Shown: in pieces, positions 1 through 64,000 of the stretch
Layout: each line of letters opens with the position of its first letter
Numbering within the stretch: position 1 is the first letter of the stretch
Assembly (NCBI GenBank): GCA_965644265.1
Contig: OZ286462.1
Coordinates: 22,134,001-22,198,000, forward strand
Length of the DNA: 64,000 nt
Direction: 5' to 3'
Origin: Glycera tridactyla
Lineage: Eukaryota
Notes under the pieces: generated by a model
The model's database searches: none
Told to the model about the DNA's origin: nothing
The model's input: only the letters and a program-made list of their open reading frames with translations
Translations under genes and position numbers: made by a program

Positions 1-800
1 GTGGCTTGGCTGGTTTCATGGTCTATTTTGCTACATGCGTGAGTCGGATGGGGCTATATTCTGGCGCTTTTGTAATGAGTCAAATGATTAGTAATATCGA
101 CACGGCAGGTGCCAATCCCACCTCATTATGGATCATTCTGCGTGTTCTTGATACTATAGTCAAATTCATCCTGTTTGTGTCCGTCCTTTTCCTTGATATG
201 CAATTCATTAATTTTGATGGATGTTATCCACCCATGGTGGATGGTAGAATTGAATGATTTGTTAAGTATCCATATATAGATAATTGCCAATGGAATCAAG
301 TCTGGTTTTCGCAGTGTATTTGTTTACTCATTTCTCAAAGGAATCACTGCTTGTGGAGATATCGGACTAAGCACTGCTGGACCCATACAGCCACAGAAGT
401 CTGCCAATGCTGCATCCACTTTGCTCTCTTTCAATTTGCGACAGAGGAAGCCAACCACCACCAATAGCATTCAGATTCAATCCCCATTCATGCGTCATCC
501 ATTTTTACTATCAACGTACTTTCTTGAATAGTGTAGACATTGGAGGAGTATGATTCGTTTTTGTTGTAAATGCATGAATGCTATCAGCCTCTTACAGGTA
601 ACACAACTTTTCCCGCATCTCTTCTGAGATTCATAGCGTTCACACAAATCTCATCCGAGGACTAAATTGTGAGCACAATACCGAATCGTATGTTCTATCA
701 CAGCTTGCATGACTCTTTGGAATGATTGACCTCTGGCTGCTATAAATTGTTCGTGAATGGTCACTACTTAATGTGCAGATGATATATCATGGAGATATGA
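1..800 (-). mobile_element. Highly degenerate Gypsy-like pol relic
   Basis: Minus-strand translation near 650-760 gives SFQRVMQAVIEHTIRYCAH, resembling the LTR RT motif FQRxMxxVL..YxDD. Bases 1-230 are visibly homologous to 8005-8230. Many stops. Confidence 0.35.
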
Positions 801-1199
801 AGAGATGCTGTTAATTAAATACCGAATATCAGTGTATAAATTGGTCACATTTATTCACAATTTGATTTATGAACAGTCTCTTCCGGCACCCATGTAACAT
901 CCCAGGTGAAAGTTCAAATCAATATCATGGTATTATATTCGTTCATTCTGGGTCTAATCCCTATTTTCGTATCTCGTTCAACGCAGTTGACGCCACAATC
1001 CCCAGGTATGCGAGTAATGCATACCTGATCAATCTAGCAGTACAGGATTCCATAGCACTTCAGTTCTTCATGTTGAGACAATGCTATAGTTCAGTGGCAT
1101 CATGTACCTGAGTAATCATTTAGTCCACTACTTCTTAGTACTACATCTGTCGACGATGAGATGATGCAACATATCTAAAGTAATATGAGATGATGCTAC

Positions 1200-1660
1200 A
1201 ATTTTGAAGCAATATGGATCTGAAAGATCTAGCACTATACTTCTTCGTATTACGGCATTAATTCAAGCGGCGAGGATGCTACAGTTCCATGGAATTATAA
1301 AATTGAGCAGTCAATTACTACATTATTTCACAGTACTATACTTTTCTTGGATGAACCAAAAGTATCTAAACAATCAATTTCTACGATAATCCAGAGTATT
1401 ATATGTATTCACGAAGAGCGGGTGGTACATCGTCCTGTTAAAACATATCTGACCAGTCAATTACTACATTTTTCCATGTTACCCTATTTTTTCGAGCAGA
1501 GTTTACACTTTCTAGGCATAAGGCATCTGAGCAGTTGATAACTTCTCCACTCAATAGCTCTCGATCTCTTCATGCTTGATTGATGCTACAGTTTCCAAAT
1601 GATATCTCCGAGCGATTAATTACTATACTACTTCATAGCACTATATTTCTCTGTGCGGAG
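1200..1660. repeat. Degenerate tandem repeat of about 145 bp
   Basis: The motif (c)agtcaattactacatt..cac/gcactata recurs near 1225, 1305, 1455 and 1615. Confidence 0.35.
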
Positions 1661-3250
1661 TGAATGCTCCACCTCCTGTTCATTGTAGGGGCACCACAAT
1701 ATAGCACATATGGTGCAGCCGTGATGTTCCTTTATACTGAGATGATGTTACACCTCCTGAGTGATATGTATCTGTCCATTTAGATTATACGATAATTCAG
1801 TAGATACTACAGTAATTCATAGTTTTATATAGGGTTGATTGCACAGTTTCAAGGCAATACGTGTCTCATAAAATCGAGCATCACCAGAGAACTGACCGTC
1901 GACTGCTGCCATTGGAAAACACCATAGAAATAAAAGATTACATACACAGACAAGGCTATCCACCCTTGAAATGCGTTTTTTTTTTCATAAAGAAAAAACT
2001 GAAACTGATGACATTGAGATATCGGAAATCAGGCTTTATTCAGGTTGTGTGATTTTCATTTCCATATAAATATACATATGCCTCTACATGAGATGAACCA
2101 CAACAAATATTTATCCTGGTATCAGCGCATGATGTTGTGTGATTTTCATATGCAGCAGCAATGGCAGATATCTCTATAGGGTGTACCATAGATAAGAGAA
2201 AACAGGACAATAAAACTGTAGGAAACGATGTCACATATTGATAGATGGAACTGCGGGATTCACATCCCACACATTCTTTGAACAACACAATTCTCAGTTT
2301 TGCCCCCCCCCCCCCCCCCGACTGTAGGCTTCATGACACATCAGTGACCTTCAGATCATGGACCACTATAGTCGAGATGCTATGACCCTAATTCTACCTC
2401 TGACATTACCAAATGTCAGACACCAGACCCCAGAACGACCCAACTGTTTGGCTGTTACCATAGGGACATCAAATCAGCTTTGACATGACTGCAGTGAACA
2501 GTGTACATGTTCAGACCCGGGAAGGTCACTCAACTGGGAGGAATTGCCATTATACATGATCAATAACAGTGCTGACTACAACCTGTATATTGAAATATTA
2601 CCTGAATAGTGATCTGGATCAGTGCTGTTACAATCAGGGCTACTAGCAAGTGAACCACAAGTAGAGGGATGAGAAACTTTATATTTTCCCTTCCACTACC
2701 GGCTTGGGAATTATGTCAACACCCCAATTTTCCTTCAATTTTCCCAAACTGCCACACATCAGGTCAGCCAGATGGTATACTCCTGTACTGCATACTCTCC
2801 CTTTTTGAAATGGTATCAGCAATGATGTCTTGACTACTTGCTTGGGATATGCACTAGTCTTACAACCGAATTGCATGATATTTCCATATGAAAGAGCCAA
2901 AAAAGTCTCACTTATGTGTGAGATGAATGTGAGATTGTGGAAAATGAGGAAGCCTTGGGATATTTCAACACAAACACACACACTCTCACACATTCACATG
3001 ATCATACATACAAACACATGTCCAATGCCTTCTTGTATCCACTTCCACTGATGTACATTTCAAAATGATCAATCTCCTTTGGATGGATTTCATATATGCC
3101 CCAAATCACATGCACTATTTATCATAATAAACTTGTACCTACACTTCTAATCACTACTACATATAAATGATGTCCATGAAGCTGTCCTGCCTTTTTAAAC
3201 TATCCTTACAATTAGATGGGCAATTTATCATTTTTCAGCATAGGCTAACG

Positions 3251-3554
3251 ATGGAGTCCTGGATATTGTTCATACTCTGGACCCTCCTGGAACCAGGTAG
3301 TGCTGTGGATGATGCAATGATGAGGCAGGTCAGGTATATTCACACTGCATCCACTGATCATGATACATGCACCAGCATGTGTCAAATACATCAATGTACC
3401 CAGCAATCTTGTCTACTCGAATGCAGCAGAATGTGTCAAAGAATGCAGTGTAATGTGTATGGAGTGAAACCAGGGCATTGTGCAATTTGCCCTGGATGTA
3501 TCAGCAACTCATCAGCCCCAGCAGGACAGGAGTCTCTCCAGATCTACAATAAGG
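3251..3554 (+). CDS. C-type lectin gene copy 1, coding exon 1 (signal peptide + 10-Cys domain)
   Basis: Acceptor tttttcag ends at 3238, ATG at 3251, hydrophobic signal MESWILFILWTLLEPGSA, donor AAG G|gtgagt at 3555 (phase 1). Paralogous exons of identical 304-nt length lie at 13118 and 60915. Confidence 0.9.
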
Positions 3555-4670
3555 GTGAGTTTATTCATACATATTTCCTCACTTTGATACACAATTCACC
3601 TCATTAACAAAAAAAAAAGCCCAAATATACTCACATGGATCCCTGAATTGAAGTCATTGTCACTTGACTGGAGAGGACGATAGTTGTAAACTTAGTCAAT
3701 TTGCCAGTATACCTGTGAATAAAGATTTTCCTGTGATAGGATGTGCAAAATGATGGATTAGTCCAGAAATCTTGTGACAATGCGTTTTGGTTGGATTTGG
3801 CTTATTCAGACTGCTCATGTGGTTTCGATGTTGGATGCATAACTTTTCTGGCCAGTTGCTATCCATTTGGATTTGAATCCAAATCACATGATGTACAAAT
3901 AGTGGTCATATACCAATAGTACTCATATACATGTCATGTCGACACCGAACACCTTGAGCATTTGAGCTTTTAGCAGTTCTAAATGTGAATGAGATAGGCT
4001 GAATGCAATCACCATATGAGTTCTTGAAAAAACATGGAGGTGCTCAGAACTGATCGAAGCTGCAGGACGTAGGGTTGAAAGCACATGATGGTCGTTGAAT
4101 TAAATTCGACCATAATAAAAAAAGATGGCAATATACTTTGAATGTTGCTTCTGGGTAACGAAATTTGGCAGGTATTTCTCCTGGTGACCGTATAGATGGG
4201 AACCTGATCGAAGTGGAAGAAATAGGTCGAAATAAGTATTGTCAAATATGTTGAATATTGTCCGATGTCACGAATGTAGCCTTTATGGAGTGAATATCAT
4301 GAATGACAAGCTGATGAACGACAAGTCTCCGATTTTTTTTATCTTCCACATTGTATGATATTGAATGAAGAATGATATATATGCTCAAGACAACAACTAA
4401 AGTTCGTTCATCAGTATCTGGACGTTGCATGGGAAATACATATATAAATTCTAGAAAAATGCATATCATCCAGGAAGCGATTATTCACTAGGATCATTGG
4501 GAAGGGCTGACTGGATACTATCCGTAACAAGCTGCCTCCGCTTCATATACTGTTATGGTAGTAATCAAACACAATCATAGCATCATGCTAACATTTATGC
4601 ATCTATGCCTATCGTCTTTTACACCCTCGATATTGTGTCAATGTTCCTCTTCAGTGTATTTTTCTTTCAG

Positions 4671-4856
4671 TGTGTAATGACCCTTTCATCCAACTGACTG
4701 ATGGCAGTTGTGTGAAGGTGGAGATATCCGAAGAAAGCTGGGTGATTGCGAAGTTATCATGTGAGGGTATTGGTGGACAGCTCATCACACTTGATGATGA
4801 ATGTAAAAGAAATGCTGTGCTCGGCCATATGCAGACCCTGTATCCAGCATATCCAC
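4671..4856 (+). CDS. C-type lectin gene copy 1, exon 2 (N-terminal half of CTLD)
   Basis: Acceptor ttttctttcag|, phase 1 in and out, donor c|gtaaga. Encodes VCNDPF..SCVKV..SWVIAKLSCEGIGGQLITL, typical of a long-form CTLD start. Confidence 0.9.
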
Positions 4857-5029
4857 GTAAGATTAATGCAATCCCGGATTGGTCAGTTGAAAGCATGTAT
4901 GATGTATTGTTCTCCTGAACCTTACCTCATGTATTGTTCTCATGAAATCATTTATATTCCGATGATACTGCTATTAGTGTGTATACAGATTCTCCAGATG
5001 AGATGAGAACAGTCTTGCACTTATAATTT

Positions 5030-5660
5030 ATCGTGTATCATAATGGACGCAGGCAAAGAAGCTCCCGCTTGATATCAGAAAGACAAAGGCTATAATATCT
5101 GGCCTGCAAAGTCAGGTATATCGATTTTGAAACATTTCATCAACATCTTGAAGTGAGTCTGTAGAACACGTTGAACACCTAGGGAACATAATTTATCATA
5201 TATTATATTTTGAAGTACATGACACATCTATCAAATCTGAGGCTGCAGCGAGAATTGGTGTACTGTACAGACTACGCCCTATCATCAGTGGAGAAACTGC
5301 CCTGATGTCATATAAAATGCTTATACCCCCATTGTTCGACTATGGAGATATCACGTTCGACTGCTTTTCTATGCGTGACCGATGTACCTTATGATTCCAT
5401 GCATGACGAATTGCAGACTCAAACTCTGATAGACAAAAGATATGAATAACAATTATCACATGTGAAGGAAAGCCTATCTGGGAACTTCACATCTGAACCC
5501 ATCTGCCAAGTTGAGCAAAAACATCCAGTACAAGGCATATGCTGATAATATAGCGAGTGGAATACTTCCTTTCAGGCAAACAATTCTGCCAGAGAGCTGC
5601 CAGAAACTGCAACATATTTGAAAACATCGGATGTCTCAAGAGATGGAAGTAGAAGTGTTC
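5030..5660 (+). mobile_element. CR1/L2-group LINE 3' ORF2 relic in lectin intron 2
   Basis: IGVLYRLRPIISGETALMSYKML..PLFDYGDI matches IGVLGRLRPVINRDVSLMLYKTLVLPLFDYGDI of the ORF2 at 50512-53529. Frameshifted. Confidence 0.75.
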
Positions 5661-5921
5661 AGAAATTTCTGAAGATTAAATACTCATGATTGGGTCGTTT
5701 CATCATCATGCATCCCTCATCGAATAACTCATATTCACTCTCGCAATATTCGTATTCCATCCATGTATATATATATTTCTTCCGTCGGACTGAAACTCGT
5801 CACTTTTATGTGCCTAATTGTCATTGGGGGATAGGAATAATGTTTGGAAACAAAACAGAAATGTATCAATTCACAGTATTATGTGAGCTGTGTGATCCAG
5901 ATCTATGGGAGCCGGACGCTT

Positions 5922-5959
<38 letters not shown>

Positions 5960-5975
5960 TCTCTCTCTCTCTCCC
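5922..5975. repeat. (CT)n microsatellite
   Basis: Directly visible; further (CT)n runs near 6140-6160 and 6312-6338. Confidence 0.95.
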
Positions 5976-6312
5976 TCATTTTCACTCTCTCTCCTACTGT
6001 CTCTATCTCTTTCTCCTGCAAGCTCCACCATTGTACACTCTGAACAAAAATGACCGGGAACCTCAAAGAATGTCAGACTGCAGGTACTTGCAGTTTCACC
6101 TGAATTCAGAACATCTTTGCTGATTCATCTCCCCCCCCCCCCTCTCTCTCTCTCTCTCTCAATCTCCCTCAGGATATCTGGTCCATAGTTCATGGTTTAT
6201 GGTTCATGGTTCACTCTCTCTTACTCTCACTTTCTCTTGCAAGCATCACTCTTGCACACCCTGGAGAAAAAGGTAGTTCACTAACTCGTTCTCTTGCTCT
6301 CCATTGCTTTCC

Positions 6313-6343
<31 letters not shown>

Positions 6344-6597
6344 TGAGAAATGAAATGAACTTCAAGAAATGTCAGGTAGCTTCAGGTAGCTGAATTCACG
6401 ACATCTTTGCTGGTTCGTGGTAATAAGACAGGCACTCCATGATTATATATGTGGTTAAGCGAGATCTTCTCTCACCAGAAAGATCAGTGACTGTATCACA
6501 TGCATGCTGCACATTGGAAGAAATGGCCAAGATCAGTCAATCATTACAGACTTTTGAGGCCATCAATGAACGACTGCATGTCCTGTTCTCTTTCCAG

Positions 6598-6827
6598 TTT
6601 TCTGGATTGGATTGAATGACATCGAAGTGGAGGATAATTTTCGGTGGCTGGGTTCAGGGTTGAATCCGTCTTGGACAAACTGGTCACCTGGTGAACCCAA
6701 CAACTATGGAGGAGAAGACTGTGTTGTTGTAATAACCCATACTGGAATATGGAGTGACAACAAGTGTGATAGCGCTGGAGTGATACGTCCCTTTGTGTGT
6801 GAGCCAGAGGAATATCATTTTCCATGA
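6598..6827 (+). CDS. C-type lectin gene copy 1, exon 3 (WIGL, EPN, WSD). Spliced CDS 720 nt = 239 aa
   Basis: Acceptor ttctctttccag|, phase 1. Encodes LFWIGLNDIEVEDNFRW..NWSPGEPNNYGGEDCV..WSDNKC..FVCE. Exons of 304+186+230 nt join in frame without stops. Confidence 0.92.
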
Positions 6828-7247
6828 TCGAACATATGACATCCGAAACAGGCTACGTAATCCTATAAGAGGTTACAGCATTAAGGCCCCATTTGATCAG
6901 CTAACACGACCATGCGCACTTCCCTAATTTGCAGAGAGGATAACAAGAAAGGTCTATCCAATATTCATTTGAATCTATTCATACATAGGCAGTATCTTCC
7001 TAGGCCCTAAAATTTAGGGTTGATTTAAATTGATGAGAACTGACACAGTGAGGGAAATATTATCAACCACCTATGCAGCGTGAAATTGTCATGCATATAC
7101 TTCGAGTGTGCTAAGGCTGTTGTTGAAATACATCAGATGCAATGAAATAGAGCTATCTTGATTTGAAATTGGATGAAAATGTGTGATGTGGATGTTCGTT
7201 GCTTTTCGGTAGGTGGACGAGGTTGTCAGCGCAGTGAATTGGCTCTC

Positions 7248-7256
7248 ATTGATTGG

Positions 7257-7289
<33 letters not shown>

Positions 7290-7319
7290 CGATTGATCAA
7301 ACGATTGATTGTTTGATTG
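7248..7319. repeat. (GATT)n microsatellite
   Basis: Directly visible. Confidence 0.95.
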
Positions 7320-7589
7320 GTGTTCCAACCCCCATGATCAGGTATGCCATGTATACCAGCAAGCCCTGTGCTTTGATCAGTCTTCACAAAAAACGTCTTC
7401 AGCCTCTATCCAATCGGGAGTGCAGATTGAGATAATCAATCTTCCGAAAAAAGATTAAATCTCCTGAATGTTTGTGAGCCCAAACAAGGAAAACAACTGA
7501 GACTGGGCACTCTCGAGGGCAAGATATTTGTTTGAATGAGCACCTTATAAAGACGTGAATCCCAAACAATCGGTGTCCTGGGAGTGAAG

Positions 7590-8760
7590 TCCAATCAACC
7601 CATGTTTTGCTCTCCAGAATAACGTATATGCATCTCGTACGGAATAGGGTTTGTTGTCAGTGGAGTCGACATTCTGATGTTCTGTCTCCTCAGTAAATCC
7701 ACTATCCCATCACATAGGTAATTCGGACAATTCCATTGGGAGAGTGAGCTTGGTCTTCCTACTTTCCCGAAATCCAATTCACTCTCCATGGATTTTAAAA
7801 GAGTGGTTGAATTCGAAGACCGTTCGACGATATAGATTGAGTGATCGATGGCATAAAAACCTCCCGTAAAATCCACCCTCTAGTACAAAGCAATGCTTCT
7901 CACGAAGAAAAGTACTTGAAACAAGTGAATGCATCATATTGATCGTGTAATGTAAAAGTTTGGTTGAAATGGATGACGGATTGAATAATTGTTCGGGCGG
8001 ATAGTTTGCAAAGTGGCTTGGCTGGTTTGATAGTAATTTTGCAATATGTATGAGTTGGAGAAGCTATTTTCTGGCACCAATGTAATGAGCCAATGCGGGA
8101 ATTGATTAACAATATTGACACTGCGGGTGCTAATTCCACCTCATCACGTATCATTCTGCATATTATCACCACTACAGTCAATATCACCCCATTTGTGACC
8201 ATCTTTTTCTCTGGATTTTTCTCGACTGAAACAATAGGATGAGAAATTAATGCTCTTAAAACATTGAAACGACTGACTTTCACTCGTTTTCAACAGAGAC
8301 CATCACTGTCAGCAATTTTTCCAGTGAAACCAACGCCTGAATCCTGTATGCCAACACTGGTACTTCTGAGATATGTCCGAATAACAAAGATCACAAGAAA
8401 TGTGGAATCGAAAGTAGGACTGTCATTGAGGCTGACCATTAGAAGTATTCAGAAGCTGGACTGCATTTATGCTAACCACGTTGGATGTATGTAAGGCAGC
8501 ATGATGACATCATAATTGATAGCCACACATCCACCATCACATTGAATGTATCCTCAAACGACGCCGGAGAGTGAGCCACTCGAATGGAATTGGACATAGA
8601 CATGCTGCTCTGTTCATTATATCACTGCCAATGCTTGTCGGATGATCGATAATTACGTATGGATGGTTCACACCATCAATCACCCATATACACGGGGGTT
8701 ACAGTTGATCTCCAATTAGCAACTGGAGGATTGCTCTGATCCTGGGTTTCCAAACGGGAG
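7590..8760 (-). mobile_element. Degenerate, internally deleted Gypsy-like pol relic (RT and integrase traces)
   Basis: FGKVGRPSSLSQWNCPNY..LLRRQNIRMST resembles integrase FARxGxPxxxxSDNGPxF..FLxxxGIxH. SPASFE and GCVAINYDV resemble RT motifs. Homologous to 1-230. Confidence 0.4.
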
Positions 8761-10684
8761 GTAATACTGTAGTAAAGTCTTGTCATCGTTAGTTGATTTA
8801 TACCTTGTTATTGTTTTTACATTGTCATGTGCCTAGCTCTGATTTACTGATTTATTGATTTACTGATTGATTGATTTGTCCATATTAGCATGTGAAAACC
8901 CTGTGAATATTCAGTTAAATTATTGTTGCTGTTGTTCATACATGTTTATTCATGAAGTGTTTGCATGGGCATTTGACATGACCTGTCAAGGTCAAGTGTA
9001 AATAGTTGTACAATCTTATGCAATGAAAATCTTTCTGATTCTGAATCTGATGCTGAGAGGAGTGAGGCTGTAGTGCCTGCTGTGGGCTCAATAATCAGAG
9101 CGTGGTATGTCTCATCCACACTTGTACTCTGCCGATATCGTCACTCCATGATAATACTAGCCCAGACTCACGTCGTCATAGAATAAAAGTGCAATATTTT
9201 ATGCAATATTTTACGAAATTGTTAGGCCATTTGATCCAAAATGTCACACAGGGGAACCATGATTGATATAAGTGACAACTGTCACACTGCTTTTTCTCTA
9301 TATACAAAGACTTGACTTTCTAATTTGGGAAAATGAATTGCGTCATATGCTGTAAATTTGTAACTATGTACATATTTTCTGGTATTTGTATCCGTGTATA
9401 TGTGTGTCGATGAGATCATGTGTTACTTTACTCACCTTTGTAAATGCTTATTGTTGTAGCCGTTTTTCATCCAATGTTATCTTGTTTCTCTTTTCTTTTG
9501 AGATGTTGTATATATGTTCGCATAACCGTGTAACACGCCCCGTGTTGTCCTTATGTAAGCTGTTTCAATCTTATGCAATAAACTTGTTCTTATCTCATCT
9601 AAACTTGTCTTATTTTATGTGCAGTTCATAAGCTGATGATCCCTCTTTTCATGTATACTAACAAACTGCCAGATGAAGTCTCTAACAACCTGCCAGATGA
9701 ATAGGTTTGAGCAGCTACTGTTGATTAGGATGCAGACGACGGGATATTCTTGTTCTTAGATTCCATCCTGGGATTGGAAAAAGTCACCAAAATTTTCATC
9801 TTATTCAGAAGCAGACTATGGAAAGTGCAAGATACGACTATACACATATAGAGACCATGCAGCACCGCTCTCAACCAGTGCATGAAACATCAAATATGGA
9901 GTATTCATCAGCACAGCAACAAAGTAGTGCAATCATCAATGAGTTTTTACCCATGTCTCTTCGCAGCTAGGTGGAGTGAGTCAAGTGGATCCACAAAGAA
10001 AGAAGTGAGGATCACATATTCATTCAATTCAGAATTGAATAATCTGTGCATTCAAGGTTTTGTTTACTTTGAATACAACCATCATTGGTCAGACCTTATG
10101 TTTCTATAGTCATATATCATATGATCCGCTGAATATGAGTTGGGGAAGATAGTCTTGAGCGATAGGGTATGAAGCAGAACGTCTATTGGTTCCCGCAGTA
10201 AATGTATATCTGCAACTCTATTCGTCCTTGTTGTTTCATACGGAAGTGACTTGTTAGGTGCCACAGAGCTGCTTGCTCTTGGTTGAAATATTGGGTTGAA
10301 CAAATCATTTTGAGAATATCAAGGAGTCACCTCGTGGCCAATAAAGCCCAATCACGCACTACTTGTAGCAGATCTCGAGGACATTGAGATGAAAATAGTC
10401 TGTGAAAGTGATACTGTTCAGGGAAACTGAGGACATTCCGGTAAACCTTTCATATCAGTCCTGATAGTTGGAGTTCGAATATTGGAAAAATATCTAGCAT
10501 TATAACACAACCGTTGGCACCAGGAATGTAATAAAATATCGGGTGGTTCAGAAAAAGAGGTTGATCTCAAAGTCTCAAAGGTAGGTCATGGTTTCGGATG
10601 ATTGTTTCTGACCCAAAATGAAAGCTAATCATGATCGACACTTTCCACAAACATGTTCTATGTGTGTTCTAAGAACACCTTGGT

Positions 10685-11230
10685 TGTTTTGTTTGTTTGT
10701 TTGAGGCTTAACGGCATGTATCAACCCACAGGATTATGTATGCCATGTGTTCCTGGTTACTGAAAGCTAGGTGGTCTCTCCCCTGCAGACATCACTCTCA
10801 CAAATCCTGAACACAAGATGATGGGGAACCTGAAAGGTCGTCAAGTGGAAGTAGCTGATGGTTCAGACACACCTCTACCAACTCTACAAAAAAGACATGT
10901 TAAACCTGATGATGGCATATCTAACTGCGTAAGTGGCTGGAAGCTAACACTCAAGCCTGATAGATATGCTTCTTTTTTTATGCAAAGCGCAGTACTTGAA
11001 ACAAGGAAAAGCATTAGGTTTGGAGAATACTCAAACAATGTCTACAATTATGAACTGTCAACTTCAAACCAGCTTTACCATTATAGCTTGCCCCATGCTT
11101 GCAGTACAATGCCATCACACAACCTAGTAAACCTAGTTGCCGCCCTAGTAACCAAGAATTGGTGAGCCTGGTACCCGCATTTTGCAAAGTGACAATATCT
11201 GCTACAGGCAAACCATCAGCCACCTACACC
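10685..11230 (-). mobile_element. 3' end of an I/Nimb-type LINE (CCHC region + microsatellite tail)
   Basis: TRLTNSWLL..LTVH resembles the GHTRLTHSxLL..C..C..LTVxH C-terminus of I-group ORF2. An (aaac)n tail on the minus strand lies at 10685-10703. Confidence 0.45.
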
Positions 11231-11694
11231 TGAGACCATTTCACTGAAGAAATAAGAAATAGCTTAGAGGGATGGGAAAGAGGTCAAGAAGAAGAAATCT
11301 GGTGATAGTGCAATGTTGGTAGAAAATGCCTAAAGATAGATAATAGAAATCGAAGGTATGTTTTCATTCAACCCCCATTCCAAAAGATATTGAGAAGAAG
11401 AGAAGGGATGATGCAACACCTAGGCCACATCATCCCCAATGGCAACACTTCAGAGTAAAAGTCCCGCGCCCATTGGTGGCTGCCATCTAGAGACCCTGGA
11501 CTCTCACCCTACCCACAATACCTTGATTGACTATACCCCATACATAACTCATAGACTAAGTCCCATACATAACTGATGTTGGTAGCCTATTCCGGTATAT
11601 ACTGCACATATGGTACACCATAAAACGGATGCCTGCTACTTTTTTGAAAAACGATCAGAAAAAACTTTCGTGGTGAAAATAGTGTGGATGATGA

Positions 11695-11771
11695 TGGTGG
11701 TGGTGGTGGTGGTGGTGGTGGTGGTGGTGGTGGTGGTGGTGGTGGTGGTGGTGGTGGTGGTGGTGGTGGTG
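11695..11771. repeat. (GGT)n microsatellite
   Basis: About 25 perfect units, directly visible. Confidence 0.97.
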
Positions 11772-13117
11772 ATATTTCATGAGGTGCACCACAAATGAGA
11801 GGGAACAGAGCCAAACAATGACACTATAGAAAACGATGTCAAATGTGGATAGCCTTCAGGAGGCGAATACCCATCAGGCCCTGAAACCCAGGGTTGGGCC
11901 ATGTACCACTATGTGAATCCTTGACATCCTCAACACCAGTCACGTCATTCTTATCGGAATAGGCAAACCCAGGACCAAGCCCAGGACGTCCCAATCGGTC
12001 ACGCTCCGCGATCTGGATACGCTCAAGATGCTACGACCCTATTTGGGAGCCTATCAGGTACCATCAGTAGGACAACTCTGCCTAGAAATAGCATAATTGG
12101 AGAAAACCTTGATTCTACCTCCGACATTAGCAAATGTCAAACACCAGGCCCCTAGAAAATCTGATTAGGTCGTTTGCTGACATTTCCACAGGCTACCGAT
12201 GAGGCGGTCCCACCGAAACTTTTATCATTGGAGTGGTTTGCCTCATCAACTATGGCGAAATATGGGCACTATATGATCAGCCCTGTCCAGCTGTGATGTC
12301 ACAATGTCAAACAACCAACCTGCAGTGATTGTCTGTTACCATAGTGAAACCGCATAAGCCTTGAGAGAACAGGCTGTGAATGTTCAGTTCCGGTGACGCC
12401 ATTTAGCTGGCAGGAAGTGGCAATGCCACATCTACACAATATACGTCACCAATATGGGTCTGGCTACAGCATGCATTGATTTCCATTCGTAACATGTGCA
12501 TATTGACATCTGGCCAGTAATCTGGACCAGTCCTCTTCTAATCAGGACTAATAGCGAGTGAACCTGAAACAAAAGGGTAAGTAAAATCATACTTGTGCTT
12601 TTCACAAGCATTTTCCATATAATGTGAACTACTATTTTTATTTCACACTGCCAAAGATCAAGTCAGCCTGACAATATATCCCTGTACTCAATCCTTTCTC
12701 TTTTCCGAATGGCATCTGCAGAGATGTCTTGACTCCTCGCTTGGGATAGGCACTAGTCCTGCAACCAAATTTCATGATATTCCTATATGAGTGAGCCAGA
12801 AAGATCCGCATTTATGTGTTGGATGAATATTAGATTGTAGAAAATGAGGATGGCTTGAGATATTTCAACACACAAACATACATGTGGACACATGTACACT
12901 GCTTTCAAGTATCCATGTCCACTGATGTATATATAAAAATTCTTTCTATGCATTTCTTGTATGCACCAAATCACATGCACAATCCTCCATAATCAAGTGG
13001 TATCGACATGTATAATTGCTGCTGCAAATCAATGATGACCATGAAGTTGTTCTGTCTTTTCTCATACTATCCTTACAATGACATGGGCAATTTACCATTT
13101 TTCAGCAAAGGCTGACG

Positions 13118-13421
13118 ATGCAGTCCTGGTTGTTGTTCATACTCTGGATCCTCTTGCAACCAGGTAGTGTTGTGAACAATGTAATGGTGAGGCAGGTGAG
13201 GTATATTCACACTGCATCCATCGATAATGAAACATGCACCAGCATGTGTCAGATACATCAATGTACCCAGCAATCTTGTCCACTTGAATGCAGCAGGATG
13301 TGTCGGAGAAGGCAGTGTAACATGTATGGAGTCGCACAGGGGCATTGTGCAATTTGCCCTGGGTGTATCAGCAACTCACTAGCCCCAGCAGGACAGGAGT
13401 CTTTCCAAATCTACAGAAAGG
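13118..13421 (+). CDS. C-type lectin gene copy 2, coding exon 1
   Basis: Paralog of 3251-3554: 304 nt, 10 Cys, donor AAG G|gtgagt at 13422. A possible 5'UTR exon donor aaaagg|gtaagt lies near 12577. Confidence 0.88.
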
Positions 13422-13998
13422 GTGAGTTTCAAACATATTTTGATACACAGTTTACATTATCATTGAAAAGACACATAAACTTATGGATTTTTCTATTGAA
13501 GTCCTTCTTGCTCGACTGGAGATAGCATTGGTTGTGAACTCAATCAATTTGCCACTGTACCTACAAGTCAAGGTTTTGGCTTACATAGGATGCACGAAGC
13601 GATGGATTGGTTTCAGCGGCCAGCACCCCCTTCTAGCAACCGCCTCGGCCGCACTCGAGACCGTGAAATGTGATCAGATTCCGCTTTTTCGCCGCTCAAA
13701 TGAACTCACTTTCCCCGCCAAGCGGCTAGCAGCTAGCTTTCATTCCAGGAAACAAATAATTCGTTCAAGTCAATTAGATTTGAAGATTTAAAGCAGAAAC
13801 CAAAATGATCTCAGTTTGAAAAATCTTTTCTTTCATATAGACTGGCTGGTGCCAGTACCTGGAGTCGCAAGATGAAATCAGCAAGAAGTTCTCCTCCCTC
13901 CTGACAATGGCTGGTTTAGTAACTGATCAGCTTGACCTTGGTGTCACTGATAGAGGAACGGCCACACTTATGTGTACATCATTTACCCAAGAACAATA

Positions 13999-14054
13999 AA
14001 CAGCAAATTATCTAGGATGAGACTGAATCATGAGCTGAGACTTTTTCAAAATAT
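13999..14054 (+). repeat. Left terminal inverted repeat
   Basis: aacagcaaattatctaggatgagactgaatcatgagctgagactttttcaaaatat; its reverse complement is at 40002-40057 with one mismatch. Confidence 0.9.
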
Positions 14055-14305
14055 CTACAAAAAAGGAAAGTGCCCATTTTTTGAAGAAATGATTCATTCA
14101 AGAAATGGTCCTCATCAATATGTAGTATTGGATGAAATCCCAGAAGTTGGAGCTATCCCGCTGGTGAATGTGCAAACCCAGAGAGAACAGGATATTTGTC
14201 AATAAGTGAGTCATCATAAACAAACTCTCACCGACTGTCACCATGTGGATTTTTGCCAGTGAACCTGATGCATTCTGCCTGGAAACCAGGAAAATCACTT
14301 GTCAG

Positions 14306-15352
14306 TCTAACATTGTGACATGACACAACCTTAGAAAGCATGCTGCACATTGCTGCACAATGGACCAATTCATGCCAGACTAACCTTGTTCCATGGCACA
14401 ACCTTAGTCACTATGATGCATATTGCCTGGAAAGCCTGGACAGCCACTTGGCAGACTAACCTTGTGCCACAGCACAACCTTAGAAACTATGCTGTACAAG
14501 GGATCATTATCTGCCAGACTAACCTTGTGCCATGGCACAACTTTGGTCAGCATGATGCATATTGCCTGGAGACCTAGACAGCCATTTGCACACTAACCTT
14601 GTGCCATGGCACAACCTTAGAAACTATGATCTACAGGGGATCATCTGCCAGACTAACCTTGTGCCATGGCACAACCTTAGTCAGCAGGATGCAAATTGCC
14701 TGCAGACCTGGACAGCCATTCTGTAGACTAACCTTGTGCCACGGCACAAACTTAGAAACTATGATGTACAGGGGATCATTATTTGCCAGACTAACCTTGT
14801 GCCATGGCACAACCTTAGTCAGCATGGAGACCTAGACAGCCATTTGCACACTAACCTTGTGCCATGGCACAACCTTAGAAACTATGATCTACAGGAATCA
14901 TCTGCCAGACTAATCTTGTGCCATGGCACAACCTTAGTTAGCATGATACATATTGCCTGGAGACCTAGACAGCCATTTGCACACTAACCTTGTGCCATGG
15001 CACAACATTAGAAACTATGATGTACAAGGGATCATTATTTGCCAGACTAACCACGTGCCATGGCACAAACTTAGTCAGGATGATGGACATTGCCTGGAGA
15101 CAGCCACTTGGCAGACTGACCTTGTGCCATGGCACAACCTTAGAAACTATGCTGCGCAAGGGATTATTATTTGCCAGACTAACCTTTTGCCATGGCACAA
15201 CCTTGGTCAGCACGATGCGTATTGCATGTAAACCTAGACAACCACTTGGCAGACTAAGCTTGAACCATTGCACAACCTTAGTTAGACAGTATGCTACACA
15301 TGTACACCTGGACACCTAGACAGCCACTTGGTAGACTAACTTTGTGCCGACT
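14306..15352 (+). repeat. Left subterminal array: about 15 copies of ctaacc-TTGTGCCATGGCACAA-ccttag with alternating spacers
   Basis: 16-bp perfect palindrome core. Period alternates about 60-63 and 70-77 bp between two related spacer types. Confidence 0.95.
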
Positions 15353-15879
15353 AAGTTTATGCATGATGTTTATAGCCTATCAAATTGGACAATCACTTTG
15401 CAGACTGACAATCTATTATTGCATATCTCAGGTATCCCTAGGCTAGAAAATCACTGCCCCTTAACAATGCTACTATGGAATGTGTTTTTTGGCCAAGCCA
15501 TACATGCTACTCCTGAGTCAAACTGTTGAGTTTGAGTGGACAGATTTGGTCTTTGTTAAAGATGGACGTTCACCAGAGCATGATCTAAGTCAATTAAATT
15601 TCATCTTGGCGGAATGATGAACAGTCATTCAAGGTCTGTTTCAATTATCTGTATCATTGGAAAAAGTCACGAAATGATTCTCTGACAATAGTTAGTGATT
15701 TATACTCTCAAGAAATATTGACAAATGATTAGGTGTTCACAATTGAAGGGGGAATAGTATGAAAATCACAGACACTGTGGGTGTCATTTCGTAGTTGGAA
15801 AATTGCTAATTCAGATGCGTTAGAAAGAGTATCATACATTTCACAGACATACATACAAGTTCAAGGCAACTGACTGTTT

Positions 15880-15920
15880 GCATTTATTCAGAATCAGAAT
15901 CAGAAATGTATTTATTGCAT
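15880..15920 (-). repeat. LINE-type 3' tail, aataaa + (ttctga)n on the minus strand
   Basis: cagaatcagaatcagaaatgtatttatt on the plus strand. Confidence 0.5.
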
Positions 15921-16679
15921 ATGATGTGAATAGGAATTTGAATGAGTAATTGTTTAAGACAAGATGCGAGACAATGTCAATTTCAGCTAATATGATATGG
16001 ATATATACATAAATCCAGCTTGGCAGGTAAAGACAATATTACCAGTTGATAAAAGAGATGAAATAGGTTAGATACTCACATATCATGAATCAATTGAAAT
16101 AAAATACATACATCAATATGGGAATATCCACAAAGTGTATACAAAACCTGAGTTACAAACATTACTGATGAAGGAGATATAAGTGTGGCATATTCAATTC
16201 CAGACTGGTGCATCCAAAACATACCAGCCCAAGTGAAACTAGGGCTCTGTCACAGAGGTGACTTAGATAGCCTTGCCACCACTTTGATATTAAGAATGTA
16301 TGCATTATGGCCAAGATACAGCTAATCTGTCTAAAAAAGGCCACCACCTCCACATCATGCCTTTGTTGACAGTTGGTTTTAATAGAGGTGGTTTACTGGT
16401 GAAAAAAAAGGATCATGGTTGCAGTTTAGGGTGACATTTATAAGCAGGTGGTCTTTATAGAGAGGTGGTCTCTCAAGCAGGTTTGACTCTGCTAGTGCAT
16501 GCATGTGCGTTCTTGTGTGTTGAGGGTGTGTCATATAATTGTAGAGAGAGCAAAATAATGCAGAAGCATGTCTTTGACCAGAGAATCTTGAACAGAGAAG
16601 GAAAGCCAAGGGGAGTGTGAGAGGCCTTACACCATGCAGACAATTAATGAGCCTTGTTGATTTTGCTGTCTCAATTAAA

Positions 16680-16892
16680 TCACAGTTTCAAAGAACTGAG
16701 ATACAAAAATATTCTTTTTTCTTGAATAATTGGGGTTGACATATGTCAAGTCTCAATCCCATAGCTCAGAAAATGTTGAAGTAGTTTGCAGAACAATTAT
16801 TTGTGGAGAGACAGACCAACTGATCAACCGACCAACCCCCAGAGTGACTCCAATATAACCCTTTCAAACTTTGTTTGGGCAGGGGTATGAAT
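16680..16892 (+). mobile_element. Non-autonomous Helentron/HINE-like (pearl-type) element fragment
   Basis: GACA/GACC simple repeats are followed by a 3' hairpin cccc..caaac-ttt-gtttg..gggg. A similar end lies at 17350-17420. Confidence 0.45.
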
Positions 16893-17440
16893 ACCCACAC
16901 ACATACATGGATGCACACACACAAGCACCCACACAATCACACACTCCACATGATCACACACTAACACAGACAAATGTTTGATTCAGCCCTCTCAGTACTG
17001 GAAGTGAGCTATATGCTCCATGGTGAAATCAAACACGGGTGTTACATAATAAAGGGGAGAACAAAAGAAGCCTTGTCAGTTACTGAGAAGCTTACAAAAA
17101 CAATGAGATCAAAGGCAGGAGAAGTGTGTTTATTACAAGGAGGACAATACAGAGCAAATGAGCCAGGTTGGTTGCCTCAAAAATGCTGAAAACTGCATGT
17201 AAAAACCTATAGATTACAGTAAACCAAAAGTTGCAGAGACAAACAAATATGCCTATGCACACCTACCCCTCATGGGTAGCCCACATACCAGAATTGGGCA
17301 GTGTAGCTTCAATACAGTGAACCCAGCACATGCCGCAAATATTGTTTGCGGACAAACAGACGGACAGACTGAATCCAATATGCCCCCTACCTTTGGTTGA
17401 GGGGGGGGGGGGCACAATGATTTACCAATATGCTTGAAGA

Positions 17441-20400
17441 TTATATCTCATCATATTCAGCAAGCACATTGCGCGCATATAATGGGAGTCGACATCCCTT
17501 TGATGTCAGGGCAAAGCCTCCAGAAATTATACACTTCCTGGAGACTTCCTCCAGCCATGCCTCTCGTTCTTTGAGGCATGGCACCCAGGCAGTGGTCATG
17601 CACCCGGTGAACCACTCCAGGGTCACTTCCGTTTGACGAATCGCAACAATCTTTCCTACTTGGGGCCATTCGTCCATATATCTGATTTTATCGACCAAAA
17701 CCATATCACCGATATTGAGTCCTTCATTCCTGGGAGCCTTCTTCCCGATTGTGACAACCTAGAAAATATAGAAAGAATCTATCATCAGGGTGTGGAAATA
17801 CAGCATTAGTCAGGTAAATTTTCGGGGACATCCAGAGATGCTACATGTGCTAATTTTGGGTCCAAGACTAATTCTTGGCTATTGTTCTGTGTAGGGAGTG
17901 AAACTTTATATATTTGATGGATGAGATATGGACAAGTGTAATGTCCACATCGACTTCATTTCTATAGATGTACACTGGAAATCCATAGAACTATGGGCAG
18001 AGTTAATAAGGTAGGTAAAAGTTACATAAAAGTTCGAAACCTTACAAGCCAGCCTACCCTATGACCTCCAAACATCTTGTTTGTACAGATATTGTGATCA
18101 CACATCTCGAGTCTGATACTGACTCTGAAAAAATCAGAAATATCGAATGATTATGAGACTCTGATATAACAGACTCATAATGAGACTGCAGGACTTGATT
18201 CGAGTGTGTCTGTGCTCAAATGTTCATTCAATCCTCTCATAACTAGTCTTGGATAAGGCCTACATCACTCCCCACATAATCTACTGATATTTCTATTGTA
18301 CTGATCATGTAAAACTATTACCTCCCTGATAGATGGACTTTTGATTGATTGATTGACGAACTTTATTTTGGAACAGCATATACAATATATGTTGATATTA
18401 CATCCTTGGTCAGAACATTGTTCACGTCTAAGTTGTGTCAGTGGCAGCAAGAGTATTTTGAATATTACCTAGTCATTTTGTCAAAATATCGGTATATTTT
18501 TGGTAGTCATGTATAATAACTCTATCATGAGTAAGCAGTCGACTTCCTCAGTGATTCAGTATTCACATAAGATATGTAGAAGTATGCAGTGTATCAACTT
18601 CCGATATGTGAACAAAACAATATTCAAAAGGGTCTGAACCGAAGATAAGGATTGTCCCTTAGATATGCATGAATGTTTTCAGTTCAACTTCAAATGATTG
18701 GATAGGCATATATTCAAAATCATGGTAGGACTGGCAGTAATTGTTCCAAGTAACAGCAGCATGACATGTAAAAGCACCCTCGTTCAATTTCAATCTTGTT
18801 TGTAGTTTTTGCAATAGCCTCCTTGCACCAGATTGTTTGTCATGTTCATGTGATCACTCGACAAACTTGCACAAATTTGGCACTCCATACTTGATGACTT
18901 GTTGATGGGTTGTTAACTTCAGTCTAATATGTTCTGGAGTTCAGATAGCTACATGTCCATTGGACAGACTCATTGTTAAAACGTATCTTTTGAGCTTTGG
19001 ACTTACCGGATGTACTTTGTTAGCACAAGGTGCTCCCTCCATTTCCTCAGTCTCCTCTTCCACTCGTTCATTTGTTCTGAGACCGGGCAGAAGCCATTCA
19101 ACCACGACCACCTTTCCATCTGTAAACAATGATATAGCTGATGGAAGTATAAGCTTTACCTGCATATAGGAATGAAATGAAATGTTGGGGTTTTAGGTCC
19201 ATTTTCGGCACTTGAGTAGGCTGAATCAGGCCGCCTGCCAAGGAGGAGCAAAGATGAAGGGTGAAATGTTCCTGCATGGTAGGACCGGAGATTGAACCCC
19301 AGACCCATTGCACACAGCCTAGTATTCTACCACTAAGCCACCAAGGCAGGCCCTGCATATAGGATAGGGCCAGTTGAAATATATGATAATTGGTCGGTTT
19401 GCCAGTGAATCAGTTATGCACCTCAGCACTCAGTCAGCATGAGAGCATTTTCATATGACAAGTGTATGATAGTACTAGTTCATTACAAAGAAGATAATGA
19501 GTGGGTATCATTTTGTTGTTGTAATGTATATTTTACTTTGCACCACCTTCACACAACCTAACCTCAAGGAAATGACCCCAACACATTTTTTTCACTGATG
19601 TTGACAGTCTGCTGACTCCCTTAATTCATTCATTCAAGGCATGCAAGTCAACATAGTCATTGAGTCAGAAATTGAGCATTTGTATATGAGTGCAAAAAAT
19701 TACAAAAAGCTTTTTCATAGCAAGTATGTGGCTTGTCCCCCACTTGGTAACAGAAGCTAGGACATATGAGGTTCATGAGCAGCAAATTGACACTCCAGAT
19801 GATAGGTCTCTTTGAGTTATCCTGATGCATGACATGATATTTTGTCCTACCTTCACACAATCTGTCATCGATGAAATTACTCCACCACATTTTCTCAGCC
19901 GATGTGAGCAATCGGCTTGCCCCCGCAATTGACTCATTTAAGGCCCCCAAGTCCACTTTATCATAATTGCAAAGCACTTGTCGTGGGACACCACTTGGAG
20001 TTGACAAAATCAGTGGAGTTTCGCAGATGTTCCATCTCTGTTGCACAGAAAAAAGACATAATCATTTCCATGCAAAATGGCTAATGCACTGAAATTGCAA
20101 TGAATATTGTGGCAGGATGGTGTAAATTTGAGAATCTTCAATGTATCTGATATCCTCACCAATATCTGTGAAAGCAATCTTCATGATCGAGCTACTGTGT
20201 GATGAAAGATTCTTTGAGGGAATTCATCAAGGATACTAAACACATGATGGTTGGTGCTCCTTGTGACTAAAGTTCATGTTAACATCATCATTAAAGTCTT
20301 TTTTTTGCAATGTGGGCTGGTGCCTTTGTAAGGGTTTGGAATTAGGCAAAAGATAAATTCACTTCAGTAAATTGACATATAAGTATGTGAATCATGACCG

Positions 20401-23400
20401 AATGACATCATTTTATGGTTTATGAGGCTTTCTTCAGAAAGATTTATGTCCACAGCACCATGTTTGCTATGATAAACATATACGCTTCCTTATCCTAATT
20501 CAATTTGATGATATGATTAATGAATATTTATGCCCCTATTGTTGGTTGGGGGCAGGCTGTACCTGCCAAGTAGCTTGCCCCAGCCCAGCATGAAGGCCAG
20601 GGTGTGAATTATGGGTGGGTCTGCCAATGTTTAGCAGTATTCGACCATGTTCGGTGCTGAAACTACTTTTGCAAGATCATGCTAGATGATCAGACATGCC
20701 AACGCAGCTTTGGACTACCACATGTGAAATCCTTCTAGGGTTACATGCAAGCAACAAATGAGCTTGGTAGGTGTCGATTACAAACACACCATGATCAAAA
20801 GTTTAAGAATGATTCCAGCAATACTGACCTTGTCGGTTGACCATTCTTTGTAATTAATAAGGGCCCTGCCATCTCCATTTCGAACAATTTTGAAGGCATG
20901 CGGTGTTGAATGCCCCTTTATGGCTTGCAGGGCATCACCATCAAACCAGCCGCCAACATCATACAGTCCTGTGATGACCTCAGCAGCTGGAGATGGTGAT
21001 GTACATTCTGTCCATACTGTGAGCAACTTGTCTACAGTCTCTGCCGCTTTTCTTGTCAATGCCGTTGACAATCTATCAATGTAAAGTATCACATTTTTGT
21101 AACATGCTGGCATTATAATCAAATAAAAATGTCATTCATGTTTTGTCTCTTGTGCAAGTTCCTTCATATTTCCTTGGATTATTCAGTTTCTTTCAATGAA
21201 TTAAACATCACAATCACATCAAATTAGCACTATGGAATAGTCTTCGAAAAAAACGAGTATATCCTCAGATGTAGTGAAATAGTGATTATAAGTTGATTTT
21301 TGTGTGCTATTTTGTGCTATTTTGTGTGCTTCCAGAAATAGAAGGATAAGAAGCAATGTTTTTTGGTACAGCGATGAATTGATGCATTTCTAATAAACAA
21401 GGGCAAAATACAAACTCCACAAGATTTGGAGATATCAGTTTACACTGCACATCCAGAAACAAAGGCTTTATCTCATTTATCTGATCAAATATACAGATAT
21501 TGAAAGATCCAATTGAGAATTGGAATTACTTTGATAGCACGTCTATACCCGATAGTCAGCCTCTAGTTTGGGAAGTGTCATGAACTGATGGTCAAGGCAT
21601 GATACTTGCTGACTTTGATGTTGGAGGTTTGGTTTCAGGTTGATCATCACATGAATGTGACGTTTTCAGTGATGTATCAGTTGTTGAGTATTGCGGTTGA
21701 TACTTCACAGCTAAGAGAGAACTAAATTTCTCATGATCTCTTCCTCCAATTCTTGATAAAAGGATGACTATATGACCGTTGGGTGAGAATGCAATACCAA
21801 ATTCCAGAAACACACAATACCCAACTCGGCCTTCAGCCTTTTGACAACTGTTGAAATTTGCACCTCGTTTTATACTGCGTTTTTACGTCATGACCATATA
21901 GCCCTACTACATGATATCATGATTGAGTGTATTTCTGGAGTGACATTCAAGGAGCCACATTAGTCCAAATGATACCTCCTGATGCCAAATTCACACCATA
22001 CATGTTATCAATTCAATAATACATACATTTGAACAAATACGCACATACAGAACTAGTTGAAAATCATATCATTTTGTGCACAGATTCTCACCTTGAGAAA
22101 ATTTGGTCAATATCAGTATGCGTATGTCCTGTCATCAAGAATGACACTTTCACTTTCCTGAACAGCCCCATCTCAACCAATAAACACATCATGGCTAACA
22201 CAAACCTGCAATCATTATTAACACATGATTACATACTGAGAGTGACGTGCTCATCCCAGTAATTATGACTGATTCAGGTACTGTTAGATATGTCAGCAAC
22301 CAAGCATGTAAGGTTAGAATGAAAGGTTAGAATTTTTTGGTTACACACACACACAGTGGCACATATGATCAATTATCATCCGATGTCGAGTCTAGTGTGT
22401 TGGGAAGCTGCTGCGACCGGCCTGCCTTGGTGACATGCTTTACTTCAAGGGGGATTAGCGCTACGCGAATCCGCCCCCTGATTGGTCGCTTTGATCACGT
22501 GACTTTTTGAATCGGCGGGATTTTTCAAACTTTCAAGGCTTTCAAATGTCATTTTCTTTTGTTTTTAAAGTAAAATTGGATGATAAATTCAGAATGCATC
22601 TCATGCTGGGCACGTGAAGGCTGTATAGGCCTCATAGCAGTACCTGAGATGGCACAAGTGGCCGGGGATGGCTACTTGGCCTTCACGGCCTCCCCATGCC
22701 CGGCACTGGATGTAAGCCAAGAGAATGTATGTATGTTTCTTACCTATTTTTGTTTTCCCGAAAGCAGTTGTCCATCTGGAGATACAAAACTGGTGACAGA
22801 GAATTTCTAAAGTGATACAGAGTGTTCAATATCACATGGATTGTCATATTAGCATCATGAGGAAATTGGCCAAAGTCAAAGTATCCAAAAATACCGCGTC
22901 CATGTGCTATCACACCAGTCAAATGGACTTTCAGTTTCCACATAGTTGAGGAATACTTGGAAATATTCGCAAATCTTGGCAGGTACAGTTTACTCTGGTC
23001 CATCCCATCTGTTATGATGGACAGGTATTTTTCAGGATGGTCCTTGGCCTTTTGTGCATGCTTGGCATATTTCACTCTTTCATCCCTGCAACACAGTTGT
23101 TGAATTAGCCATCATGTGAATGCAAACAACTCCTCACACAATCTCATCACTTGAATGGTTGGTTGTTATCTAAATCTCATCCGCCCCGTGCAAGCTTATT
23201 CAGGGTCCTGTGAAATGCCTAGGGTTTCAGCAATTCAGGCCTATTTTCAATTCACTCATGTTCCTAGGTGTCATCCACAGACTCTCTTTGTGTGCATTAT
23301 CCATTGACTCAGATCTGTGCCTACCAGTGTATGCGAATTACCAGCACTATTTTTTCATATTTTTGGTGAAGATACTGCGGCATGGCATGACAGTCTTTTG

Positions 23401-24753
23401 TGCTTAGTAGATAGAATCAACAAATGGAAATCATCCTGTACAGGTTTTCTGTGCAATGGTGATTCGATAAGCTAGAGGAACGTATTTCTGAATGAACTCT
23501 GTGTGAGTCTATGAGTGTGTATGTGTGTGCATGTGTATGTTTGCCAACTCAATTTAGAACAGAGGTCAAAGTGCAATCTTCAATGTACAAAGTGCTTATT
23601 TAGTAATAAGAACACTGGTTGGGCAAATCTCACATATGCCTTTGCCTCCTTTTCCATTACAGAAATGGAAAAAGGGCTGTTGTTACCAAACTTGTAGGAC
23701 GGAATTTTAACAAAAGATTACTTTTTGAGCAAAAACATCGGAAATACTCATGCACAATTGTGGGTCGTATCAAACCTTTGTTGCTTAAGATGACAATCAC
23801 GTTCTTTCAGGAGAAGTCGCCGCTCATTCTTGTCTCGAGTGCGCTCAAGTATCTGCTTTATTTCTGTACATGGATCACATTTACTGAACCGGGAAGTCTA
23901 CAATTCAAAAAAGAAATCGACCTTTCAATCTTGCCAGGCAAATTTTTTGGATTCCTTATCAACCGTTCTTAAAATCTCATGTTCATGGATATCTTTTCTG
24001 AACATTTGCCAATAAGGAATACTGCCAGGGGCATCCCTGGAGAAGTATTCTAGTGTAGTTACAAAACTGTATCATGCACATCTTAAGATGACAAGGAAAA
24101 TGTACCTTGGGAATGGAAACATTAGGTCTTTCTTCTCGCCATACCCGAAGAAAGTGTGTTTGGGATATACTGATGGAGGTCTCTCTTCTCATCATGCCAT
24201 AGATGCTCCATTTTGTATAAGAACTAGGAAGGTTGATCTTCACTGAATCTGGCATCTGTAAAAAAATTTGAAAAACAGACCTTGAAATTGACAGCATATC
24301 ATTGAAATGATGATATTTCATTACTTGCAATTTTCCATTTTGATATTATTCCCCTGGGCATTAGAGAACCTAGTACAATGGACACCCACCAACAACATAC
24401 AGATTGATGCACTCGATACATGTACCGTGTCACCCACTAAATCTCATCGGATCTGAGAATTCAACAGTTACAAGCCACATTTCTACGATGATAATTCTAG
24501 GCACACAGTCAATCAATCAATTTCAATCCCATGATCACATCCTCATCATTATTGTGATGATGAAACTATAGAAATAGTAATTAGAATCATACATGAAACA
24601 TCAACAACAAAAATCATTTGCTGAGTCATTATGAGAAACTCAACTTGTCACCACATTTGCTGGCAAAGAGATCCAACCAGGCCACAGCTTGTGTCACATT
24701 ACTCGTACAGTTTCCTTGACGAGGGCCAGTGGGGTCATTCATCACAGCACCAT
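17441..24753 (-). CDS. Sola-like (Sola1-type) DDD transposase, at least 9 coding exons, 565 aa recovered, 5' exon(s) uncertain
   Basis: Exons 24753-24644, 24255-24106, 23897-23776, 23085-22744, 22205-22092, 21072-20829, 20037-19851, 19119-19007 and 17758-17441 join in frame (1700 nt) with no stops. Motifs: AWL..GDKMP, RFSKCDPC, DGMDQ, LYLQMDNCFRENKN, FLMTGHTHTDIDQIFS, GHSTPHAF. All junctions are GT-AG except the donor at 24643 (TTGAGT). Confidence 0.85.
19172..19351 (-). mobile_element. tRNA-derived SINE with 13-bp target-site duplication
   Basis: Minus strand: A box GGTGGCTTAGTGGTAG, B box GGTTCAATCTCC and a (catttc)n tail. cctgcatatagga is duplicated at 19159-19171 and 19352-19364. Confidence 0.85.
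21560..21900 (-). repeat. Dispersed repeat, inverted copy of about 35450-36000
   Basis: The reverse complement of 21830-21900 (tatatggtcatgacgtaaaaacgcagtataaaacgaggtgcaaatttcaac) matches 35488-35540. The tttggtattgc..catatagtc block is also shared. Confidence 0.7.
22440..22530 (+). promoter_or_regulatory. CpG-rich promoter-like island inside a transposase intron
   Basis: GC box ccgccc 22471-22476, inverted CCAAT (attgg) 22481-22485, E-box tcacgtga 22495-22502 and ggcggg near 22514, in otherwise CpG-poor DNA. Confidence 0.5.
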
Positions 24754-24849
24754 CTAAGGGATAGAAAATGTAAGATTGATGTCTCATGTCTCAATGAAAA
24801 CTCGGGCAGCCTGTCTTATCATATAGTGAGATTGAACCTGAAAGTGAGG

Positions 24850-27800
24850 TCCGTGCTTGTAGGGATTGCGTGACCGATATCATACTTAAATTTATTTTGA
24901 AGATGCACAAGGTTCTTCCCTAGGTGGACTGGCATCAGAAAAAATTTTTTTCACTTCTGTTCAAGCCAGTGGTCAATGAAAGATCACAAATGTGGCTCTC
25001 AAATCGAAAGAGAGTAGAAAAGTCAAAGGGCACCTACAGGATTTGAACCCAGTACCTTCCATACAGCTAGGGAAAATGATCAACAGCAGCACCCTTACTA
25101 CATCAGCTATCTGTCCCTGTTGGATTTTCCCTGACTAATCTTGTACTCGACTTTATTCTGAATATGCCCCAGGTTCTTCCCGAGGTGGACTGTCATCAGA
25201 AAAACATTTTTCACTTCTGGCATCACAAGAACATTTTGACTTTTGTTCAAGCCTTTTTTGAGAGAAGGATCACGAATGTGACACTCGAATCAGAAAAAAG
25301 TAGGAAAATCATAATAGGCACCAGCAGGATTTGAACCCATCACCTTCCATACAGCTAGAGAAAATAAACAGCAGCAGCACTCTTACTTCATGAGCTATCC
25401 CTGCTTGTAGGTATTGCTTGACCGATATCATACTTAAGTTTATTTTGAATATGCACAAGGTTCTTCCCTAGGTGGACTGGCATCAGAAAAACATTTTCCA
25501 CTTCTGTTCAAACCATTGGTCAATGAAAGATGACAAATTTGGCTCTCAAATCGAAAGAGAGTAAAAAAGTCAATGGGCACCTACAGGATTTGAACCCAGT
25601 ACCTTCCATACAGCTGGGGAAAATGATCAACGGCAGCTCTTACTCCATGCGCTATCTGTCCATATAGCTTTTAGCTTGACTAATATTATACTTGACTTTA
25701 TTTTGAATATGCCCCAGGTTCTTCCCTAGGTGGACTGGCATCAGAAAAACATTTTTCACTTCTGTTCAAACCATTGGTCAATGAAAGATGACAAATGAGG
25801 CTCTCAAATCGAAAGAGAGTAGAAAAGGCAATGGGCACCTGCAGGATTTGAACCCAGTACCTTCCATACAGCTAGGGAAAATGATCAATAGCAGCACTTT
25901 TACAACATCAGCTATCTGTCCCTATTGCAATTTGCTTGACTAATCTTATACTTGACTTTATTCTGAATATGCCCCAGGTTCTTCCCTAGGTGGACTGTCA
26001 TCAGAAAAACATTTTTCACTTCTGTTCAAACCATTGGTCAATGAAAGATCACAAATATGGCTCGTAAATCGATAGAGAGTAGAAAAGGCAATGGGCACCT
26101 ACAGGATTTGAACCCAGTACCTTCCACACAGCTAGGGAAAATGATCAACAGCAGCACCCTTACTACATCAGCTATCTGTCCCTGTTGGATTTTCCCTGAC
26201 TAATCTTGTACTCGACTTTATTCTGAATATGCCCCAGGTTCTTCCCTAGGTGGACTGTCATCAGAAAAACATTTTCCACTTCTGGCATCACAAGAACATT
26301 TTGACTTTTGTTCAAGCCTTTTTTGAGAGAAGGATCACGAATGTGACACTCAAATCAGAAAAAAGTAGGAAAATCATGATAGGCACCAGCAGGATTTGAA
26401 CCCATCACCTTCCATACAGCTAGAGAAAATAAACAGCAGCAGCACTCTTACTTCATGAGCTATCCGTGCTTGTAGGTATTGCTTGACCGATATCATACTT
26501 AACTTTATTTTGAATATGCACAACGTTCTTCCCTAGGTGGACTGGCATCAGAAAAACATTTTCCACTTCTGTTCAAACCATTGGTCAATGAAAGATCACA
26601 AATTTGGCTCTCAAATCGAAAGAGAGTAGAAAAGTCAATGGGCACCTACAGGATTTGAACCCAGTACCTTCCATACAGCTGGGGAAAATGATAAACAGCA
26701 GCGCTCTTACTACATCAGCTATCTGTCCCTATTGGTTTCTGCTTAACTGATCTTATACTTGACTTCATTTTGAATATGCCCAAGGTTCTTCCCTTGGTGG
26801 ACTTTGATCACAAGAACATTTTGACTTTTGTTCAAGCCATTCTTGAGTGAAGGATCACGAATGTGACACTCAAATCAGAAAAAAGTAGGAAAATCATGAT
26901 AGGCACCAGCAGGATTTGAATCCATCACCTTCCATACAGCTAGAGAAAATGAACAACGGCAGCACTCTTACTTCATGAGCTATCCGTGCTTGTAGGTATT
27001 GCTTGACCGATATCATACTTGACTTTATTTTGAATATGCACAAGGTTCTTCCCTAGGTGGACTGGTATCAGAAAAACATTTTCCACTTCTGTTCAAACCA
27101 TTGGTCAATGAAAGATCACAAATGTGGCTCTCAAATCGAAAGAGAGTAGAAAAGTCAATGGGCACCTACAGGATTTGAACCCAGTACCTTCCATACAGCT
27201 GGAGAAAATGATCGATGGCAGCGCTCTTACTCCATGCGCTATCTGTCCATATAGCTTTTAGCTTGACTAATATTATACTCGACTTCATTTTGAATATGCC
27301 CCAGGTGCTTCCCTAGGTGGACTGGCATCAGAAAAACATTTTCCACTTCTGTTCAAACCATTGGTCAATGAACGATCACAAATTTGGCTCTCAAATCGAA
27401 AGAGAGTAGAAAAGTCAATGGGCACCTACAGGATTTGAACCCAGTACCTTCCATACAGCTGGGGAAAATGATCAACGGCAGCGCTCTTACTCCATGCGCT
27501 CTCTGTCCATATAGCTTTCAGCTAGACTAATATTATACTTGACTTTATTTTGAATATGCCCCAGGTTCTTCCATAGGTGGACTGGTATCAGAAAAACATT
27601 TTCCACTTCTGTTCAAACCATTGGTCAATGAAAGATCACAAATTTGGCTCTCAAATCGAAAGAGAGTAGAAAAGTCAATGGGCACCTAAAGGATTTGAAC
27701 CCAGTACCTTCCATACAGCTGGGGAAAATGATCAACCGCAGCGCTCTCACTCCATGCGCTATCTGTCCATATAGCTTTCAGCTTGACTAATATTATACTC

Positions 27801-30800
27801 CCCAGGTTCTTCCCTAGGTGGACTGGCATCAGAAAAACATTTTTTCACTTCTGTTCAAACCATGGTCAATGAAAGATCACAAATGAGGCTCTCAAATCGG
27901 AAGAGAGTTAAAAAGGCAATGGGCACCTCGAGGATTTGAACCCAGTTCCTCCCATCAAGCTAGGGAAAATGACCAACAGCAGCGCTCCTACTCCATCAGC
28001 TATCTGTCCCTATTGGTTTCTGCTCGACTGATCTTATACTTGACTCCATTTTGAATATGCTCAAGGTTCTTCCCGAGGTGGACTGGCATCAAAAGAACAT
28101 TTTTCACTTCTGATCAAACCATTGGTCAATGAAAGATCACAAATGTGGCTCTAAAACCGAAAGGGAGTAGAAAAGTCAATGGGCACCTACAGGATTTGAA
28201 CCCAGTACCTTCCATTCAGCTAGGGAAAAAAAGTGATACCTGCACTCTTACTCCATGAGCTATCTGCCCTCATATTTTTTTGTTTGACTAATATCAGACT
28301 TGACTTTATTCTGGATATGCCCAAGGTTCTTACCCCGGTGAACTGGCATCACAAGAACATTTCGACTTTTGTTCAAGCCTTTTTTGAGAGAAGGATCACG
28401 AATGTGACACTCAAATCAGAAAAAAGTAGGAAAACCATGATAGGCACTAGCAGGATTTGAACCCATCATCTTCCATACAGCTGGAGAAAATAAACAGCAG
28501 CAGCACTCTTACTTCATGAGCTATCTGTGCTTGTAGGTATTGCTTGACCGATATCATACTCAACTTTATTTTGAATATGCACAAGGTTCTTCCCTAGGTG
28601 GACTGGCATCAGAAAAACATTTTCCACTTCTTTTCAAACCATTGGTCAATGAAAGATCACAAATTTGGCTCTCAAATCGAAAGAGAGTAGAAAAGTCAAT
28701 GGGCACCTACAGGATTTGAACCCAGTACCTTCCATACAGCTGGGGAAAATGATAAACAGCAGCGCTCTTACTACATCAGCTATCTGTCCCTATTGGTTTC
28801 AGCTCAACTGATCTTATACTTGACTTCATTTTGAATATGCCCAAGGTTCTTCCCTTGGTGGACTTTGATCACAAGAACATTTTGACTTTTGTTCAAGCCA
28901 TTTTTGAGTGAAAGATCACGAATGTGACACTCAAATCAGAAAAAAGTAGGAAAATTATGATAGGCACCAGCAGGATTTGAACCCATCACCTTCCATACAG
29001 CTAGAGAAAATGAACAACAGCAGCACTCTTACTTCATGAGCTATCTGTGCTTGTAGGTATTGCTTGACCGATATCATACTTAACTTTATTTTGAATATGC
29101 ACAAGGTTCTTCCCTAGGTGGACTGGCATCAGAAAAACATTTTTCACTTCTGTTCAAACCATTGGTCAATGAAAGATGACAAATGAGGCTCTCAAATCGA
29201 AAGAGAGTAGAAAAGGCAATGGGCACCTGCAGGATTTGAACCCAGTACCTTCCATACAGCTAGGGAAAATGATCAATAGCAGCACTCTTACAACATCAGC
29301 TATCTGTCCCTATTGGATTTTGCTTGACTAATATTATACTTGACTTTATTCTGAATATGCCCCAGGTTCTTCCCTAGGTGGACTGTCATCAGAAAAACAT
29401 TTTTCACTTCTGTTCAAACCATTGGTCAATGAAAGATCACAAATATGGCTCGTAAATCGATAGAGAGTAGAAAAGGCAATGGGCACCTGCAGGATTTGAA
29501 CCCAGTACCTTCCATTCAGCTAGGGAAAAAAAGGAATTCCTGCACTCTTACTCCATGAGCTATCTGCCATTATATCATTTTGCTTGACTAATATCAGACT
29601 TGACTTCATTCTGAATATGCCTCAGGTACTTACCATGGTGAATTGGCATCACAGGAACATTTTCACTTTTGTTCAAGCCATTTTTGGGTGAAAGATCACA
29701 AATGTCATGATAGGGACCTGCAGGATTTGAACCCATCACCTCCCATGCAGCTAGGGAAAATAAACAACAAAAGCACTCTCTCAATGAGCTATCTGTCCTT
29801 ATATTTTTTGGCCCGCCTGATATCATACTTTCCTCTATTCTGAATATGCCCCAGGTTCTTCCCTAGGTGGTCCGGCATCAGAAGAACATTTTTCACTTCT
29901 GTTCAAACCATTGGTCAATGAAAGATCACAAATGTGACTCTAAAATCGAAAAAGAGTAGAAAAGGCAATGGGTACCTCGAGGATTTGAACCCAGTTCCTC
30001 CCATACAGCTAGGGAAAATGATCAACAGCAGCGCTCTAACTACATCACCTATCTGTCCCTTTTGGTTTCTGCTTGACTGATTTTATACTTGACTTTATTT
30101 TGAATATGCCCCAGGTTCTTCCCTAGGTGGACTGGCATCAGGAGAATATTTCTCACTTCTGATCAAACCATTGGTCAATGAAAGATCACAAATGTGGCTC
30201 TCAAATCAAAAGAGAGTAGAAAAGGCAATGGGCACCTCGAGGATTTGAACCCAGTACCTTCCATACAGCTAGGGAAAATGATCAACAGCAGCACTATTAC
30301 TCCATCAGCTATCTGCCCTTATATTTGTTGCTTGACTTATATCAGACTTGACTTCATTCTGAATATGCCCCAGGTTCTTCCCTTAGTGAACTGGCATCAG
30401 AAAAACATTTTTCACTTTTGTTCAAGAAATTGTTGAATGAAAGATCACAAATGTAGCTCTCAAATCGAAAGGGAGTAGGAAAGTCAATGGGCACCTACAG
30501 GATTTGAACCCAGTACCTTCCATTCAGCTAGGTAAAAAAAGGAATTCCTGCACTCTTACTCCATGAGCTACCTGTCCTTATACTTTTTGCTTGACTAATA
30601 TCAGACTTGACTCCATTATGAATATGCCCCAGGTTCTTACTTCGGTGAACTGGCATCATAAGAACATTTTCACTTTTGTTCAAGCTATTTCTGAGTGAAA
30701 CATCACAAATAAGGCACTCAAATTAGAAGAAAGTAGGAAAATTATGATAGGCACCTGCAGGATTTGAACCCATCACTTTCCATACAGCTAGGGACAATAA

Positions 30801-31100
30801 TCAAAAGCAGCGCTCTTAATCCATGAGCTATCTGTTCTTATATTTTTTGGCCTGACTGATATCATACTCTACTCTATTCTGAATATGCCCCAGGTTCTTC
30901 CCTAGGTGGTCCGGCATCAGAAGAACATTTTTCACTTTTGTTCAATCCATTGTTCAATGAAAGATCACAAATGTGGCACTCAAATTGGAAGAAATTAGAA
31001 AAATCATGATAGGCACCTGCAGGATTTGAACCCAGGACCTTCCATACAGCTAGGGAAAATAATCAAGAGCAGCGCTCTTACTCCATGAGCTATCTGTCCT
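24850..31100 (-). repeat. Satellite of 24 x about 260 bp, each monomer carrying a tRNA/SINE-like A box and B box
   Basis: 24 copies of caggatttgaa(c/t)cc (reverse complement GGGTTCAAATCCTG, B box) at about 260-bp spacing. Upstream on the minus strand is gatagctcatggagtaagagc (A-box-like). Two monomer subtypes. Confidence 0.95.
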
Positions 31101-31295
31101 CAGGTTGGGCCAGGCTAAAATTCTGACCTTCCATATCTGGTATACACTCGTATAAGCACCTAGTCTGACAATCATTCTGCTTTACAATATCTCGTATATG
31201 CACCTTGTTCTAGGACATGCCAGAGTTAAATGAAAGATTGATATATTATATCAATCAGTTCAATGTCTTCAATATCAATGCAATATGTGTTCCAG

Positions 31296-34200
31296 GCTGA
31301 ACCCAGGATTCGACAAAAGCGCAGGTCTGATGATGAGATCCCAGTAGAGCCGGAGATCCAAGTGAAAAGGATCAGAATGAATCCTGCCGGTGATCTCGAC
31401 ATCACTGCAGATGTCCCTCCTACAGATGAAGATCCGATCAACCCCCGATGGAGCGAAAAGTATATAGGTAACTTGATATCTAACATAGCTCACTTCCCAT
31501 ATTCAAGTTTTCCTATTCATTATGTACAACACTGGAGCTGGATTTCACAATACAATGAACAGTATCCCTTGACCACTGTAATAAGTGTATGGTAAGCATA
31601 CATTCCATGAGTAACAAATTTATTCATTTGTCGACAGTTAGATAAAAAATAATGTCTTTGATAAGCCTGGTGATATAGGATGGAATGCATCTTCAAAATG
31701 AATAAGTAGTGCTTTTACAGTTAAAGACTTTTTTTTGCAGGTAGATACAGAGTTCAAACGAACCAACTGATCCCTCCGCATGAGGAGCTACTGTGCAGAC
31801 CATTGAGGGAGAAATGGGTGAGGGAGATCAAAGAAATGATCGCACAGAGGAATTCTGAGGTTATTACACGGCTACCTGTTATGATCGATGGTACCACTAA
31901 GCAGGAATTCAGATCAGAGGTGGGTGTCATATATTTGGAGGCTATCACCCATCCCTTGAACAAAATTGTGATATACAATTAGAGATTGAGTGCACAAATT
32001 TCAGTCATGCATCTTCAATCAAATTATAAAGAGCTGTATTACGATATTCATTGATGCAATCAAGATGTACGCTGACAATATATTTCCATGTTTTGTTGAA
32101 ACCCACTTTCAACTTTTCTTCTATCCAAGACATTCATAGTGCATCCAAATATTTCATCACCTACAACATTGGTTAACACAATTTTTTTTTCACCGGATTT
32201 AGTCAATGTGACTTCTCTTCTTTTGAAAATGAGCTATTGTTAGAAATTGAGTTATCTGTTATGACCTCACACTTTCAGAACATATCCGTATACAAATTCA
32301 TGACACTGGGGGGCAATCATGTGCGATCAGCCATACATGAGCTCCTTAAAGAAGAGCCACTGAATGAAAAAATCAGGTAAGTTGAGTCAGTAAGGTATGA
32401 ATATCATCGTCTTTGTTGATGTTGTTGCCATTGCCTTGCCCTTGTTATCCTGGAAGTGTAACTGTACACCAGCATTCCTGATTGACAATGAATGACTTTC
32501 CTTTACCCACTTCTATTGAGTGCATCTCCGAAAGTTGCCCCTTGGCTACTCATCTTCTAATGAACAGGTTAAGAATCACATATAGAAGCATCTTCCTGGA
32601 CTTATATCTATGGGACCATTCCCAAAAAATAATTTCATCCTGACCTTATCCAATCTCAAATACATATTATCAACCAGAATGTCATGGGATTTTCATATAG
32701 GAACACTGATATAACTCTCATGATATCCTATTTCAACATTGATCTAGGGCATCAACACTTATCTCAAGTCTGCAATGGGTTGCTCTGATGTTTGAATGGC
32801 TTATTTGTAGAACAATCGAAGTCGATTTATATGTTGGTCTGGACACTGAGGAGGCAATTGAAATTGGCTCCCGCCATAATGCATCCAGCAAATGCTTAGG
32901 CGTGACATTTCAAGTAAGTATGAATGCTCAATATTGTGGATCTTCTATGACCCAATAACTATTCATTCTCATCAAAACGTGATATTTAGACTAAAATGCT
33001 AGGTACGCACAATGACAGTTGATGTTCACATCATCCCAAATAGTTGACACACAATACATCACAAACTCTGTGCTTGATATTCAAAATGTACATCTGGCAT
33101 TTTGCCATCTTCCACCTGAAGACAATCGCCAGATTTTTTTTCAACAATCTCAATCTTATATTCTATTGTTAGCTTTATGTTCACGTGGAACAACAAACCT
33201 GCAGGCTATCCAGTTGCAGCAGACAGATGCTGATTTTTTTGTATAATTTTGTAATGGAAATAGTGTGCCCAATTTTCTTTCGACACACTCTTAAGTTAGA
33301 TTGCATTCGCTTGGACAACTGGGGATCATTCTCTCTGTTGACACCACTCAACAGCCTTCTCTCCGCTTTGTGTTCACACTGCTGTGAAACTATGCCTGCG
33401 GACAACTGTAGCAATTGTCTTGGATTGATTTTCACATCAACATATTCTTTTTTAGGACAAACTATATGTCACAAGGAAGCTGGCCTCTCTGGAGAGTGGA
33501 GAAAGTGCCCGGAAGAGAATTGCAAAGGCGATATCAGACATGGAGTTTCAGGTGGGAATTCCTACTCAATATGTGAAATGTTCAGCCCATGGATTAAACA
33601 AAATCAGTGCTGAAATAGCTGCAGCAAACAGACACTGGTTGAAGGTCATTGAGTTGATACTGTGAGTAAGTGTGTGGGCGGAGGGGGGGGGGGTAGTGTC
33701 TTGAAGCAAACGGATACCTCACATGTGACTTGGGAAAAGGAAAATGATGAATATCATCACAATTCATTCATACATGAGAAATTTTAAGTCACCGTATCTG
33801 AGTGTGATTCAGAGTTGCTGCTTGGTGATGGCTACTGTTCATTTGGTAAGTTTTGAGGGGGAATACCGAACAGATCAACAACGCGACACAATTCCAAGTC
33901 ACATCAGTACCACTCACCTTTGTTGTCTGACTGTCTGCCAGTCGGTTGACTCATATAGCTCAGTACAGAGATTGAACCAGATTTAGAAAATGGACAAAAT
34001 TCTGGTCTGGAGTATCACAAAAAAACCAAGGCTATACCACACTTACTAACAAGGTGATAATCTAATGAAACACAGTAGTATGTGTTGATAGATCATGCTA
34101 CAGAAGATGAAACTACCAACAAAATTGAATTACAGCTGTTAATTTAGCATGATATGGTCAGATATGAATTACAAGTTGTTGAGCTATTAGGTAACCCCAC

Positions 34201-37200
34201 AAATATGAAAAGCTGTTTTGGAGGCATTCAGTGTTTCGATTTGGCGTAGATGGCTCAGTAGAGTATCCCACATATATGCTCAACCCTCACAGAACATGGC
34301 TGGTAATACTTCATTTGGATGGGAAAATATGTTTGTGAGTATGTGTGTGTGCATGTGTGTGTGTGTTTGTGTGTGTATTAGTGGCAAATGGAAGTTGCTT
34401 TAGAACTTGACATAACAAGGCTTGGGAGCTAGTGCAATGTGTGGCACATTGTCATACATATAGGCGGTATATTGGAGAAATTGGTTATGATTGTTTACCT
34501 CCATCATGAAATTCTTCTTAGATAGATTATTTGTCTGTTTCATGCAAAAGGAGGTGAACATGAACTCGATCACAACATTGATGAGTGTCTGCAAGTACTC
34601 AGATGCAGAATGGGAGCTTGTAAGGAAAATAATCTGCAATTTTGAGGCACAAAATGCATTTGGTGCAAGTATACCCCAAAGGGTAAGAGCTTCTTCATCC
34701 TCAGCATCATCCTTATCTCATGATACTTTTTTATCTGACTTGGTCGAATATTAGGGCATGAATATAATGATATACATTTATAAATTGCATCAGACAGGGA
34801 TGAAATGAAACTAGGCATCTATAACAATTATCTGCCAAATGCTATTGTGATTTTTGTCCATTCAGTGAGTCACTTGGCATAAATCTCCAGATAGGTGAGA
34901 TTGTATCGGATTTTCTGACCAGTCATTTCTTTTGAATACATTGATTGAGGGCTTCCAACAAAGAACAAATACCAACATTAGGTTTCAGAAGATGAAACTG
35001 TGATGATAAGCACTGAAGTGAATCCTCTATGAGTGCTCACATCCTACCGGAACATAGATTTGGATCAGAAATCAAGAAGTTCAAAAGCAGCTGATTGCAA
35101 ACTATAGCTGAATCCATATGAATATTGTAGACTGGAGAGATGCCTGGACAGATGCCTACAACTTCTCCTATGTTTGCAGATTTTCAAAGTGATGCAGGGA
35201 ATCTGCACGGACAGTCGGCGCCATTACATGCAGCGAGTCGCCTCAGGAGAGCTCTCACTCCAGGCTGCGATAAAGGTATTTGTGTGATCTCCAAGACTGC
35301 TGCATGTGTCATGGATGATATTACTAGTATAAGATGAAGATAGAATTGCATTAATGGCATCAAATGATAGGAATAATTGCTCTCTCATTGTATCTCCAAT
35401 TATGTTAAAATGGTGACTGTAGCAGTTGCGGCATGCTTCATGAACTTTAGCCTAATGAATCATGAAACTCACAATATTATAGCAAGAATATATGGCTGTG
35501 AAGTAAAAGCGCAATACCAAGCGAGGTGTGAATTTCACCGGATGTCACGAGGACGAAGGTCAAGGGACATCGGGAGAAATTCACACCGAGTTTGGTATTG
35601 CGTTTTCACTTTACAGCCATATAGTCTTGCTTTCATCACATGGATTATGGAAGAAATCGCTCGAAAGCAGTTCTCAGCCAGCTGTGAATACTTATAACCT
35701 GATACTTCCATGTGATAAGTGGTGCCCTCATACATACAGCTTGGTTGGTTCTATAAGAATGATATGTACGATATTGTGGTGCCCTTGCAATGGACATGGG
35801 TGGGATCATTGGGAGCACCTCTCCCAGGATTACAATGGGAGGTAACACGTCATGCAAGGTTCCCAGACTGAAATTATCACAAGTATTATTATCCCCGAGT
35901 GGATGTTCAATTCATGATAACACTTTCACAAATAAACACCTTGCATCAAAACAGCCAGGAACTTCAGATGCGAAAACAGAAGCATAGAATGGTGGATGGT
36001 AGACATATAAGATCTAATAATTGAAGGGAGAAAATATCTGGAAGAAAAAGAATAGATATGAGGCCATTTAGTGTTTTATTGCATAAATCTCCTGCAGTGT
36101 ACAGAATGATTGGTCTCTGTAAATGGACAGTATACAGAGAAGTATATCATCATAACTCATTATGATATGACTATAGTCTCTACAATGAGAACAAAGACAA
36201 ATCCATAAGTACAATAAATAGATAATGCTTGTAATACTCATGTTTGTAGGCATATGTATGATAAGACCTAGTACAGACACTTCAAGTGAAATGCGGATGA
36301 CTATGAATCTCATTGCATCTTTCTTGCAAAACAAACACCATGGCATTATTTTTTCTTGATGTTGTAGGAGATCGAGAGGAGGAAAAAACTTGTACAGCTG
36401 AAATCATTATTTGTGCAGCTGACGAGGGTAAACTCTTGGGAGGAGGCACAGGCTGAATTCCCAAATTTCGCAAGGGACGATAGGCTAGAATCGTTCATGG
36501 GTAATTACAATATGGAATCATCATGCATCAGAAAAGTAGGGCTTAACCGAAGTATTTCCTCCCCCAATCATTCAATCTATCATTCCATGGAAAATATCAT
36601 ACAAAATCTTTGATATGGAAGTATGATCTATGCAGAGATTTGATCTTCCAAAAAAGATTGAATCTTTTTGAATATCCCTACTTGCCTTTCCTTAAAATAA
36701 ATTATTAAATGAATTAAAGTAAGAGACTTATCACTTAAACAGGCACTATGCCAAAACTTTCTGACCGTTCATTCACTGTCCGGTCTCTTAGATGGAGCAG
36801 GATACCTTAATATCAATCCTAGTGTTTGTGAAATGCAATGCACAAAATTCAGATAAAGTCGCACTTGTCCTAAGCAAGACTTGTACTAGGCAAGAACTTG
36901 TGCTAAGCAACATATTTTTGCTCATCCCATCAGAGTATTTTTCACATTAATTGATGTCTACTAAGCATGATCTTGCTCTAAGCACAAAGTATCTTCACAT
37001 CCTGAAGCTTCATGCTTAGGAAAAGTTTGATAGTACATCATCGAATACAATTCCCTGAAATAGCTGAAATAAATCAGTGTTCATTGAATGTTGTCTATCA
37101 GTGGTAGCATACTCTAATGCGATGACCAACATCAGGTCAGTCAATGAATATAAGGGATCCATGATTGATCCAACACAGTCTTTCACCCTGATTTCTTTCA

Positions 37201-37498
37201 CATTGATCATTAAAAGTGAAGTGTTGCCCAAGATGATTCATTATGACTCAATCAATAAAACCCCTCTTTTACAGACATTGGACTGACCCGGGCCACTGTC
37301 CCACAAGCGTTTGTGAATTTTTGCACAGAGGCAGTGAATGGAGTGGAAAGAAGTGTGACGGTCAATGTTGATGTATTGTTGGGTGGCATCCGCTGTGATG
37401 ATGAAAAGATAAAAGAATTCGTCGAGAAGAAGAAAAAAGAAATAACAGAACATGTGGAAAGATATTTGCTTTTGAGAACAAGAACATTCGAGGAATAA
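31296..37498 (+). CDS. ParB/Srx-fold protein, 9 coding exons, 410 aa recovered, start exon uncertain
   Basis: Exons 31296-31467, 31741-31919, 32279-32376, 32811-32913, 33456-33551, 34551-34682, 35180-35275, 36368-36500 and 37275-37498 (1233 nt) all have GT-AG junctions, match in phase and contain no stops. FMTLGGNHVRSAIHELL and LYVGLDTEEAIEIGSRHN parallel ParB YxIIAGERRxRA and VRxLxDEEAxExALxEN. Confidence 0.82.
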
Positions 37499-38450
37499 AT
37501 AGATCAAGAGCAATGACAAATACACACTGTCGAGAGACATGAATTGTTAAGTAGAGTAGTGATGGTATAACATGAATAATTGTCACATGATGAATATCAA
37601 ACACATGATAATTTTCTGGAGGAGAGATAGTGGATGTCTTTATTTGTATCACTGAATCAGGAGATCAATTGGGAATATACTATTGGTCCACAGTATTTGG
37701 TCTATAATTGTTGGGGTTTTCTAGTTTGTTTTTCTTCATCAATTTCTGGAGACTTCGCTGAGAAAAGTGTATGTGAGGTGCAATATAATAAGTCTGAGGT
37801 ATTCTACTCTCTGCTTCAACATTTAAGAGGTGATGCAAATTTTTAATTTCAGATATTGCTATATTGTGGATTGGGTGAATGCCGAATATTGCTAATAAGT
37901 GGTTCAGCTGTTTGCGGGATACAATGGACCAGTTTTGGGGCTGTGGTGCAAAAATGAACTTTGGGTTCAGTCGAGCCATTCATATTCTTCATAGGTGTTG
38001 CAATTGTCTTTTCATCTGGCAAGATTTTTGAAATTTCAGATGACAGTTTCTACGCATCAGTCTTACATTCATTGTTTTTCCCTGATATGTACTCAAATTT
38101 GAGTTTGCCCTTCAGTTGGTTGCATTCTCACACTGATGATTTTTGCAGAGCTGGTAATGCCGGTCATTTCCTATATAGCCTAGATAGATACCTGTGCCTA
38201 TTGATGTAACTCATGAATTCTTTGGTCACCCATCGGGCATTGTTAATTTCAACACAAATATTTTTAGGGGTAGATTTTTATCAATAATCCTTTTCATGAT
38301 ATTGACGAAAATGTTTGTGTCTTTTTCAATTTCGGTTTTTTTGTGAAAGCATGTCCAATCAGTAATGAATATGTCAGTATTGAACGCATCTTGGGAGAAA
38401 ATCTTATGTGAACAGATAGTTATACATTTGCATTCTGATGAAATTTTGTG
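37030..38450 (-). mobile_element. Degenerate CR1/L2-group LINE ORF2 relic(s)
   Basis: Minus-strand traces WVTKEFMSYI, LENPNNYRP, IALDL and GSIMDP occur in ORF2 order. Many stops; the last ParB-like exon lies within this span. Confidence 0.45.
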
Positions 38451-39302
38451 ACACTTTCAGCATGCAAAGATGAGACCTGGGTCACTCAGACCTGGTTTGA
38501 GTGTTCGCTACCTATCCTATTGCTCTATTCTACAGATGCTATCTATCACAATTTTCGAGTGATGGCTCACTCTTGTCATGATAATAAAAGTAAAGCTATC
38601 ATCTCGACTTCTGTTTTCATCCTCTATGATTGTTTCAGAACCGCCTGTTTATCCGATAACAGAAATGACACCTCAAGTGTCTGTGAATTTCATACATTTT
38701 CACCTTTCTTCAGGAACCCAAAAGAGGGAGTCTTGAATGATCCCACCCATACCCATTGCATGGGCATCACAATATACCACAGATGGAGCTGACAGGATGT
38801 TAAACCCCAACAAAACAAACTAAACAATGTTTTCACCTACCATTAATAGCTCAAGATCTTTGCTTAGGCAGTAAGACATCTATATTCATGCCTAAGCTCT
38901 TCAGAGAGATGAAAGAGTTTTCTTTACATTATACATTTTACTGAACATGATCAACACTAGTGTTTTTAGTTATTGGTCATAATTATATATGACATACAAA
39001 TGGAGACTGTACCATGGTACATTTTCAGCCCTTTGAATCCAATGCACTGTGAAAAGGCTTGATCCTATGTTCACTGGATGTTACTAGGGTCAACATTTAA
39101 TGAGAGGAATTACACCTTGAGTATCTGTGGATTCCATACACTCACCTTCCTTGGGAATACAAGGAAAAGGAGAGCTGAATGATCAGTCCCATGCCCATTG
39201 GCTTCATGATATAGCTCACAAGGTGATAATAAACCACAACAAACCAGCATATGATTGATCCACAGCCAGTATTTTCCTAGGCCTTGACTTTGAACAGTAT
39301 GT

Positions 39303-39843
39303 TGACTAACCTTGTGCCATGGCACAAGGTTAGTGAGTGATCAGTTGTGATCTGCAGCATTGTAACTAAGGTTGTGCCATGGCACAAGATTAGTTCACAG
39401 TTTCTTCCCTGGACTCAGCTCTGAACATCTCCAGCATGGTAATATGCACCATAGTGACTAAGGTTGTGCCATGGCACAAGGTTAGTCCACAGTCAGTTTC
39501 CTCCCTGAACAAGCTCTGGACATCATGTTGACTAAGGTTGTGCCATGGCACAAGGTTAGGCAGGGGAAATGTCCATGAAAAATCTGCAGCATAGTAACTA
39601 AGGTTGTGCCATGGCACAAGGTTAGTCAGCAGTTCCCTCCCTGGCCCAAGCCCTGATTATCTGCAACATAGTGACTAAGGTTGTGCCATGGCACAAGGTT
39701 AGGCAGGGATTCATACCTGAAATGATCTGCAGTAGAGTAACTAATGTTGTGCCATGGCACAAGCTTAGTCGACAATTAGTTCCCCAATGGCATAGGCTCT
39801 GTACACAACGCTGATGAAGGTTGTACCATGGCACAAGTTTAGT
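39303..39843 (-). repeat. Right subterminal array: 8 copies of ctaagg-TTGTGCCATGGCACAA-ggttag (inverse of the left array)
   Basis: Flanks are the exact reverse complement of the left-array unit. Spacers ending catcatgttgac and ctgcagcatagtaac match the two left spacer types in reverse. Confidence 0.95.
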
Positions 39844-40001
39844 CTGCAATTTGTCCCTGAAACTCCCTGAAGTGACCAACTAATCATTGCCATTTCTAAC
39901 AGTACAATAATACAAGACAGAAAAACTGACATGAGGTGAGGTATCTCAAAATGATCTATATGACTATTTTCTGGAATAATGTGATGTCCCATTTTTTTCA
40001 A

Positions 40002-40057
40002 ATATTTTGAAAAAGTCTCAGCTCATGATTCAGTCTCATCCCAGATAATTTGCTGTT
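40002..40057 (-). repeat. Right terminal inverted repeat
   Basis: atattttgaaaaagtctcagctcatgattcagtctcatcccagataatttgctgtt, followed by AATA at 40058-40061. Confidence 0.9.
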
Positions 40058-40466
40058 AATAGCATATTGCATGGATATTTACAGCTTCTAGTGAATAAAT
40101 TCAATGTCAAAATACCTCCCCCCCCCCCCAGCTACTGCAGCAAGCAGAATTGAGTGAAAACCATTTCAGATTGGAAATACTTGCTAAACACTCCAGAATA
40201 TTTTTAAAAGAGGGTTTCAACAGATATCTGTCCCTGAATCACTTCTCCACAAAAGCTGCAGGCAAACTATGTTTGGCAATTTTTTGTATTTGAGCCTTTT
40301 ACAGACCAAGCTAATTGGGAAATTCAGAGAGTAATCGACAGACGAACACTCTGTCAGGCGGACCCAATGACAGACAGACAATCAGATAAAGCAGTAGACG
40401 TACAGCGGGACAGCCATATGGACATACATTCATCAGGACAGACAGACAAACTGACTACCAGATATT

Positions 40467-40471
40467 CACAC

Positions 40472-40522
<51 letters not shown>
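40467..40522. repeat. (CA)n microsatellite
   Basis: Directly visible, preceded by GACA-rich simple repeats from about 40340. Confidence 0.95.
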
Positions 40523-40524
<2 letters not shown>

Positions 40525-41244
40525 CGGACTAGTTTGTTGGTCTTATGTGGAGGGGAGGTTCTATCAGCAAGGTGTTTGCAAAACAACATGCACGTGTAAT
40601 GTCATCGGGTTCGTGCACAATATTGGGTGATTTTCCCTATAAAATTCTACTGTCACACTTGAAATGATGGTACAACATGTGGCATAAGTGGCACTAACTA
40701 TTCTAGATAATCACTGATAGCTACAGATGCCTAAAACATCTGCGAAGTGTTTTGTTGGTTTAGGTTGGACGTATGATTCAACCTGAATGGTTTTGAACCG
40801 AAACAAAGGAAATACATGCAACTCCATTTCGAATCCATAGTTATGTCTGTCAACCTGGTTTGAACTTTTTTGGCAAAAATATTGACTTGCAACAATTTCC
40901 AAAGATGGAAAATGAAAGCCAAGCTTTTCTGCAAAGAAATTACACTTTTTGGTTGATTGACACCACATCTTATCACACTTATCTTTATCATGAATTTTAC
41001 ATGTATGATAACATAGTATGACTTCCGAGAAATGGATATCAGCCCGGAAGTGATCTTTCACTCGAATCATTCTCAAGACATATCATCGCTGTTTTGATGA
41101 TGGTGAATGCTACCACAGCATCATACTAATATCAAGGTCAGCAGGCATCAATATAATTTTTTTTGACACCCTCGATATTGCAAAATGTTCATTTGTCATT
41201 TTGAGACCTGGAAAAAGCTGCCCATGTGTGCATGTTCCTTTCAG

Positions 41245-41430
41245 TGTGCAATGACTCTTTCATCCAATTGACTGACGGAAGTTGTATTAAGGTCAACTCC
41301 TCACCTGAAACCTGGGTGATCGCTAAGTCATCATGTGAACGTATTGGTGCACAGCTCATAACGCTCGCTGACGAATGTAAAGGGAATGCAGTGCTCGACC
41401 ATATGCGGACCCTGTATCCAACATATTCAA
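41245..41430 (+). CDS. C-type lectin gene copy 2, exon 2
   Basis: Acceptor gttcctttcag|, 186 nt, donor a|gtgagt. Paralog of 4671-4856. Confidence 0.88.
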
Positions 41431-41505
41431 GTGAGTTTAATGCAATCCCAGACTAGATGGTTGATTGAATTATGTCAGTATATATCCGACCTATGTATTC
41501 TAGGT

Positions 41506-41671
41506 NNNNNNNNNNNNNNNNNNNNNNNNNNNNNNNNNNNNNNNNNNNNNNNNNNNNNNNNNNNNNNNNNNNNNNNNNNNNNNNNNNNNNNNNNNNNNNN
41601 NNNNNNNNNNNNNNNNNNNNNNNNNNNNNNNNNNNNNNNNNNNNNNNNNNNNNNNNNNNNNNNNNNNNNNN
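41506..41671. other. Assembly gap (N run) next to a (CT)n run at 41672-41785
   Basis: 166 Ns. Confidence 1.
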
Positions 41672-41712
41672 CCCCCCCCCTCTCTCTCCCTCTCCCCCCT
41701 CCCTGTCTCTCT

Positions 41713-41786
<74 letters not shown>

Positions 41787-41899
41787 ACGTATCTCTAGTA
41801 ACAGCAATTGGTATCTGATTTTGCTTAGATGTATTATCTGAATTTAGGTTTGCGATGATTAACTACATGCTTATGCGTTGTTCAGTTTTTTGGCAACTT

Positions 41900-42340
41900 G
41901 AGCGAGAACGTGATCACTTCCTCATAGTTTTTCTTCTTCTCTCTGATGATATCATGTCTAAACATCGATGTGCATCCACCCCTTTTCTCAGGCTCAAACA
42001 CACAAAAATTGCCAAACATAGTTTGCCTACAGCTTTTGCAGAGAAATGCTTCAGGGACAGATATATGTTGAGATGAATGTCCTCTCAAAAAAGATGCATT
42101 TCAAGGGCGCCATCGATTGGAAGGAATCTTGAAGAAAAATTATGTTAAAACATGCCATATGTCCTAAAAAATCTTACCGGAAAATGCAATTGATATTCAG
42201 TGTTTATCGTGTAACAACTCGATTGCCTCAGGAACGTTTCCTGAACATCGAAAATTGGCGACAGTCAATGTTTTGTCTGGAGGTGGGAAAGCGGACGATA
42301 TGAATAATGATCATCTAATATCCTTGCTTTTTAGCGATAT
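41900..42340 (+). mobile_element. LINE ORF2 relic in lectin copy 2 intron 2
   Basis: Degenerate NSIASGTFPEH.KLATV..G..DD.N..LIS matches the pre-RT motif FNxSIxxGxFPxxWKxAxVxPxxKxG..NYRPIS. Confidence 0.6.
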
Positions 42341-42732
42341 GTGAGTAATATTATTAGTGAAATTTCCACTCGTCACAAGGCAATGGCTCGCTAAGGAGTA
42401 CGCTCTCTCATACTCGGTCATTCAGACTGTATGATGTTCTGATTCATCCATGTCCCTTCTTGAATAATCAGTCATCTTATATTATATTATATTGTGTAGT
42501 CAAGTTTCTCTTCATTGCTAAATGTATGCATATAATACGACCTACGGGTCAAGGCAACATAATAGGAATATATACCGACAAACATTTTAGTGTAATCCAG
42601 CCTTCCTTGCCAGAGGGATCAAGTACCGCATCAGATCCATCCTGCACATCAGAAGAACTAGCAATGATTTATCAACTGTTTCAGCTATTTGAGGTCATCA
42701 ATGAATGACCACCTGCTCCTTTTTCTTTTCAG

Positions 42733-42953
42733 GTTTTTGGATTGGATTGAATGACATCGAAGTAGAGGGTGATTTTCGGTGGCTGGGTTCAGGGTTGAAG
42801 CCATCATGGGAGAACTGGGGTGGTGGTGAACCCAACGACTATTATGAAGAAGACTGTGTCATTGTGTTGACTAGCACTGGATTATGGTATGACTACGATT
42901 CTGCCTGGACACTTCCTTTCGTGTGTGAGCAAGAGGATTATCATTTTCCATGA
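42733..42953 (+). CDS. C-type lectin gene copy 2, exon 3. Spliced CDS 711 nt = 236 aa
   Basis: Acceptor ttttcttttcag|, phase 1. Encodes SFWIGLNDIEVEGDFRW..GEPNDYYEEDCV..WYDYDSAWTLPFVCE. Joins exons 1 and 2 in frame. Confidence 0.88.
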
Positions 42954-43654
42954 TCAGATATAAACGCATCCATGACAGGCCACACTACCCTCGGGGAGAG
43001 GGGGGGGGCAAATACTGCTCCCATCTGATCAGTACTTGTTAGACCAAGCACTGTGTTGCATAACATTAAATTCAATTCAATTCAATTCAAAACTCTTTAT
43101 TCAGACTCGTAACATCTGTACAAAAATAAACCACAGTTGGCTCGCCGGGCTTTTTATGGCAGCCACGAGTTAGGTTACATTCTTAAGTAAAATGTGTTAG
43201 TTCACAATTAGATACTCCAGTATATACACAAGGACATAGATATAGATAGATCATGTGAATATGTTCGATATTTCATAGAGATATTTATAAAAGTTGATAT
43301 TCACATCCTCATTGACTCTAGATTTAGAGACAAAGTAGATATAGCTGACAAATATGTGCACTCTTATCAATTCATTGCACAAATACGTCTATGGATATAT
43401 TTACAACCAAGTAATTAATAATCAACAATTCAATCAACATCACGAATATATACAGCCCCTCATTTAATGAGAGGACGAGGAAAATAAGGTGCAAAATACT
43501 GTAAGTAGCTATTGGCTACACCGAGCAAAGGAAAAGTGAAAGACAAAATAATTTAGAAATATGAGGAAGACTAGTAACAAGTCAGGTACTAAACCTATAA
43601 TCTCTATCATTCAAATCCACCTGCTACAATTATCATGTCCACAAAATGAAGATT

Positions 43655-43900
43655 GCTGACCATACATTACTTGTACAAAAGCTTGGTGAAATGGGGTTTG
43701 ATAAGAAATATTGCGAATTGGTCAGTTCGTATCTAATCAGCAATGTTCAGATTACCTGTATCAATAGTGAAAAATCATCATGACTGCAAATACCATGATG
43801 GGTCCTTCTAGGGGCAATTTTGGGAAAACAGGGCCCCAAAGCAGAAATATCAATGTCCGACAGGGGGTAAGAGCTGCATAGCTGCATCGGGTATAAATAT
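43655..43900 (+). mobile_element. LINE RT relic
   Basis: DHTLLVQKLGEMGFDKKYCELVSSYL..GAILG matches the RT motif DHxLLLxKL..G..SYL..QGSILGP. Confidence 0.65.
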
Positions 43901-45101
43901 CTGTATTCACTGCGAATGATATAGAACGATGGGGAGGTTGTTTTTTGTTTGTTACCATACTAGTGATCATATATGTGTGAGCTATCCATTGTGATGAAGC
44001 TGGTCCTGATATTTGGGCTGGTTTTTGTGATCTCCGCCTGCGGCTTGAGATCACTATGCTATCACCTCTCTGCTCGAAATACTTTCTAACTTCGCCAATT
44101 CTGACGCTTGAAACTGTTATCATCAACGGATTTTTGATCGGACCTGTGTGAAAGGCACCAATGATGTGATCTAACACAATCTTATCATTTTTTTTTTGCT
44201 TTGATGAGTGACATTTCGAGAAAATGTAGCGATTACATAACAAGCATTTCTCTGTACACTCGTTTTTGTGGCCGATTGCCAAAGCACACAGATTTCCGCG
44301 GGTTGAATATGTATAGTTGTGTCAAATGAAAGTAGTGGTTCTTTTTTCGCACCTCATTACCAGGTTTAATGGATGACTGCGCCGATTCATGGATTGAGTT
44401 GTAGATAGCGTGTGTGAAACCAGCCAATCAGAGACGGCGATTCAACGAACTTTTTGAGAACGCTTCAGTTTGTGATGGATTATGGACGTAACGACAAATC
44501 CACTAGTGGCGTGTTCATGACTCGCACCGGAAGGACCGCTGCCCCATATTCCTGAAGGAGGGCTTGTCATCATCCCCCTGTCTCTGCGTCTGTTACTCTT
44601 TCTCTGTCTCTCTCTCTATCTTGGAGATCTCTCATCGCACATGGGTGCTCTTGTTTATACATGTCCTGACATTGCAAATACCAATGAAAAATACGTCGGT
44701 CGCATACATATGTCAACAAAGGAGGTTTGATTGACAAGTGCGTCACCGTGATGGTCTGTGTGTATGTAATCGACAATAGAGTGCCTGATGAGTGGTCGTT
44801 AAAACGTGGTGGTCGCAATACAGAGGTCGTCGCTGGAGCAGGTCAGACTGTACATACATTCATTCTCATAATTATCCATATGAATAGTATTGATCCATCT
44901 ATACTGAACACACCATGTTTAGTATTCCAACTTTCTTTTTTATGTGTCCAATTCATAACAACCTGGGTGTGCTTATCACACCTAGCCAAGGTATCGGGGT
45001 GAGATGTCACTGCACTTCAGCGAACATCACACCTGGTGTCACCACAACCTGCTTGCAAGTATCTCCTCAACACCGGGTGAAGAGTGTTAGAGATTTTGCA
45101 T

Positions 45102-45235
45102 NNNNNNNNNNNNNNNNNNNNNNNNNNNNNNNNNNNNNNNNNNNNNNNNNNNNNNNNNNNNNNNNNNNNNNNNNNNNNNNNNNNNNNNNNNNNNNNNNNN
45201 NNNNNNNNNNNNNNNNNNNNNNNNNNNNNNNNNNN
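45102..45235. other. Assembly gap (N run)
   Basis: 134 Ns. Confidence 1.
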
Positions 45236-47129
45236 GTTACTAAAATATAATTGTGAGCGAGTTGGAAAGCTGATGACTGTTGAACATTATCACGGGATTG
45301 CTGCTTGTGGCAACTGTGGCATGCTTCTTAACCCTCCCCATTGTCTGATGTACTATGCAATGGTTGGAGAAGTAGACCCTGAAGAACTGGATATATGAGT
45401 CAATCATCTCATCTACAAGAAAAGGTTTTGTCGGCTTCCGCTAAAGAATAGGTCTGATGACTGCCCATACGTCTAAAGGCTGGTTCAATCATCTGGTGTT
45501 TGAAGGATAACAACCAGCCAACCTATGAGCACTTATGTGTTTGGGGAAGGAAATGTGTGTGTGAGGTTCATGGGACCCATGTCCAGTCGAGAAATGTCAT
45601 TGCAAATCATTCCCAGTGTTTGTTGTCATTTTACCCATCATATATCTGTACATTCACTGTTTCTTATTCCATTCTAGTAATGATATTTTCATGGAAGCAT
45701 GTTGTATGACCCGTGGATGAAATGTCTCTTCGGATAAAATCAACACCCATGAAAAGAATAAGAAATAATATACACTCATACAGTAGATAGAGTCAAAGAC
45801 ACAATGTCCACATATATATAAAAAATGGTGTCGCGATCACGTTGCATTATTAGAATTGCCATATACAAATAAGGTAGATATAGCCTAAATTTTTGCATTT
45901 GTACAGGACAGGCTTCCAAGCAGTCTTGAGAGCCACACCATATGGTGTCTCTCTCACATGATACCAATTCTATGATACTCCATCATGCGAGGCTTAAAAC
46001 TATCGATAGTTTGTGCATCGCATATCTAGACGGGTAAAGTGTGTTTCAGATTCTGGCCACTCTCAGGAGGAAATCATCATCGGATTTATGTAGGCGAGTG
46101 TTGGCAGTATCTATGCTCCTCCATCTGAGTCACGAGTTCATAGTCTGTTTGAGACAAAGGTACTACCGTAAGGCTTGGTCAGCCTTGAAAAGAGCATGTT
46201 CCTTTTGTGATTCTAAACCTTTCACACGCAACGTGGAGCTTCCTTGCTGTAGAAAAAAACCTGAAAATACCGGATCCCGAATACTGTTGAGTCCTGCATT
46301 CAAAAAACATCCAGCATTCGCCCATTTGCCCTTGCAATGCACTTTCCATACCTATGGGAAGACTGGAATAAAGAAAGTTGATTTCAACTTTCGCTCTATC
46401 AATCCATAAGTATAATAATTCACAATGTCTTTATGGCCCAATCTCAATCGATGATAATGTTTGCGAATATCTCCTTTACTGTCGATTACGCCGATTTACA
46501 ACTAGATAACTAGATATTTTGCATTGCTGTTTCATACAATGTTCAGGTGTATATTGTAGATGACTGGCATGTCATAATGACAATCAGGAGATCTCTACAC
46601 CACTCCCCTTGTACTTACTTGGTAGATACCACATCCTATCTTTTCACTTTGCTGGAATTTCTCTAGCATTTCAATTGTATTTTTTATCTTAAGAATTTTA
46701 ATTATAACTACTGTGTAACAGGTTGTGTAACAACGCACTGTCTCTAGGCCCCTCTCATATTAAATGATGAAGGTGAAACAATCTCCAGTACGGTCAAATA
46801 CCATCTGTATATGTGATCAATTTAGGGCATTAATGGTAATCAACTGTCATCCATGGTCCTACATTGTTAATCTTACTCGGTATAGCTTCCTGAATGGTGT
46901 ACCTAGCCAGTGCTAGCCATCCGGTGTGTCATAGTCAACTAGACAATTTGTTGTGATATGATATATGGTGTACCATCACTCCATCCAGAGTTCCATTCTA
47001 ACTCAAAGTCACCTAGTGTTTGACATGGTGATGAAGTTGGTGTCGCCATCTAACTGAATCTACCATTATTGGTTTTTCGCCTGTGTTACCCTGCAATGTC
47101 CTCCTTCATAGCCATCTGTTGATACGATA

Positions 47130-48488
47130 GTGAAGGAACACGATGAGCAATATGGACAACTAGTTGGTTGTCTGAACAATATGTCAACGATAATTGATAA
47201 ACATGATACTAAACTAAAAGCATCCGATGTGAGACTCGAAGACTTAGTCGAGAAAATTAGTGAGGAACTGGAGTCAAGGAATACCGGAAATGTGACAAAA
47301 GAATTAATGGAATCCATGGCTGAACTAACTCATACGGTGCAACGAATAGATCAAAAGGTGAATATCCAAGGAGGAAAGGTGGAAAGCATGGAATTACGGG
47401 TGTCGAAAGGAGAGGTCAAGGTGGACTTGCTGGAGAAAAATGATCGGCTTAATACAATCGTAATCGATGGTCTTCCCTTTCAGAAAGAAGCAACACTGAT
47501 CGACCAGGTAATCAAAATCATCAATGACAGAACTGGCTTAGGTGTGTCAAAAAATGAGATCGTGCAGGTGGCAAGATTTGGGCCACCTGGTGGCGACGAT
47601 AAACCACGGCCTGTAAAGGTTCGCTTCATCCATGGTAATGTACGTAGAGATATGTTTATGAAAAAAGTGAACAATAAGAGCTCAAAAATCTTCTTCAGGG
47701 AACAGCTGACAGAAAGGGAATCTGAAATCTTTCAAAAAGCCAAACAAGGTAGAAAGGACGGCAAATTAGACAGTGTCTGGACGAGAGATGGCAGAATTTT
47801 TGCATCCAAAAATAAAAGTCGGGATAAAATTTCAATTTTTTCCATGAAGCGACTTGACGAGGTATTTAAAACAGAAAATCGGCAAGAACAAGAAGAGAAC
47901 CCACGAAATGCACAAGTCCAAACCCATTCTGTTAAGCCAAAATCAACTGGGGACCAATCAAACCATAGAGCAAAACAATCGACATCGATAAGTGCTCCGA
48001 GATTGAACCTGGGTTTTCAACGAAAGTCTACCACAAAGAAAGACAACCCCCCGTCCTCCTTTGTAAAGGAATCGATAAGCTACAGGTCTAAATTGCTAAA
48101 TACAAATCACGACTCAAATGAGACACCAACCACTAAATGTAATGATTCAGAGACAATCAGACACAATGATAAAAATGATAGAAGTGATAGACCTGAAAAA
48201 TCGGTTGTGAGTAATAAGAAAGAAAAAGAGCTTTTCAGGAAATGGCTAAACACATATCGAGAAAAATCTGATGATGAAAGGAGCGAATCCCGCAAATTGG
48301 ACACTGCGACTGGCGGAGGTAGCTGTATATCACTAGTTCTCAGTGAAAACGCGGATCAAGACGAGGGCGCTTACTCTGACCCGTCTAGGTCAATCCCGGC
48401 ACGCAAATCGAATACAAAACAGGAGGCGGCATCATTGGAGCTGTCAAACGCATTTAGCATTTTAGGTCGCATAACAGATAGCTCATAA
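47130..48488 (+). CDS. LINE ORF1p (coiled coil + L1/Tnp22-type RRM-CTD + low-complexity tail)
   Basis: Coiled-coil N-terminus followed by LNTIVIDGL, RPVKVRF, IFFREQLT and SVWTRDGRIF motifs. Frame open from 47112; first AUG is internal. Confidence 0.85.
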   Translation: MKEHDEQYGQLVGCLNNMSTIIDKHDTKLKASDVRLEDLVEKISEELESRNTGNVTKELMESMAELTHTVQRIDQKVNIQGGKVESMELRVSKGEVKVDLLEKNDRLNTIVIDGLPFQKEATLIDQVIKIINDRTGLGVSKNEIVQVARFGPPGGDDKPRPVKVRFIHGNVRRDMFMKKVNNKSSKIFFREQLTERESEIFQKAKQGRKDGKLDSVWTRDGRIFASKNKSRDKISIFSMKRLDEVFKTENRQEQEENPRNAQVQTHSVKPKSTGDQSNHRAKQSTSISAPRLNLGFQRKSTTKKDNPPSSFVKESISYRSKLLNTNHDSNETPTTKCNDSETIRHNDKNDRSDRPEKSVVSNKKEKELFRKWLNTYREKSDDERSESRKLDTATGGGSCISLVLSENADQDEGAYSDPSRSIPARKSNTKQEAASLELSNAFSILGRITDSS

Positions 48489-48780
48489 TGCAGACTCCGT
48501 ATGTCTACAGTGACATAAACTCTCTCGAAAACGAAAAACCAAAGGATACGCAGGTACGTGTATTAAATTAATCAGAAGACGCGAACATTCTTGAATCTAG
48601 TTTCGATGTAAGTCACGCATGACTTGTCATGACCTACTGCCGAGTATTAACCTCATATGACCCCAGCGCTTCAATATAGACCATATTGTATGAATTGTTA
48701 CGATACCTAGATCTGATAGAATTTGATGAATTGATATAATTGTCTTAACTTATGTTAATGGACATCACGTTTGATTACAG

Positions 48781-49698
48781 GATGACTTAGACGAACTCGA
48801 AAAGATAGCGAAAGATAGGATGTTTGCTTCGTTTGGCGAGTTTCGATGCCCGATCTTTCGTACAGAGAAGGCCATGAAAGAGCTGGACCCACCCGTAGTT
48901 CTTGTCATAGGATCCAGCCATGCTAGACGGTCAGGAACCAGTGTTAAATCATTTACCTCACAACCAATAAAGGATCACATGCAGAACTGGCATTTTTTCG
49001 GCATTGGAGGTGCAAATTGGGGTACTTTTGAAAAGGAATTTATTGGCATTTTTGATCGTCTGGAAAGACAGAGAAAGCACGGAAATACCTATGGGAAGAT
49101 AGTGGCTAAGAAAATATCACCTACCCATGTGGTACTACTATTGGGCTCAAACGATGTTGACAATTTTGAGAAACAGCAGCTATGGCGGGCTTGGCACCGT
49201 GATCCCCGTATAGAGAAGCGTAGAACAGATGACATTCAGGGAAACTTTCTCAATGGCCTATATCCTCGTATACATGCATCCATAACACTAATCATGGGAT
49301 TATTCCCCACAGCAACCATCCTTTATCCATCTATTATCTGGAGACCTGATTGGAAGATAGCTACGCGGCAAGTCGCTATTAGCATAGATGGCTATATTCG
49401 TTCAGAATTTAGAATCTCTCATCCAGACACTGTTCGATTTGTCCATACACACATGTTGTATTATAAAATGTATCAAAACGAAGGAAGTTTGGTTGGTTTC
49501 CATAAGAAGACCAAACATGGAAACCGTCGTCGCAGGTATGGTTTCACCATGCCATGCTTTATCGATGATGACAGGATACATCTAAATCAGGCTGGTTATG
49601 AAATACTAGTCACTTGTTTCGTTGGGTCTATCTTGGATCATCACATTGCCACAAAAACTGTCAAACCGAAAACAGTTGTGGTGAATCATTTGAAATAA
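48781..49698 (+). CDS. SGNH/GDSL esterase-like ORF (probable spliced 5' exon 48488-48553)
   Basis: All four SGNH blocks are present: IGSSH, GIGGA, LGSND and DRIHL. Frame open from 48781, directly after the acceptor tttgattacag. Confidence 0.8.
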   Translation, partial: DDLDELEKIAKDRMFASFGEFRCPIFRTEKAMKELDPPVVLVIGSSHARRSGTSVKSFTSQPIKDHMQNWHFFGIGGANWGTFEKEFIGIFDRLERQRKHGNTYGKIVAKKISPTHVVLLLGSNDVDNFEKQQLWRAWHRDPRIEKRRTDDIQGNFLNGLYPRIHASITLIMGLFPTATILYPSIIWRPDWKIATRQVAISIDGYIRSEFRISHPDTVRFVHTHMLYYKMYQNEGSLVGFHKKTKHGNRRRRYGFTMPCFIDDDRIHLNQAGYEILVTCFVGSILDHHIATKTVKPKTVVVNHLK

Positions 49699-50511
49699 CT
49701 GTGACATGTATACCTAATGAATCATTTATTGTTCCAGGAATGTGATGATGCTGTTTGTGTCTGGGGTGCGAAGTGAGATGCACGGTACCGGGTGTACCCC
49801 GGGATGGGTATGTTAACAGTCAGAATTGTAAAGAGCAAATAATATGGGTGGATTTTTTGGGAATTTTTCTTATCAAACACAAAGTTATTAGTGTATAACT
49901 AGTATGAATGTGGCCTTGTGAAATTTAGAACTGTCTGTGTATGAAATAGGAGGTAACAGTTGAGATGTCCTCGCGAACTTGGATACTCCTCTGGCAACCT
50001 CCAGTGATACACAGTGTCGGGTGTAACCTGTGATAGGTATACTATTACTCGGTTGTTTCTGTATTAATAGTGAGAATAACTATAAATTATAGAAATTGCA
50101 ACTGTATAAATGGTTGGAGTATGACTGTGAATAAAAATGACTATACCAGTTGGGATGTCCTCGCGAACTTGGATACTCTTCTGGATGTGCCCATGCTATC
50201 CGAGTCTGGCTCTGACAAAACCATATGAATTCGAACTTGATTTTAAATTGATTTACATCACCTACCTGCTTAAACGCATATAAATGACATTGTCTAATGA
50301 AAGGAAACAAAATCCCTTCTGCTCAACTCTCTCTATTTTGGGAATTGTAAATAGCAACTAACATTCCGGAATATATATCTGCTACGGAACCTATATTACC
50401 TTATTGATTGTATTGTATATTGTGTGTTGCTGACATAGTCGGCTTATCATCATTAACTCATCTCTTCATTTATCATCACTAGACCCTAATTTTGATAACA
50501 ACTCGAATGTA

Positions 50512-53500
50512 TTGACATCATTTCAACCAAGAATCCACCGACTCCCGAGAAACATCCCACGTATCACTCCAGACTCAATAAAAAATGTTAATAATGCGAA
50601 AGATCTGAAACTATTGAATGGAATAAGCATTGGCTATTTAAACATCAGAAGCGTCATTCAGAAATTGTCAGATATCCATCTACTATTAGAGGAGAGTGGG
50701 CTAAATATTCTAATACTAAGTGAAACCTTTTTAAACTACTCTATCTCTAATGAAGAACTGTACATTCCTGGATATAAGCTGGAAAGATACGATCGTGATG
50801 GTGGGAGTGGAATCAGAGGAGGAGGTGGACTCATGGTCTATTACAGGGAAGACCGTATATTGGAATTTATGATCGATTGGTCTCTTAGTAATATAGATTT
50901 AGAATGTCTATGGATGAAATTGCACCTGCCACATACCCGACCAACCTACATTTGTGGTATTTATCGCCCGCCATCGGGAAATGCTAAAAATGCGATAGAA
51001 ATCGTGGAAAACAAAATCATTGACATTAGTAGCATGGGTGCCAATGATTTGGTGATTTTAGGAGATGACAATCTGGATATATCTAAAGGAGGAGCACCAA
51101 AAAAGATGGTAACCGATTTTTGTTCTTCAAATAAATTAAAACAACTTATTGATATGCCAACGAGGGTTACTGATACTAGCAGCACAAACCTGGATCATAT
51201 TTTCGTGTCAAATTCATTGATGTATAGAATGGGGGGAGCAGTAGACCTGGGCTTATCTGACCATGCGCTCATCTTTACAACACGAAAGAAAGCCAGGCAA
51301 TCTCGGAAAAAAACAAGTCTATACCTGAGAAATTTTAAGAAAGCAAACTATGAGATTATAAACGCAGAAATTGAAAATGTAGATTGGTCGGATGTGTTGA
51401 AAGACAACCTATCTTTAGATGATTGCTCAAAAATGGTCTTTGATATTTTGTGTAATATAGTTCATAGAAATATTCCTATAAAAAGGTATACTGTTAGAGA
51501 AGGAGCTCCAGATTGGGTGACAGGGGAATTTCTAGATTTGATCCGAGAGCGGGAAAAAGCGAGCAATACTTTTAGACTAAACCCAACCCCTGAAAATGCA
51601 ACGAAGAAAAAGGATCTGCTGAAACAGACATGCAAACTTAAAACTTCCTTGCAGAAAACTTATTTTGAAAATAGATTGATTGAGGCAAGAAAGGATACGA
51701 AGTCATTATGGAAAACTATTCGGTATTTCTGGAAGGACAATAAGACAGCAACTAGCATTTCAAAGATTAACGATGAAACAAATCCAGAGACTATCTCACA
51801 GATTCTGAACGAACATTTTGCCGCTGTCGGATCAACCCTAGCTAAATCGATACCCGCTTCGAGTACTGACCCCTTGCATGACTTCCCGTATAACCTTACG
51901 AATACCATGTCACTTAAATTGATTGATACTAGCCATGTTATTGATGCCATTGATAGTTTGAATGTATCAAAGTCGGGAAAAGATGATGGTTTACCAGCAA
52001 GGGTGATTTCAAAATGTAAAATCAGCTTGACCCCTATATTTGTCTACTTGTTTAATAGAAGTATTGTAGAAGGAAAATTTCCCAGCATTTGGAAAACAGC
52101 AACGATCATCCCTCTCTATAAGGAAGGCAGTCGAGCTTGTCCTGGTAATTATAGACCGATAAGCTTACTTTCTACAACAAGCAAATTACTAGAGAGGATA
52201 ATACATGACCAATTATATGGATATATAGAGGGCATGGGTCTACTGTGTCAGGAGCAGTCTGGTTTTAGGAGGGGTCGCTCCACTGGCACTTGCCTGCTCG
52301 AGTTCCTAGACAATATATATCAGGATATTGAGCGGGGGAGTGTCACTGGGGCGATCTTTCTGGATCTTAAGAAGGCTTTTGACACGGTGGACCATGCCCT
52401 CTTATTGAGAAAATTATCACGCTATGGTCTTGATACTACTGCCTGTCTATGGATTGAAGATTATCTGCATAACAGATTCTGTGAAACTCGAGTTAATATG
52501 TATACTTCGTCCAAGCTTGGGGTTGAGTGTGGGGTTCCTCAGGGCTCGATCCTGGGGCCACTGCTCTTCAGTATATATATAAATGACCTTCCGAGTTACT
52601 TGAGGAGCCCCACTCTCTATGATAGTTCAACAACTGATTTTTGTGGCAACCGTGAATCTGTAGATGTTAGCATGAGGCTGTCCACGAAACTATACGCGGA
52701 TGATACTGTGATAAGTCTATCCGAAAATGATCCACAGAGATTGGAAGTCAGACTCAATAGTTTAATTATTTCAGTATCACAGTGGCTAAGCATGAACCGA
52801 CTCTCGTTGAATTTAAAAAAGACCTCGTATATGATTTTTGGACAGCCTCATGTGCTGAAAAACTTTCATGCTTTGAATATAAGCTTAAATGATACCCTGC
52901 TATGTCACCCAGAAACGGTTAAGTACCTCGGTATAATATTAGATCCGAATTTGAGTTTTAAGCACCATGTATCGTATATTAGGAGTAAGACGATTGGAAA
53001 GATTGGTGTACTTGGACGTCTACGCCCAGTGATTAACAGAGATGTTTCTTTGATGTTATATAAAACATTAGTATTGCCCCTTTTTGACTATGGGGATATC
53101 ATCTATAACTGCTTAGGCCAGCGTGACTCATTCAAGCTACAGAGATTACAAAACATGGCCTTAAGATTTGTGGACAGGCGCCCACGTAGATATAGCACAA
53201 AGTTACTTCATTCAAATCTAGAGGTACAGTTCTTGCATGATAGACGAAAAGAACATGAGATTCTACATGTTAAGAAAGAACTTTCTGGAAATTTCACCTC
53301 AGCTCCATTATGTGAGTTAGCAGAGTATGATCATTCACATAGTACACGTGCAAGAACACGACCTTATATTACTCAACCAAAAGTGAAGTACAAGTTGAGT
53401 GAGAAAAACTTCCGAATGAGAGCTGCGATCTCATGGAATGATCATATATCTAAATATCCTGAGAGCTATGATCTCGAGATGCAATCGTTTAAAAACTTTA

Positions 53501-53529
53501 TGAAAGAATTAAGATTTATAAATGCCTAA
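50512..53529 (+). CDS. LINE ORF2p: APE endonuclease + reverse transcriptase
   Basis: GYLNIRS, LSETFL, IYRPP, LGDDN, LDHIF, SDH (endonuclease); NYRPIS, QSGFR, LDLKKAFD, PQGSILGP, YADD, KYLG (RT). 1005 aa uninterrupted. Confidence 0.95.
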   Translation: MTSFQPRIHRLPRNIPRITPDSIKNVNNAKDLKLLNGISIGYLNIRSVIQKLSDIHLLLEESGLNILILSETFLNYSISNEELYIPGYKLERYDRDGGSGIRGGGGLMVYYREDRILEFMIDWSLSNIDLECLWMKLHLPHTRPTYICGIYRPPSGNAKNAIEIVENKIIDISSMGANDLVILGDDNLDISKGGAPKKMVTDFCSSNKLKQLIDMPTRVTDTSSTNLDHIFVSNSLMYRMGGAVDLGLSDHALIFTTRKKARQSRKKTSLYLRNFKKANYEIINAEIENVDWSDVLKDNLSLDDCSKMVFDILCNIVHRNIPIKRYTVREGAPDWVTGEFLDLIREREKASNTFRLNPTPENATKKKDLLKQTCKLKTSLQKTYFENRLIEARKDTKSLWKTIRYFWKDNKTATSISKINDETNPETISQILNEHFAAVGSTLAKSIPASSTDPLHDFPYNLTNTMSLKLIDTSHVIDAIDSLNVSKSGKDDGLPARVISKCKISLTPIFVYLFNRSIVEGKFPSIWKTATIIPLYKEGSRACPGNYRPISLLSTTSKLLERIIHDQLYGYIEGMGLLCQEQSGFRRGRSTGTCLLEFLDNIYQDIERGSVTGAIFLDLKKAFDTVDHALLLRKLSRYGLDTTACLWIEDYLHNRFCETRVNMYTSSKLGVECGVPQGSILGPLLFSIYINDLPSYLRSPTLYDSSTTDFCGNRESVDVSMRLSTKLYADDTVISLSENDPQRLEVRLNSLIISVSQWLSMNRLSLNLKKTSYMIFGQPHVLKNFHALNISLNDTLLCHPETVKYLGIILDPNLSFKHHVSYIRSKTIGKIGVLGRLRPVINRDVSLMLYKTLVLPLFDYGDIIYNCLGQRDSFKLQRLQNMALRFVDRRPRRYSTKLLHSNLEVQFLHDRRKEHEILHVKKELSGNFTSAPLCELAEYDHSHSTRARTRPYITQPKVKYKLSEKNFRMRAAISWNDHISKYPESYDLEMQSFKNFMKELRFINA

Positions 53530-54213
53530 GTAAATTTTTCCAATTATCCAGCTATGAAAAATGAGTAACATAAGTTATCAAATATTGCAAATTATCTGAT
53601 AGTTAGAAACATCAAAATTTGATCAGGGTCAACACCATTCACATCCTATCATTTTCATCTATCATATCATATCATTTGTATATATCATCACTTTTCGTAT
53701 TTGATTGAATGATATGTTGGTCGTCATCCTGAAGATGTGTACTTTATGTGCCCAACTGTACATGGCGAATCTAAATAAACTGTTAAAAACAAAACAAATC
53801 CAGCACCAATCTTCCTATAATCGATTTCTCGTCTGTTAATACCCTGCTGTGTCTCCCATTGTAGCCTCCCATTATAGGGAATGTCCTGAACCCCCATTCC
53901 TTCATAACTCAAGCGTGTCTGACGGCAAAGCTTACCGGCTTCCTTTTTCCCGTAAGCACAATACCGAATTTTGGAACTAGTGTGATCCCCTGACATGTAC
54001 CTTATTTCATCACAAACTCCCAGACAATTACCTTATATTTAACGCTCATGCTTAATTACACTATTATTTCACCCTAACATTGCTCTGTCCAGGATATAAC
54101 GTTGACATGCCAGCTCATGAATACATTAAGTTGGATACGGCCACTCCTCCTTTCACTTTTTGTAACACCCATATTTTATGACCATATACTAAGATAGTCT
54201 TACAATACTATCA

Positions 54214-57200
54214 ATGTCGAACCCATGTGGACACAAATATGTTTTCCCGCTCAATTCTACTTTTGGAGACAGAGATTTCTGCTCTATGTCCTTGTGTAAT
54301 CTGCCTGGCATCTCGCTAGCTGGACTAAATACTTGTAGCCTTGTTAGGAAAGTAGATGAAGTGTCCAGTCTCCTGCTCACCAGCAAGCTAGACTTCCTAT
54401 GTCTTGATGAATCATTCTTAAACTCATCCATCGATGACTCGAGTGGGCCAATCATTATCGAGTTTTCTACCAGTCACTCACGGTGTTCCGCAAGGATCAA
54501 TTCTTGGTCCGCTTTTGTTTATACTTTATGTGAATTCTCTTGAGTCCTGTCTAACCCTGTCGTCGCCTTTTCTCTATGCCGATGACACGGCCTTGCTTGT
54601 ATCTGGCAAGAATATTGATGAAGAAGAACGGAGTCTGAACAGTGACCTGGCAAGAATTTCCACCTGGTTTGCATCACGAAAACTGACATTAAATCTAAAC
54701 AAGTCAAATGTAATGCTATTTGGCACCCACCAACGTCTCCGCATATGCAGAGATCTCGTTGTTACCTATAATGGGCAACGAGTGGAACAGGTTTCATCTT
54801 ATAAGTATCTGGGAGTGGTTCTAGACTCTCATCTTACCTTCAATAACCACGTGGACTATCTAGTCAAGAATGTCAATTTCAGACGCCGCGCTTTATATCA
54901 CATCGGTCCTTCTATTGATTTGAAATTGGCATTGTATCTCTACCAGCATCTACTCCACCCCTTATTTATTTACTTGGATTATATATACGACGCGTGCACC
55001 GAAACCTGCTCCGACAGGCTTCAGGTGGCACAGAATAGGTGTCTCAGCGTGGTAGCCAACTGTGGGTGGACCTACTCAGCCACTCATCTCCATGCTACCC
55101 TTGGAATCAAAACCCTCAAGGAGATACGTGCTTCCAACACCTTAATTGAAGTGTACAGGTGCTTATTTGGCAGTAAAGATACACCCAGCCCCCTCAAGTC
55201 TCATTTCAGTATGAAAAGGCCGCGTGCAAGAGGAGCGAGGACTAGATCGATTAGTACCCTCGAGCTTGGCCCCCAACTTGAAGTTCCTGCCACCAAACTG
55301 AGATTTGCTGAAAGAAATTTTAGAATTAGAGGAGCATATTTTTGGAACCGCTCTGACTTGAAAGTTCGCACTGCTACTTCCCTCAATATGCTCAAACGCA
55401 TTCTTCGCAAATAACGCAGGGCGTCGCCACCACTATTATCTGCTTGTCTTGCCTGAATGCCATTGATGTCATTCTGATATTTGATATACACACTGTGCCA
55501 ACAACGGGCAGGGATACATGTATTCATCATGTAGGTTAGAGATGTAGTGCGTTTGTTTAATCATTACTGCAACTTTGTCATTTGACTACTTGTACATTGT
55601 TATGCTGTGTTTGCGTCTGCATGTAATATGACCAGTATTGGGTCCACTGTAATATTGATCTTACGCAATTAAAAAGATTCAATTCAATTCAATTCAATAC
55701 ACTGAAATTGTAATTCCTGGCTATTACTTTCTACGACAGGATAGAAGGGGTATAGAATGTAAATCGGGGGGAGGGGGTCTAGTAGTTTACTATCAATTCA
55801 AATATAATGTCACCTTAAATGAATCCATAAGCTTCTGCAAGCCCGATATTGAAGTGTTATGCTTCACTCTTCATTCACGCAAAGCACATCCTACACATTT
55901 CTTCGTCATATATAGGCCCCCAGATGGATCATTATCAAATGCCTTGCTTTTATTAGAAAGAACTATCAAAGATCCATCCCTGAAATGTCCCTCAGATATG
56001 ATTTTGATAGGGGATTTGAATGTCAATTCACTTGCCTCGAATAATCACTTAACAAAGACATACTCTCAATTTTAAGACAACCTGGGTCTCACTCAACTGA
56101 TAACTAACTCCAACTCGCATTGCCACAATTGGGACCATATAGCAGTGAATAGAGTCGACTATTACTCACGTCACGGATGCCTCGACCAGGGCATAAGTGA
56201 TCACCTCTTAATTTTTACTACACGCCATCGAATCAAAGTCCCCCCTAAAAGACGCACGAAAGAAACTCGTAACAAGAAACGTCTAAATCATGCCCTATTC
56301 TCTGAAGATCTTAGTCACGCTGACTGGGATATCATCAATGAGAGTCGTAATGTGAATGAAGCCAGTGATAAATTTTCAAATATATTTGTAGACATCATGA
56401 ATAAACATGCGCCCCCAAAAAGCGTTACCGTACAAGTAGATCATCAACCGTGGGTTAACACTGACTACCTTGCAGCTATCGAATATGTCGAGCTGAGATC
56501 CAAATGATACAATTAGCATTTGTTTCTCTATAACCTGCTTATGAAACAAGAAGCGCTCCGTATTAGAAATAGGTTAAAAAAGAAGCTAAAACGTGAATAT
56601 ATCTCAGACTGTTTAACTAGAGCTGGCACTGACACTAAGAAGGTTTGGCACAAAATTCATCGGTTTTGGCCCATGGCACGTAAAGTACATGTCCAACCAT
56701 CAGTTGTGTCCGAGAACAACACTCATAAAGAAAATGTCGTTGCGGAGAACATGAATGAATATCTAACGAAAATTGGGGAAAACTTGGCAGAAAAAAATAC
56801 CTGAAACTGCGTGTCCTTCCAATTTGCGTCCCCTGATTAGCCTAGAAAATAACTTGAAGTTTGATATTGGTCACTTCACGCATCACGAAGTGATGAAAAA
56901 CATATTTCAACTGAGCAATTCCTATTCAAGTGGTCTTGACGAAATAACTAGTTTCTTTCTGAAAATATCGGCGCCTGTAATAAGTCCGGTACTAGCGCAT
57001 ATCTCCAATTTGTCAATAAATGAGGCAGTCTTTGCATCGCAGTGGAAGGATGCTCTTGTCACCTTAATTCACAAGTGTGGCCTGGCGGAAGATTTAGGAA
57101 ATTTCAGACCTATTAGTCTTCTTCCAGATTTGGGGAAATTATTAGAGCGTCTAGTACATCGTAGAATATTTGAGTTCATTAATGTCCACGGTATCCTAGT

Positions 57201-58818
57201 GCCTTCTCAATTTGGGTTCAGAAGGGGGTACTCCGCTGGAACTTGCCTCATGAGCCTCCTCGATAATATCTACCGGGCGGCTGAGGGGGGGGAGAGCGTG
57301 TGGTGTCCTCTTCCTGGACCTGAAGAAGGCCTTCGATACCGTGGACCATAAACTTTTGATAGATGAGTTAGCACAGTTTGGTTTTAGTGATTCCTCAATT
57401 AAATGGGTATCTCCATATCTTGAAGGGCGCAGACAAGCAACCCTTGTAGGCCAATCTATCTCTGAATTATTACCGATTAATTACGGGGTACCTCAGGGAT
57501 CGAATTTAGGTCCTCTGCTTTTTATTTTATACGTGAATTCAATGAGCCTCTGTTCAAAGAATTGTGTACCTTTCCTTTATGCAGACGATAGTGCTTTGCT
57601 AGTTGAAGATAAGACCATTGATCACATTGAAAATGCATTGAATGAAGACCTTCACAGCGTAATGAATTGGTTTAAATCTCGGAAGCTTTCGTTAAATTTG
57701 ACAAAATCCAAAGTTATGGTTTTGGCACTAGTCAACGGCTGAGACTATGCCGTCCCATGAACATCACAATTGATAGTCAACTAGTAGATGAGGTGTACAA
57801 TTACAAGTATTTTGGAATAATTTTAGATGGATCATTAACGTTCAATGATCACATAGACTACATAGTTAATTTCAGAAGGCTTTATTCTACCTTTGACCCT
57901 CAATCAGTCAAGAACTTGCCCTAGAGCTCTACCGAAGTCTCATTCATCCACTCTATTTATATTTAGACTATGTGTATGATGCCTGTACTTCGAATGCTTC
58001 CGATAAATTGCAGGTTTCACAAAATAAATGCTTGGCAGTAATTTTAAAAGCTGGTTTCGCTTACTCAGCAAAGGATTTACACTTGAGTCTCGATGTACAA
58101 CTTCTTAAAGACGAGCGCCGTGAAAACACTATCTTGGAAGTATACCGGGCCATGTACAAAAGTGGTGTCAATAACCCCCTACACAGTTCCTTTTAACCAA
58201 AGAGGGTGCGGGCAGTGGGGTCCCAAACCAGGTCATGTGCAGATGTCCAAACAGCCAATTATCTTGCAGTACCACAATATCGACTACACTTCTCTGATCA
58301 TAATTTCCGGGTCAGGGGGGCCAAAGCGTGGAACGGGTCCAGTGCCCTAATTAGGAATTCCAAATCACTTGGGATCCTTAAACGTTTACTCAGGGGTCCC
58401 AACAGAAATCAGTAACTAGTATTATGTAGATCTACATAGGTGCAGAGTAATGTATCTACATGACCTCCTCTAGGGGACGCTATTCATATTTGCCATCCAA
58501 GTAACTGACCACAGACCCTCTCCACTGTCTGACTTCTGACCACCTACGTCTGTGTGTGAATCTGTGATTGCTGTGTGTTAGCGTACCCCTGACCGCTTTA
58601 TCCCACATCTTGTTCTGCCATTTCCTCTTACAAACTCTATGTGTGTACTCGTTACCCAGTATAAAATCGAAATAACTTTTTGACTTAATTTGGTTATATC
58701 TTTGGTGTACTTACTGCTATGTTTGTGTTAGCACTTAGTATGACCCGGTTGGGTCCCGTGTGAATATCATGTATATGTATCTAACACAATAAAGAATTCT
58801 GTATTCTGTATTCTGTAT
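54214..58818 (+). mobile_element. Older frameshifted CR1/L2-group LINE, split by a nested insertion at 54439-55698
   Basis: The endonuclease start (..ESFLNSSIDD, to 54438) continues at 55701 (TEIVIPGYYFLRQDR..). RT pieces span 56773-58415. Ends in aataaa + (attctgt)n at 58790-58818. Confidence 0.85.
54439..55698 (+). mobile_element. 5'-truncated LINE (RT C-terminal half + 3'UTR + (attca)n tail) nested in the LINE above
   Basis: ORF 54434-55414 carries GVPQGSILGP, YADD and YKYLG. Tail at 55677-55698. The host reading frame rejoins across it. Confidence 0.88.
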
Positions 58819-58819
58819 G

Positions 58820-59224
58820 AGTGACCACCAAGCCCCGAAGCCCTGGGTTGGGTCATGGACCACTATCTGATCCCTGGACATCTCCAACATCATTTATGTC
58901 ATTCCTCTTGGAATATGCAGTCCTGGGACCAAGGCAAGGACTCACCCAATGCAGTTACACCCTTGGACCTGGAAAGGACTATGACCATTTAACAGGGTGG
59001 AAGTGCCCACGTTTACACAATACATATACATCAATAATCACTTCATTGCATTCTGTAAACATCAACACATCATTTATTCATCCGATGATAGTTATTGAAT
59101 GCGAATTACCTTGTATTTATCTGTTTTCGTCACACTGGAGAGGCCATGTGAAATGGCAATTGTACTTGTACATTATCATATGTATGACGAATGAAAATAA
59201 AGTATATCTAATCTAATCTAATCA
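58820..59224 (+). mobile_element. Probable retroelement 3' end with aataaa + (atcta)n tail
   Basis: AT-rich UTR-like sequence ending gaaaataaagtatatctaatctaatctaatc. No coding evidence. Confidence 0.45.
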
Positions 59225-59398
59225 ACTCACATGTCAATCAAAATCTACTCGAACGGTGAACAAATCCCCCAATATTATTAAGGCTGTTCTCCCCATCACA
59301 TAATCTTTCAACAAAAAGACAGTGGTAAAATACACAAGAACTTAAACTCATGGATTGAAGTGGAATCAGATTACACTTGTATCTAGAATTTACATTTG

Positions 59399-59426
59399 TG
59401 CATCATCATCATCATCATCATCAGCT

Positions 59427-59456
<30 letters not shown>
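59399..59456. repeat. Compound (CAT)n(CAG)n microsatellite
   Basis: Directly visible. Confidence 0.95.
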
Positions 59457-59460
<4 letters not shown>

Positions 59461-60168
59461 ATGCTTTGGGCTCACTGACTGGTCCCCTACGGTATAAAGG
59501 ACATCTATGCATCACAAGGCCTCGTTCTCAAGTTGGTGTTATAGCTTCATGCCGACGGCATCTCCTCCCATGCATGCTGCATGGGGTGGAGACATAGCCC
59601 TTGACAGGCAATGGCGTTGGATTCTTTTGTAGACCTGCTCTTCAGAGATCAGGCGAGGACTTCATGAATATATTTTCATTGCAAGCTTGGGCCAGAATTT
59701 TACAATTTGATATCACATCGACCTCGGTGGCATAAAGTTAAGCCATCAACTCCTGATTAGCCACCGGCAAAGGTATGAATATAAGCTGAAAACTGGTTGA
59801 TTCTTTGTTCAGCTGGTTGTTTGGCGTCTCTTGGCCATCTTGGCCTAATGAGATGCACGTGTAACCATCGATTCTCCTCCTGAGTGGCTCGCAATAAATG
59901 GGCATTCATGAAACTTTCGGCGAATTAGATTAAGGAGCTACTACCAGTGAGGAATTCATTCAGCATAGGAACCAATCAATACGGCAACAACCTCAGTTTC
60001 GATTTCTGTCACCTGCACAACCGATTGTTCCAGCGTACATTAAGGAAGTGACATACTTCATATGCATTGATGTGAGACTATGCTGTGCCGAACAAATTGT
60101 CGTCTGGCCGAAAGAGAATGAGTGGTCTCAGTATATCATATATAAGAGTCACTTAATGCTCAACTTGT

Positions 60169-60307
60169 NNNNNNNNNNNNNNNNNNNNNNNNNNNNNNNN
60201 NNNNNNNNNNNNNNNNNNNNNNNNNNNNNNNNNNNNNNNNNNNNNNNNNNNNNNNNNNNNNNNNNNNNNNNNNNNNNNNNNNNNNNNNNNNNNNNNNNNN
60301 NNNNNNN
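60169..60307. other. Assembly gap (N run)
   Basis: 139 Ns. Confidence 1.
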
Positions 60308-60914
60308 ATAAATAGTGGTACTGACTACTGCCTGCATTATTACCATTCGTAATAAGGGCCTGGGTGTATCTGGCTGGTAATTTGGATCAGCGCTATTTCA
60401 ATCAGGACTTGCAAGTGAACTACGATAAAGCAAGTGAGAAACATTCTTAGTTCGGATTTCTCCAGCATTTGAAGATGATAATAATTTGTTTCCATTTTCC
60501 CGAATTTCCCCTCCATTGCCACACATCAGAGTATTCCCTGCATTCATACCTTTCCTTTGCAAAACAGCATCAACAGCAGAGAAAGGCTTGAGAGATTCTA
60601 ACACACACAGTCAAACACACTATCATTCACTCCTACACCCGTTCACTGCTTTCTTATATCCACATACACTGATGTACATATCATAATTTCCAATCTTGCT
60701 CGGAGGCATTTCATGTATGCACCGAATTACATGCACATTTAGTGCAACCAAGTTGTATCCACACTTCTACTCATCACTACATATCGATAATTGCCATGAA
60801 GTAGTGTATAAATAGTCTATTACTTGATCTTAGATATGTTATGCTTTTCTGCTATCTCATATCATTTTTACAATGACATGGACAAAATTCATCATTTTGT
60901 AGCATAAGCTGAAG

Positions 60915-61218
60915 ATGGAGCTCTTGATGTTGATCACACCCTGGATTCTTCTGGTCCCATGTTGTGCTGTTAATTATGCACAAATGAGACAGGTGACATA
61001 TATTCAAACTGCATCCATCGATCAAGAAACATACACCAGCATGTGTCAAATACATCAATGTGCTAGGCAAACTTGTCTACCGGAATGCAGCAGGCTGTGT
61101 CAGAGAATGCAGTGCAACATATATGGAGTCTATTATGGATATTGTGCAATTTGCCCTGGATGTATCAGCAACTCACTAGCCCCAGTGGGACAGACATCTA
61201 TCAAAATCTACAAAAAAG
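60915..61218 (+). CDS. C-type lectin gene copy 3, coding exon 1 (downstream exons not in window)
   Basis: Acceptor cattttgtag ends at 60902, ATG at 60915, 304 nt, donor AAA G|gtgagt. Upstream (about 60560-60900) and intron (to about 61700) sequences are paralogous to copies 1 and 2. Confidence 0.85.
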
Positions 61219-61959
61219 GTGAGTTTCAAATATTTCCCCATTTTGATACACAATCACCTCATCAGGGTTAAACACAGAGCTCACATATTACATGGATTTT
61301 CTCATCGATGTCATTGTCACATGACCGAAGATAGCTATGGTTATGAACTGCTTCACAACACCTGTGAATAAAGGTTTTGCTGGGGCAGAATTCAAATGAT
61401 GGGGGATTGGTCCAGAATGTCATGTGACATTTCATGAGATATTTTATCATGTTGCTTGCATTGATACAAATTGATTCAATATGGTTGCTCTGTTCAACGT
61501 GATTCTGTGTCGACATAAAACAACTTGAACTCTCGAACTGTCAGTAGCTCCATATGTGAAAAAGATATATTTGGCATGACATAATCACTCTCTTTGCTCT
61601 AGATAAATCAAGGAAGTGCTCAGAACTGATCAAAGCTGCAGAATGTAGGGTTCACAGCTCATGATGGTCGTTGGAGGCGTTTCGATCAAAATGGAAGAAA
61701 ACAGCTAATGATTTAGTCTTAGAATAGCTTTTGGTCCCGCCAAATTGACAGGTCGGATGGATGTTTGGATCTGAGTTGACCTCACATTAGAGCCATATGT
61801 GCCATATTGAGTCAGTTGTGGGAAAGCGGACTGAAGCTCATAAGGCTTCATAAGGCTTCATAATGGTTTATCATGGATATGAGCTGTGACAGCTCATTTC
61901 CATTCCACACAGGTATACAAAAAACCAAAATACAAACACCAAATCAGAAAATACTAACA

Positions 61960-64000
61960 TAATCTAAACTATATACATACAATTTTTAACAATTCAGTTC
62001 AACTCGCATCATATGACAAACACATCTGTGTATAAAAGTACTATACTGGTACTGCCCTTCATGAAATGAACAGGGTTTCAAAACTGGTTGCAATTTGGGT
62101 CACCACACCCCATATTACCATATGGTGTGTCAGACTGCTGACGATTTGACTGTATTCACCAAATGCCTTCCGCATAATTCCAATCATCTGGTCATAACAA
62201 CAACTTACTGTCATACAGATGACTATAGGTGGACTGCCAATCACTGCCTCTAGTTCACAGATCACATGGTCATCAATAAGTGCTGATAATACTGGTTATG
62301 CTAAGTTGTTTGTAAACACAAAGAGAGACTGTCTACTGTCTTTTACTCTCTTTTTAAAAACTGGTAAGCTATCTGTGTCCTTAGTGATTGCCGGGACGCT
62401 ATTATATAAACGTGCTCCTCGTACACACAGCCCGTCATCACTAATCATGGTGTTAGATCTTGGGATAGTCAGCAGCCCCTGGGTATGGCTCCTTGTTAAA
62501 GGACCCTCCCTTACTTCCCTAGCTTCAAATATCCCATTAAGGGGGGGGGTGGATAAATGTTGTGGATACAACTGAATACATACACTGCCATGTGATCATC
62601 CCTGCGTTCATGTAACATTGGGAGTCGAAGCTGCTGGTGCATCTCCCTTATTGGGGTCAGGGCATCCACTTGCAGTACAATACGGCAGCCAGCATTTTGC
62701 ACTCATTGTAAACGCAGTTGGTTATTTGCTCCCACGCACCCATGAGCCATATCCCCGTAATCCAATGTAGTTATTGAAAGTTTCTGCATACAATTTGCTG
62801 CTGTATTTACAATATGTTTATCAAAGCTGAGTTGTGGCTCCAGATAGATCCCCAAGTACTTAAATTCCTCCACTCTCTCAATGATAATTCCATCCATCAC
62901 CATGGTCATGTTATGGTATTTTATGAGATTTGGTGAGGTACCAAATACCATCCATTTAGTTTTTGCTGCATTTAATGTCAGCTTATTGTTGTGTAGCCAT
63001 GATTCAGCTTCAATAATGGCCATTTGCAGGTTAAATCCAAATTCATCAGGATCGCTAGATGTGGTGTACAGGATAGTATCGTTTGTGTACATTCGCACAT
63101 GACAACTTTCAATATAATCTGGCAGATCATTAATATAAATGACAAACATGAGTGGCCCCAGGATTGAACCTTTGGGCACGCAACAGGTGATATTGCGTTC
63201 ATCGGAGAACTCCCCACGGACCCTGGTTACTTGCGTTCGGCCAGTGAGGTAGCTTTTTTCAGGTCCAGGTAGACCGCCCCAGTAGCACGTCCCTGATCCA
63301 TTCCCTTCCATATCTCCTCCAAAATTGTCAGGAGGCACGTGCTAGTGGAGTGGCCCTTCCTGAACCCAGATTGCATTCCACTCAGATTCCACTCAGCAAA
63401 TCATGAGACCGAAGAAAATCATATAGTTGGCTATGAACAGCTCTTTCCATAACTTTGCTTAACACGGGCAAGACACTCACAGGCCTATAATTACCGACCT
63501 CCATGCGGCTCCAACCCTTGTATATTGGACAGACAATTGCCCTCTTGAACTCACCCGGTATCTGGTTGTTCTTGATAGTTAAATTTATTATATGTGTAAG
63601 TGGGCTCAGAATAATACCAATGGCTCCTTTCAACAATCGAGCAGGGATGCCATCAAACCCGGTTGCCTTAGAGTCAGAAATGCTCATGAGCTCCCTTTCC
63701 ACAAAAGTGCCATCTACCTCCCTAATGTTAAAACCACTGGCACCCTCCGGGATTTTTGCTAGCAAATCAGTCTGGATACCGCTCAGAAAAATAATCATTA
63801 ACAGCTGTGGCAATCTTACTGGGTTCAGTCTCATCCCCTAGTTTGTTCAGTTCCGTTGCTAGTCGTGAATTCAGTAGCAGGCGTCTGAGAGTCGCCCACA
63901 GTTTCCTATAGTCGTGCTTGTACCGTAACAGTGCTGTAGTAAAGTATGTCCATTTCAGGTTTCTCTTCAATGTCGTTGTTCTGTTTCTGGCGATTCTATA
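61960..64000 (-). mobile_element. Frameshifted CR1/L2-group LINE ORF2 (RT) in lectin copy 3 intron 1, runs off the window
   Basis: KATGFDGIP, NYRPVSVLP, PKGSILGP, YTND, FKYLG and RGARLYN occur across ORFs 63382-63834, 62703-63338, 62511-62702 and 62296-62571. Confidence 0.88.

Follow-up and report, generated by a model that had tools for sequence, protein, structure and literature searches.

A giant DNA transposon has to locate and pair two ends separated by tens of kilobases. Among DNA transposons it is common for the transposase to bind arrays of subterminal repeats, as in the En/Spm, Ac and P elements, and PIF/Harbinger elements are two-protein systems in which the transposase acts with a Myb-like DNA-binding partner. 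In bacteria, ParB-parS partition complexes are built on clustered 16-bp palindromes. The closest described transposons are algal. Sola1-1_Ec32 of Ectocarpus, a giant Sola1 element of 21.5 kb, carries a gene for a ParB-methyltransferase that runs opposite to the transposase gene (PMC12477816); its termini read AACCG..CGGTT and its 4-bp duplication is biased to end in A (PMC12477816). In the red alga Bostrychia, giant Plavaka elements (CACTA/EnSpm-type) carry an accessory gene, PAG3, that encodes a ParB-like protein and lies beside inverted-repeat arrays, and this protein has been proposed to bind the arrays of its own element (bioRxiv 10.1101/2025.02.11.637652). The general idea was published for algal transposons in 2025: the initial annotation of the present locus named no description of its combination of features, yet the first of these papers already describes a ParB-like accessory gene in a giant Sola1 element, and the second has the idea of a ParB-like protein binding the arrays of its own transposon.

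Here we describe a 26,059-bp element at 13999-40057 of the window, the 64-kb stretch of DNA that was analysed and to whose positions all coordinates refer. The element offers a compact and testable case of the end-pairing problem, with one sharply defined 28-bp site present 22 times near its two ends and two candidate proteins that may bind it. We judge it somewhat better than an even chance that this is a Sola1 element in which an accessory protein, rather than the transposase, is the likelier binder of the end arrays and joins the two ends.

Extent and classification of the element

Sequence analysis delimits one element with terminal inverted repeats (TIRs), end arrays and two genes. The left TIR (13999-14054, plus strand) begins AACAG and the right TIR (40002-40057, minus strand) ends CTGTT, the two being complementary at 55 of 56 positions exactly as annotated; beyond 56 bp the similarity extends, more weakly, to about 95 nt at 82%. 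A 43-nt TIR probe has two matches in the window against an expectation of none, and both are element ends. The annotated AATA is likewise present immediately outside each TIR (13995-13998 and 40058-40061) as a putative 4-bp target-site duplication, although a single 4-bp match is weak evidence by itself. No second copy of the element was found in the window, and the search for an empty site that had been suggested gave none there either: the flanking repeat family is represented, with no copy that spans the junction. With a single copy visible, the case for mobility, for the pattern of duplication and for the element being one unit comes from one instance. The window comes from a LINE-rich genome, and Rfam and tRNA scans of it returned no matches.

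We place the element in Sola1 because its transposase has the catalytic blocks known from curated members of the group, its termini are of the form AAC.G and its 4-bp duplication has A as the last base. Its 56-bp TIRs end in AACAG...CTGTT where Sola1-1_Ec32 has AACCG...CGGTT, AATA stands on both outer sides of this single copy, and its D-D-D transposase agrees with the curated ones in a by-eye comparison of printed sequences. The annotated "Sola-like" giant element can therefore be specified as Sola1-like, on the evidence of DUF7869, the motif blocks and the termini. Judged from these features and the curated Sola1 match, 13999-40057 is a single Sola1-group cut-and-paste DNA transposon at an AATA site. 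Its two genes are divergent, and the gap between their starts is filled by a central satellite (24850-31100) in which a 260-bp unit recurs in tandem about 24 times.

The transposase gene and its state

The transposase is encoded on the minus strand (17441-24255) by an eight-exon model of 535 codons (24255-24106, 23897-23776, 23085-22744, 22205-22092, 21072-20829, 20037-19851, 19137-19007 and 17758-17441), in which every junction is GT-AG and the frame is open; the exon at 19137-19007 was picked by frame and splice score only. Its exons match Pfam DUF7869 (E 1e-25 and 6e-14) and carry the D/D/D blocks ITDGMDQ, LQMDNC and GHTHTDID. Aligned by eye, the blocks TDGMDQ..LP, DNCFRENKN and GHTHTDIDQIFS correspond to FDLEK..P, DNCGGQNRN and GHTQS of Sola1-1_AP and to MDGANQ, DNTVAENKN and GHTHIQIDQIFS of Sola1-1_Ec32. 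With the latter protein the transposase shares MP[DN]S, an F.R[VI]W..E.P block, DN...ENKN and GHTH..IDQIFS, and in the D2-D3 block about 24 of 58 residues are identical by eye. Membership in Sola2 or Sola3 was considered and rejected, the blocks failing to align with the patterns of those groups.

Upstream of the eight exons lies a candidate exon, T1 (24644-24787, minus strand, 48 codons), homologous to the stretch that precedes MP[DN]S in relatives. Directly after it, the position at which a GT donor should stand (24643-24642) reads TT, and the exon that follows, T2, begins exactly at an ATG. The window contains no homolog of the relatives' N-terminal transposase exon, and the Cys-rich N-terminal region of the relatives is missing from this protein. 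Of the two annotated genes, the accessory gene is intact, open across nine exons, and the spliced DDD transposase is borne out, with a caveat about its intactness at the candidate exon T1. Given the TT at the first donor and the absent N-terminal exons, this copy of the transposase may be impaired or inactive, in which case the element may need transposase from other copies.

The same observations allow a stronger reading, which we regard as a serious contender short of probable: that this Sola1 copy inserted recently but is crippled, the satellite having replaced the 5' exons of the transposase and the splice donor having mutated, so that any movement of the element would depend on transposase supplied by other copies. 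The stretch corresponding to the T1 region is contiguous coding sequence in the relative L072, which together with the TT dinucleotide and the missing N-terminal exon speaks for such damage, as does the position of the 6.2-kb satellite, which begins upstream of T1 at a distance of 63 bp from its ATG. Decay is harder to reconcile with the other eight transposase exons and all nine partner exons, which are open with canonical junctions, with TIRs that agree at all but one of their 56 positions, with an intact flanking repeat, or with the ATG placed precisely where T2 begins.

Two groups of related Sola1 families (L004 with L068-L070, and L003, L071 and L073 with L072) have internal parts that are 92-99% alike, and their termini were either not reached or indistinct. 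An inverted pair in L003 was rejected as element ends, because it consists of a short, unrelated repeat that is present twice.

The accessory gene and the end arrays

The accessory gene occupies the plus strand (31263-37498) as a nine-exon model of 452 codons (31263-31467, 31741-31919, 32279-32376, 32811-32913, 33456-33644, 34551-34682, 35180-35275, 36368-36500 and 37275-37498). All junctions are GT-AG, and the reading frame of the model is open, whereas the other two contain 24-36 stops. The predicted protein has a basic, nuclear-localisation-like N-terminus. Homologs occur on two further eukaryotic contigs: P0001/L001 has the same intron position, and the other is P0002. These are the two other members found of a family that is almost absent from protein databases: an exhaustive HMMER search with exon 2 returned only two fragment homologs among about 15 billion sequences. 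No homologs were added by word-indexed searches, whether these used P0002 or a three-sequence profile, a scan of viral contigs likewise found none, and a scan of JGI metagenome contigs yielded neither homologs nor paired palindromes. Pfam and NCBIfam detect no enzyme domain in the accessory exons, and the [DNS]PP[YFWH] methyltransferase motif is absent throughout the element.

The end arrays are built on TTGTGCCATGGCACAA, a perfect 16-bp palindrome that occurs 22 times in the window with at most two mismatches, against 0.04 expected, always within 14313-15200 or 39312-39836 and nowhere else. It forms the centre of a conserved 28-bp core, CTAACC-TTGTGCCATGGCACAA-CCTTAG. The left array (14313-15275, plus strand) comprises 14 good palindromes and a degenerate fifteenth at 15260, spaced 59-76 bp apart; the right array (39312-39836, minus strand) comprises eight copies of the same core. 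The flanks of the palindromes are polar, and the two arrays are therefore seen to be inverted relative to each other. The first left palindrome begins 314 bp from the left end, and 165 bp separate the end of the last right palindrome from the right TIR, which bears out the mirror-image arrays placed by the annotation about 300 bp and 160 bp inside the TIRs. Between the arrays the core is 92% identical, as opposed to 34-47% for the flanking spacers.

Because the core was kept while the spacers diverged, we read the 28-bp cores as binding sites, and their 22 copies as putative sites for an element-encoded dimeric protein that would mark and join the distant ends. The DDD transposase, to judge by its family membership, would cut at the AACAG...CTGTT termini and duplicate 4 bp upon insertion. 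Its lack of the relatives' Cys-rich N-terminal region, together with the basic N-terminus of the 452-residue accessory protein, makes the latter the likelier binder of the arrays. The accessory protein could then serve as a DNA-recognition and recruitment subunit, by analogy with the Myb-like partner of PIF/Harbinger and with the algal ParB-like proposals.

A more classical architecture, in which the arrays are ordinary transposase-binding subterminal repeats and the second gene, as a captured or lineage-specific passenger or regulator, has no role at the ends, strikes us as unlikely, though worth weighing. It has the precedent of the transposase-bound subterminal arrays mentioned above. The linkage of partner and transposase that the annotation expected elsewhere was not encountered: no accessory homolog lies beside the closest retrievable transposase relatives in the DNA reached, which favours a dispensable partner, and P0002 has no recorded DUF7869 gene within 10 kb. 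Nor was a DNA-binding domain detected in the accessory protein by exon and homolog searches of Pfam, NCBIfam and PDB sequences. On the other hand, the region that this transposase lacks is the usual place of site-specific DNA binding, and the partner is both open across nine exons and conserved elsewhere. In many superfamilies subterminal repeats bind the transposase, so that the partner may have no part in this here.

With the accessory protein preferred as array binder, two outcomes can be distinguished. If it binds the sites, the 2025 brown- and red-algal proposals would extend to a different host and to a partner that lacks an enzyme domain; otherwise the element remains a well-delimited giant Sola1 reference copy.

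Relation to ParB and to known systems

The initial annotation described the partner as carrying ParB-like motifs. By eye, GGNHVRSA, encoded in exon 3, and its neighbouring patterns do look ParB/Srx-like, following the motif order of the ParB/Srx N-domain (L.PP..L.CRP, a helix, LPV, Y.F.TLGGNH.R.A and I.V.LY.GL..EEA....HN), and no search was statistically significant. Searched with the accessory exons singly and with the homologs P0001 and P0002 (99 aa), Pfam and NCBIfam gave no match to ParB_N or its clan members even with E allowed to reach 10; neither ParB nor Srx came up in sequence searches of the PDB, and tblastn of P0002 against plasmids gave nothing. A local hhalign comparison of the three-sequence accessory family with the N+HTH regions of 57 plasmid ParB proteins (YubM-type ParB domains from bacterial genomes) returned a probability of 0.2% and an E of 0.28, its non-significant alignment setting GGNHVRSA opposite GGRRLAAL. 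An AlphaFold2 model of P0002 from a three-row alignment was unusable (pLDDT 38).

The possible GxxR-type motif itself varies, reading GGNHTRT in P0002 and GGNHIQS in L001, where Q replaces R. The Srx-type motif reads GGCHR, and the accessory motif has one residue more between H and R than the HR or RR of Srx/ParB type. The label "ParB-like" therefore describes a by-eye motif match, which the searches neither support nor refute. The parS consensus is tGTTNCACGTGAAACa, with which TTGTGCCATGGCACAA has no sequence in common; the arrays are parS-like solely in being 16-bp palindromes. The algal ParB fusions join the N-domain to a DNA- or chromatin-modifying enzyme, whereas the protein here has 452 aa and no enzyme domain; like them, it is encoded inside a giant transposon, opposite or beside the transposase and with inverted-repeat arrays.

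That the partner is a true CTP-dependent ParB-family clamp, loading at the palindromes and sliding or bridging to pair the ends or counter silencing, is improbable: the motif order, the GGNHVRSA alignment and the algal precedents, with their ParB-like domains in giant transposons and adjoining inverted-repeat arrays, would suit it, but the failed domain searches, the low-confidence model, the extra residue, the substitution in L001 and the dissimilar palindrome all count against it. We give slightly less credence still to a highly diverged stand-alone ParB/Srx-fold protein that loads on both end arrays, bridges them and replaces the missing transposase N-terminus; were it true, this would be a two-component eukaryotic transposon in which a clamp of bacterial-centromere type synapses ends 26 kb apart.

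Among the closest known systems, Sola1-1_Ec32 has in common with this element a homologous transposase, AAC.G...C.GTT termini, a final A in the 4-bp duplication, its giant size and an accessory gene that runs opposite to the transposase. Its accessory protein is, however, 1104 aa long with a recognisable ParB-like domain and a DNA methyltransferase, against 452 aa here without a methyltransferase motif or a detectable domain; its TIRs are imperfect and 282 bp long, against 56 bp; no palindrome arrays are reported for it; and its host differs, the genome here being LINE-rich. The Plavaka elements have an accessory protein proposed to bind tandem inverted-repeat arrays within its own transposon, but their transposase belongs to another superfamily, the ParB-like domain of PAG3 is detectable and joined to a 2OG oxygenase, and their arrays adjoin the PAG3 gene, whereas those described here are mirror images at both termini. 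With PIF/Harbinger the likeness would be a functional analogy only, a second element protein recognising subterminal sites and recruiting a transposase that lacks a site-specific domain; the transposase there is unrelated, the duplication is 3 bp and the partner is of Myb/SANT type, and we claim no homology. Bacterial ParB-parS differs in protein sequence, with no significant similarity, in its unrelated palindrome and in its ParA partner, which has no counterpart in this eukaryotic, spliced and nuclear setting; what the two have in common is clustered perfect 16-bp palindromes and, in the partner, a possible GxxR-type motif.

Element ends and palindrome arrays

The giant Sola1-type element is a real and well-delimited feature of 26,059 bp (13999-40057), bounded by inverted repeats (13999-14054 and 40002-40057) agreeing at 55 of 56 positions and continuing as a weaker inverted similarity to ~95 nt. 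Within the 64-kb window a 43-nt probe from the terminal repeat matches the two element ends only, and AATA lies directly outside each end. Inside the repeats, a 16-bp perfect palindrome, TTGTGCCATGGCACAA, is present in 22 copies at two or fewer mismatches (0.04 expected in the 64-kb window), all 22 of which are confined to two blocks, 14313-15200 and 39312-39836; a 15th left copy, at 15260, is degenerate. The palindromes are each embedded in a polar 28-bp core (CTAACC...CCTTAG), whose polarity is opposite in the two blocks and thus makes them mirror images. The terminal repeats, AATA flanks and mirror-image arrays described in the initial annotation are all borne out. Compared between the left and right arrays, the core shows 92% identity and its flanking spacers 34-47%; the core has therefore been maintained and the spacers have not, a contrast that is, at the level of sequence, the signature of a protein-binding site rather than of recent duplication.

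A dispersed repeat family, its copies 70-81% identical, lies on both flanks of the element (2608-3762, 12516-13611 and 60600-61429; also 4654-4878 and 41228-41452). No copy of it in the window spans the insertion point, so this family provides no empty site, which would be expected to read ...aagaacAATAgcatattg.... The neighbouring long open frames at 47112-53526, 54193-57739 and 62706-63837 give reverse-transcriptase-like translations and, including a 1031-aa frame, look like LINE-type retrotransposons; a further frame of 307 aa, upstream, may form part of the same LINE-type element.

Two divergent genes and a Sola1 transposase

The element holds two divergently transcribed genes. The transposase gene, on the minus strand, has its ATG at 24255 and its stop codon at 17441 and comprises 8 exons, GT-AG throughout with good consensus, open for 535 codons; one exon (19137-19007) was picked on frame and splice score alone. 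The partner gene, on the plus strand (31263-37498), has 9 exons, likewise GT-AG throughout, and is open for 452 codons, as expected of the second intact spliced gene first annotated here. In the other two frames the spliced sequences contain 24-41 stops. The entire interval between the two gene starts is occupied by a tandem array of ~24 copies of a 260-bp unit (24850-31100), which carries a tRNA-like B-box (GGTTCAAATCC) on its minus strand, suggesting a SINE-derived satellite; ARAGORN and Rfam reported nothing for it. This satellite may have displaced 5' exons of the transposase, or it could serve both genes as a promoter region. Loosely reminiscent of it are arrays of ~162-bp units in a multicopy family of Sola1 relatives, short and upstream of the transposase core in two copies (L068 6958-7536; L004 7108-7518), and long and 8 kb downstream at one locus (L068 18635-20390). 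A hairpin repeat with 71-nt arms (35476-35636) lies inside a partner-gene intron; its translated frame resembles a stretch at 21595-21882 in a transposase intron, and the two probably represent a small nested repeat family.

Two of the transposase exons match Pfam DUF7869 (E 1e-25 and 6e-14), a name that our literature search found mentioned in no paper. For comparison we set the transposase model beside the curated Sola sequences given in the supplements of two papers. The Sola1 representative, Sola1-1_AP, carries the blocks FDLEK..P, YSDNCGGQNRN and GHTQS, and the Sola2 and Sola3 representatives have patterns unlike these; the blocks of the window transposase are TDGMDQSKLYLP, QMDNCFRENKN and GHTHTDIDQIFS. 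Agreement is better with the transposase of Sola1-1_Ec32, a curated Ectocarpus element, with which it has in common (in the Ec32 forms) MPNS.., F.RIW..EFP, MDGANQ..VVP, DNTVAENKN and GHTHIQIDQIFS, and ~24 of 58 residues, counted by eye, are identical in the block from the second to the third aspartate. Sola1-1_Ec32, 21.5 kb in length, has the termini AACCG...CGGTT, and its 4-bp duplication tends to end in A (PMC12477816), compared with AACAG...CTGTT and AATA in the window element. On the strength of the transposase blocks, the termini and the 4-bp duplication the element is placed in Sola1, which upholds the Sola-like DDD transposase originally proposed. The last exon (17441-17758, minus) has by eye the look of a small SH3/chromo-barrel-type module (IGDMVLV...VGKIVAI...LEWF.G) and finds no match in Pfam or in the related loci.

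The 5' end of the transposase gene carries two blemishes. A candidate upstream exon, T1 (24787-24644, minus; 48 codons), is homologous to the stretch before MP[DN]S in Sola1-1_Ec32, and its equivalent in a related family runs on into the next exon (ORF 4717-4935 of locus L072). In the window, T1 is followed by TT at 24643-24642 (minus) in place of the expected GT donor (GACAAG/TTGAGT), and a good acceptor stands 388 nt past T1, immediately before the ATG of the next exon. The 64-kb window contains no equivalent of a Cys-rich N-terminal region of ~190 residues that Sola1-1_Ec32 has and that L072 also shows (3424-3687), and the 260-bp satellite begins 63 bp before the T1 ATG. Because of the TT donor, the missing N-terminal region and the adjoining satellite, this copy may yield a transposase truncated at its N-terminus, or no functional one. 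A crippled copy that moves in trans only is thus an alternative that deserves to be taken seriously, if as a minority reading; on its other side stand the open frames of both genes.

The partner family

With partner exon 2 as the query, exhaustive HMMER searching of 1.84 billion representative proteins returned two weak fragments only. The homolog P0001 comes from L001, a contig of 768 bp that also carries an exon-3 equivalent with the intron in the same position, and the homolog P0002 (99 aa; ENA ERZ25072999, 416-kb contig) joins the exon-2 and exon-3 equivalents in a single frame, without the intron. Since the window partner and these two sequences align well, with L.aPP..lMCRp...WV.eIK...LPv.I and Y.F.TLGGNH in common, the partner gene is, as judged by this alignment, a member of a real, conserved and very rare family; further searches yielded no members beyond P0001 and P0002.

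Relatives of the core transposase exon, 45-63% identical, occur in ENA assemblies on long contigs of eukaryotic origin, and one family has at least 16 members. For linkage we walked 12 kb upstream in the closest family (L003, L071 and L073, with L072 as its second copy), and from the multicopy family we took four copies (L004, L068-L070). Every one of these loci carries transposase exons and none a partner homolog, within short flanks that do not reach the element ends; around P0002, no DUF7869 gene is on record within 10 kb. The linkage check suggested in the initial annotation therefore brought up no pairing in these sequences, and the partner clearly does not accompany this transposase clade throughout. 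An inverted pair in L003 (1850-1912 / 15645-15707) was rejected as element termini, since it consists of two copies of a short, unrelated repeat that has tandem 140-177-bp units alongside and is absent from the window. A reading in which the arrays are ordinary sites for the transposase, with the partner as a passenger, seems to us less likely; because the window transposase is without its usual N-terminal region, the partner is favoured as the site-specific binder, and its N-terminus is basic, with KRR/KRIR runs.

The order of the partner motifs resembles, by eye, the ParB/Srx N-domain, and a local profile alignment set GGNHVRSA, coded by exon 3, against GGRRLAAL of plasmid ParB (hhalign probability 0.2%, E 0.28). 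The partner has no Pfam or NCBIfam match at E up to 10 and none among PDB sequences, tblastn of plasmids with P0002 gave no match, and the structure predicted for P0002 (pLDDT 38) is unusable. The homolog on L001 (235-680) has Q at the position of the motif arginine of the window partner and P0002, and the element contains no methyltransferase motif. These searches neither bear out nor refute a ParB fold, which we hold to be possible and less likely than not, and we hold the full ParB clamp reading, for which the motif order speaks and the profile searches do not, to be improbable.

Proposed mechanism and known systems

We favour a model in which arrays of a 28-bp dimer-binding site would mark both ends of a cut-and-paste Sola1 element, and in which the partner protein would bind the core site-specifically, recruit the transposase and draw the element ends together. 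The sequence itself shows the repeated cores and their selective conservation, two open genes and an affinity to Sola1; the identity of the binder, and each later step of the model, is inferred. The three alternatives weighed here are not mutually exclusive.

The combination was initially thought possibly novel, and it and its central idea already have precedents. A 2025 survey of Ectocarpus transposons describes Sola1-1_Ec32, which bears a ParB-methyltransferase gene on the strand opposite its transposase (PMC12477816), and the Plavaka accessory gene PAG3 of Bostrychia, which encodes a ParB-like N-domain with a 2OG oxygenase, is adjoined by tandem inverted-repeat arrays, its protein having been proposed to bind its own transposon (bioRxiv 10.1101/2025.02.11.637652). 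A giant Sola1 element carrying an accessory gene is thus known already; in this one the partner comes from a nearly unknown family, and the putative binding sites are arranged unusually cleanly. In Harbinger elements a Myb-like protein recruits the transposase and joins the ends, and the role proposed for the partner would be much alike.

Follow-up and report, generated by a model that had tools for sequence, protein, structure and literature searches.

The left palindrome array of the 64-kb stretch of DNA analyzed here (the window) belongs to an inverted pair of subterminal arrays in a giant cut-and-paste transposon of 26 kb with Sola1-type ends. The two arrays form a mirror-image pair just inside the ends of this DNA transposon (26,059 bp, 13999–40057), which contains two divergent, intron-rich genes and a 260-bp satellite between them. 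Judged from the sequences of this element and of two distant relatives, the repeated sites are tentatively regarded as family-specific candidate sites of a ParB-like accessory dimer, which may organize or pair the distant ends.

Palindrome Arrays and Their Sites

With up to three mismatches allowed, the 16-bp palindrome has 23 matches in the 64 kb, that is, 15 at 14313–15275 and eight at 39312–39836, and it was not found elsewhere in the window beyond these two arrays. Shuffled sequences gave a mean of 0.45 matches, and the number of 23 was reached in none of 100 shuffles. The left subterminal array (14305–15283, forward strand) lies on the side of the transposase gene and consists of 15 copies of a 32-bp dyad in alternating short and long units. 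The right one (39304–39844, reverse strand) lies on the side of the ParB-like gene and holds eight copies of the same site in the opposite orientation. Both were defined by match count, spacing, and conservation. The first-pass annotation had described about 15 perfect palindromes on the left; the 15 copies are real, but only eight of them are perfect, and the other seven carry one to three mismatches. In the right array, seven of the eight are perfect. A truncated half-copy of the site follows the left array at 15334–15348, around position 15342.

The start-to-start distances of the left sites are 73, 76, 63, 74, 60, 75, 63, 60, 59, 74, 63, 69, 63, and 75 bp. Two classes of spacers alternate from unit 2 to unit 14 (approximately 59–63 vs. 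69–76 bp), so that the dimeric spacing noticed earlier is borne out, with the exception of units 8 and 12, in which the spacers are shortened. The units of the arrays arose through tandem duplication, and the spacers of the right array are unrelated to those of the left. The sites show no significant helical phasing (Rayleigh P = 0.09 for the full set of 21 spacings and 0.87 for the 11 distinct values).

The full site reads GACTAA-CC-[16-mer]-CC-TTAGTC, a 32-bp interrupted dyad whose symmetry is broken at only four of its 32 columns. These four asymmetric positions, the CC pairs, give each site its orientation, and the asymmetric flanks are kept in 22 of the 23 sites. Thus, the flanks do orient the array, as had been proposed, but it had been overlooked that they also extend the dyad to 32 bp. 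The one remaining site (39305–39334) is now a perfect 30-bp palindrome, having exchanged CC for GG on one side, as if a quasi-palindrome had been corrected by template switching.

Other readings of the arrays were considered as well. A search for structured RNAs gave five Rfam matches at E ≤ 0.5, all below the gathering score, and no tRNA. A CRISPR-like array was ruled out by the spacers, which are duplicated rather than unique, and a coding repeat was rejected, the ORFs of the array being short and without support. Folding of the array strand yielded no stable unique structure, in a calculation that had no shuffle control at such length. The 28-bp pattern of the site had no exact match in bacterial and archaeal genomes.

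Conservation of the Dyad

Within the spacer classes, substitutions affect 7 of 192 core positions (3.6%) and 40 of 429 spacer positions (9.3%), a difference with Fisher P = 0.013 in copies that are not independent. These counts refer to 12 of the 15 left units, with units 1, 8, and 15 excluded. The core therefore outlasts the spacers in the comparison that had been suggested, although its advantage within the classes, approximately 2.6-fold, is moderate and falls short of the "much better" conservation first reported. The strong contrast appears between the classes and between the two ends, where the inner spacers show identities of 0.47–0.52, compared with 0.42–0.45 for shuffled sequences, and the cores of the two arrays agree at 94%.

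Variation also differs within the site. It is found at 45 of 644 positions of the symmetric columns and at 13 of 92 positions of the asymmetric CC pairs (P = 0.023, again with copies that are not independent). All eight variant cores break the dyad and none of them is symmetric; hence, self-correction through hairpins is unlikely to be what keeps the palindrome.

The Transposon and Its Transposase

The terminal inverted repeats of the element begin with AACAGC on the left (13999–14054, forward strand) and end with GCTGTT on the right (40002–40057, reverse strand), and the two are reverse complements of each other at 55 of 56 positions. The tips, AAC...GTT, are flanked by a perfect 4-bp target-site duplication, AATA, at 13995–13998 and 40058–40061. 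An alternative delimitation with a TTAA duplication and CAG...CTG ends (Sola3-, Kolobok-, or piggyBac-like) was dropped because it leaves a mismatch, whereas AAC...GTT ends with perfect 4-bp duplications are found in all three long elements, namely, this one and the two relatives described below (AATA, TTAG, and ATAA).

The transposase gene (17441–24753, reverse strand) was modeled by Pfam and a tblastn exon map in nine exons, at 24753–24645, 24255–24106, 23897–23776, 23085–22744, 22205–22092, 21072–20829, 20037–19851, 19119–19007, and 17758–17441. Its product is a DDD-type RNase H-like transposase with Pfam DUF7869 matches (E 1e-25 and 6e-14), and the three acidic motifs conserved in its homologs are presumably the catalytic triad. 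A profile of the transposase had no match in PDB. The core exon is 54–59% identical to proteins of Mytilus, Mercenaria, and Lytechinus. As read directly from the sequence, the protein has a Cys-rich N-terminal region and a beta-rich C-terminal region, which could be DNA binders.

The last eight exons are phase-compatible and free of stops. The first exon has no canonical in-phase donor, and approximately 120 N-terminal residues of the homologs could not be located in the window, an HMM having matched only the first modeled exon among 2,835 ORFs. For these reasons, this copy is probably decayed, with the 5′ exons of the transposase missing and a satellite in the middle of the element, and it would be mobile at most in trans.

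The satellite (24870–31100) comprises about 24 tandem copies of a 260-bp unit and sits where the 5′ exons of the transposase would be expected. It is probably a later insertion or expansion, because none is reported between the corresponding genes of the two relatives. The unit contains a tRNA B-box-like word, GGATTTGAACCC, and has one further copy at 3869; it is probably SINE-derived, and no tRNA or Rfam family was called in it. Two small hairpin-like inserts (35476–35636 and 21754–21900, 70% identical over 152 bp), which lie in introns of the two genes, one per gene, are probably miniature inverted-repeat elements.

The ends and the gene layout match those of the giant Sola1 element of Ectocarpus, Sola1-1_Ec32, and on these grounds the element is placed with Sola1. 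The AAC...GTT end criterion is drawn from this one curated Sola1 element (AACCG-CGGTT, compared with GGCGG-CCGCC in Sola2-1_Ec32; both as described in PMC12477816). The relevant passages of PMC5751038 and PMC10294476 state no end or target-site rules; the latter gives an average of 5.4 kb for curated bivalve Sola1 consensus elements in a passage without a description of their ends.

The Surrounding Sequence

The window shows microsatellites, sparse ORFs, LINE retrotransposons, and assembly gaps, and from these features, together with the occurrence of related transposases in Mytilus, Mercenaria, and Lytechinus, it reads as animal DNA. One LINE retrotransposon (47112–53529) has three long ORFs: one ORF1-like with a weak Baculo_FP match, a separate SGNH/GDSL-like ORF of 307 aa (E 3e-4), and an intact endonuclease-reverse transcriptase ORF of 1,031 aa. 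Broken LINE pieces are also present at 54.4–57.7 and 62.7–63.8 kb. A dispersed repeat family outside the element (at least 300 bp, 73–87% identical) is represented at 3192–3491, 13059–13358, and 60856–61155. Just outside the right end, a pair of 68-bp inverted repeats (40217–40284 and 42004–42071, 91% identical) possibly marks the ends of another element of 1.9 kb that spans an assembly gap.

Related Elements

Relatives were sought by a transposase-alignment scan of genome records, in which 5 of 73 candidate stretches were confirmed. Two of these five loci are long enough for a whole element, L008 (CBDBZY010000041.1; 13,750 bp) and L010 (CBDBCZ010000012.1; 10,907 bp). They lie in contigs of 589 and 733 kb, respectively, within bacterial genome-bin records, and the contigs are apparently mis-binned eukaryotic DNA, as they contain microsatellites and transposon genes with introns. 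The short loci L007, L009, and L011 (1.8–4.8 kb) lack the arrays and the ParB-like gene, and they are too short to serve as controls.

Both long relatives have AAC...GTT ends and perfect 4-bp duplications (TTAG in L008, ATAA in L010), and the core of their transposases is 49% (L008) and 43% (L010) identical to that of the window. In each of them, an accessory gene lies head-to-head with the transposase (tblastn E 1e-9 to 1e-14). The three sequences, read directly, share a phase-1 intron at an identical glycine ahead of the ParB-like domain.

Dyad arrays are present at both ends of the two relatives, each element with its own palindrome (ACTCAA-NN-TTGAGT and TTGAAATTTCAA). The transposase and ParB sides hold 15 and 8 sites in the window element, 40 and 15 in L008, and 24 and 8 in L010, the larger array always being on the transposase side. 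Outside the elements, no site was found in 37.9 kb (window), 9.1 kb (L008), and 10.8 kb (L010) of flanking sequence; in the interior, there are three sites in L008 and none in the other two. The three elements thus carry three motifs, with stray cross-matches of at most one per motif. The transposase-side sites of L008 are imperfect dyads. The terminal repeat of L010 contains a half-site with one mismatch; in that of the window element no half-site was found, the best match having three mismatches out of eight.

Two local features of the relatives are worth recording. At 14.3–16.8 kb, the transposase-side array of L008 has a period of 42–43 bp within a higher-order repeat of 385 bp. In L010 (12718–13485), an in-frame 57-bp tandem repeat lies where the transposase region ends on its C-terminal side, and the palindrome array follows directly.

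The ParB-Like Accessory Gene

The accessory gene of the window element (31296–37498, forward strand) was modeled in nine exons, at 31296–31467, 31741–31919, 32279–32376, 32811–32913, 33456–33551, 34551–34682, 35180–35275, 36368–36500, and 37275–37498. All introns are GT–AG, and the 410 codons contain no stop; the start codon is not fixed. An independent protein fragment, P0006, aligns across two of the exon junctions (44% identity over 82 aa), and the product matches the gene model of L008 at 27% over 313 aa (E 1e-28). The accessory genes of L008 and L010 run on into a methyltransferase-like tail. Compared with a phage N6/N4-methyltransferase, the C-terminal 130 residues of the L008 model reach 7.1 bits, a score attained by none of 500 shuffles, and a weak match to a SAM motif is present. 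The tails gave no Pfam or PDB match and no clear catalytic motif by eye, and they look degenerate. In the window, the tail exons of the relatives were not matched at 30–40.5 kb, nor did the accessory gene match the phage methyltransferase; this absence of an enzyme tail favors a structural role for the window copy.

The accessory protein is likely to be a remote member of the ParB/sulfiredoxin superfamily, with comparisons that point both ways. The order of elements in its N-terminal domain is the one expected for this superfamily. When an exon of L008 was searched by tblastn against 50,697 phage records, matches at E ≤ 10 were obtained in only four records, which represent two ParB-like genes (E 2–4). 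A profile built without L008 gave these same two genes scores of 14.0 and 17.5 bits, whereas none of 663 decoys exceeded 4.1; both are ParB-like by the annotation of their records only and have no Pfam ParB match. None of 11 independently chosen phage ParB proteins rose above the decoys, and the profile–profile probability was 0.5%. Scans of Pfam, PHROGs, NCBIfam, and PDB gave no ParB match, and tblastn searches with P0006 in phages and plasmids and with an exon of L010 in plasmids returned chance-level matches only. Full-length relatives were found in none of four candidates and none of 474, and two fragments were found among 1.84 billion representatives.

Structure prediction gave AlphaFold models of low confidence (mean pLDDT 36 and 44). 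With the latter, Foldseek returned nothing at E ≤ 0.001 (sulfiredoxin ranked fourth, E 3.2), and a wide aligner reached a best Z of 3.1.

The arginine-rich GERRxRA motif, which contacts CTP (as described in PMC7333895), is replaced by GGNHVRSA in the window, and by GGLHTLIA and GGNNSRTA in the other two elements. A HN motif, with its Asn after an acidic helix, is conserved in all three accessory proteins. This residue falls at the position of the catalytic Asn of ParB, the role of which is described in PMC7333895. A helix-turn-helix (HTH) domain was sought with a profile from the middle region of two sequences, an insensitive test in which none of 13 phage ParB-like proteins exceeded the decoys. 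No Walker-A/ParA pattern was found in the six frames of 13999–40057, in a search that an intron-split motif would escape.

The language-model neighbors of P0006 include clusters of DUF3723, DUF6551, and ParB_N (0.88–0.91), which are leads only. P0006, a homolog of 31741–32376 of the window, has its DUF3723 neighbor at 0.91, and DUF3723 is described as conserved Starship cargo (bioRxiv 2021.12.13.472469). This hints that DUF3723 may also have a ParB-like N-terminus, and that giant elements of fungi and animals may share related accessory proteins; our literature search found no paper joining DUF3723 with ParB.

Candidate Function of the Arrays

The 32-bp dyads are very probably under selection as sites for a protein with two-fold symmetry. 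The earlier idea of selectively conserved dyads bound by a dimeric protein of the element is supported by the core-to-spacer comparison, by the symmetric columns, and by the arrays of the relatives, and the two genes it had in mind, for a transposase and for a ParB-like protein, are both present. Both genes occur in every array-bearing element, so their co-occurrence cannot tell which of the two products reads the dyads. The accessory dimer is favored, since dimers of the ParB family are well matched to long dyads and since the terminal repeat of the window element has no half-site, which sets two kinds of site apart. It is thus reasonably likely that the accessory dimer reads the dyads, leaving the short terminal inverted repeats to the transposase.

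If the accessory dimer is the reader, it somewhat more probably than otherwise loads onto the arrays, bridges them, and pairs the far-apart ends for the transposase. Taken as a whole, this reading is the favored one, although it falls somewhat short of even odds. In detail, many dimers would load on the arrays 0.2–1.3 kb inside each end, bridging between the loaded dimers would mark and pair ends that are 11–26 kb apart, and the paired ends would let the transposase cut and move the whole element. The bridging of distant DNA has been described for ParB itself (PMC7333895). Site and protein would drift together, with one palindrome per family, which is our proposed reason why each family has its own. 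Against the pairing of ends stand the near half-site in the terminal repeat of L010, the remoteness of the ParB homology, and the imperfect dyads of L008, and the methyltransferase-like tails of the relatives point to a role in chromatin.

According to this last alternative, which is possible though rather unlikely, the ParB-like protein binds the arrays to protect or mark chromatin, through anti-silencing or DNA modification, similarly to VANC of the VANDAL elements, and does not pair ends. The tails of L008 and L010, with the L008 score unmatched by shuffles, are in its favor, as are three reports: Sola1-1_Ec32 has a ParB-methyltransferase gene for which self-modification is proposed by its authors (PMC12477816), the PAG3 gene of red-algal Plavaka elements adjoins inverted-repeat arrays (bioRxiv 2025.02.11.637652), and the targets of VANC are family-specific, tandemly amplified motifs (PMC5735166). 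On the contrary, the arrays of the window element are well preserved even though no enzyme tail can be detected in its accessory gene; they lie only at the two ends in mirror orientation, whereas VANC motifs are described in internal non-coding regions (PMC5735166); and the tails of the relatives look degenerate, with no Pfam or PDB match.

It is likewise improbable, on balance, that the transposase itself binds the arrays as plain subterminal repeats, with the ParB-like gene being a passenger or active elsewhere. Binding of subterminal repeats by the transposase is known from other superfamilies, as in Hermes, and a subterminal position, a left-right asymmetry, and a family-specific sequence are typical of such repeats (PMC10368747). 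The Cys-rich and beta-rich regions of the transposase could bind DNA, and the L010 terminal repeat has its near half-site. However, these are long two-fold dyads placed 200–300 bp from the tips, compared with the short, tip-concentrated repeats of Hermes, the terminal repeat of the window element has no half-site, and the mean length of the curated bivalve Sola1 consensus elements is 5.4 kb (PMC10294476).

A true parS-like centromere, on which a CTP-gated ParB clamp spreads and retains or segregates an excised, extrachromosomal element, is very improbable. Tandem 16-bp dyads downstream of a ParB-like gene, as in sopC of the F plasmid, and the conserved Asn at the position of the catalytic ParB residue are compatible with it, but GERRxRA is replaced in three of three elements, a Walker-A motif was found in no frame of the element, and the arrays occupy both ends, tied to hallmarks of integration. 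The analogy with parS drawn in the first-pass annotation accordingly holds for the architecture only: the 16-mer agrees with the parS sequence quoted there at 6 of 16 positions, GERRxRA is replaced, and neither a ParA motif nor a ParB HTH was detected. Neutral tandem repeats, with a palindrome kept by hairpin-driven correction and copying between ends, would agree with the tandem origin of the units and with the one self-corrected site at 39305–39334, but this explanation is hardly tenable and largely refuted by the comparative pattern, as asymmetric flanks are kept in 22 of 23 sites, none of the eight variant cores is symmetric, spacers are randomized while cores remain 94% identical between ends, and two distant elements share the layout with sequences of their own.

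The pairing of ends by the accessory dimer may be carried one step further, in a version that is speculative and doubtful. Sola1-type giants of animals would have co-opted a prokaryotic ParB-parS-like module, in which a nucleotide-gated dimer would occupy the dyad arrays of the two ends and bring these together over 10–26 kb by bridging or condensation, enabling giant size, with a site that switches from family to family. If so, the elements would offer a natural series of orthogonal ParB-site pairs working in animal nuclei.

The arrays bear on how cut-and-paste transposons of 10–30 kb join their ends and on what their accessory genes do. The three elements have small, defined, family-specific dyads at both ends beside a candidate protein, which makes the matching of protein and site testable. 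If the ParB-like protein does pair the ends, a part of bacterial segregation would be reused for transposition in animals, and this would be a lead for transposon tools with large cargo.

Comparison with Known Systems

The nearest DNA architecture is that of sopC of the F plasmid, in which 16-bp dyads are repeated in tandem with a 43-bp period downstream of a ParB-family gene, as seen in the sequence compared. The 43-bp period shared with the L008 array is probably a coincidence. A CCAYGG center is common to sopC and the 16-mer of the window (9–10 of 16 positions), a weak likeness noticed post hoc. As in ParABS systems, repeated 16-bp palindromes lie near a ParB-like gene; the ParA partner was not found. 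Unlike ParB/parS and sopB/sopC, the element has no detected ParA or HTH and no GERRxRA, its gene is spliced and part of a chromosomal transposon, and the arrays occupy the two ends of that transposon.

In En/Spm (TnpA) and Harbinger (a Myb-like protein), a second protein encoded by the element binds repeated subterminal motifs and aids the transposase. These proteins have unrelated DNA-binding folds and shorter motifs, and their elements belong to other superfamilies.

VANDAL elements are similar in that an accessory protein, VANC, has family-specific target motifs, tandemly amplified within the element (PMC5735166), and such amplification of a family-specific motif is found in all three elements here. 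They differ in being Mutator-like plant elements with short, non-palindromic internal motifs, and no ParB domain is reported in the description of VANC (PMC5735166).

Among the giant elements of algae, Sola1-1_Ec32 (21.5 kb, brown alga) resembles the window element in its AAC...GTT termini, in the 4-bp length of its target duplication, which is biased to end in A, and in having its ParB-like accessory gene and its transposase on opposite strands (PMC12477816). It differs in its accessory protein of 1,104 aa with a DNA methyltransferase domain, compared with approximately 410 aa without one in the window, and it has an imperfect terminal repeat of 282 bp; the comparison is with its description, the relevant part of which does not mention palindrome arrays (PMC12477816). 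The red-algal Plavaka (EnSpm) elements, DNA transposons as well, also combine giant size with a ParB-like accessory gene, PAG3, and with tandem inverted-repeat arrays, which are proposed to be PAG3 binding sites (bioRxiv 2025.02.11.637652). On the other hand, they have a transposase of another superfamily, PAG3 is fused to a 2OG-oxygenase, and the description puts the arrays next to the gene (bioRxiv 2025.02.11.637652), whereas those of the window element are a mirror pair at both ends. Fusions of ParB, HTH, and methyltransferase domains are also described in chlorophytes and chytrids (PMC4738411); in the window gene, no DNA-modifying enzyme domain was detected alongside the ParB-like domain.

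A ParB-like accessory protein with inverted-repeat targets is therefore already proposed in print for algal transposons. In the literature covered, which leaves aside Repbase and most subscription journals, only these algal cases were found, and animal elements, mirror arrays at both ends, a switch of palindrome, or an enzyme-less version were not encountered. What appears new here is that the elements are of animal type and have a mirror pair of arrays, one per end, that the palindrome switches between families, and that there is an accessory protein without an enzyme.

Follow-up and report, generated by a model that had tools for sequence, protein, structure and literature searches.

Nine exons on the forward strand of the window, the 64,000-nucleotide stretch of DNA analysed here, encode the second protein, besides a DUF7869 (Sola-type) transposase, of a 26-kb DNA transposon with terminal inverted repeats (TIRs). 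Judging by motif order and profile comparisons, the product of these exons is probably related, very distantly, to ParB, the DNA-partition protein of bacteria. The explanation to which we incline overall is that of a ParB-like second protein of a DUF7869 transposon acting on palindrome arrays.

Host Element

That the gene lies inside a transposon, as the first-pass annotation had it, is borne out by the TIRs, an AATA duplication, a transposase gene and subterminal arrays. The element is 26,059 bp long (13999-40057) and is delimited by TIRs, the left and right of which are 82% complementary over 95 nt, and by the 4-bp duplication:

13995..13998, left target-site duplication AATA
13999..14090, left terminal inverted repeat, 5'-AACAGCAAATTATCT...
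24868..31100, 260-bp satellite between both genes, some 24 repeat units that include a tRNA/SINE-head-like 91-mer
39966..40057, right terminal inverted repeat
40058..40061, right target-site duplication AATA

The intron-rich transposase gene (DUF7869, 'Sola-like') is located on the minus strand, divergent from the ParB-like gene, and two of its exon ORFs are matched by PF25273 (E 9e-26 and 5e-14). The element combines a DDE-type transposase match, TIRs and a 4-bp target-site duplication, as is characteristic of the Sola type; duplications of 4 bp are reportedly the rule for Sola elements. No intact tRNA was found in the 260-bp satellite by ARAGORN.

Gene Model and Homologs

Rebuilt from the window, the ParB-like gene occupies positions 31296-37498 on the plus strand and comprises 1233 nt (410 codons and TAA) in nine exons, with AG at all acceptors, GT at all donors and compatible phases:

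31263..31295, plus strand, stretch by which exon 1 may extend upstream; ATGs in frame at 31263 and 31278 (MSSISMQYVFQ, then AEPR...)
31296..31467, plus strand, exon 1; acidic/basic N-terminus with NLS-like RQKRR...KRIR; AG before, GT after
31741..31919, plus strand, exon 2; box I-like LIPP..CRPL, helix WVREIKEMI, strand LPVMID
32279..32376, plus strand, exon 3; YKFMTLGGNHVRSAIHELL; box II-like, DGQHR/Srx-like loop
32811..32913, plus strand, exon 4; strand IEVDLYV and LDTEEAIEIGSRHN, box III-like ..N motif
33456..33551, plus strand, exon 5; helical, with RKRIAKAIS as putative first HTH helix
34551..34682, plus strand, exon 6; NSITTLMSVCKYSDAEWELV; putative recognition helix region
35180..35275, plus strand, exon 7; ...RVASGELSLQAAIK
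36368..36500, plus strand, exon 8; helical, conserved SW..AQ..P
37275..37498, plus strand, exon 9; contains the stop codon, with AATAAA overlapping it

Since the frame is open upstream to the ATGs at 31263 and 31278 (it is open from 31242, and an ORF at 31263-31595 covers the exon 1 region), the coding sequence may begin at one of these codons, giving 416-421 aa, instead of at the acceptor at 31296. The spliced protein contains both NLS-like basic patches noted at first reading, RQKRR and KRIR, and all of the motifs in the order then claimed: LIPP..CRPL, LPVMID, LGGNHVRSA, LDTEEAIEIGSRHN, RIAKAIS..NSITTLMSV and VASGELSL.

In tblastn searches with the spliced protein, one homolog was detected in L001, an unrelated eukaryote-like contig of another genome (E 9e-19 and 3e-12, 37-44% identity), where it has a different intron pattern, and another in L002 (E 1e-11, 46-61% identity). 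Of this family only three members are known, two of which appear decayed. Exon 2 is matched by P0001, by P0002 (a 99-aa ORF of a homolog that covers exons 2 and 3) and by HSPs from both contigs; in exon 3, Y, F and TLGGNH are invariant across the three homologs. The first part of exon 5 is conserved in L001, which also gives weak HSPs with exon 6 (E 0.87) and exon 9 (E 0.004; the L001 frame contains a stop), and exon 1 has no conservation with the homologs.

Outside support for the splice joints comes from uninterrupted L001 ORFs. One of these, at 10542-10709, runs across window joints 3/4 and 4/5, another, at 15433-15648, across joint 7/8, and with joint 2/3 four of the eight joints are bridged; exon 1 and joints 1/2, 5/6, 6/7 and 8/9 fall outside this coverage. 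The unsupported exon and four joints are what could be cited in favor of a chance chain of open segments with no gene, which is hardly credible given 410 open codons over nine AG/GT-bounded segments, and which is effectively refuted by the tblastn homologs (down to E 9e-19 in another genome) and the bridged joints. Thus the intact nine-exon model with 410 stop-free codons holds, both by its AG/GT boundaries and by the L001 homolog.

The second family member resides in a separate TIR-bounded element, which supports the suggestion that this is an accessory gene of a DNA transposon and not a syntenic host gene. The L001 homolog is flanked by 1.7-kb inverted arms, 97% identical, with arrays of a different palindrome, GCTTAAAGAnnnTCTTTAAGC, and no transposase was found around it within 45 kb. 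Since gene and arrays are kept there without a transposase in that range, protein and palindrome arrays travel together. The recurrence of a divergent homolog with different introns, in another genome and again between long inverted arms with palindrome arrays, makes it very improbable that a host gene or gene fragment was captured as a passenger with no role in transposition, even though captured genes are common in giant DNA transposons (PMC12477816) and the introns of the gene are eukaryotic. Moreover, an exhaustive exon-2 search of 1.84 billion representatives gave no annotated cellular protein of the family, only two exon-sized fragments.

Palindrome Arrays

Candidate cognate palindromic sites are present near the ParB-like gene as two arrays within the element, 0.2-1.2 kb inward of the TIRs. 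They consist of a 16-bp perfect palindrome, with 22 matches near the element ends versus 0.04 expected:

14313..15200, left subterminal array; 14 copies of TTGTGCCATGGCACAA, spacing 59-76 bp, within ACTAACC...CCTTAGT
39312..39836, right subterminal array; 8 copies of TTGTGCCATGGCACAA, with inverted flanks (ACTAAGG...GGTTAGT)

In other superfamilies, subterminal repeat arrays are usually transposase-binding sites. The arrays are comparable to the subterminal repeats of CACTA, hAT and Mutator elements, and they could be sites of the DUF7869 transposase, the gene being that of a real transposon accessory protein with a fold unrelated to ParB and with coincidental motif parallels. We consider this explanation unlikely, although it deserves more weight than the two preceding ones. 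The palindrome is absent from the TIR termini, and so there are two kinds of cis site for two proteins; the L001 element, with gene and arrays and no transposase within 45 kb, speaks against it as well.

Probable Relationship to the ParB Superfamily

On the protein side, an unrelated fold would agree with a number of negative searches. With E values of up to 10 admitted, curated HMMs from Pfam, PHROG, NCBIfam and PADLOC matched neither P0002 (99 aa) nor a single exon, PDB sequence searches with pieces of the protein gave no match, and a profile of 39 canonical ParBs scored -1 bit against the spliced protein (hhalign P 0.35-0.44). The best profile-profile signal was obtained between a pooled 183-sequence profile of ParB-superfamily N-domains and the N-terminal 150 aa (hhalign probability 55%, P 1.2e-4, 89 columns), a score reached by one of 250 shuffles and hence worth only P of about 0.004 by shuffling; scores of the pooled profile against L001 or L002 alone were weak. 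For P0002, AlphaFold2 run on a 5-row alignment yielded no usable model (pLDDT 37). However, the 89-column alignment falls in the register specified beforehand, and in the ESM-Atlas three independent, non-overlapping pieces of the protein each recall, among some 25,000 Pfam families, members of the ParB clan (leads ParB_N/DUF6551, DUF6551/DndB and HTH_ParB). The ParB homology proposed at first reading is thus suggested, but not established, by the predicted register of the N-domain, and it finds no counterpart in curated HMMs or in the canonical ParB profile. From this register and the Atlas leads, residues about 58-195 quite probably form a highly divergent ParB/Srx-type fold.

Phage 'DGQHR' proteins of the ParB superfamily appear to lie nearer to the N-domain than chromosomal ParB does. 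The phage IDGQHR family was aligned with the N-terminal 150 aa at P 0.0026-0.012, a score that none of 150 shuffles equaled, in a register that brings together the box I R, helix 1, the LPVMID strand, GGNH on DGQHR/GERR, and then the ..N motif. The same phage family matches canonical ParB at P 8e-8, so it is itself of the ParB superfamily. The IDGHHR family gave only P 0.08-0.13 with the ParB-like protein, and single subfamilies of the DGQHR set were not significant. C-terminal of the ParB/Srx-like part lies a putative helical, HTH-like region, which aligns with canonical ParB in the expected register but at P 0.21, with an HTH_ParB Atlas lead of 0.87.

The first-pass annotation saw V in place of the key Arg of box II; this is true in the ungapped register only, and an Arg follows one residue later. 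The box II-like loop reads GGNHVR in the window, GGNHTR in L001 and GGNHIQ in L002, and the GxxR arginine of canonical box II (GERRxR) is not matched, the Arg being out of register by one in the first two and absent from the third. Because this arginine is shifted or missing, nucleotide binding may perhaps be altered or lost. Its displacement or absence argues against presuming canonical CTP chemistry for the nuclear CTP/NTP-binding clamp or nuclease envisaged at first reading; an Arg out of register would also suit the unrelated fold. In none of the frames of 13999-40057 was a Walker A motif detected, canonical or deviant, that would point to a ParA-type ATPase partner.

The same degenerate phosphate-binding loop bears on the suggestion that the protein is a ParB/Srx-domain nuclease or NTP-dependent enzyme working on transposon DNA, for example in end nicking or processing, and not an architectural or clamp-type binder. 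Nuclease annotations exist for several ParB-like domains, and GmrSD_N is an NTPase; the nearest detectable relatives of our protein are phage DGQHR/GmrSD_N/DUF6551-like proteins, not partition ParBs, and one scanned phage protein (L126) also matches HNH endonuclease models. Against this, and besides the loop, no metal-binding or nuclease motif was seen, and the remainder of the protein is helical and HTH-like, so that we regard an enzyme of this kind as improbable.

Possible Mechanism and Significance

Returning to a ParB-like protein that acts on the arrays, we tentatively propose, as one plausible reading, that its basic N-terminus would mediate nuclear entry, that, as a dimer, it would occupy the 16-bp palindromes (14 copies at one end, 8 at the opposite one), and that it would coat or bridge both subterminal regions. 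The transposase would read the distinct terminal 60-95 bp, and bridging by the ParB-like protein would help it to pair ends 26 kb apart. Regulation of the element or retention of excised DNA are further roles that the protein might have. A bolder and rather doubtful reading is that a giant transposon in an animal-type genome runs a prokaryote-style ParB/parS module without ParA, in which a stand-alone nuclear protein on sopC-like end arrays would pair or condense the ends 26 kb apart, or tether the excised element. In such a module, protein and sites would co-evolve between elements, so that non-autonomous derivatives would retain the ParB gene and the arrays and lose the transposase.

It is poorly understood how very large DNA transposons unite their distant ends and why extra genes are kept in them. 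If our proposal is true, a dedicated architectural protein that binds specifically to site arrays of its own would provide a testable mechanism, and the protein/site pair would constitute a compact orthogonal DNA-tethering module. The link between ParB-like proteins and giant transposons, which was noticed only recently, would then extend from algae to an animal-type genome, beyond enzyme fusions to a stand-alone DNA-binding form, and to an element family whose protein and palindrome appear to change together. Should the ParB fold be refuted, the gene would still define a conserved and new family of accessory proteins of DUF7869 elements.

Comparison with Known Systems

A ParB-type transposon helper has so far been described only in algae. 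Sola1-1_Ec32, a 21.5-kb Sola1 element of the brown alga Ectocarpus, carries a ParB+DNA methyltransferase gene opposite to the transposase strand (PMC12477816); PAG3 of the red-algal Plavaka, a ParB+2OG-oxygenase, adjoins tandem arrays of inverted repeats (bioRxiv 10.1101/2025.02.11.637652); and ParB-HTH+Dam methylases were reported in chlorophytes and chytrids (PMC4738411). As in the algal giant transposons, the ParB-like gene described here is the second gene of a cut-and-paste element of more than 20 kb. Like its counterpart in Sola1-1_Ec32, it is transcribed opposite to the transposase, and tandem inverted-repeat arrays occur inside the 26-kb element, as in the surroundings of PAG3. In contrast to the algal ParB fusions, it encodes a stand-alone protein of 410-421 aa whose C-terminal half is helical: no exon was found to encode a methyltransferase or oxygenase domain, and the protein stops 410 codons on from exon 1. 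Further differences are the animal-type repeats of the host genome and a divergence too high for Pfam ParB_N, the algal proteins being compared by description only.

Phage 'IDGQHR' proteins of the ParB/Srx superfamily, which are relatives of DndB with weak Pfam matches to GmrSD_N (PF03235) and DUF6551 (PF20188), are the best profile-profile match of the ParB-like protein. Both show, one after another, a box I Arg, a helix, a strand, a D/G-G-Q/N-H loop, a further strand and the ..N motif; however, the resemblance is marginal, at P of about 1e-2 to 1e-4, the post-His Arg is one residue off in the ParB-like protein, and the phage proteins, unlike the ParB-like gene, have no introns or NLS.

With canonical ParB, Spo0J, KorB and SopB the protein shares a parallel N-domain motif order, a putative HTH-like segment and a 'G.LS' helix, whereas it differs from them in GGNHVR in place of GERRxR, in having no ParA partner, and in its context, a eukaryotic transposon and not a replicon. 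Its candidate sites, 16-bp perfect palindromes in tandem, resemble sopC or clustered parS. In the F plasmid, the sopC region is built of 43-bp repeats, 12 in tandem, and every one of them contains a 16-bp inverted repeat to which SopB, a ParB-family protein, binds. Finally, sulfiredoxin, a eukaryotic ParB/Srx-fold enzyme, has the signature F-G-G-C-H-R-Y-A. Unlike sulfiredoxin, the ParB-like protein is transposon-borne, has no catalytic Cys, and is much longer, with a helical, DNA-binding-like C-terminal half; by eye, its Y-x-F-x-x-L-G-G-N-H-(V)-R-x-A stretch resembles the Srx signature.

An Intact Gene inside a Transposon with Palindrome Arrays

The nine-exon ParB-like gene lies inside an element of 26,059 bp. 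Its placement within a transposon by the first-pass annotation is borne out by the inverted termini, a flanking AATA direct repeat, palindrome arrays and a DUF7869 gene.

Features of the transposon
13995-13998 and 40058-40061: AATA, flanking direct repeat
13999-40057: the element
13999 (start): left terminus, 5'-AACAGCAAATTATCT..., beginning a 95-nt inverted repeat (82%)
40057 (end): right terminus, reverse complement of the left, beginning the same inverted repeat
14313-15200: left array, 14 copies of TTGTGCCATGGCACAA with at most 2 mismatches
about 17.4-24.7 kb, minus strand: DUF7869 transposase gene; Pfam DUF7869 on exon ORFs (E 9e-26 and 5e-14)
39312-39836: right array, 8 copies of TTGTGCCATGGCACAA with at most 2 mismatches

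Exons of the ParB-like gene, rebuilt from the window
31296-31467, plus strand: exon 1
31741-31919, plus strand: exon 2
32279-32376, plus strand: exon 3
32811-32913, plus strand: exon 4
33456-33551, plus strand: exon 5
34551-34682, plus strand: exon 6
35180-35275, plus strand: exon 7
36368-36500, plus strand: exon 8
37275-37498, plus strand: exon 9

The DUF7869 gene and the ParB-like gene are transcribed divergently. We take DUF7869 to belong to the Sola superfamily; Sola elements follow a 4-bp TSD rule. The array unit is a perfect 16-bp palindrome with sites 59-92 bp apart, absent elsewhere in the 64-kb window (chance expectation, 0.04 matches). Each site is embedded in a 30-bp quasi-palindrome with asymmetric flanks, ACTAACC...CCTTAGT on the left and ACTAAGG...GGTTAGT on the right, and the two arrays are thus inverted relative to each other. 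The palindrome is absent from the TIR termini. The element has two kinds of cis element, the terminal TIRs and the internal palindrome arrays, and codes for two proteins. The two genes are separated by a 6-kb satellite (24868-31100) with about 24 repeats of a 260-bp unit, some of them double (520-547 bp); every unit contains on the minus strand a 91-nt segment resembling a tRNA or SINE head (GGTTCAAATCC T-arm), and ARAGORN called no intact tRNA in the satellite.

In the rebuilt gene model, all nine segments have AG directly before them and GT directly after, the phases are compatible, and the spliced total of 1233 nt makes 410 codons plus TAA, with an AATAAA overlapping the stop codon. Along with homologs on two metagenome contigs, L001 and L002, these boundaries and phases uphold the earlier reading of an intact gene of 410 codons, and all of the motifs then quoted are found in the spliced protein in the order claimed. 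The exon 1 frame is open further upstream, with in-frame ATGs at 31263 and 31278; therefore the start may be there, with no additional 5' coding exon required.

A longer exon 5 (ORF to 33662, GTGAGT donor) was rejected, since it breaks the frame with exon 6. In the segment concerned, 33552-33661, the exon 5 ORF runs on for 37 codons (VGIPTQYVKCSAHGLNKISAEIAAANRHWLKVIELIL) up to this donor; the segment is loosely like exon 6 (..W.L...I pattern), and a degenerate duplicate and an alternative exon are two possible readings of it. Intron 7 contains a long, near-perfect hairpin at 35510-35620 (GTGTGAATTTCACCGGATGTCACGAGGACGAAGGTCAAGGGACATCGGGAGAAATTCACAC) and a 49-nt segment (35762-35810) with inverted copies downstream of the gene (38736-38784) and near the window start (1663-1711); this segment probably represents a small MITE- or SINE-like dispersed repeat.

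Homologs and a Second Array-Bearing Element

Exhaustive phmmer comparison of exon 2 with 1.84 billion cluster representatives yielded just two matching proteins, each of them an exon-sized ORF in an ENA metagenome assembly, and the contigs of both (L001 and L002) carry whole-gene homologs. On L001, a eukaryote-like contig of 416 kb, tblastn with the spliced protein gave E 9e-19 (residues 55-135), 3e-12 (264-335) and 3e-5 (138-193), with weaker matches to exons 6 and 9; the L002 homolog is identical to the window protein at 46% in exon 2 and 61% in exon 3. The intron pattern of the L001 gene differs from that of the window gene, and uninterrupted L001 ORFs bridge joints 2/3, 3/4, 4/5 and 7/8, so that these four splices are independently confirmed. 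The last L001 exon has an in-frame stop and the L002 linker an apparent 1-nt frame problem; both of these copies are probably decaying, in contrast to the intact copy of the window.

A word search with P0002, a 99-aa homolog ORF joining exons 2 and 3, matched nothing except P0002 itself, and family-pattern scans of metagenomes and viruses gave no further members. Because of these results and that of phmmer, the family alignment is limited to three rows (the window, L001 and L002 proteins). Second in the ESM Atlas ranking for P0002 (score 0.94, 188 shared features) came a cluster whose 76 members are unnamed eukaryotic proteins of 86 aa, the sole member of known phylum being an annelid. This cluster may represent our family, seen there as exon-sized ORFs, a hint that invertebrate DNA holds more of it than protein databases reveal.

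The setting of the L001 homolog was followed in a stitched neighbourhood of 45 kb (ENA ERZ25072999, contig ctg319152, 37.6-82.5 kb), which includes two retroelement insertions. The homolog, at 54.2-60.5 kb of the contig, lies between two inverted arms (50338-51994 and 72957-71284); these share 97% identity across 1.7 kb and hold arrays of another palindrome, GCTTAAAGAnnnTCTTTAAGC. At least three extra arm copies (74.5-76.2, 76.8-78.5 and 80.6-82.4 kb), all with GCTTAAAGAnnnTCTTTAAGC arrays, cluster nearby and look like a family of non-autonomous derivatives. That the ParB-like gene is a single-copy syntenic host gene is contradicted by this homolog in a second TIR-type, array-bearing element. 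The alternative that the gene is a passenger has to account for the same setting, by which the protein family travels with palindrome arrays in TIR-type elements, the palindrome differing by element. Were the arrays instead sites for the transposase, as another alternative has it, the L001 element would again be the relevant case: no DUF7869 similarity was detected in the 45 kb around the homolog, and although the transposase is lost from this element, accessory gene and arrays have been kept together.

Probable Relationship to the ParB Superfamily

The likeness to ParB proposed in the first-pass annotation is partly supported, by alignments to ParB-superfamily profiles in the register of the motifs, whereas curated libraries and the canonical ParB profile were blank. 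Because a KorB word search yielded KorB proteins alone, all 72% identical or more and thus too alike for a diverse profile, scans with the DNA patterns AGERRxRA, IDGQHR and IDGHHR were used instead. The first pattern fetched 39 diverse chromosomal ParBs, our canonical set; the second, 101 phage proteins with weak Pfam matches to GmrSD_N and DUF6551. Aligned by hhalign with canonical ParB (probability 94.5%, P 8e-8), the IDGQHR proteins are clearly, on profile evidence, of the ParB superfamily.

Against the IDGQHR set, the N-terminal region of the family aligned in precisely the register that the motifs had predicted, with the CRP Arg opposite the box I Arg, WVREIKEMI opposite helix 1 and LPVMID opposite the strand after it; LGGNH matches IDGQH, and IEVDLY...EIGSRHN covers the subsequent strand and the ..N motif. 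P was 0.012 with the whole protein and 0.0026 when residues 56-205 were used, and none of 150 column shuffles reached the score. The IDGHHR phage family gave an identical register, but at P 0.08-0.13. Pooling of IDGQHR, IDGHHR and canonical ParB sequences gave an N-domain profile (183 sequences) that aligned over 89 columns with a probability of 55% and P 1.2e-4; one of 250 shuffles attained the score, hence an empirical P of about 0.004. With single sequences this profile gave P 1.6e-4 for the window protein, 0.04 for L001 and 0.19 for L002. The middle region aligned with the HTH of canonical ParB and its "G.LS" helix, in the order that was expected, but at P 0.21.

ESM Atlas feature searches with three non-overlapping pieces gave, among few named families, DUF3723, DUF6551 and ParB_N for P0002, DUF6551 and DndB/DGQHR for the L001 exon-4+5 ORF, and DUF3801 and HTH_ParB for the L001 exon-7+8 ORF. 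Each match is a lead only, since the scores are all 0.87-0.91; that ParB-clan families recur in the correct N-to-C order across the three pieces is unlikely to be chance.

Other searches gave no signal. No match at E up to 10 came from Pfam, PHROGs, NCBIfam or PADLOC for any exon, P0002 or the L001 exon-4+5 ORF, and PDB sequence searches with single exons and P0002 were blank. The spliced protein scored -1 bit with an HMM of the 39 canonical ParBs, hhalign of canonical ParB with the three-row alignment gave P 0.35, and the best E of the family HMM against 168 ParB-superfamily proteins was 0.25. DGQHR subclusters used as profiles were not significant. AlphaFold2 gave a pLDDT of 37 for P0002 with a 5-row family alignment, from which ParB rows were kept out because their addition would make the test circular. 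Matches of P0002 to T1-like phages (tblastn, 85% of the query) were discarded as chance, being antisense to a real gene. The box II phosphate-binding Arg is out of register (GGNHVR in the window, GGNHTR in L001, GGNHIQ in L002), and every frame of the whole element proved free of P-loop and ParA-like motifs; two features that define canonical ParB, the GxxR Arg and a ParA partner, were thus looked for and not found, and the protein is not placed within canonical ParB. Overall, we consider a ParB/Srx fold for the protein fairly likely. The alternative that it is an enzyme of the DGQHR/GmrSD kind draws on the same phage relatives.

Possible Role and Known Systems

The palindromes would be read by the accessory protein; a perfect 16-bp palindrome suits a dimeric HTH protein. 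The accessory protein may coat or bridge both subterminal regions of this very long element and so aid end pairing or control, with the termini recognised by the transposase.

ParB-domain accessory genes of giant algal transposons were described in 2025 (PMC12477816; bioRxiv 10.1101/2025.02.11.637652). The 21.5-kb Ectocarpus element Sola1-1_Ec32 carries a ParB+DNA methyltransferase gene on the strand opposite to the transposase (PMC12477816), and PAG3 of red-algal Plavaka elements, a ParB+2OG oxygenase, adjoins tandem inverted-repeat arrays (bioRxiv 10.1101/2025.02.11.637652). ParB-HTH+Dam fusions of chlorophytes and chytrids had been noted before (PMC4738411). Our literature search found no report of a ParB-type transposon accessory gene in animal genomes, or of a stand-alone form of such a protein.

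Other Repeats in the Window

Of the three ORFs in a LINE at 47130-53529, one is a coiled-coil ORF1, another resembles a GDSL esterase (weak Pfam matches), and the third, of 1005 aa, is marked as ORF2 by the APE and RT Pfam domains that its homologs carry. Even the closest database relatives share just 38% identity, and the only named relatives of ORF2, from a sea cucumber, a fluke and an insect, stand at 25-28%. The LINEs of the host genome are of animal type. A Cys-rich ORF of 118-146 aa with a signal-peptide-like start (..QIHQCTQQSC..CAICPGCISNS..) is present in three copies (3167-3607, 13118-13525 and 60915-61271; DNA 73-87% identical), one of which stops about 470 bp ahead of the left end of the transposon.
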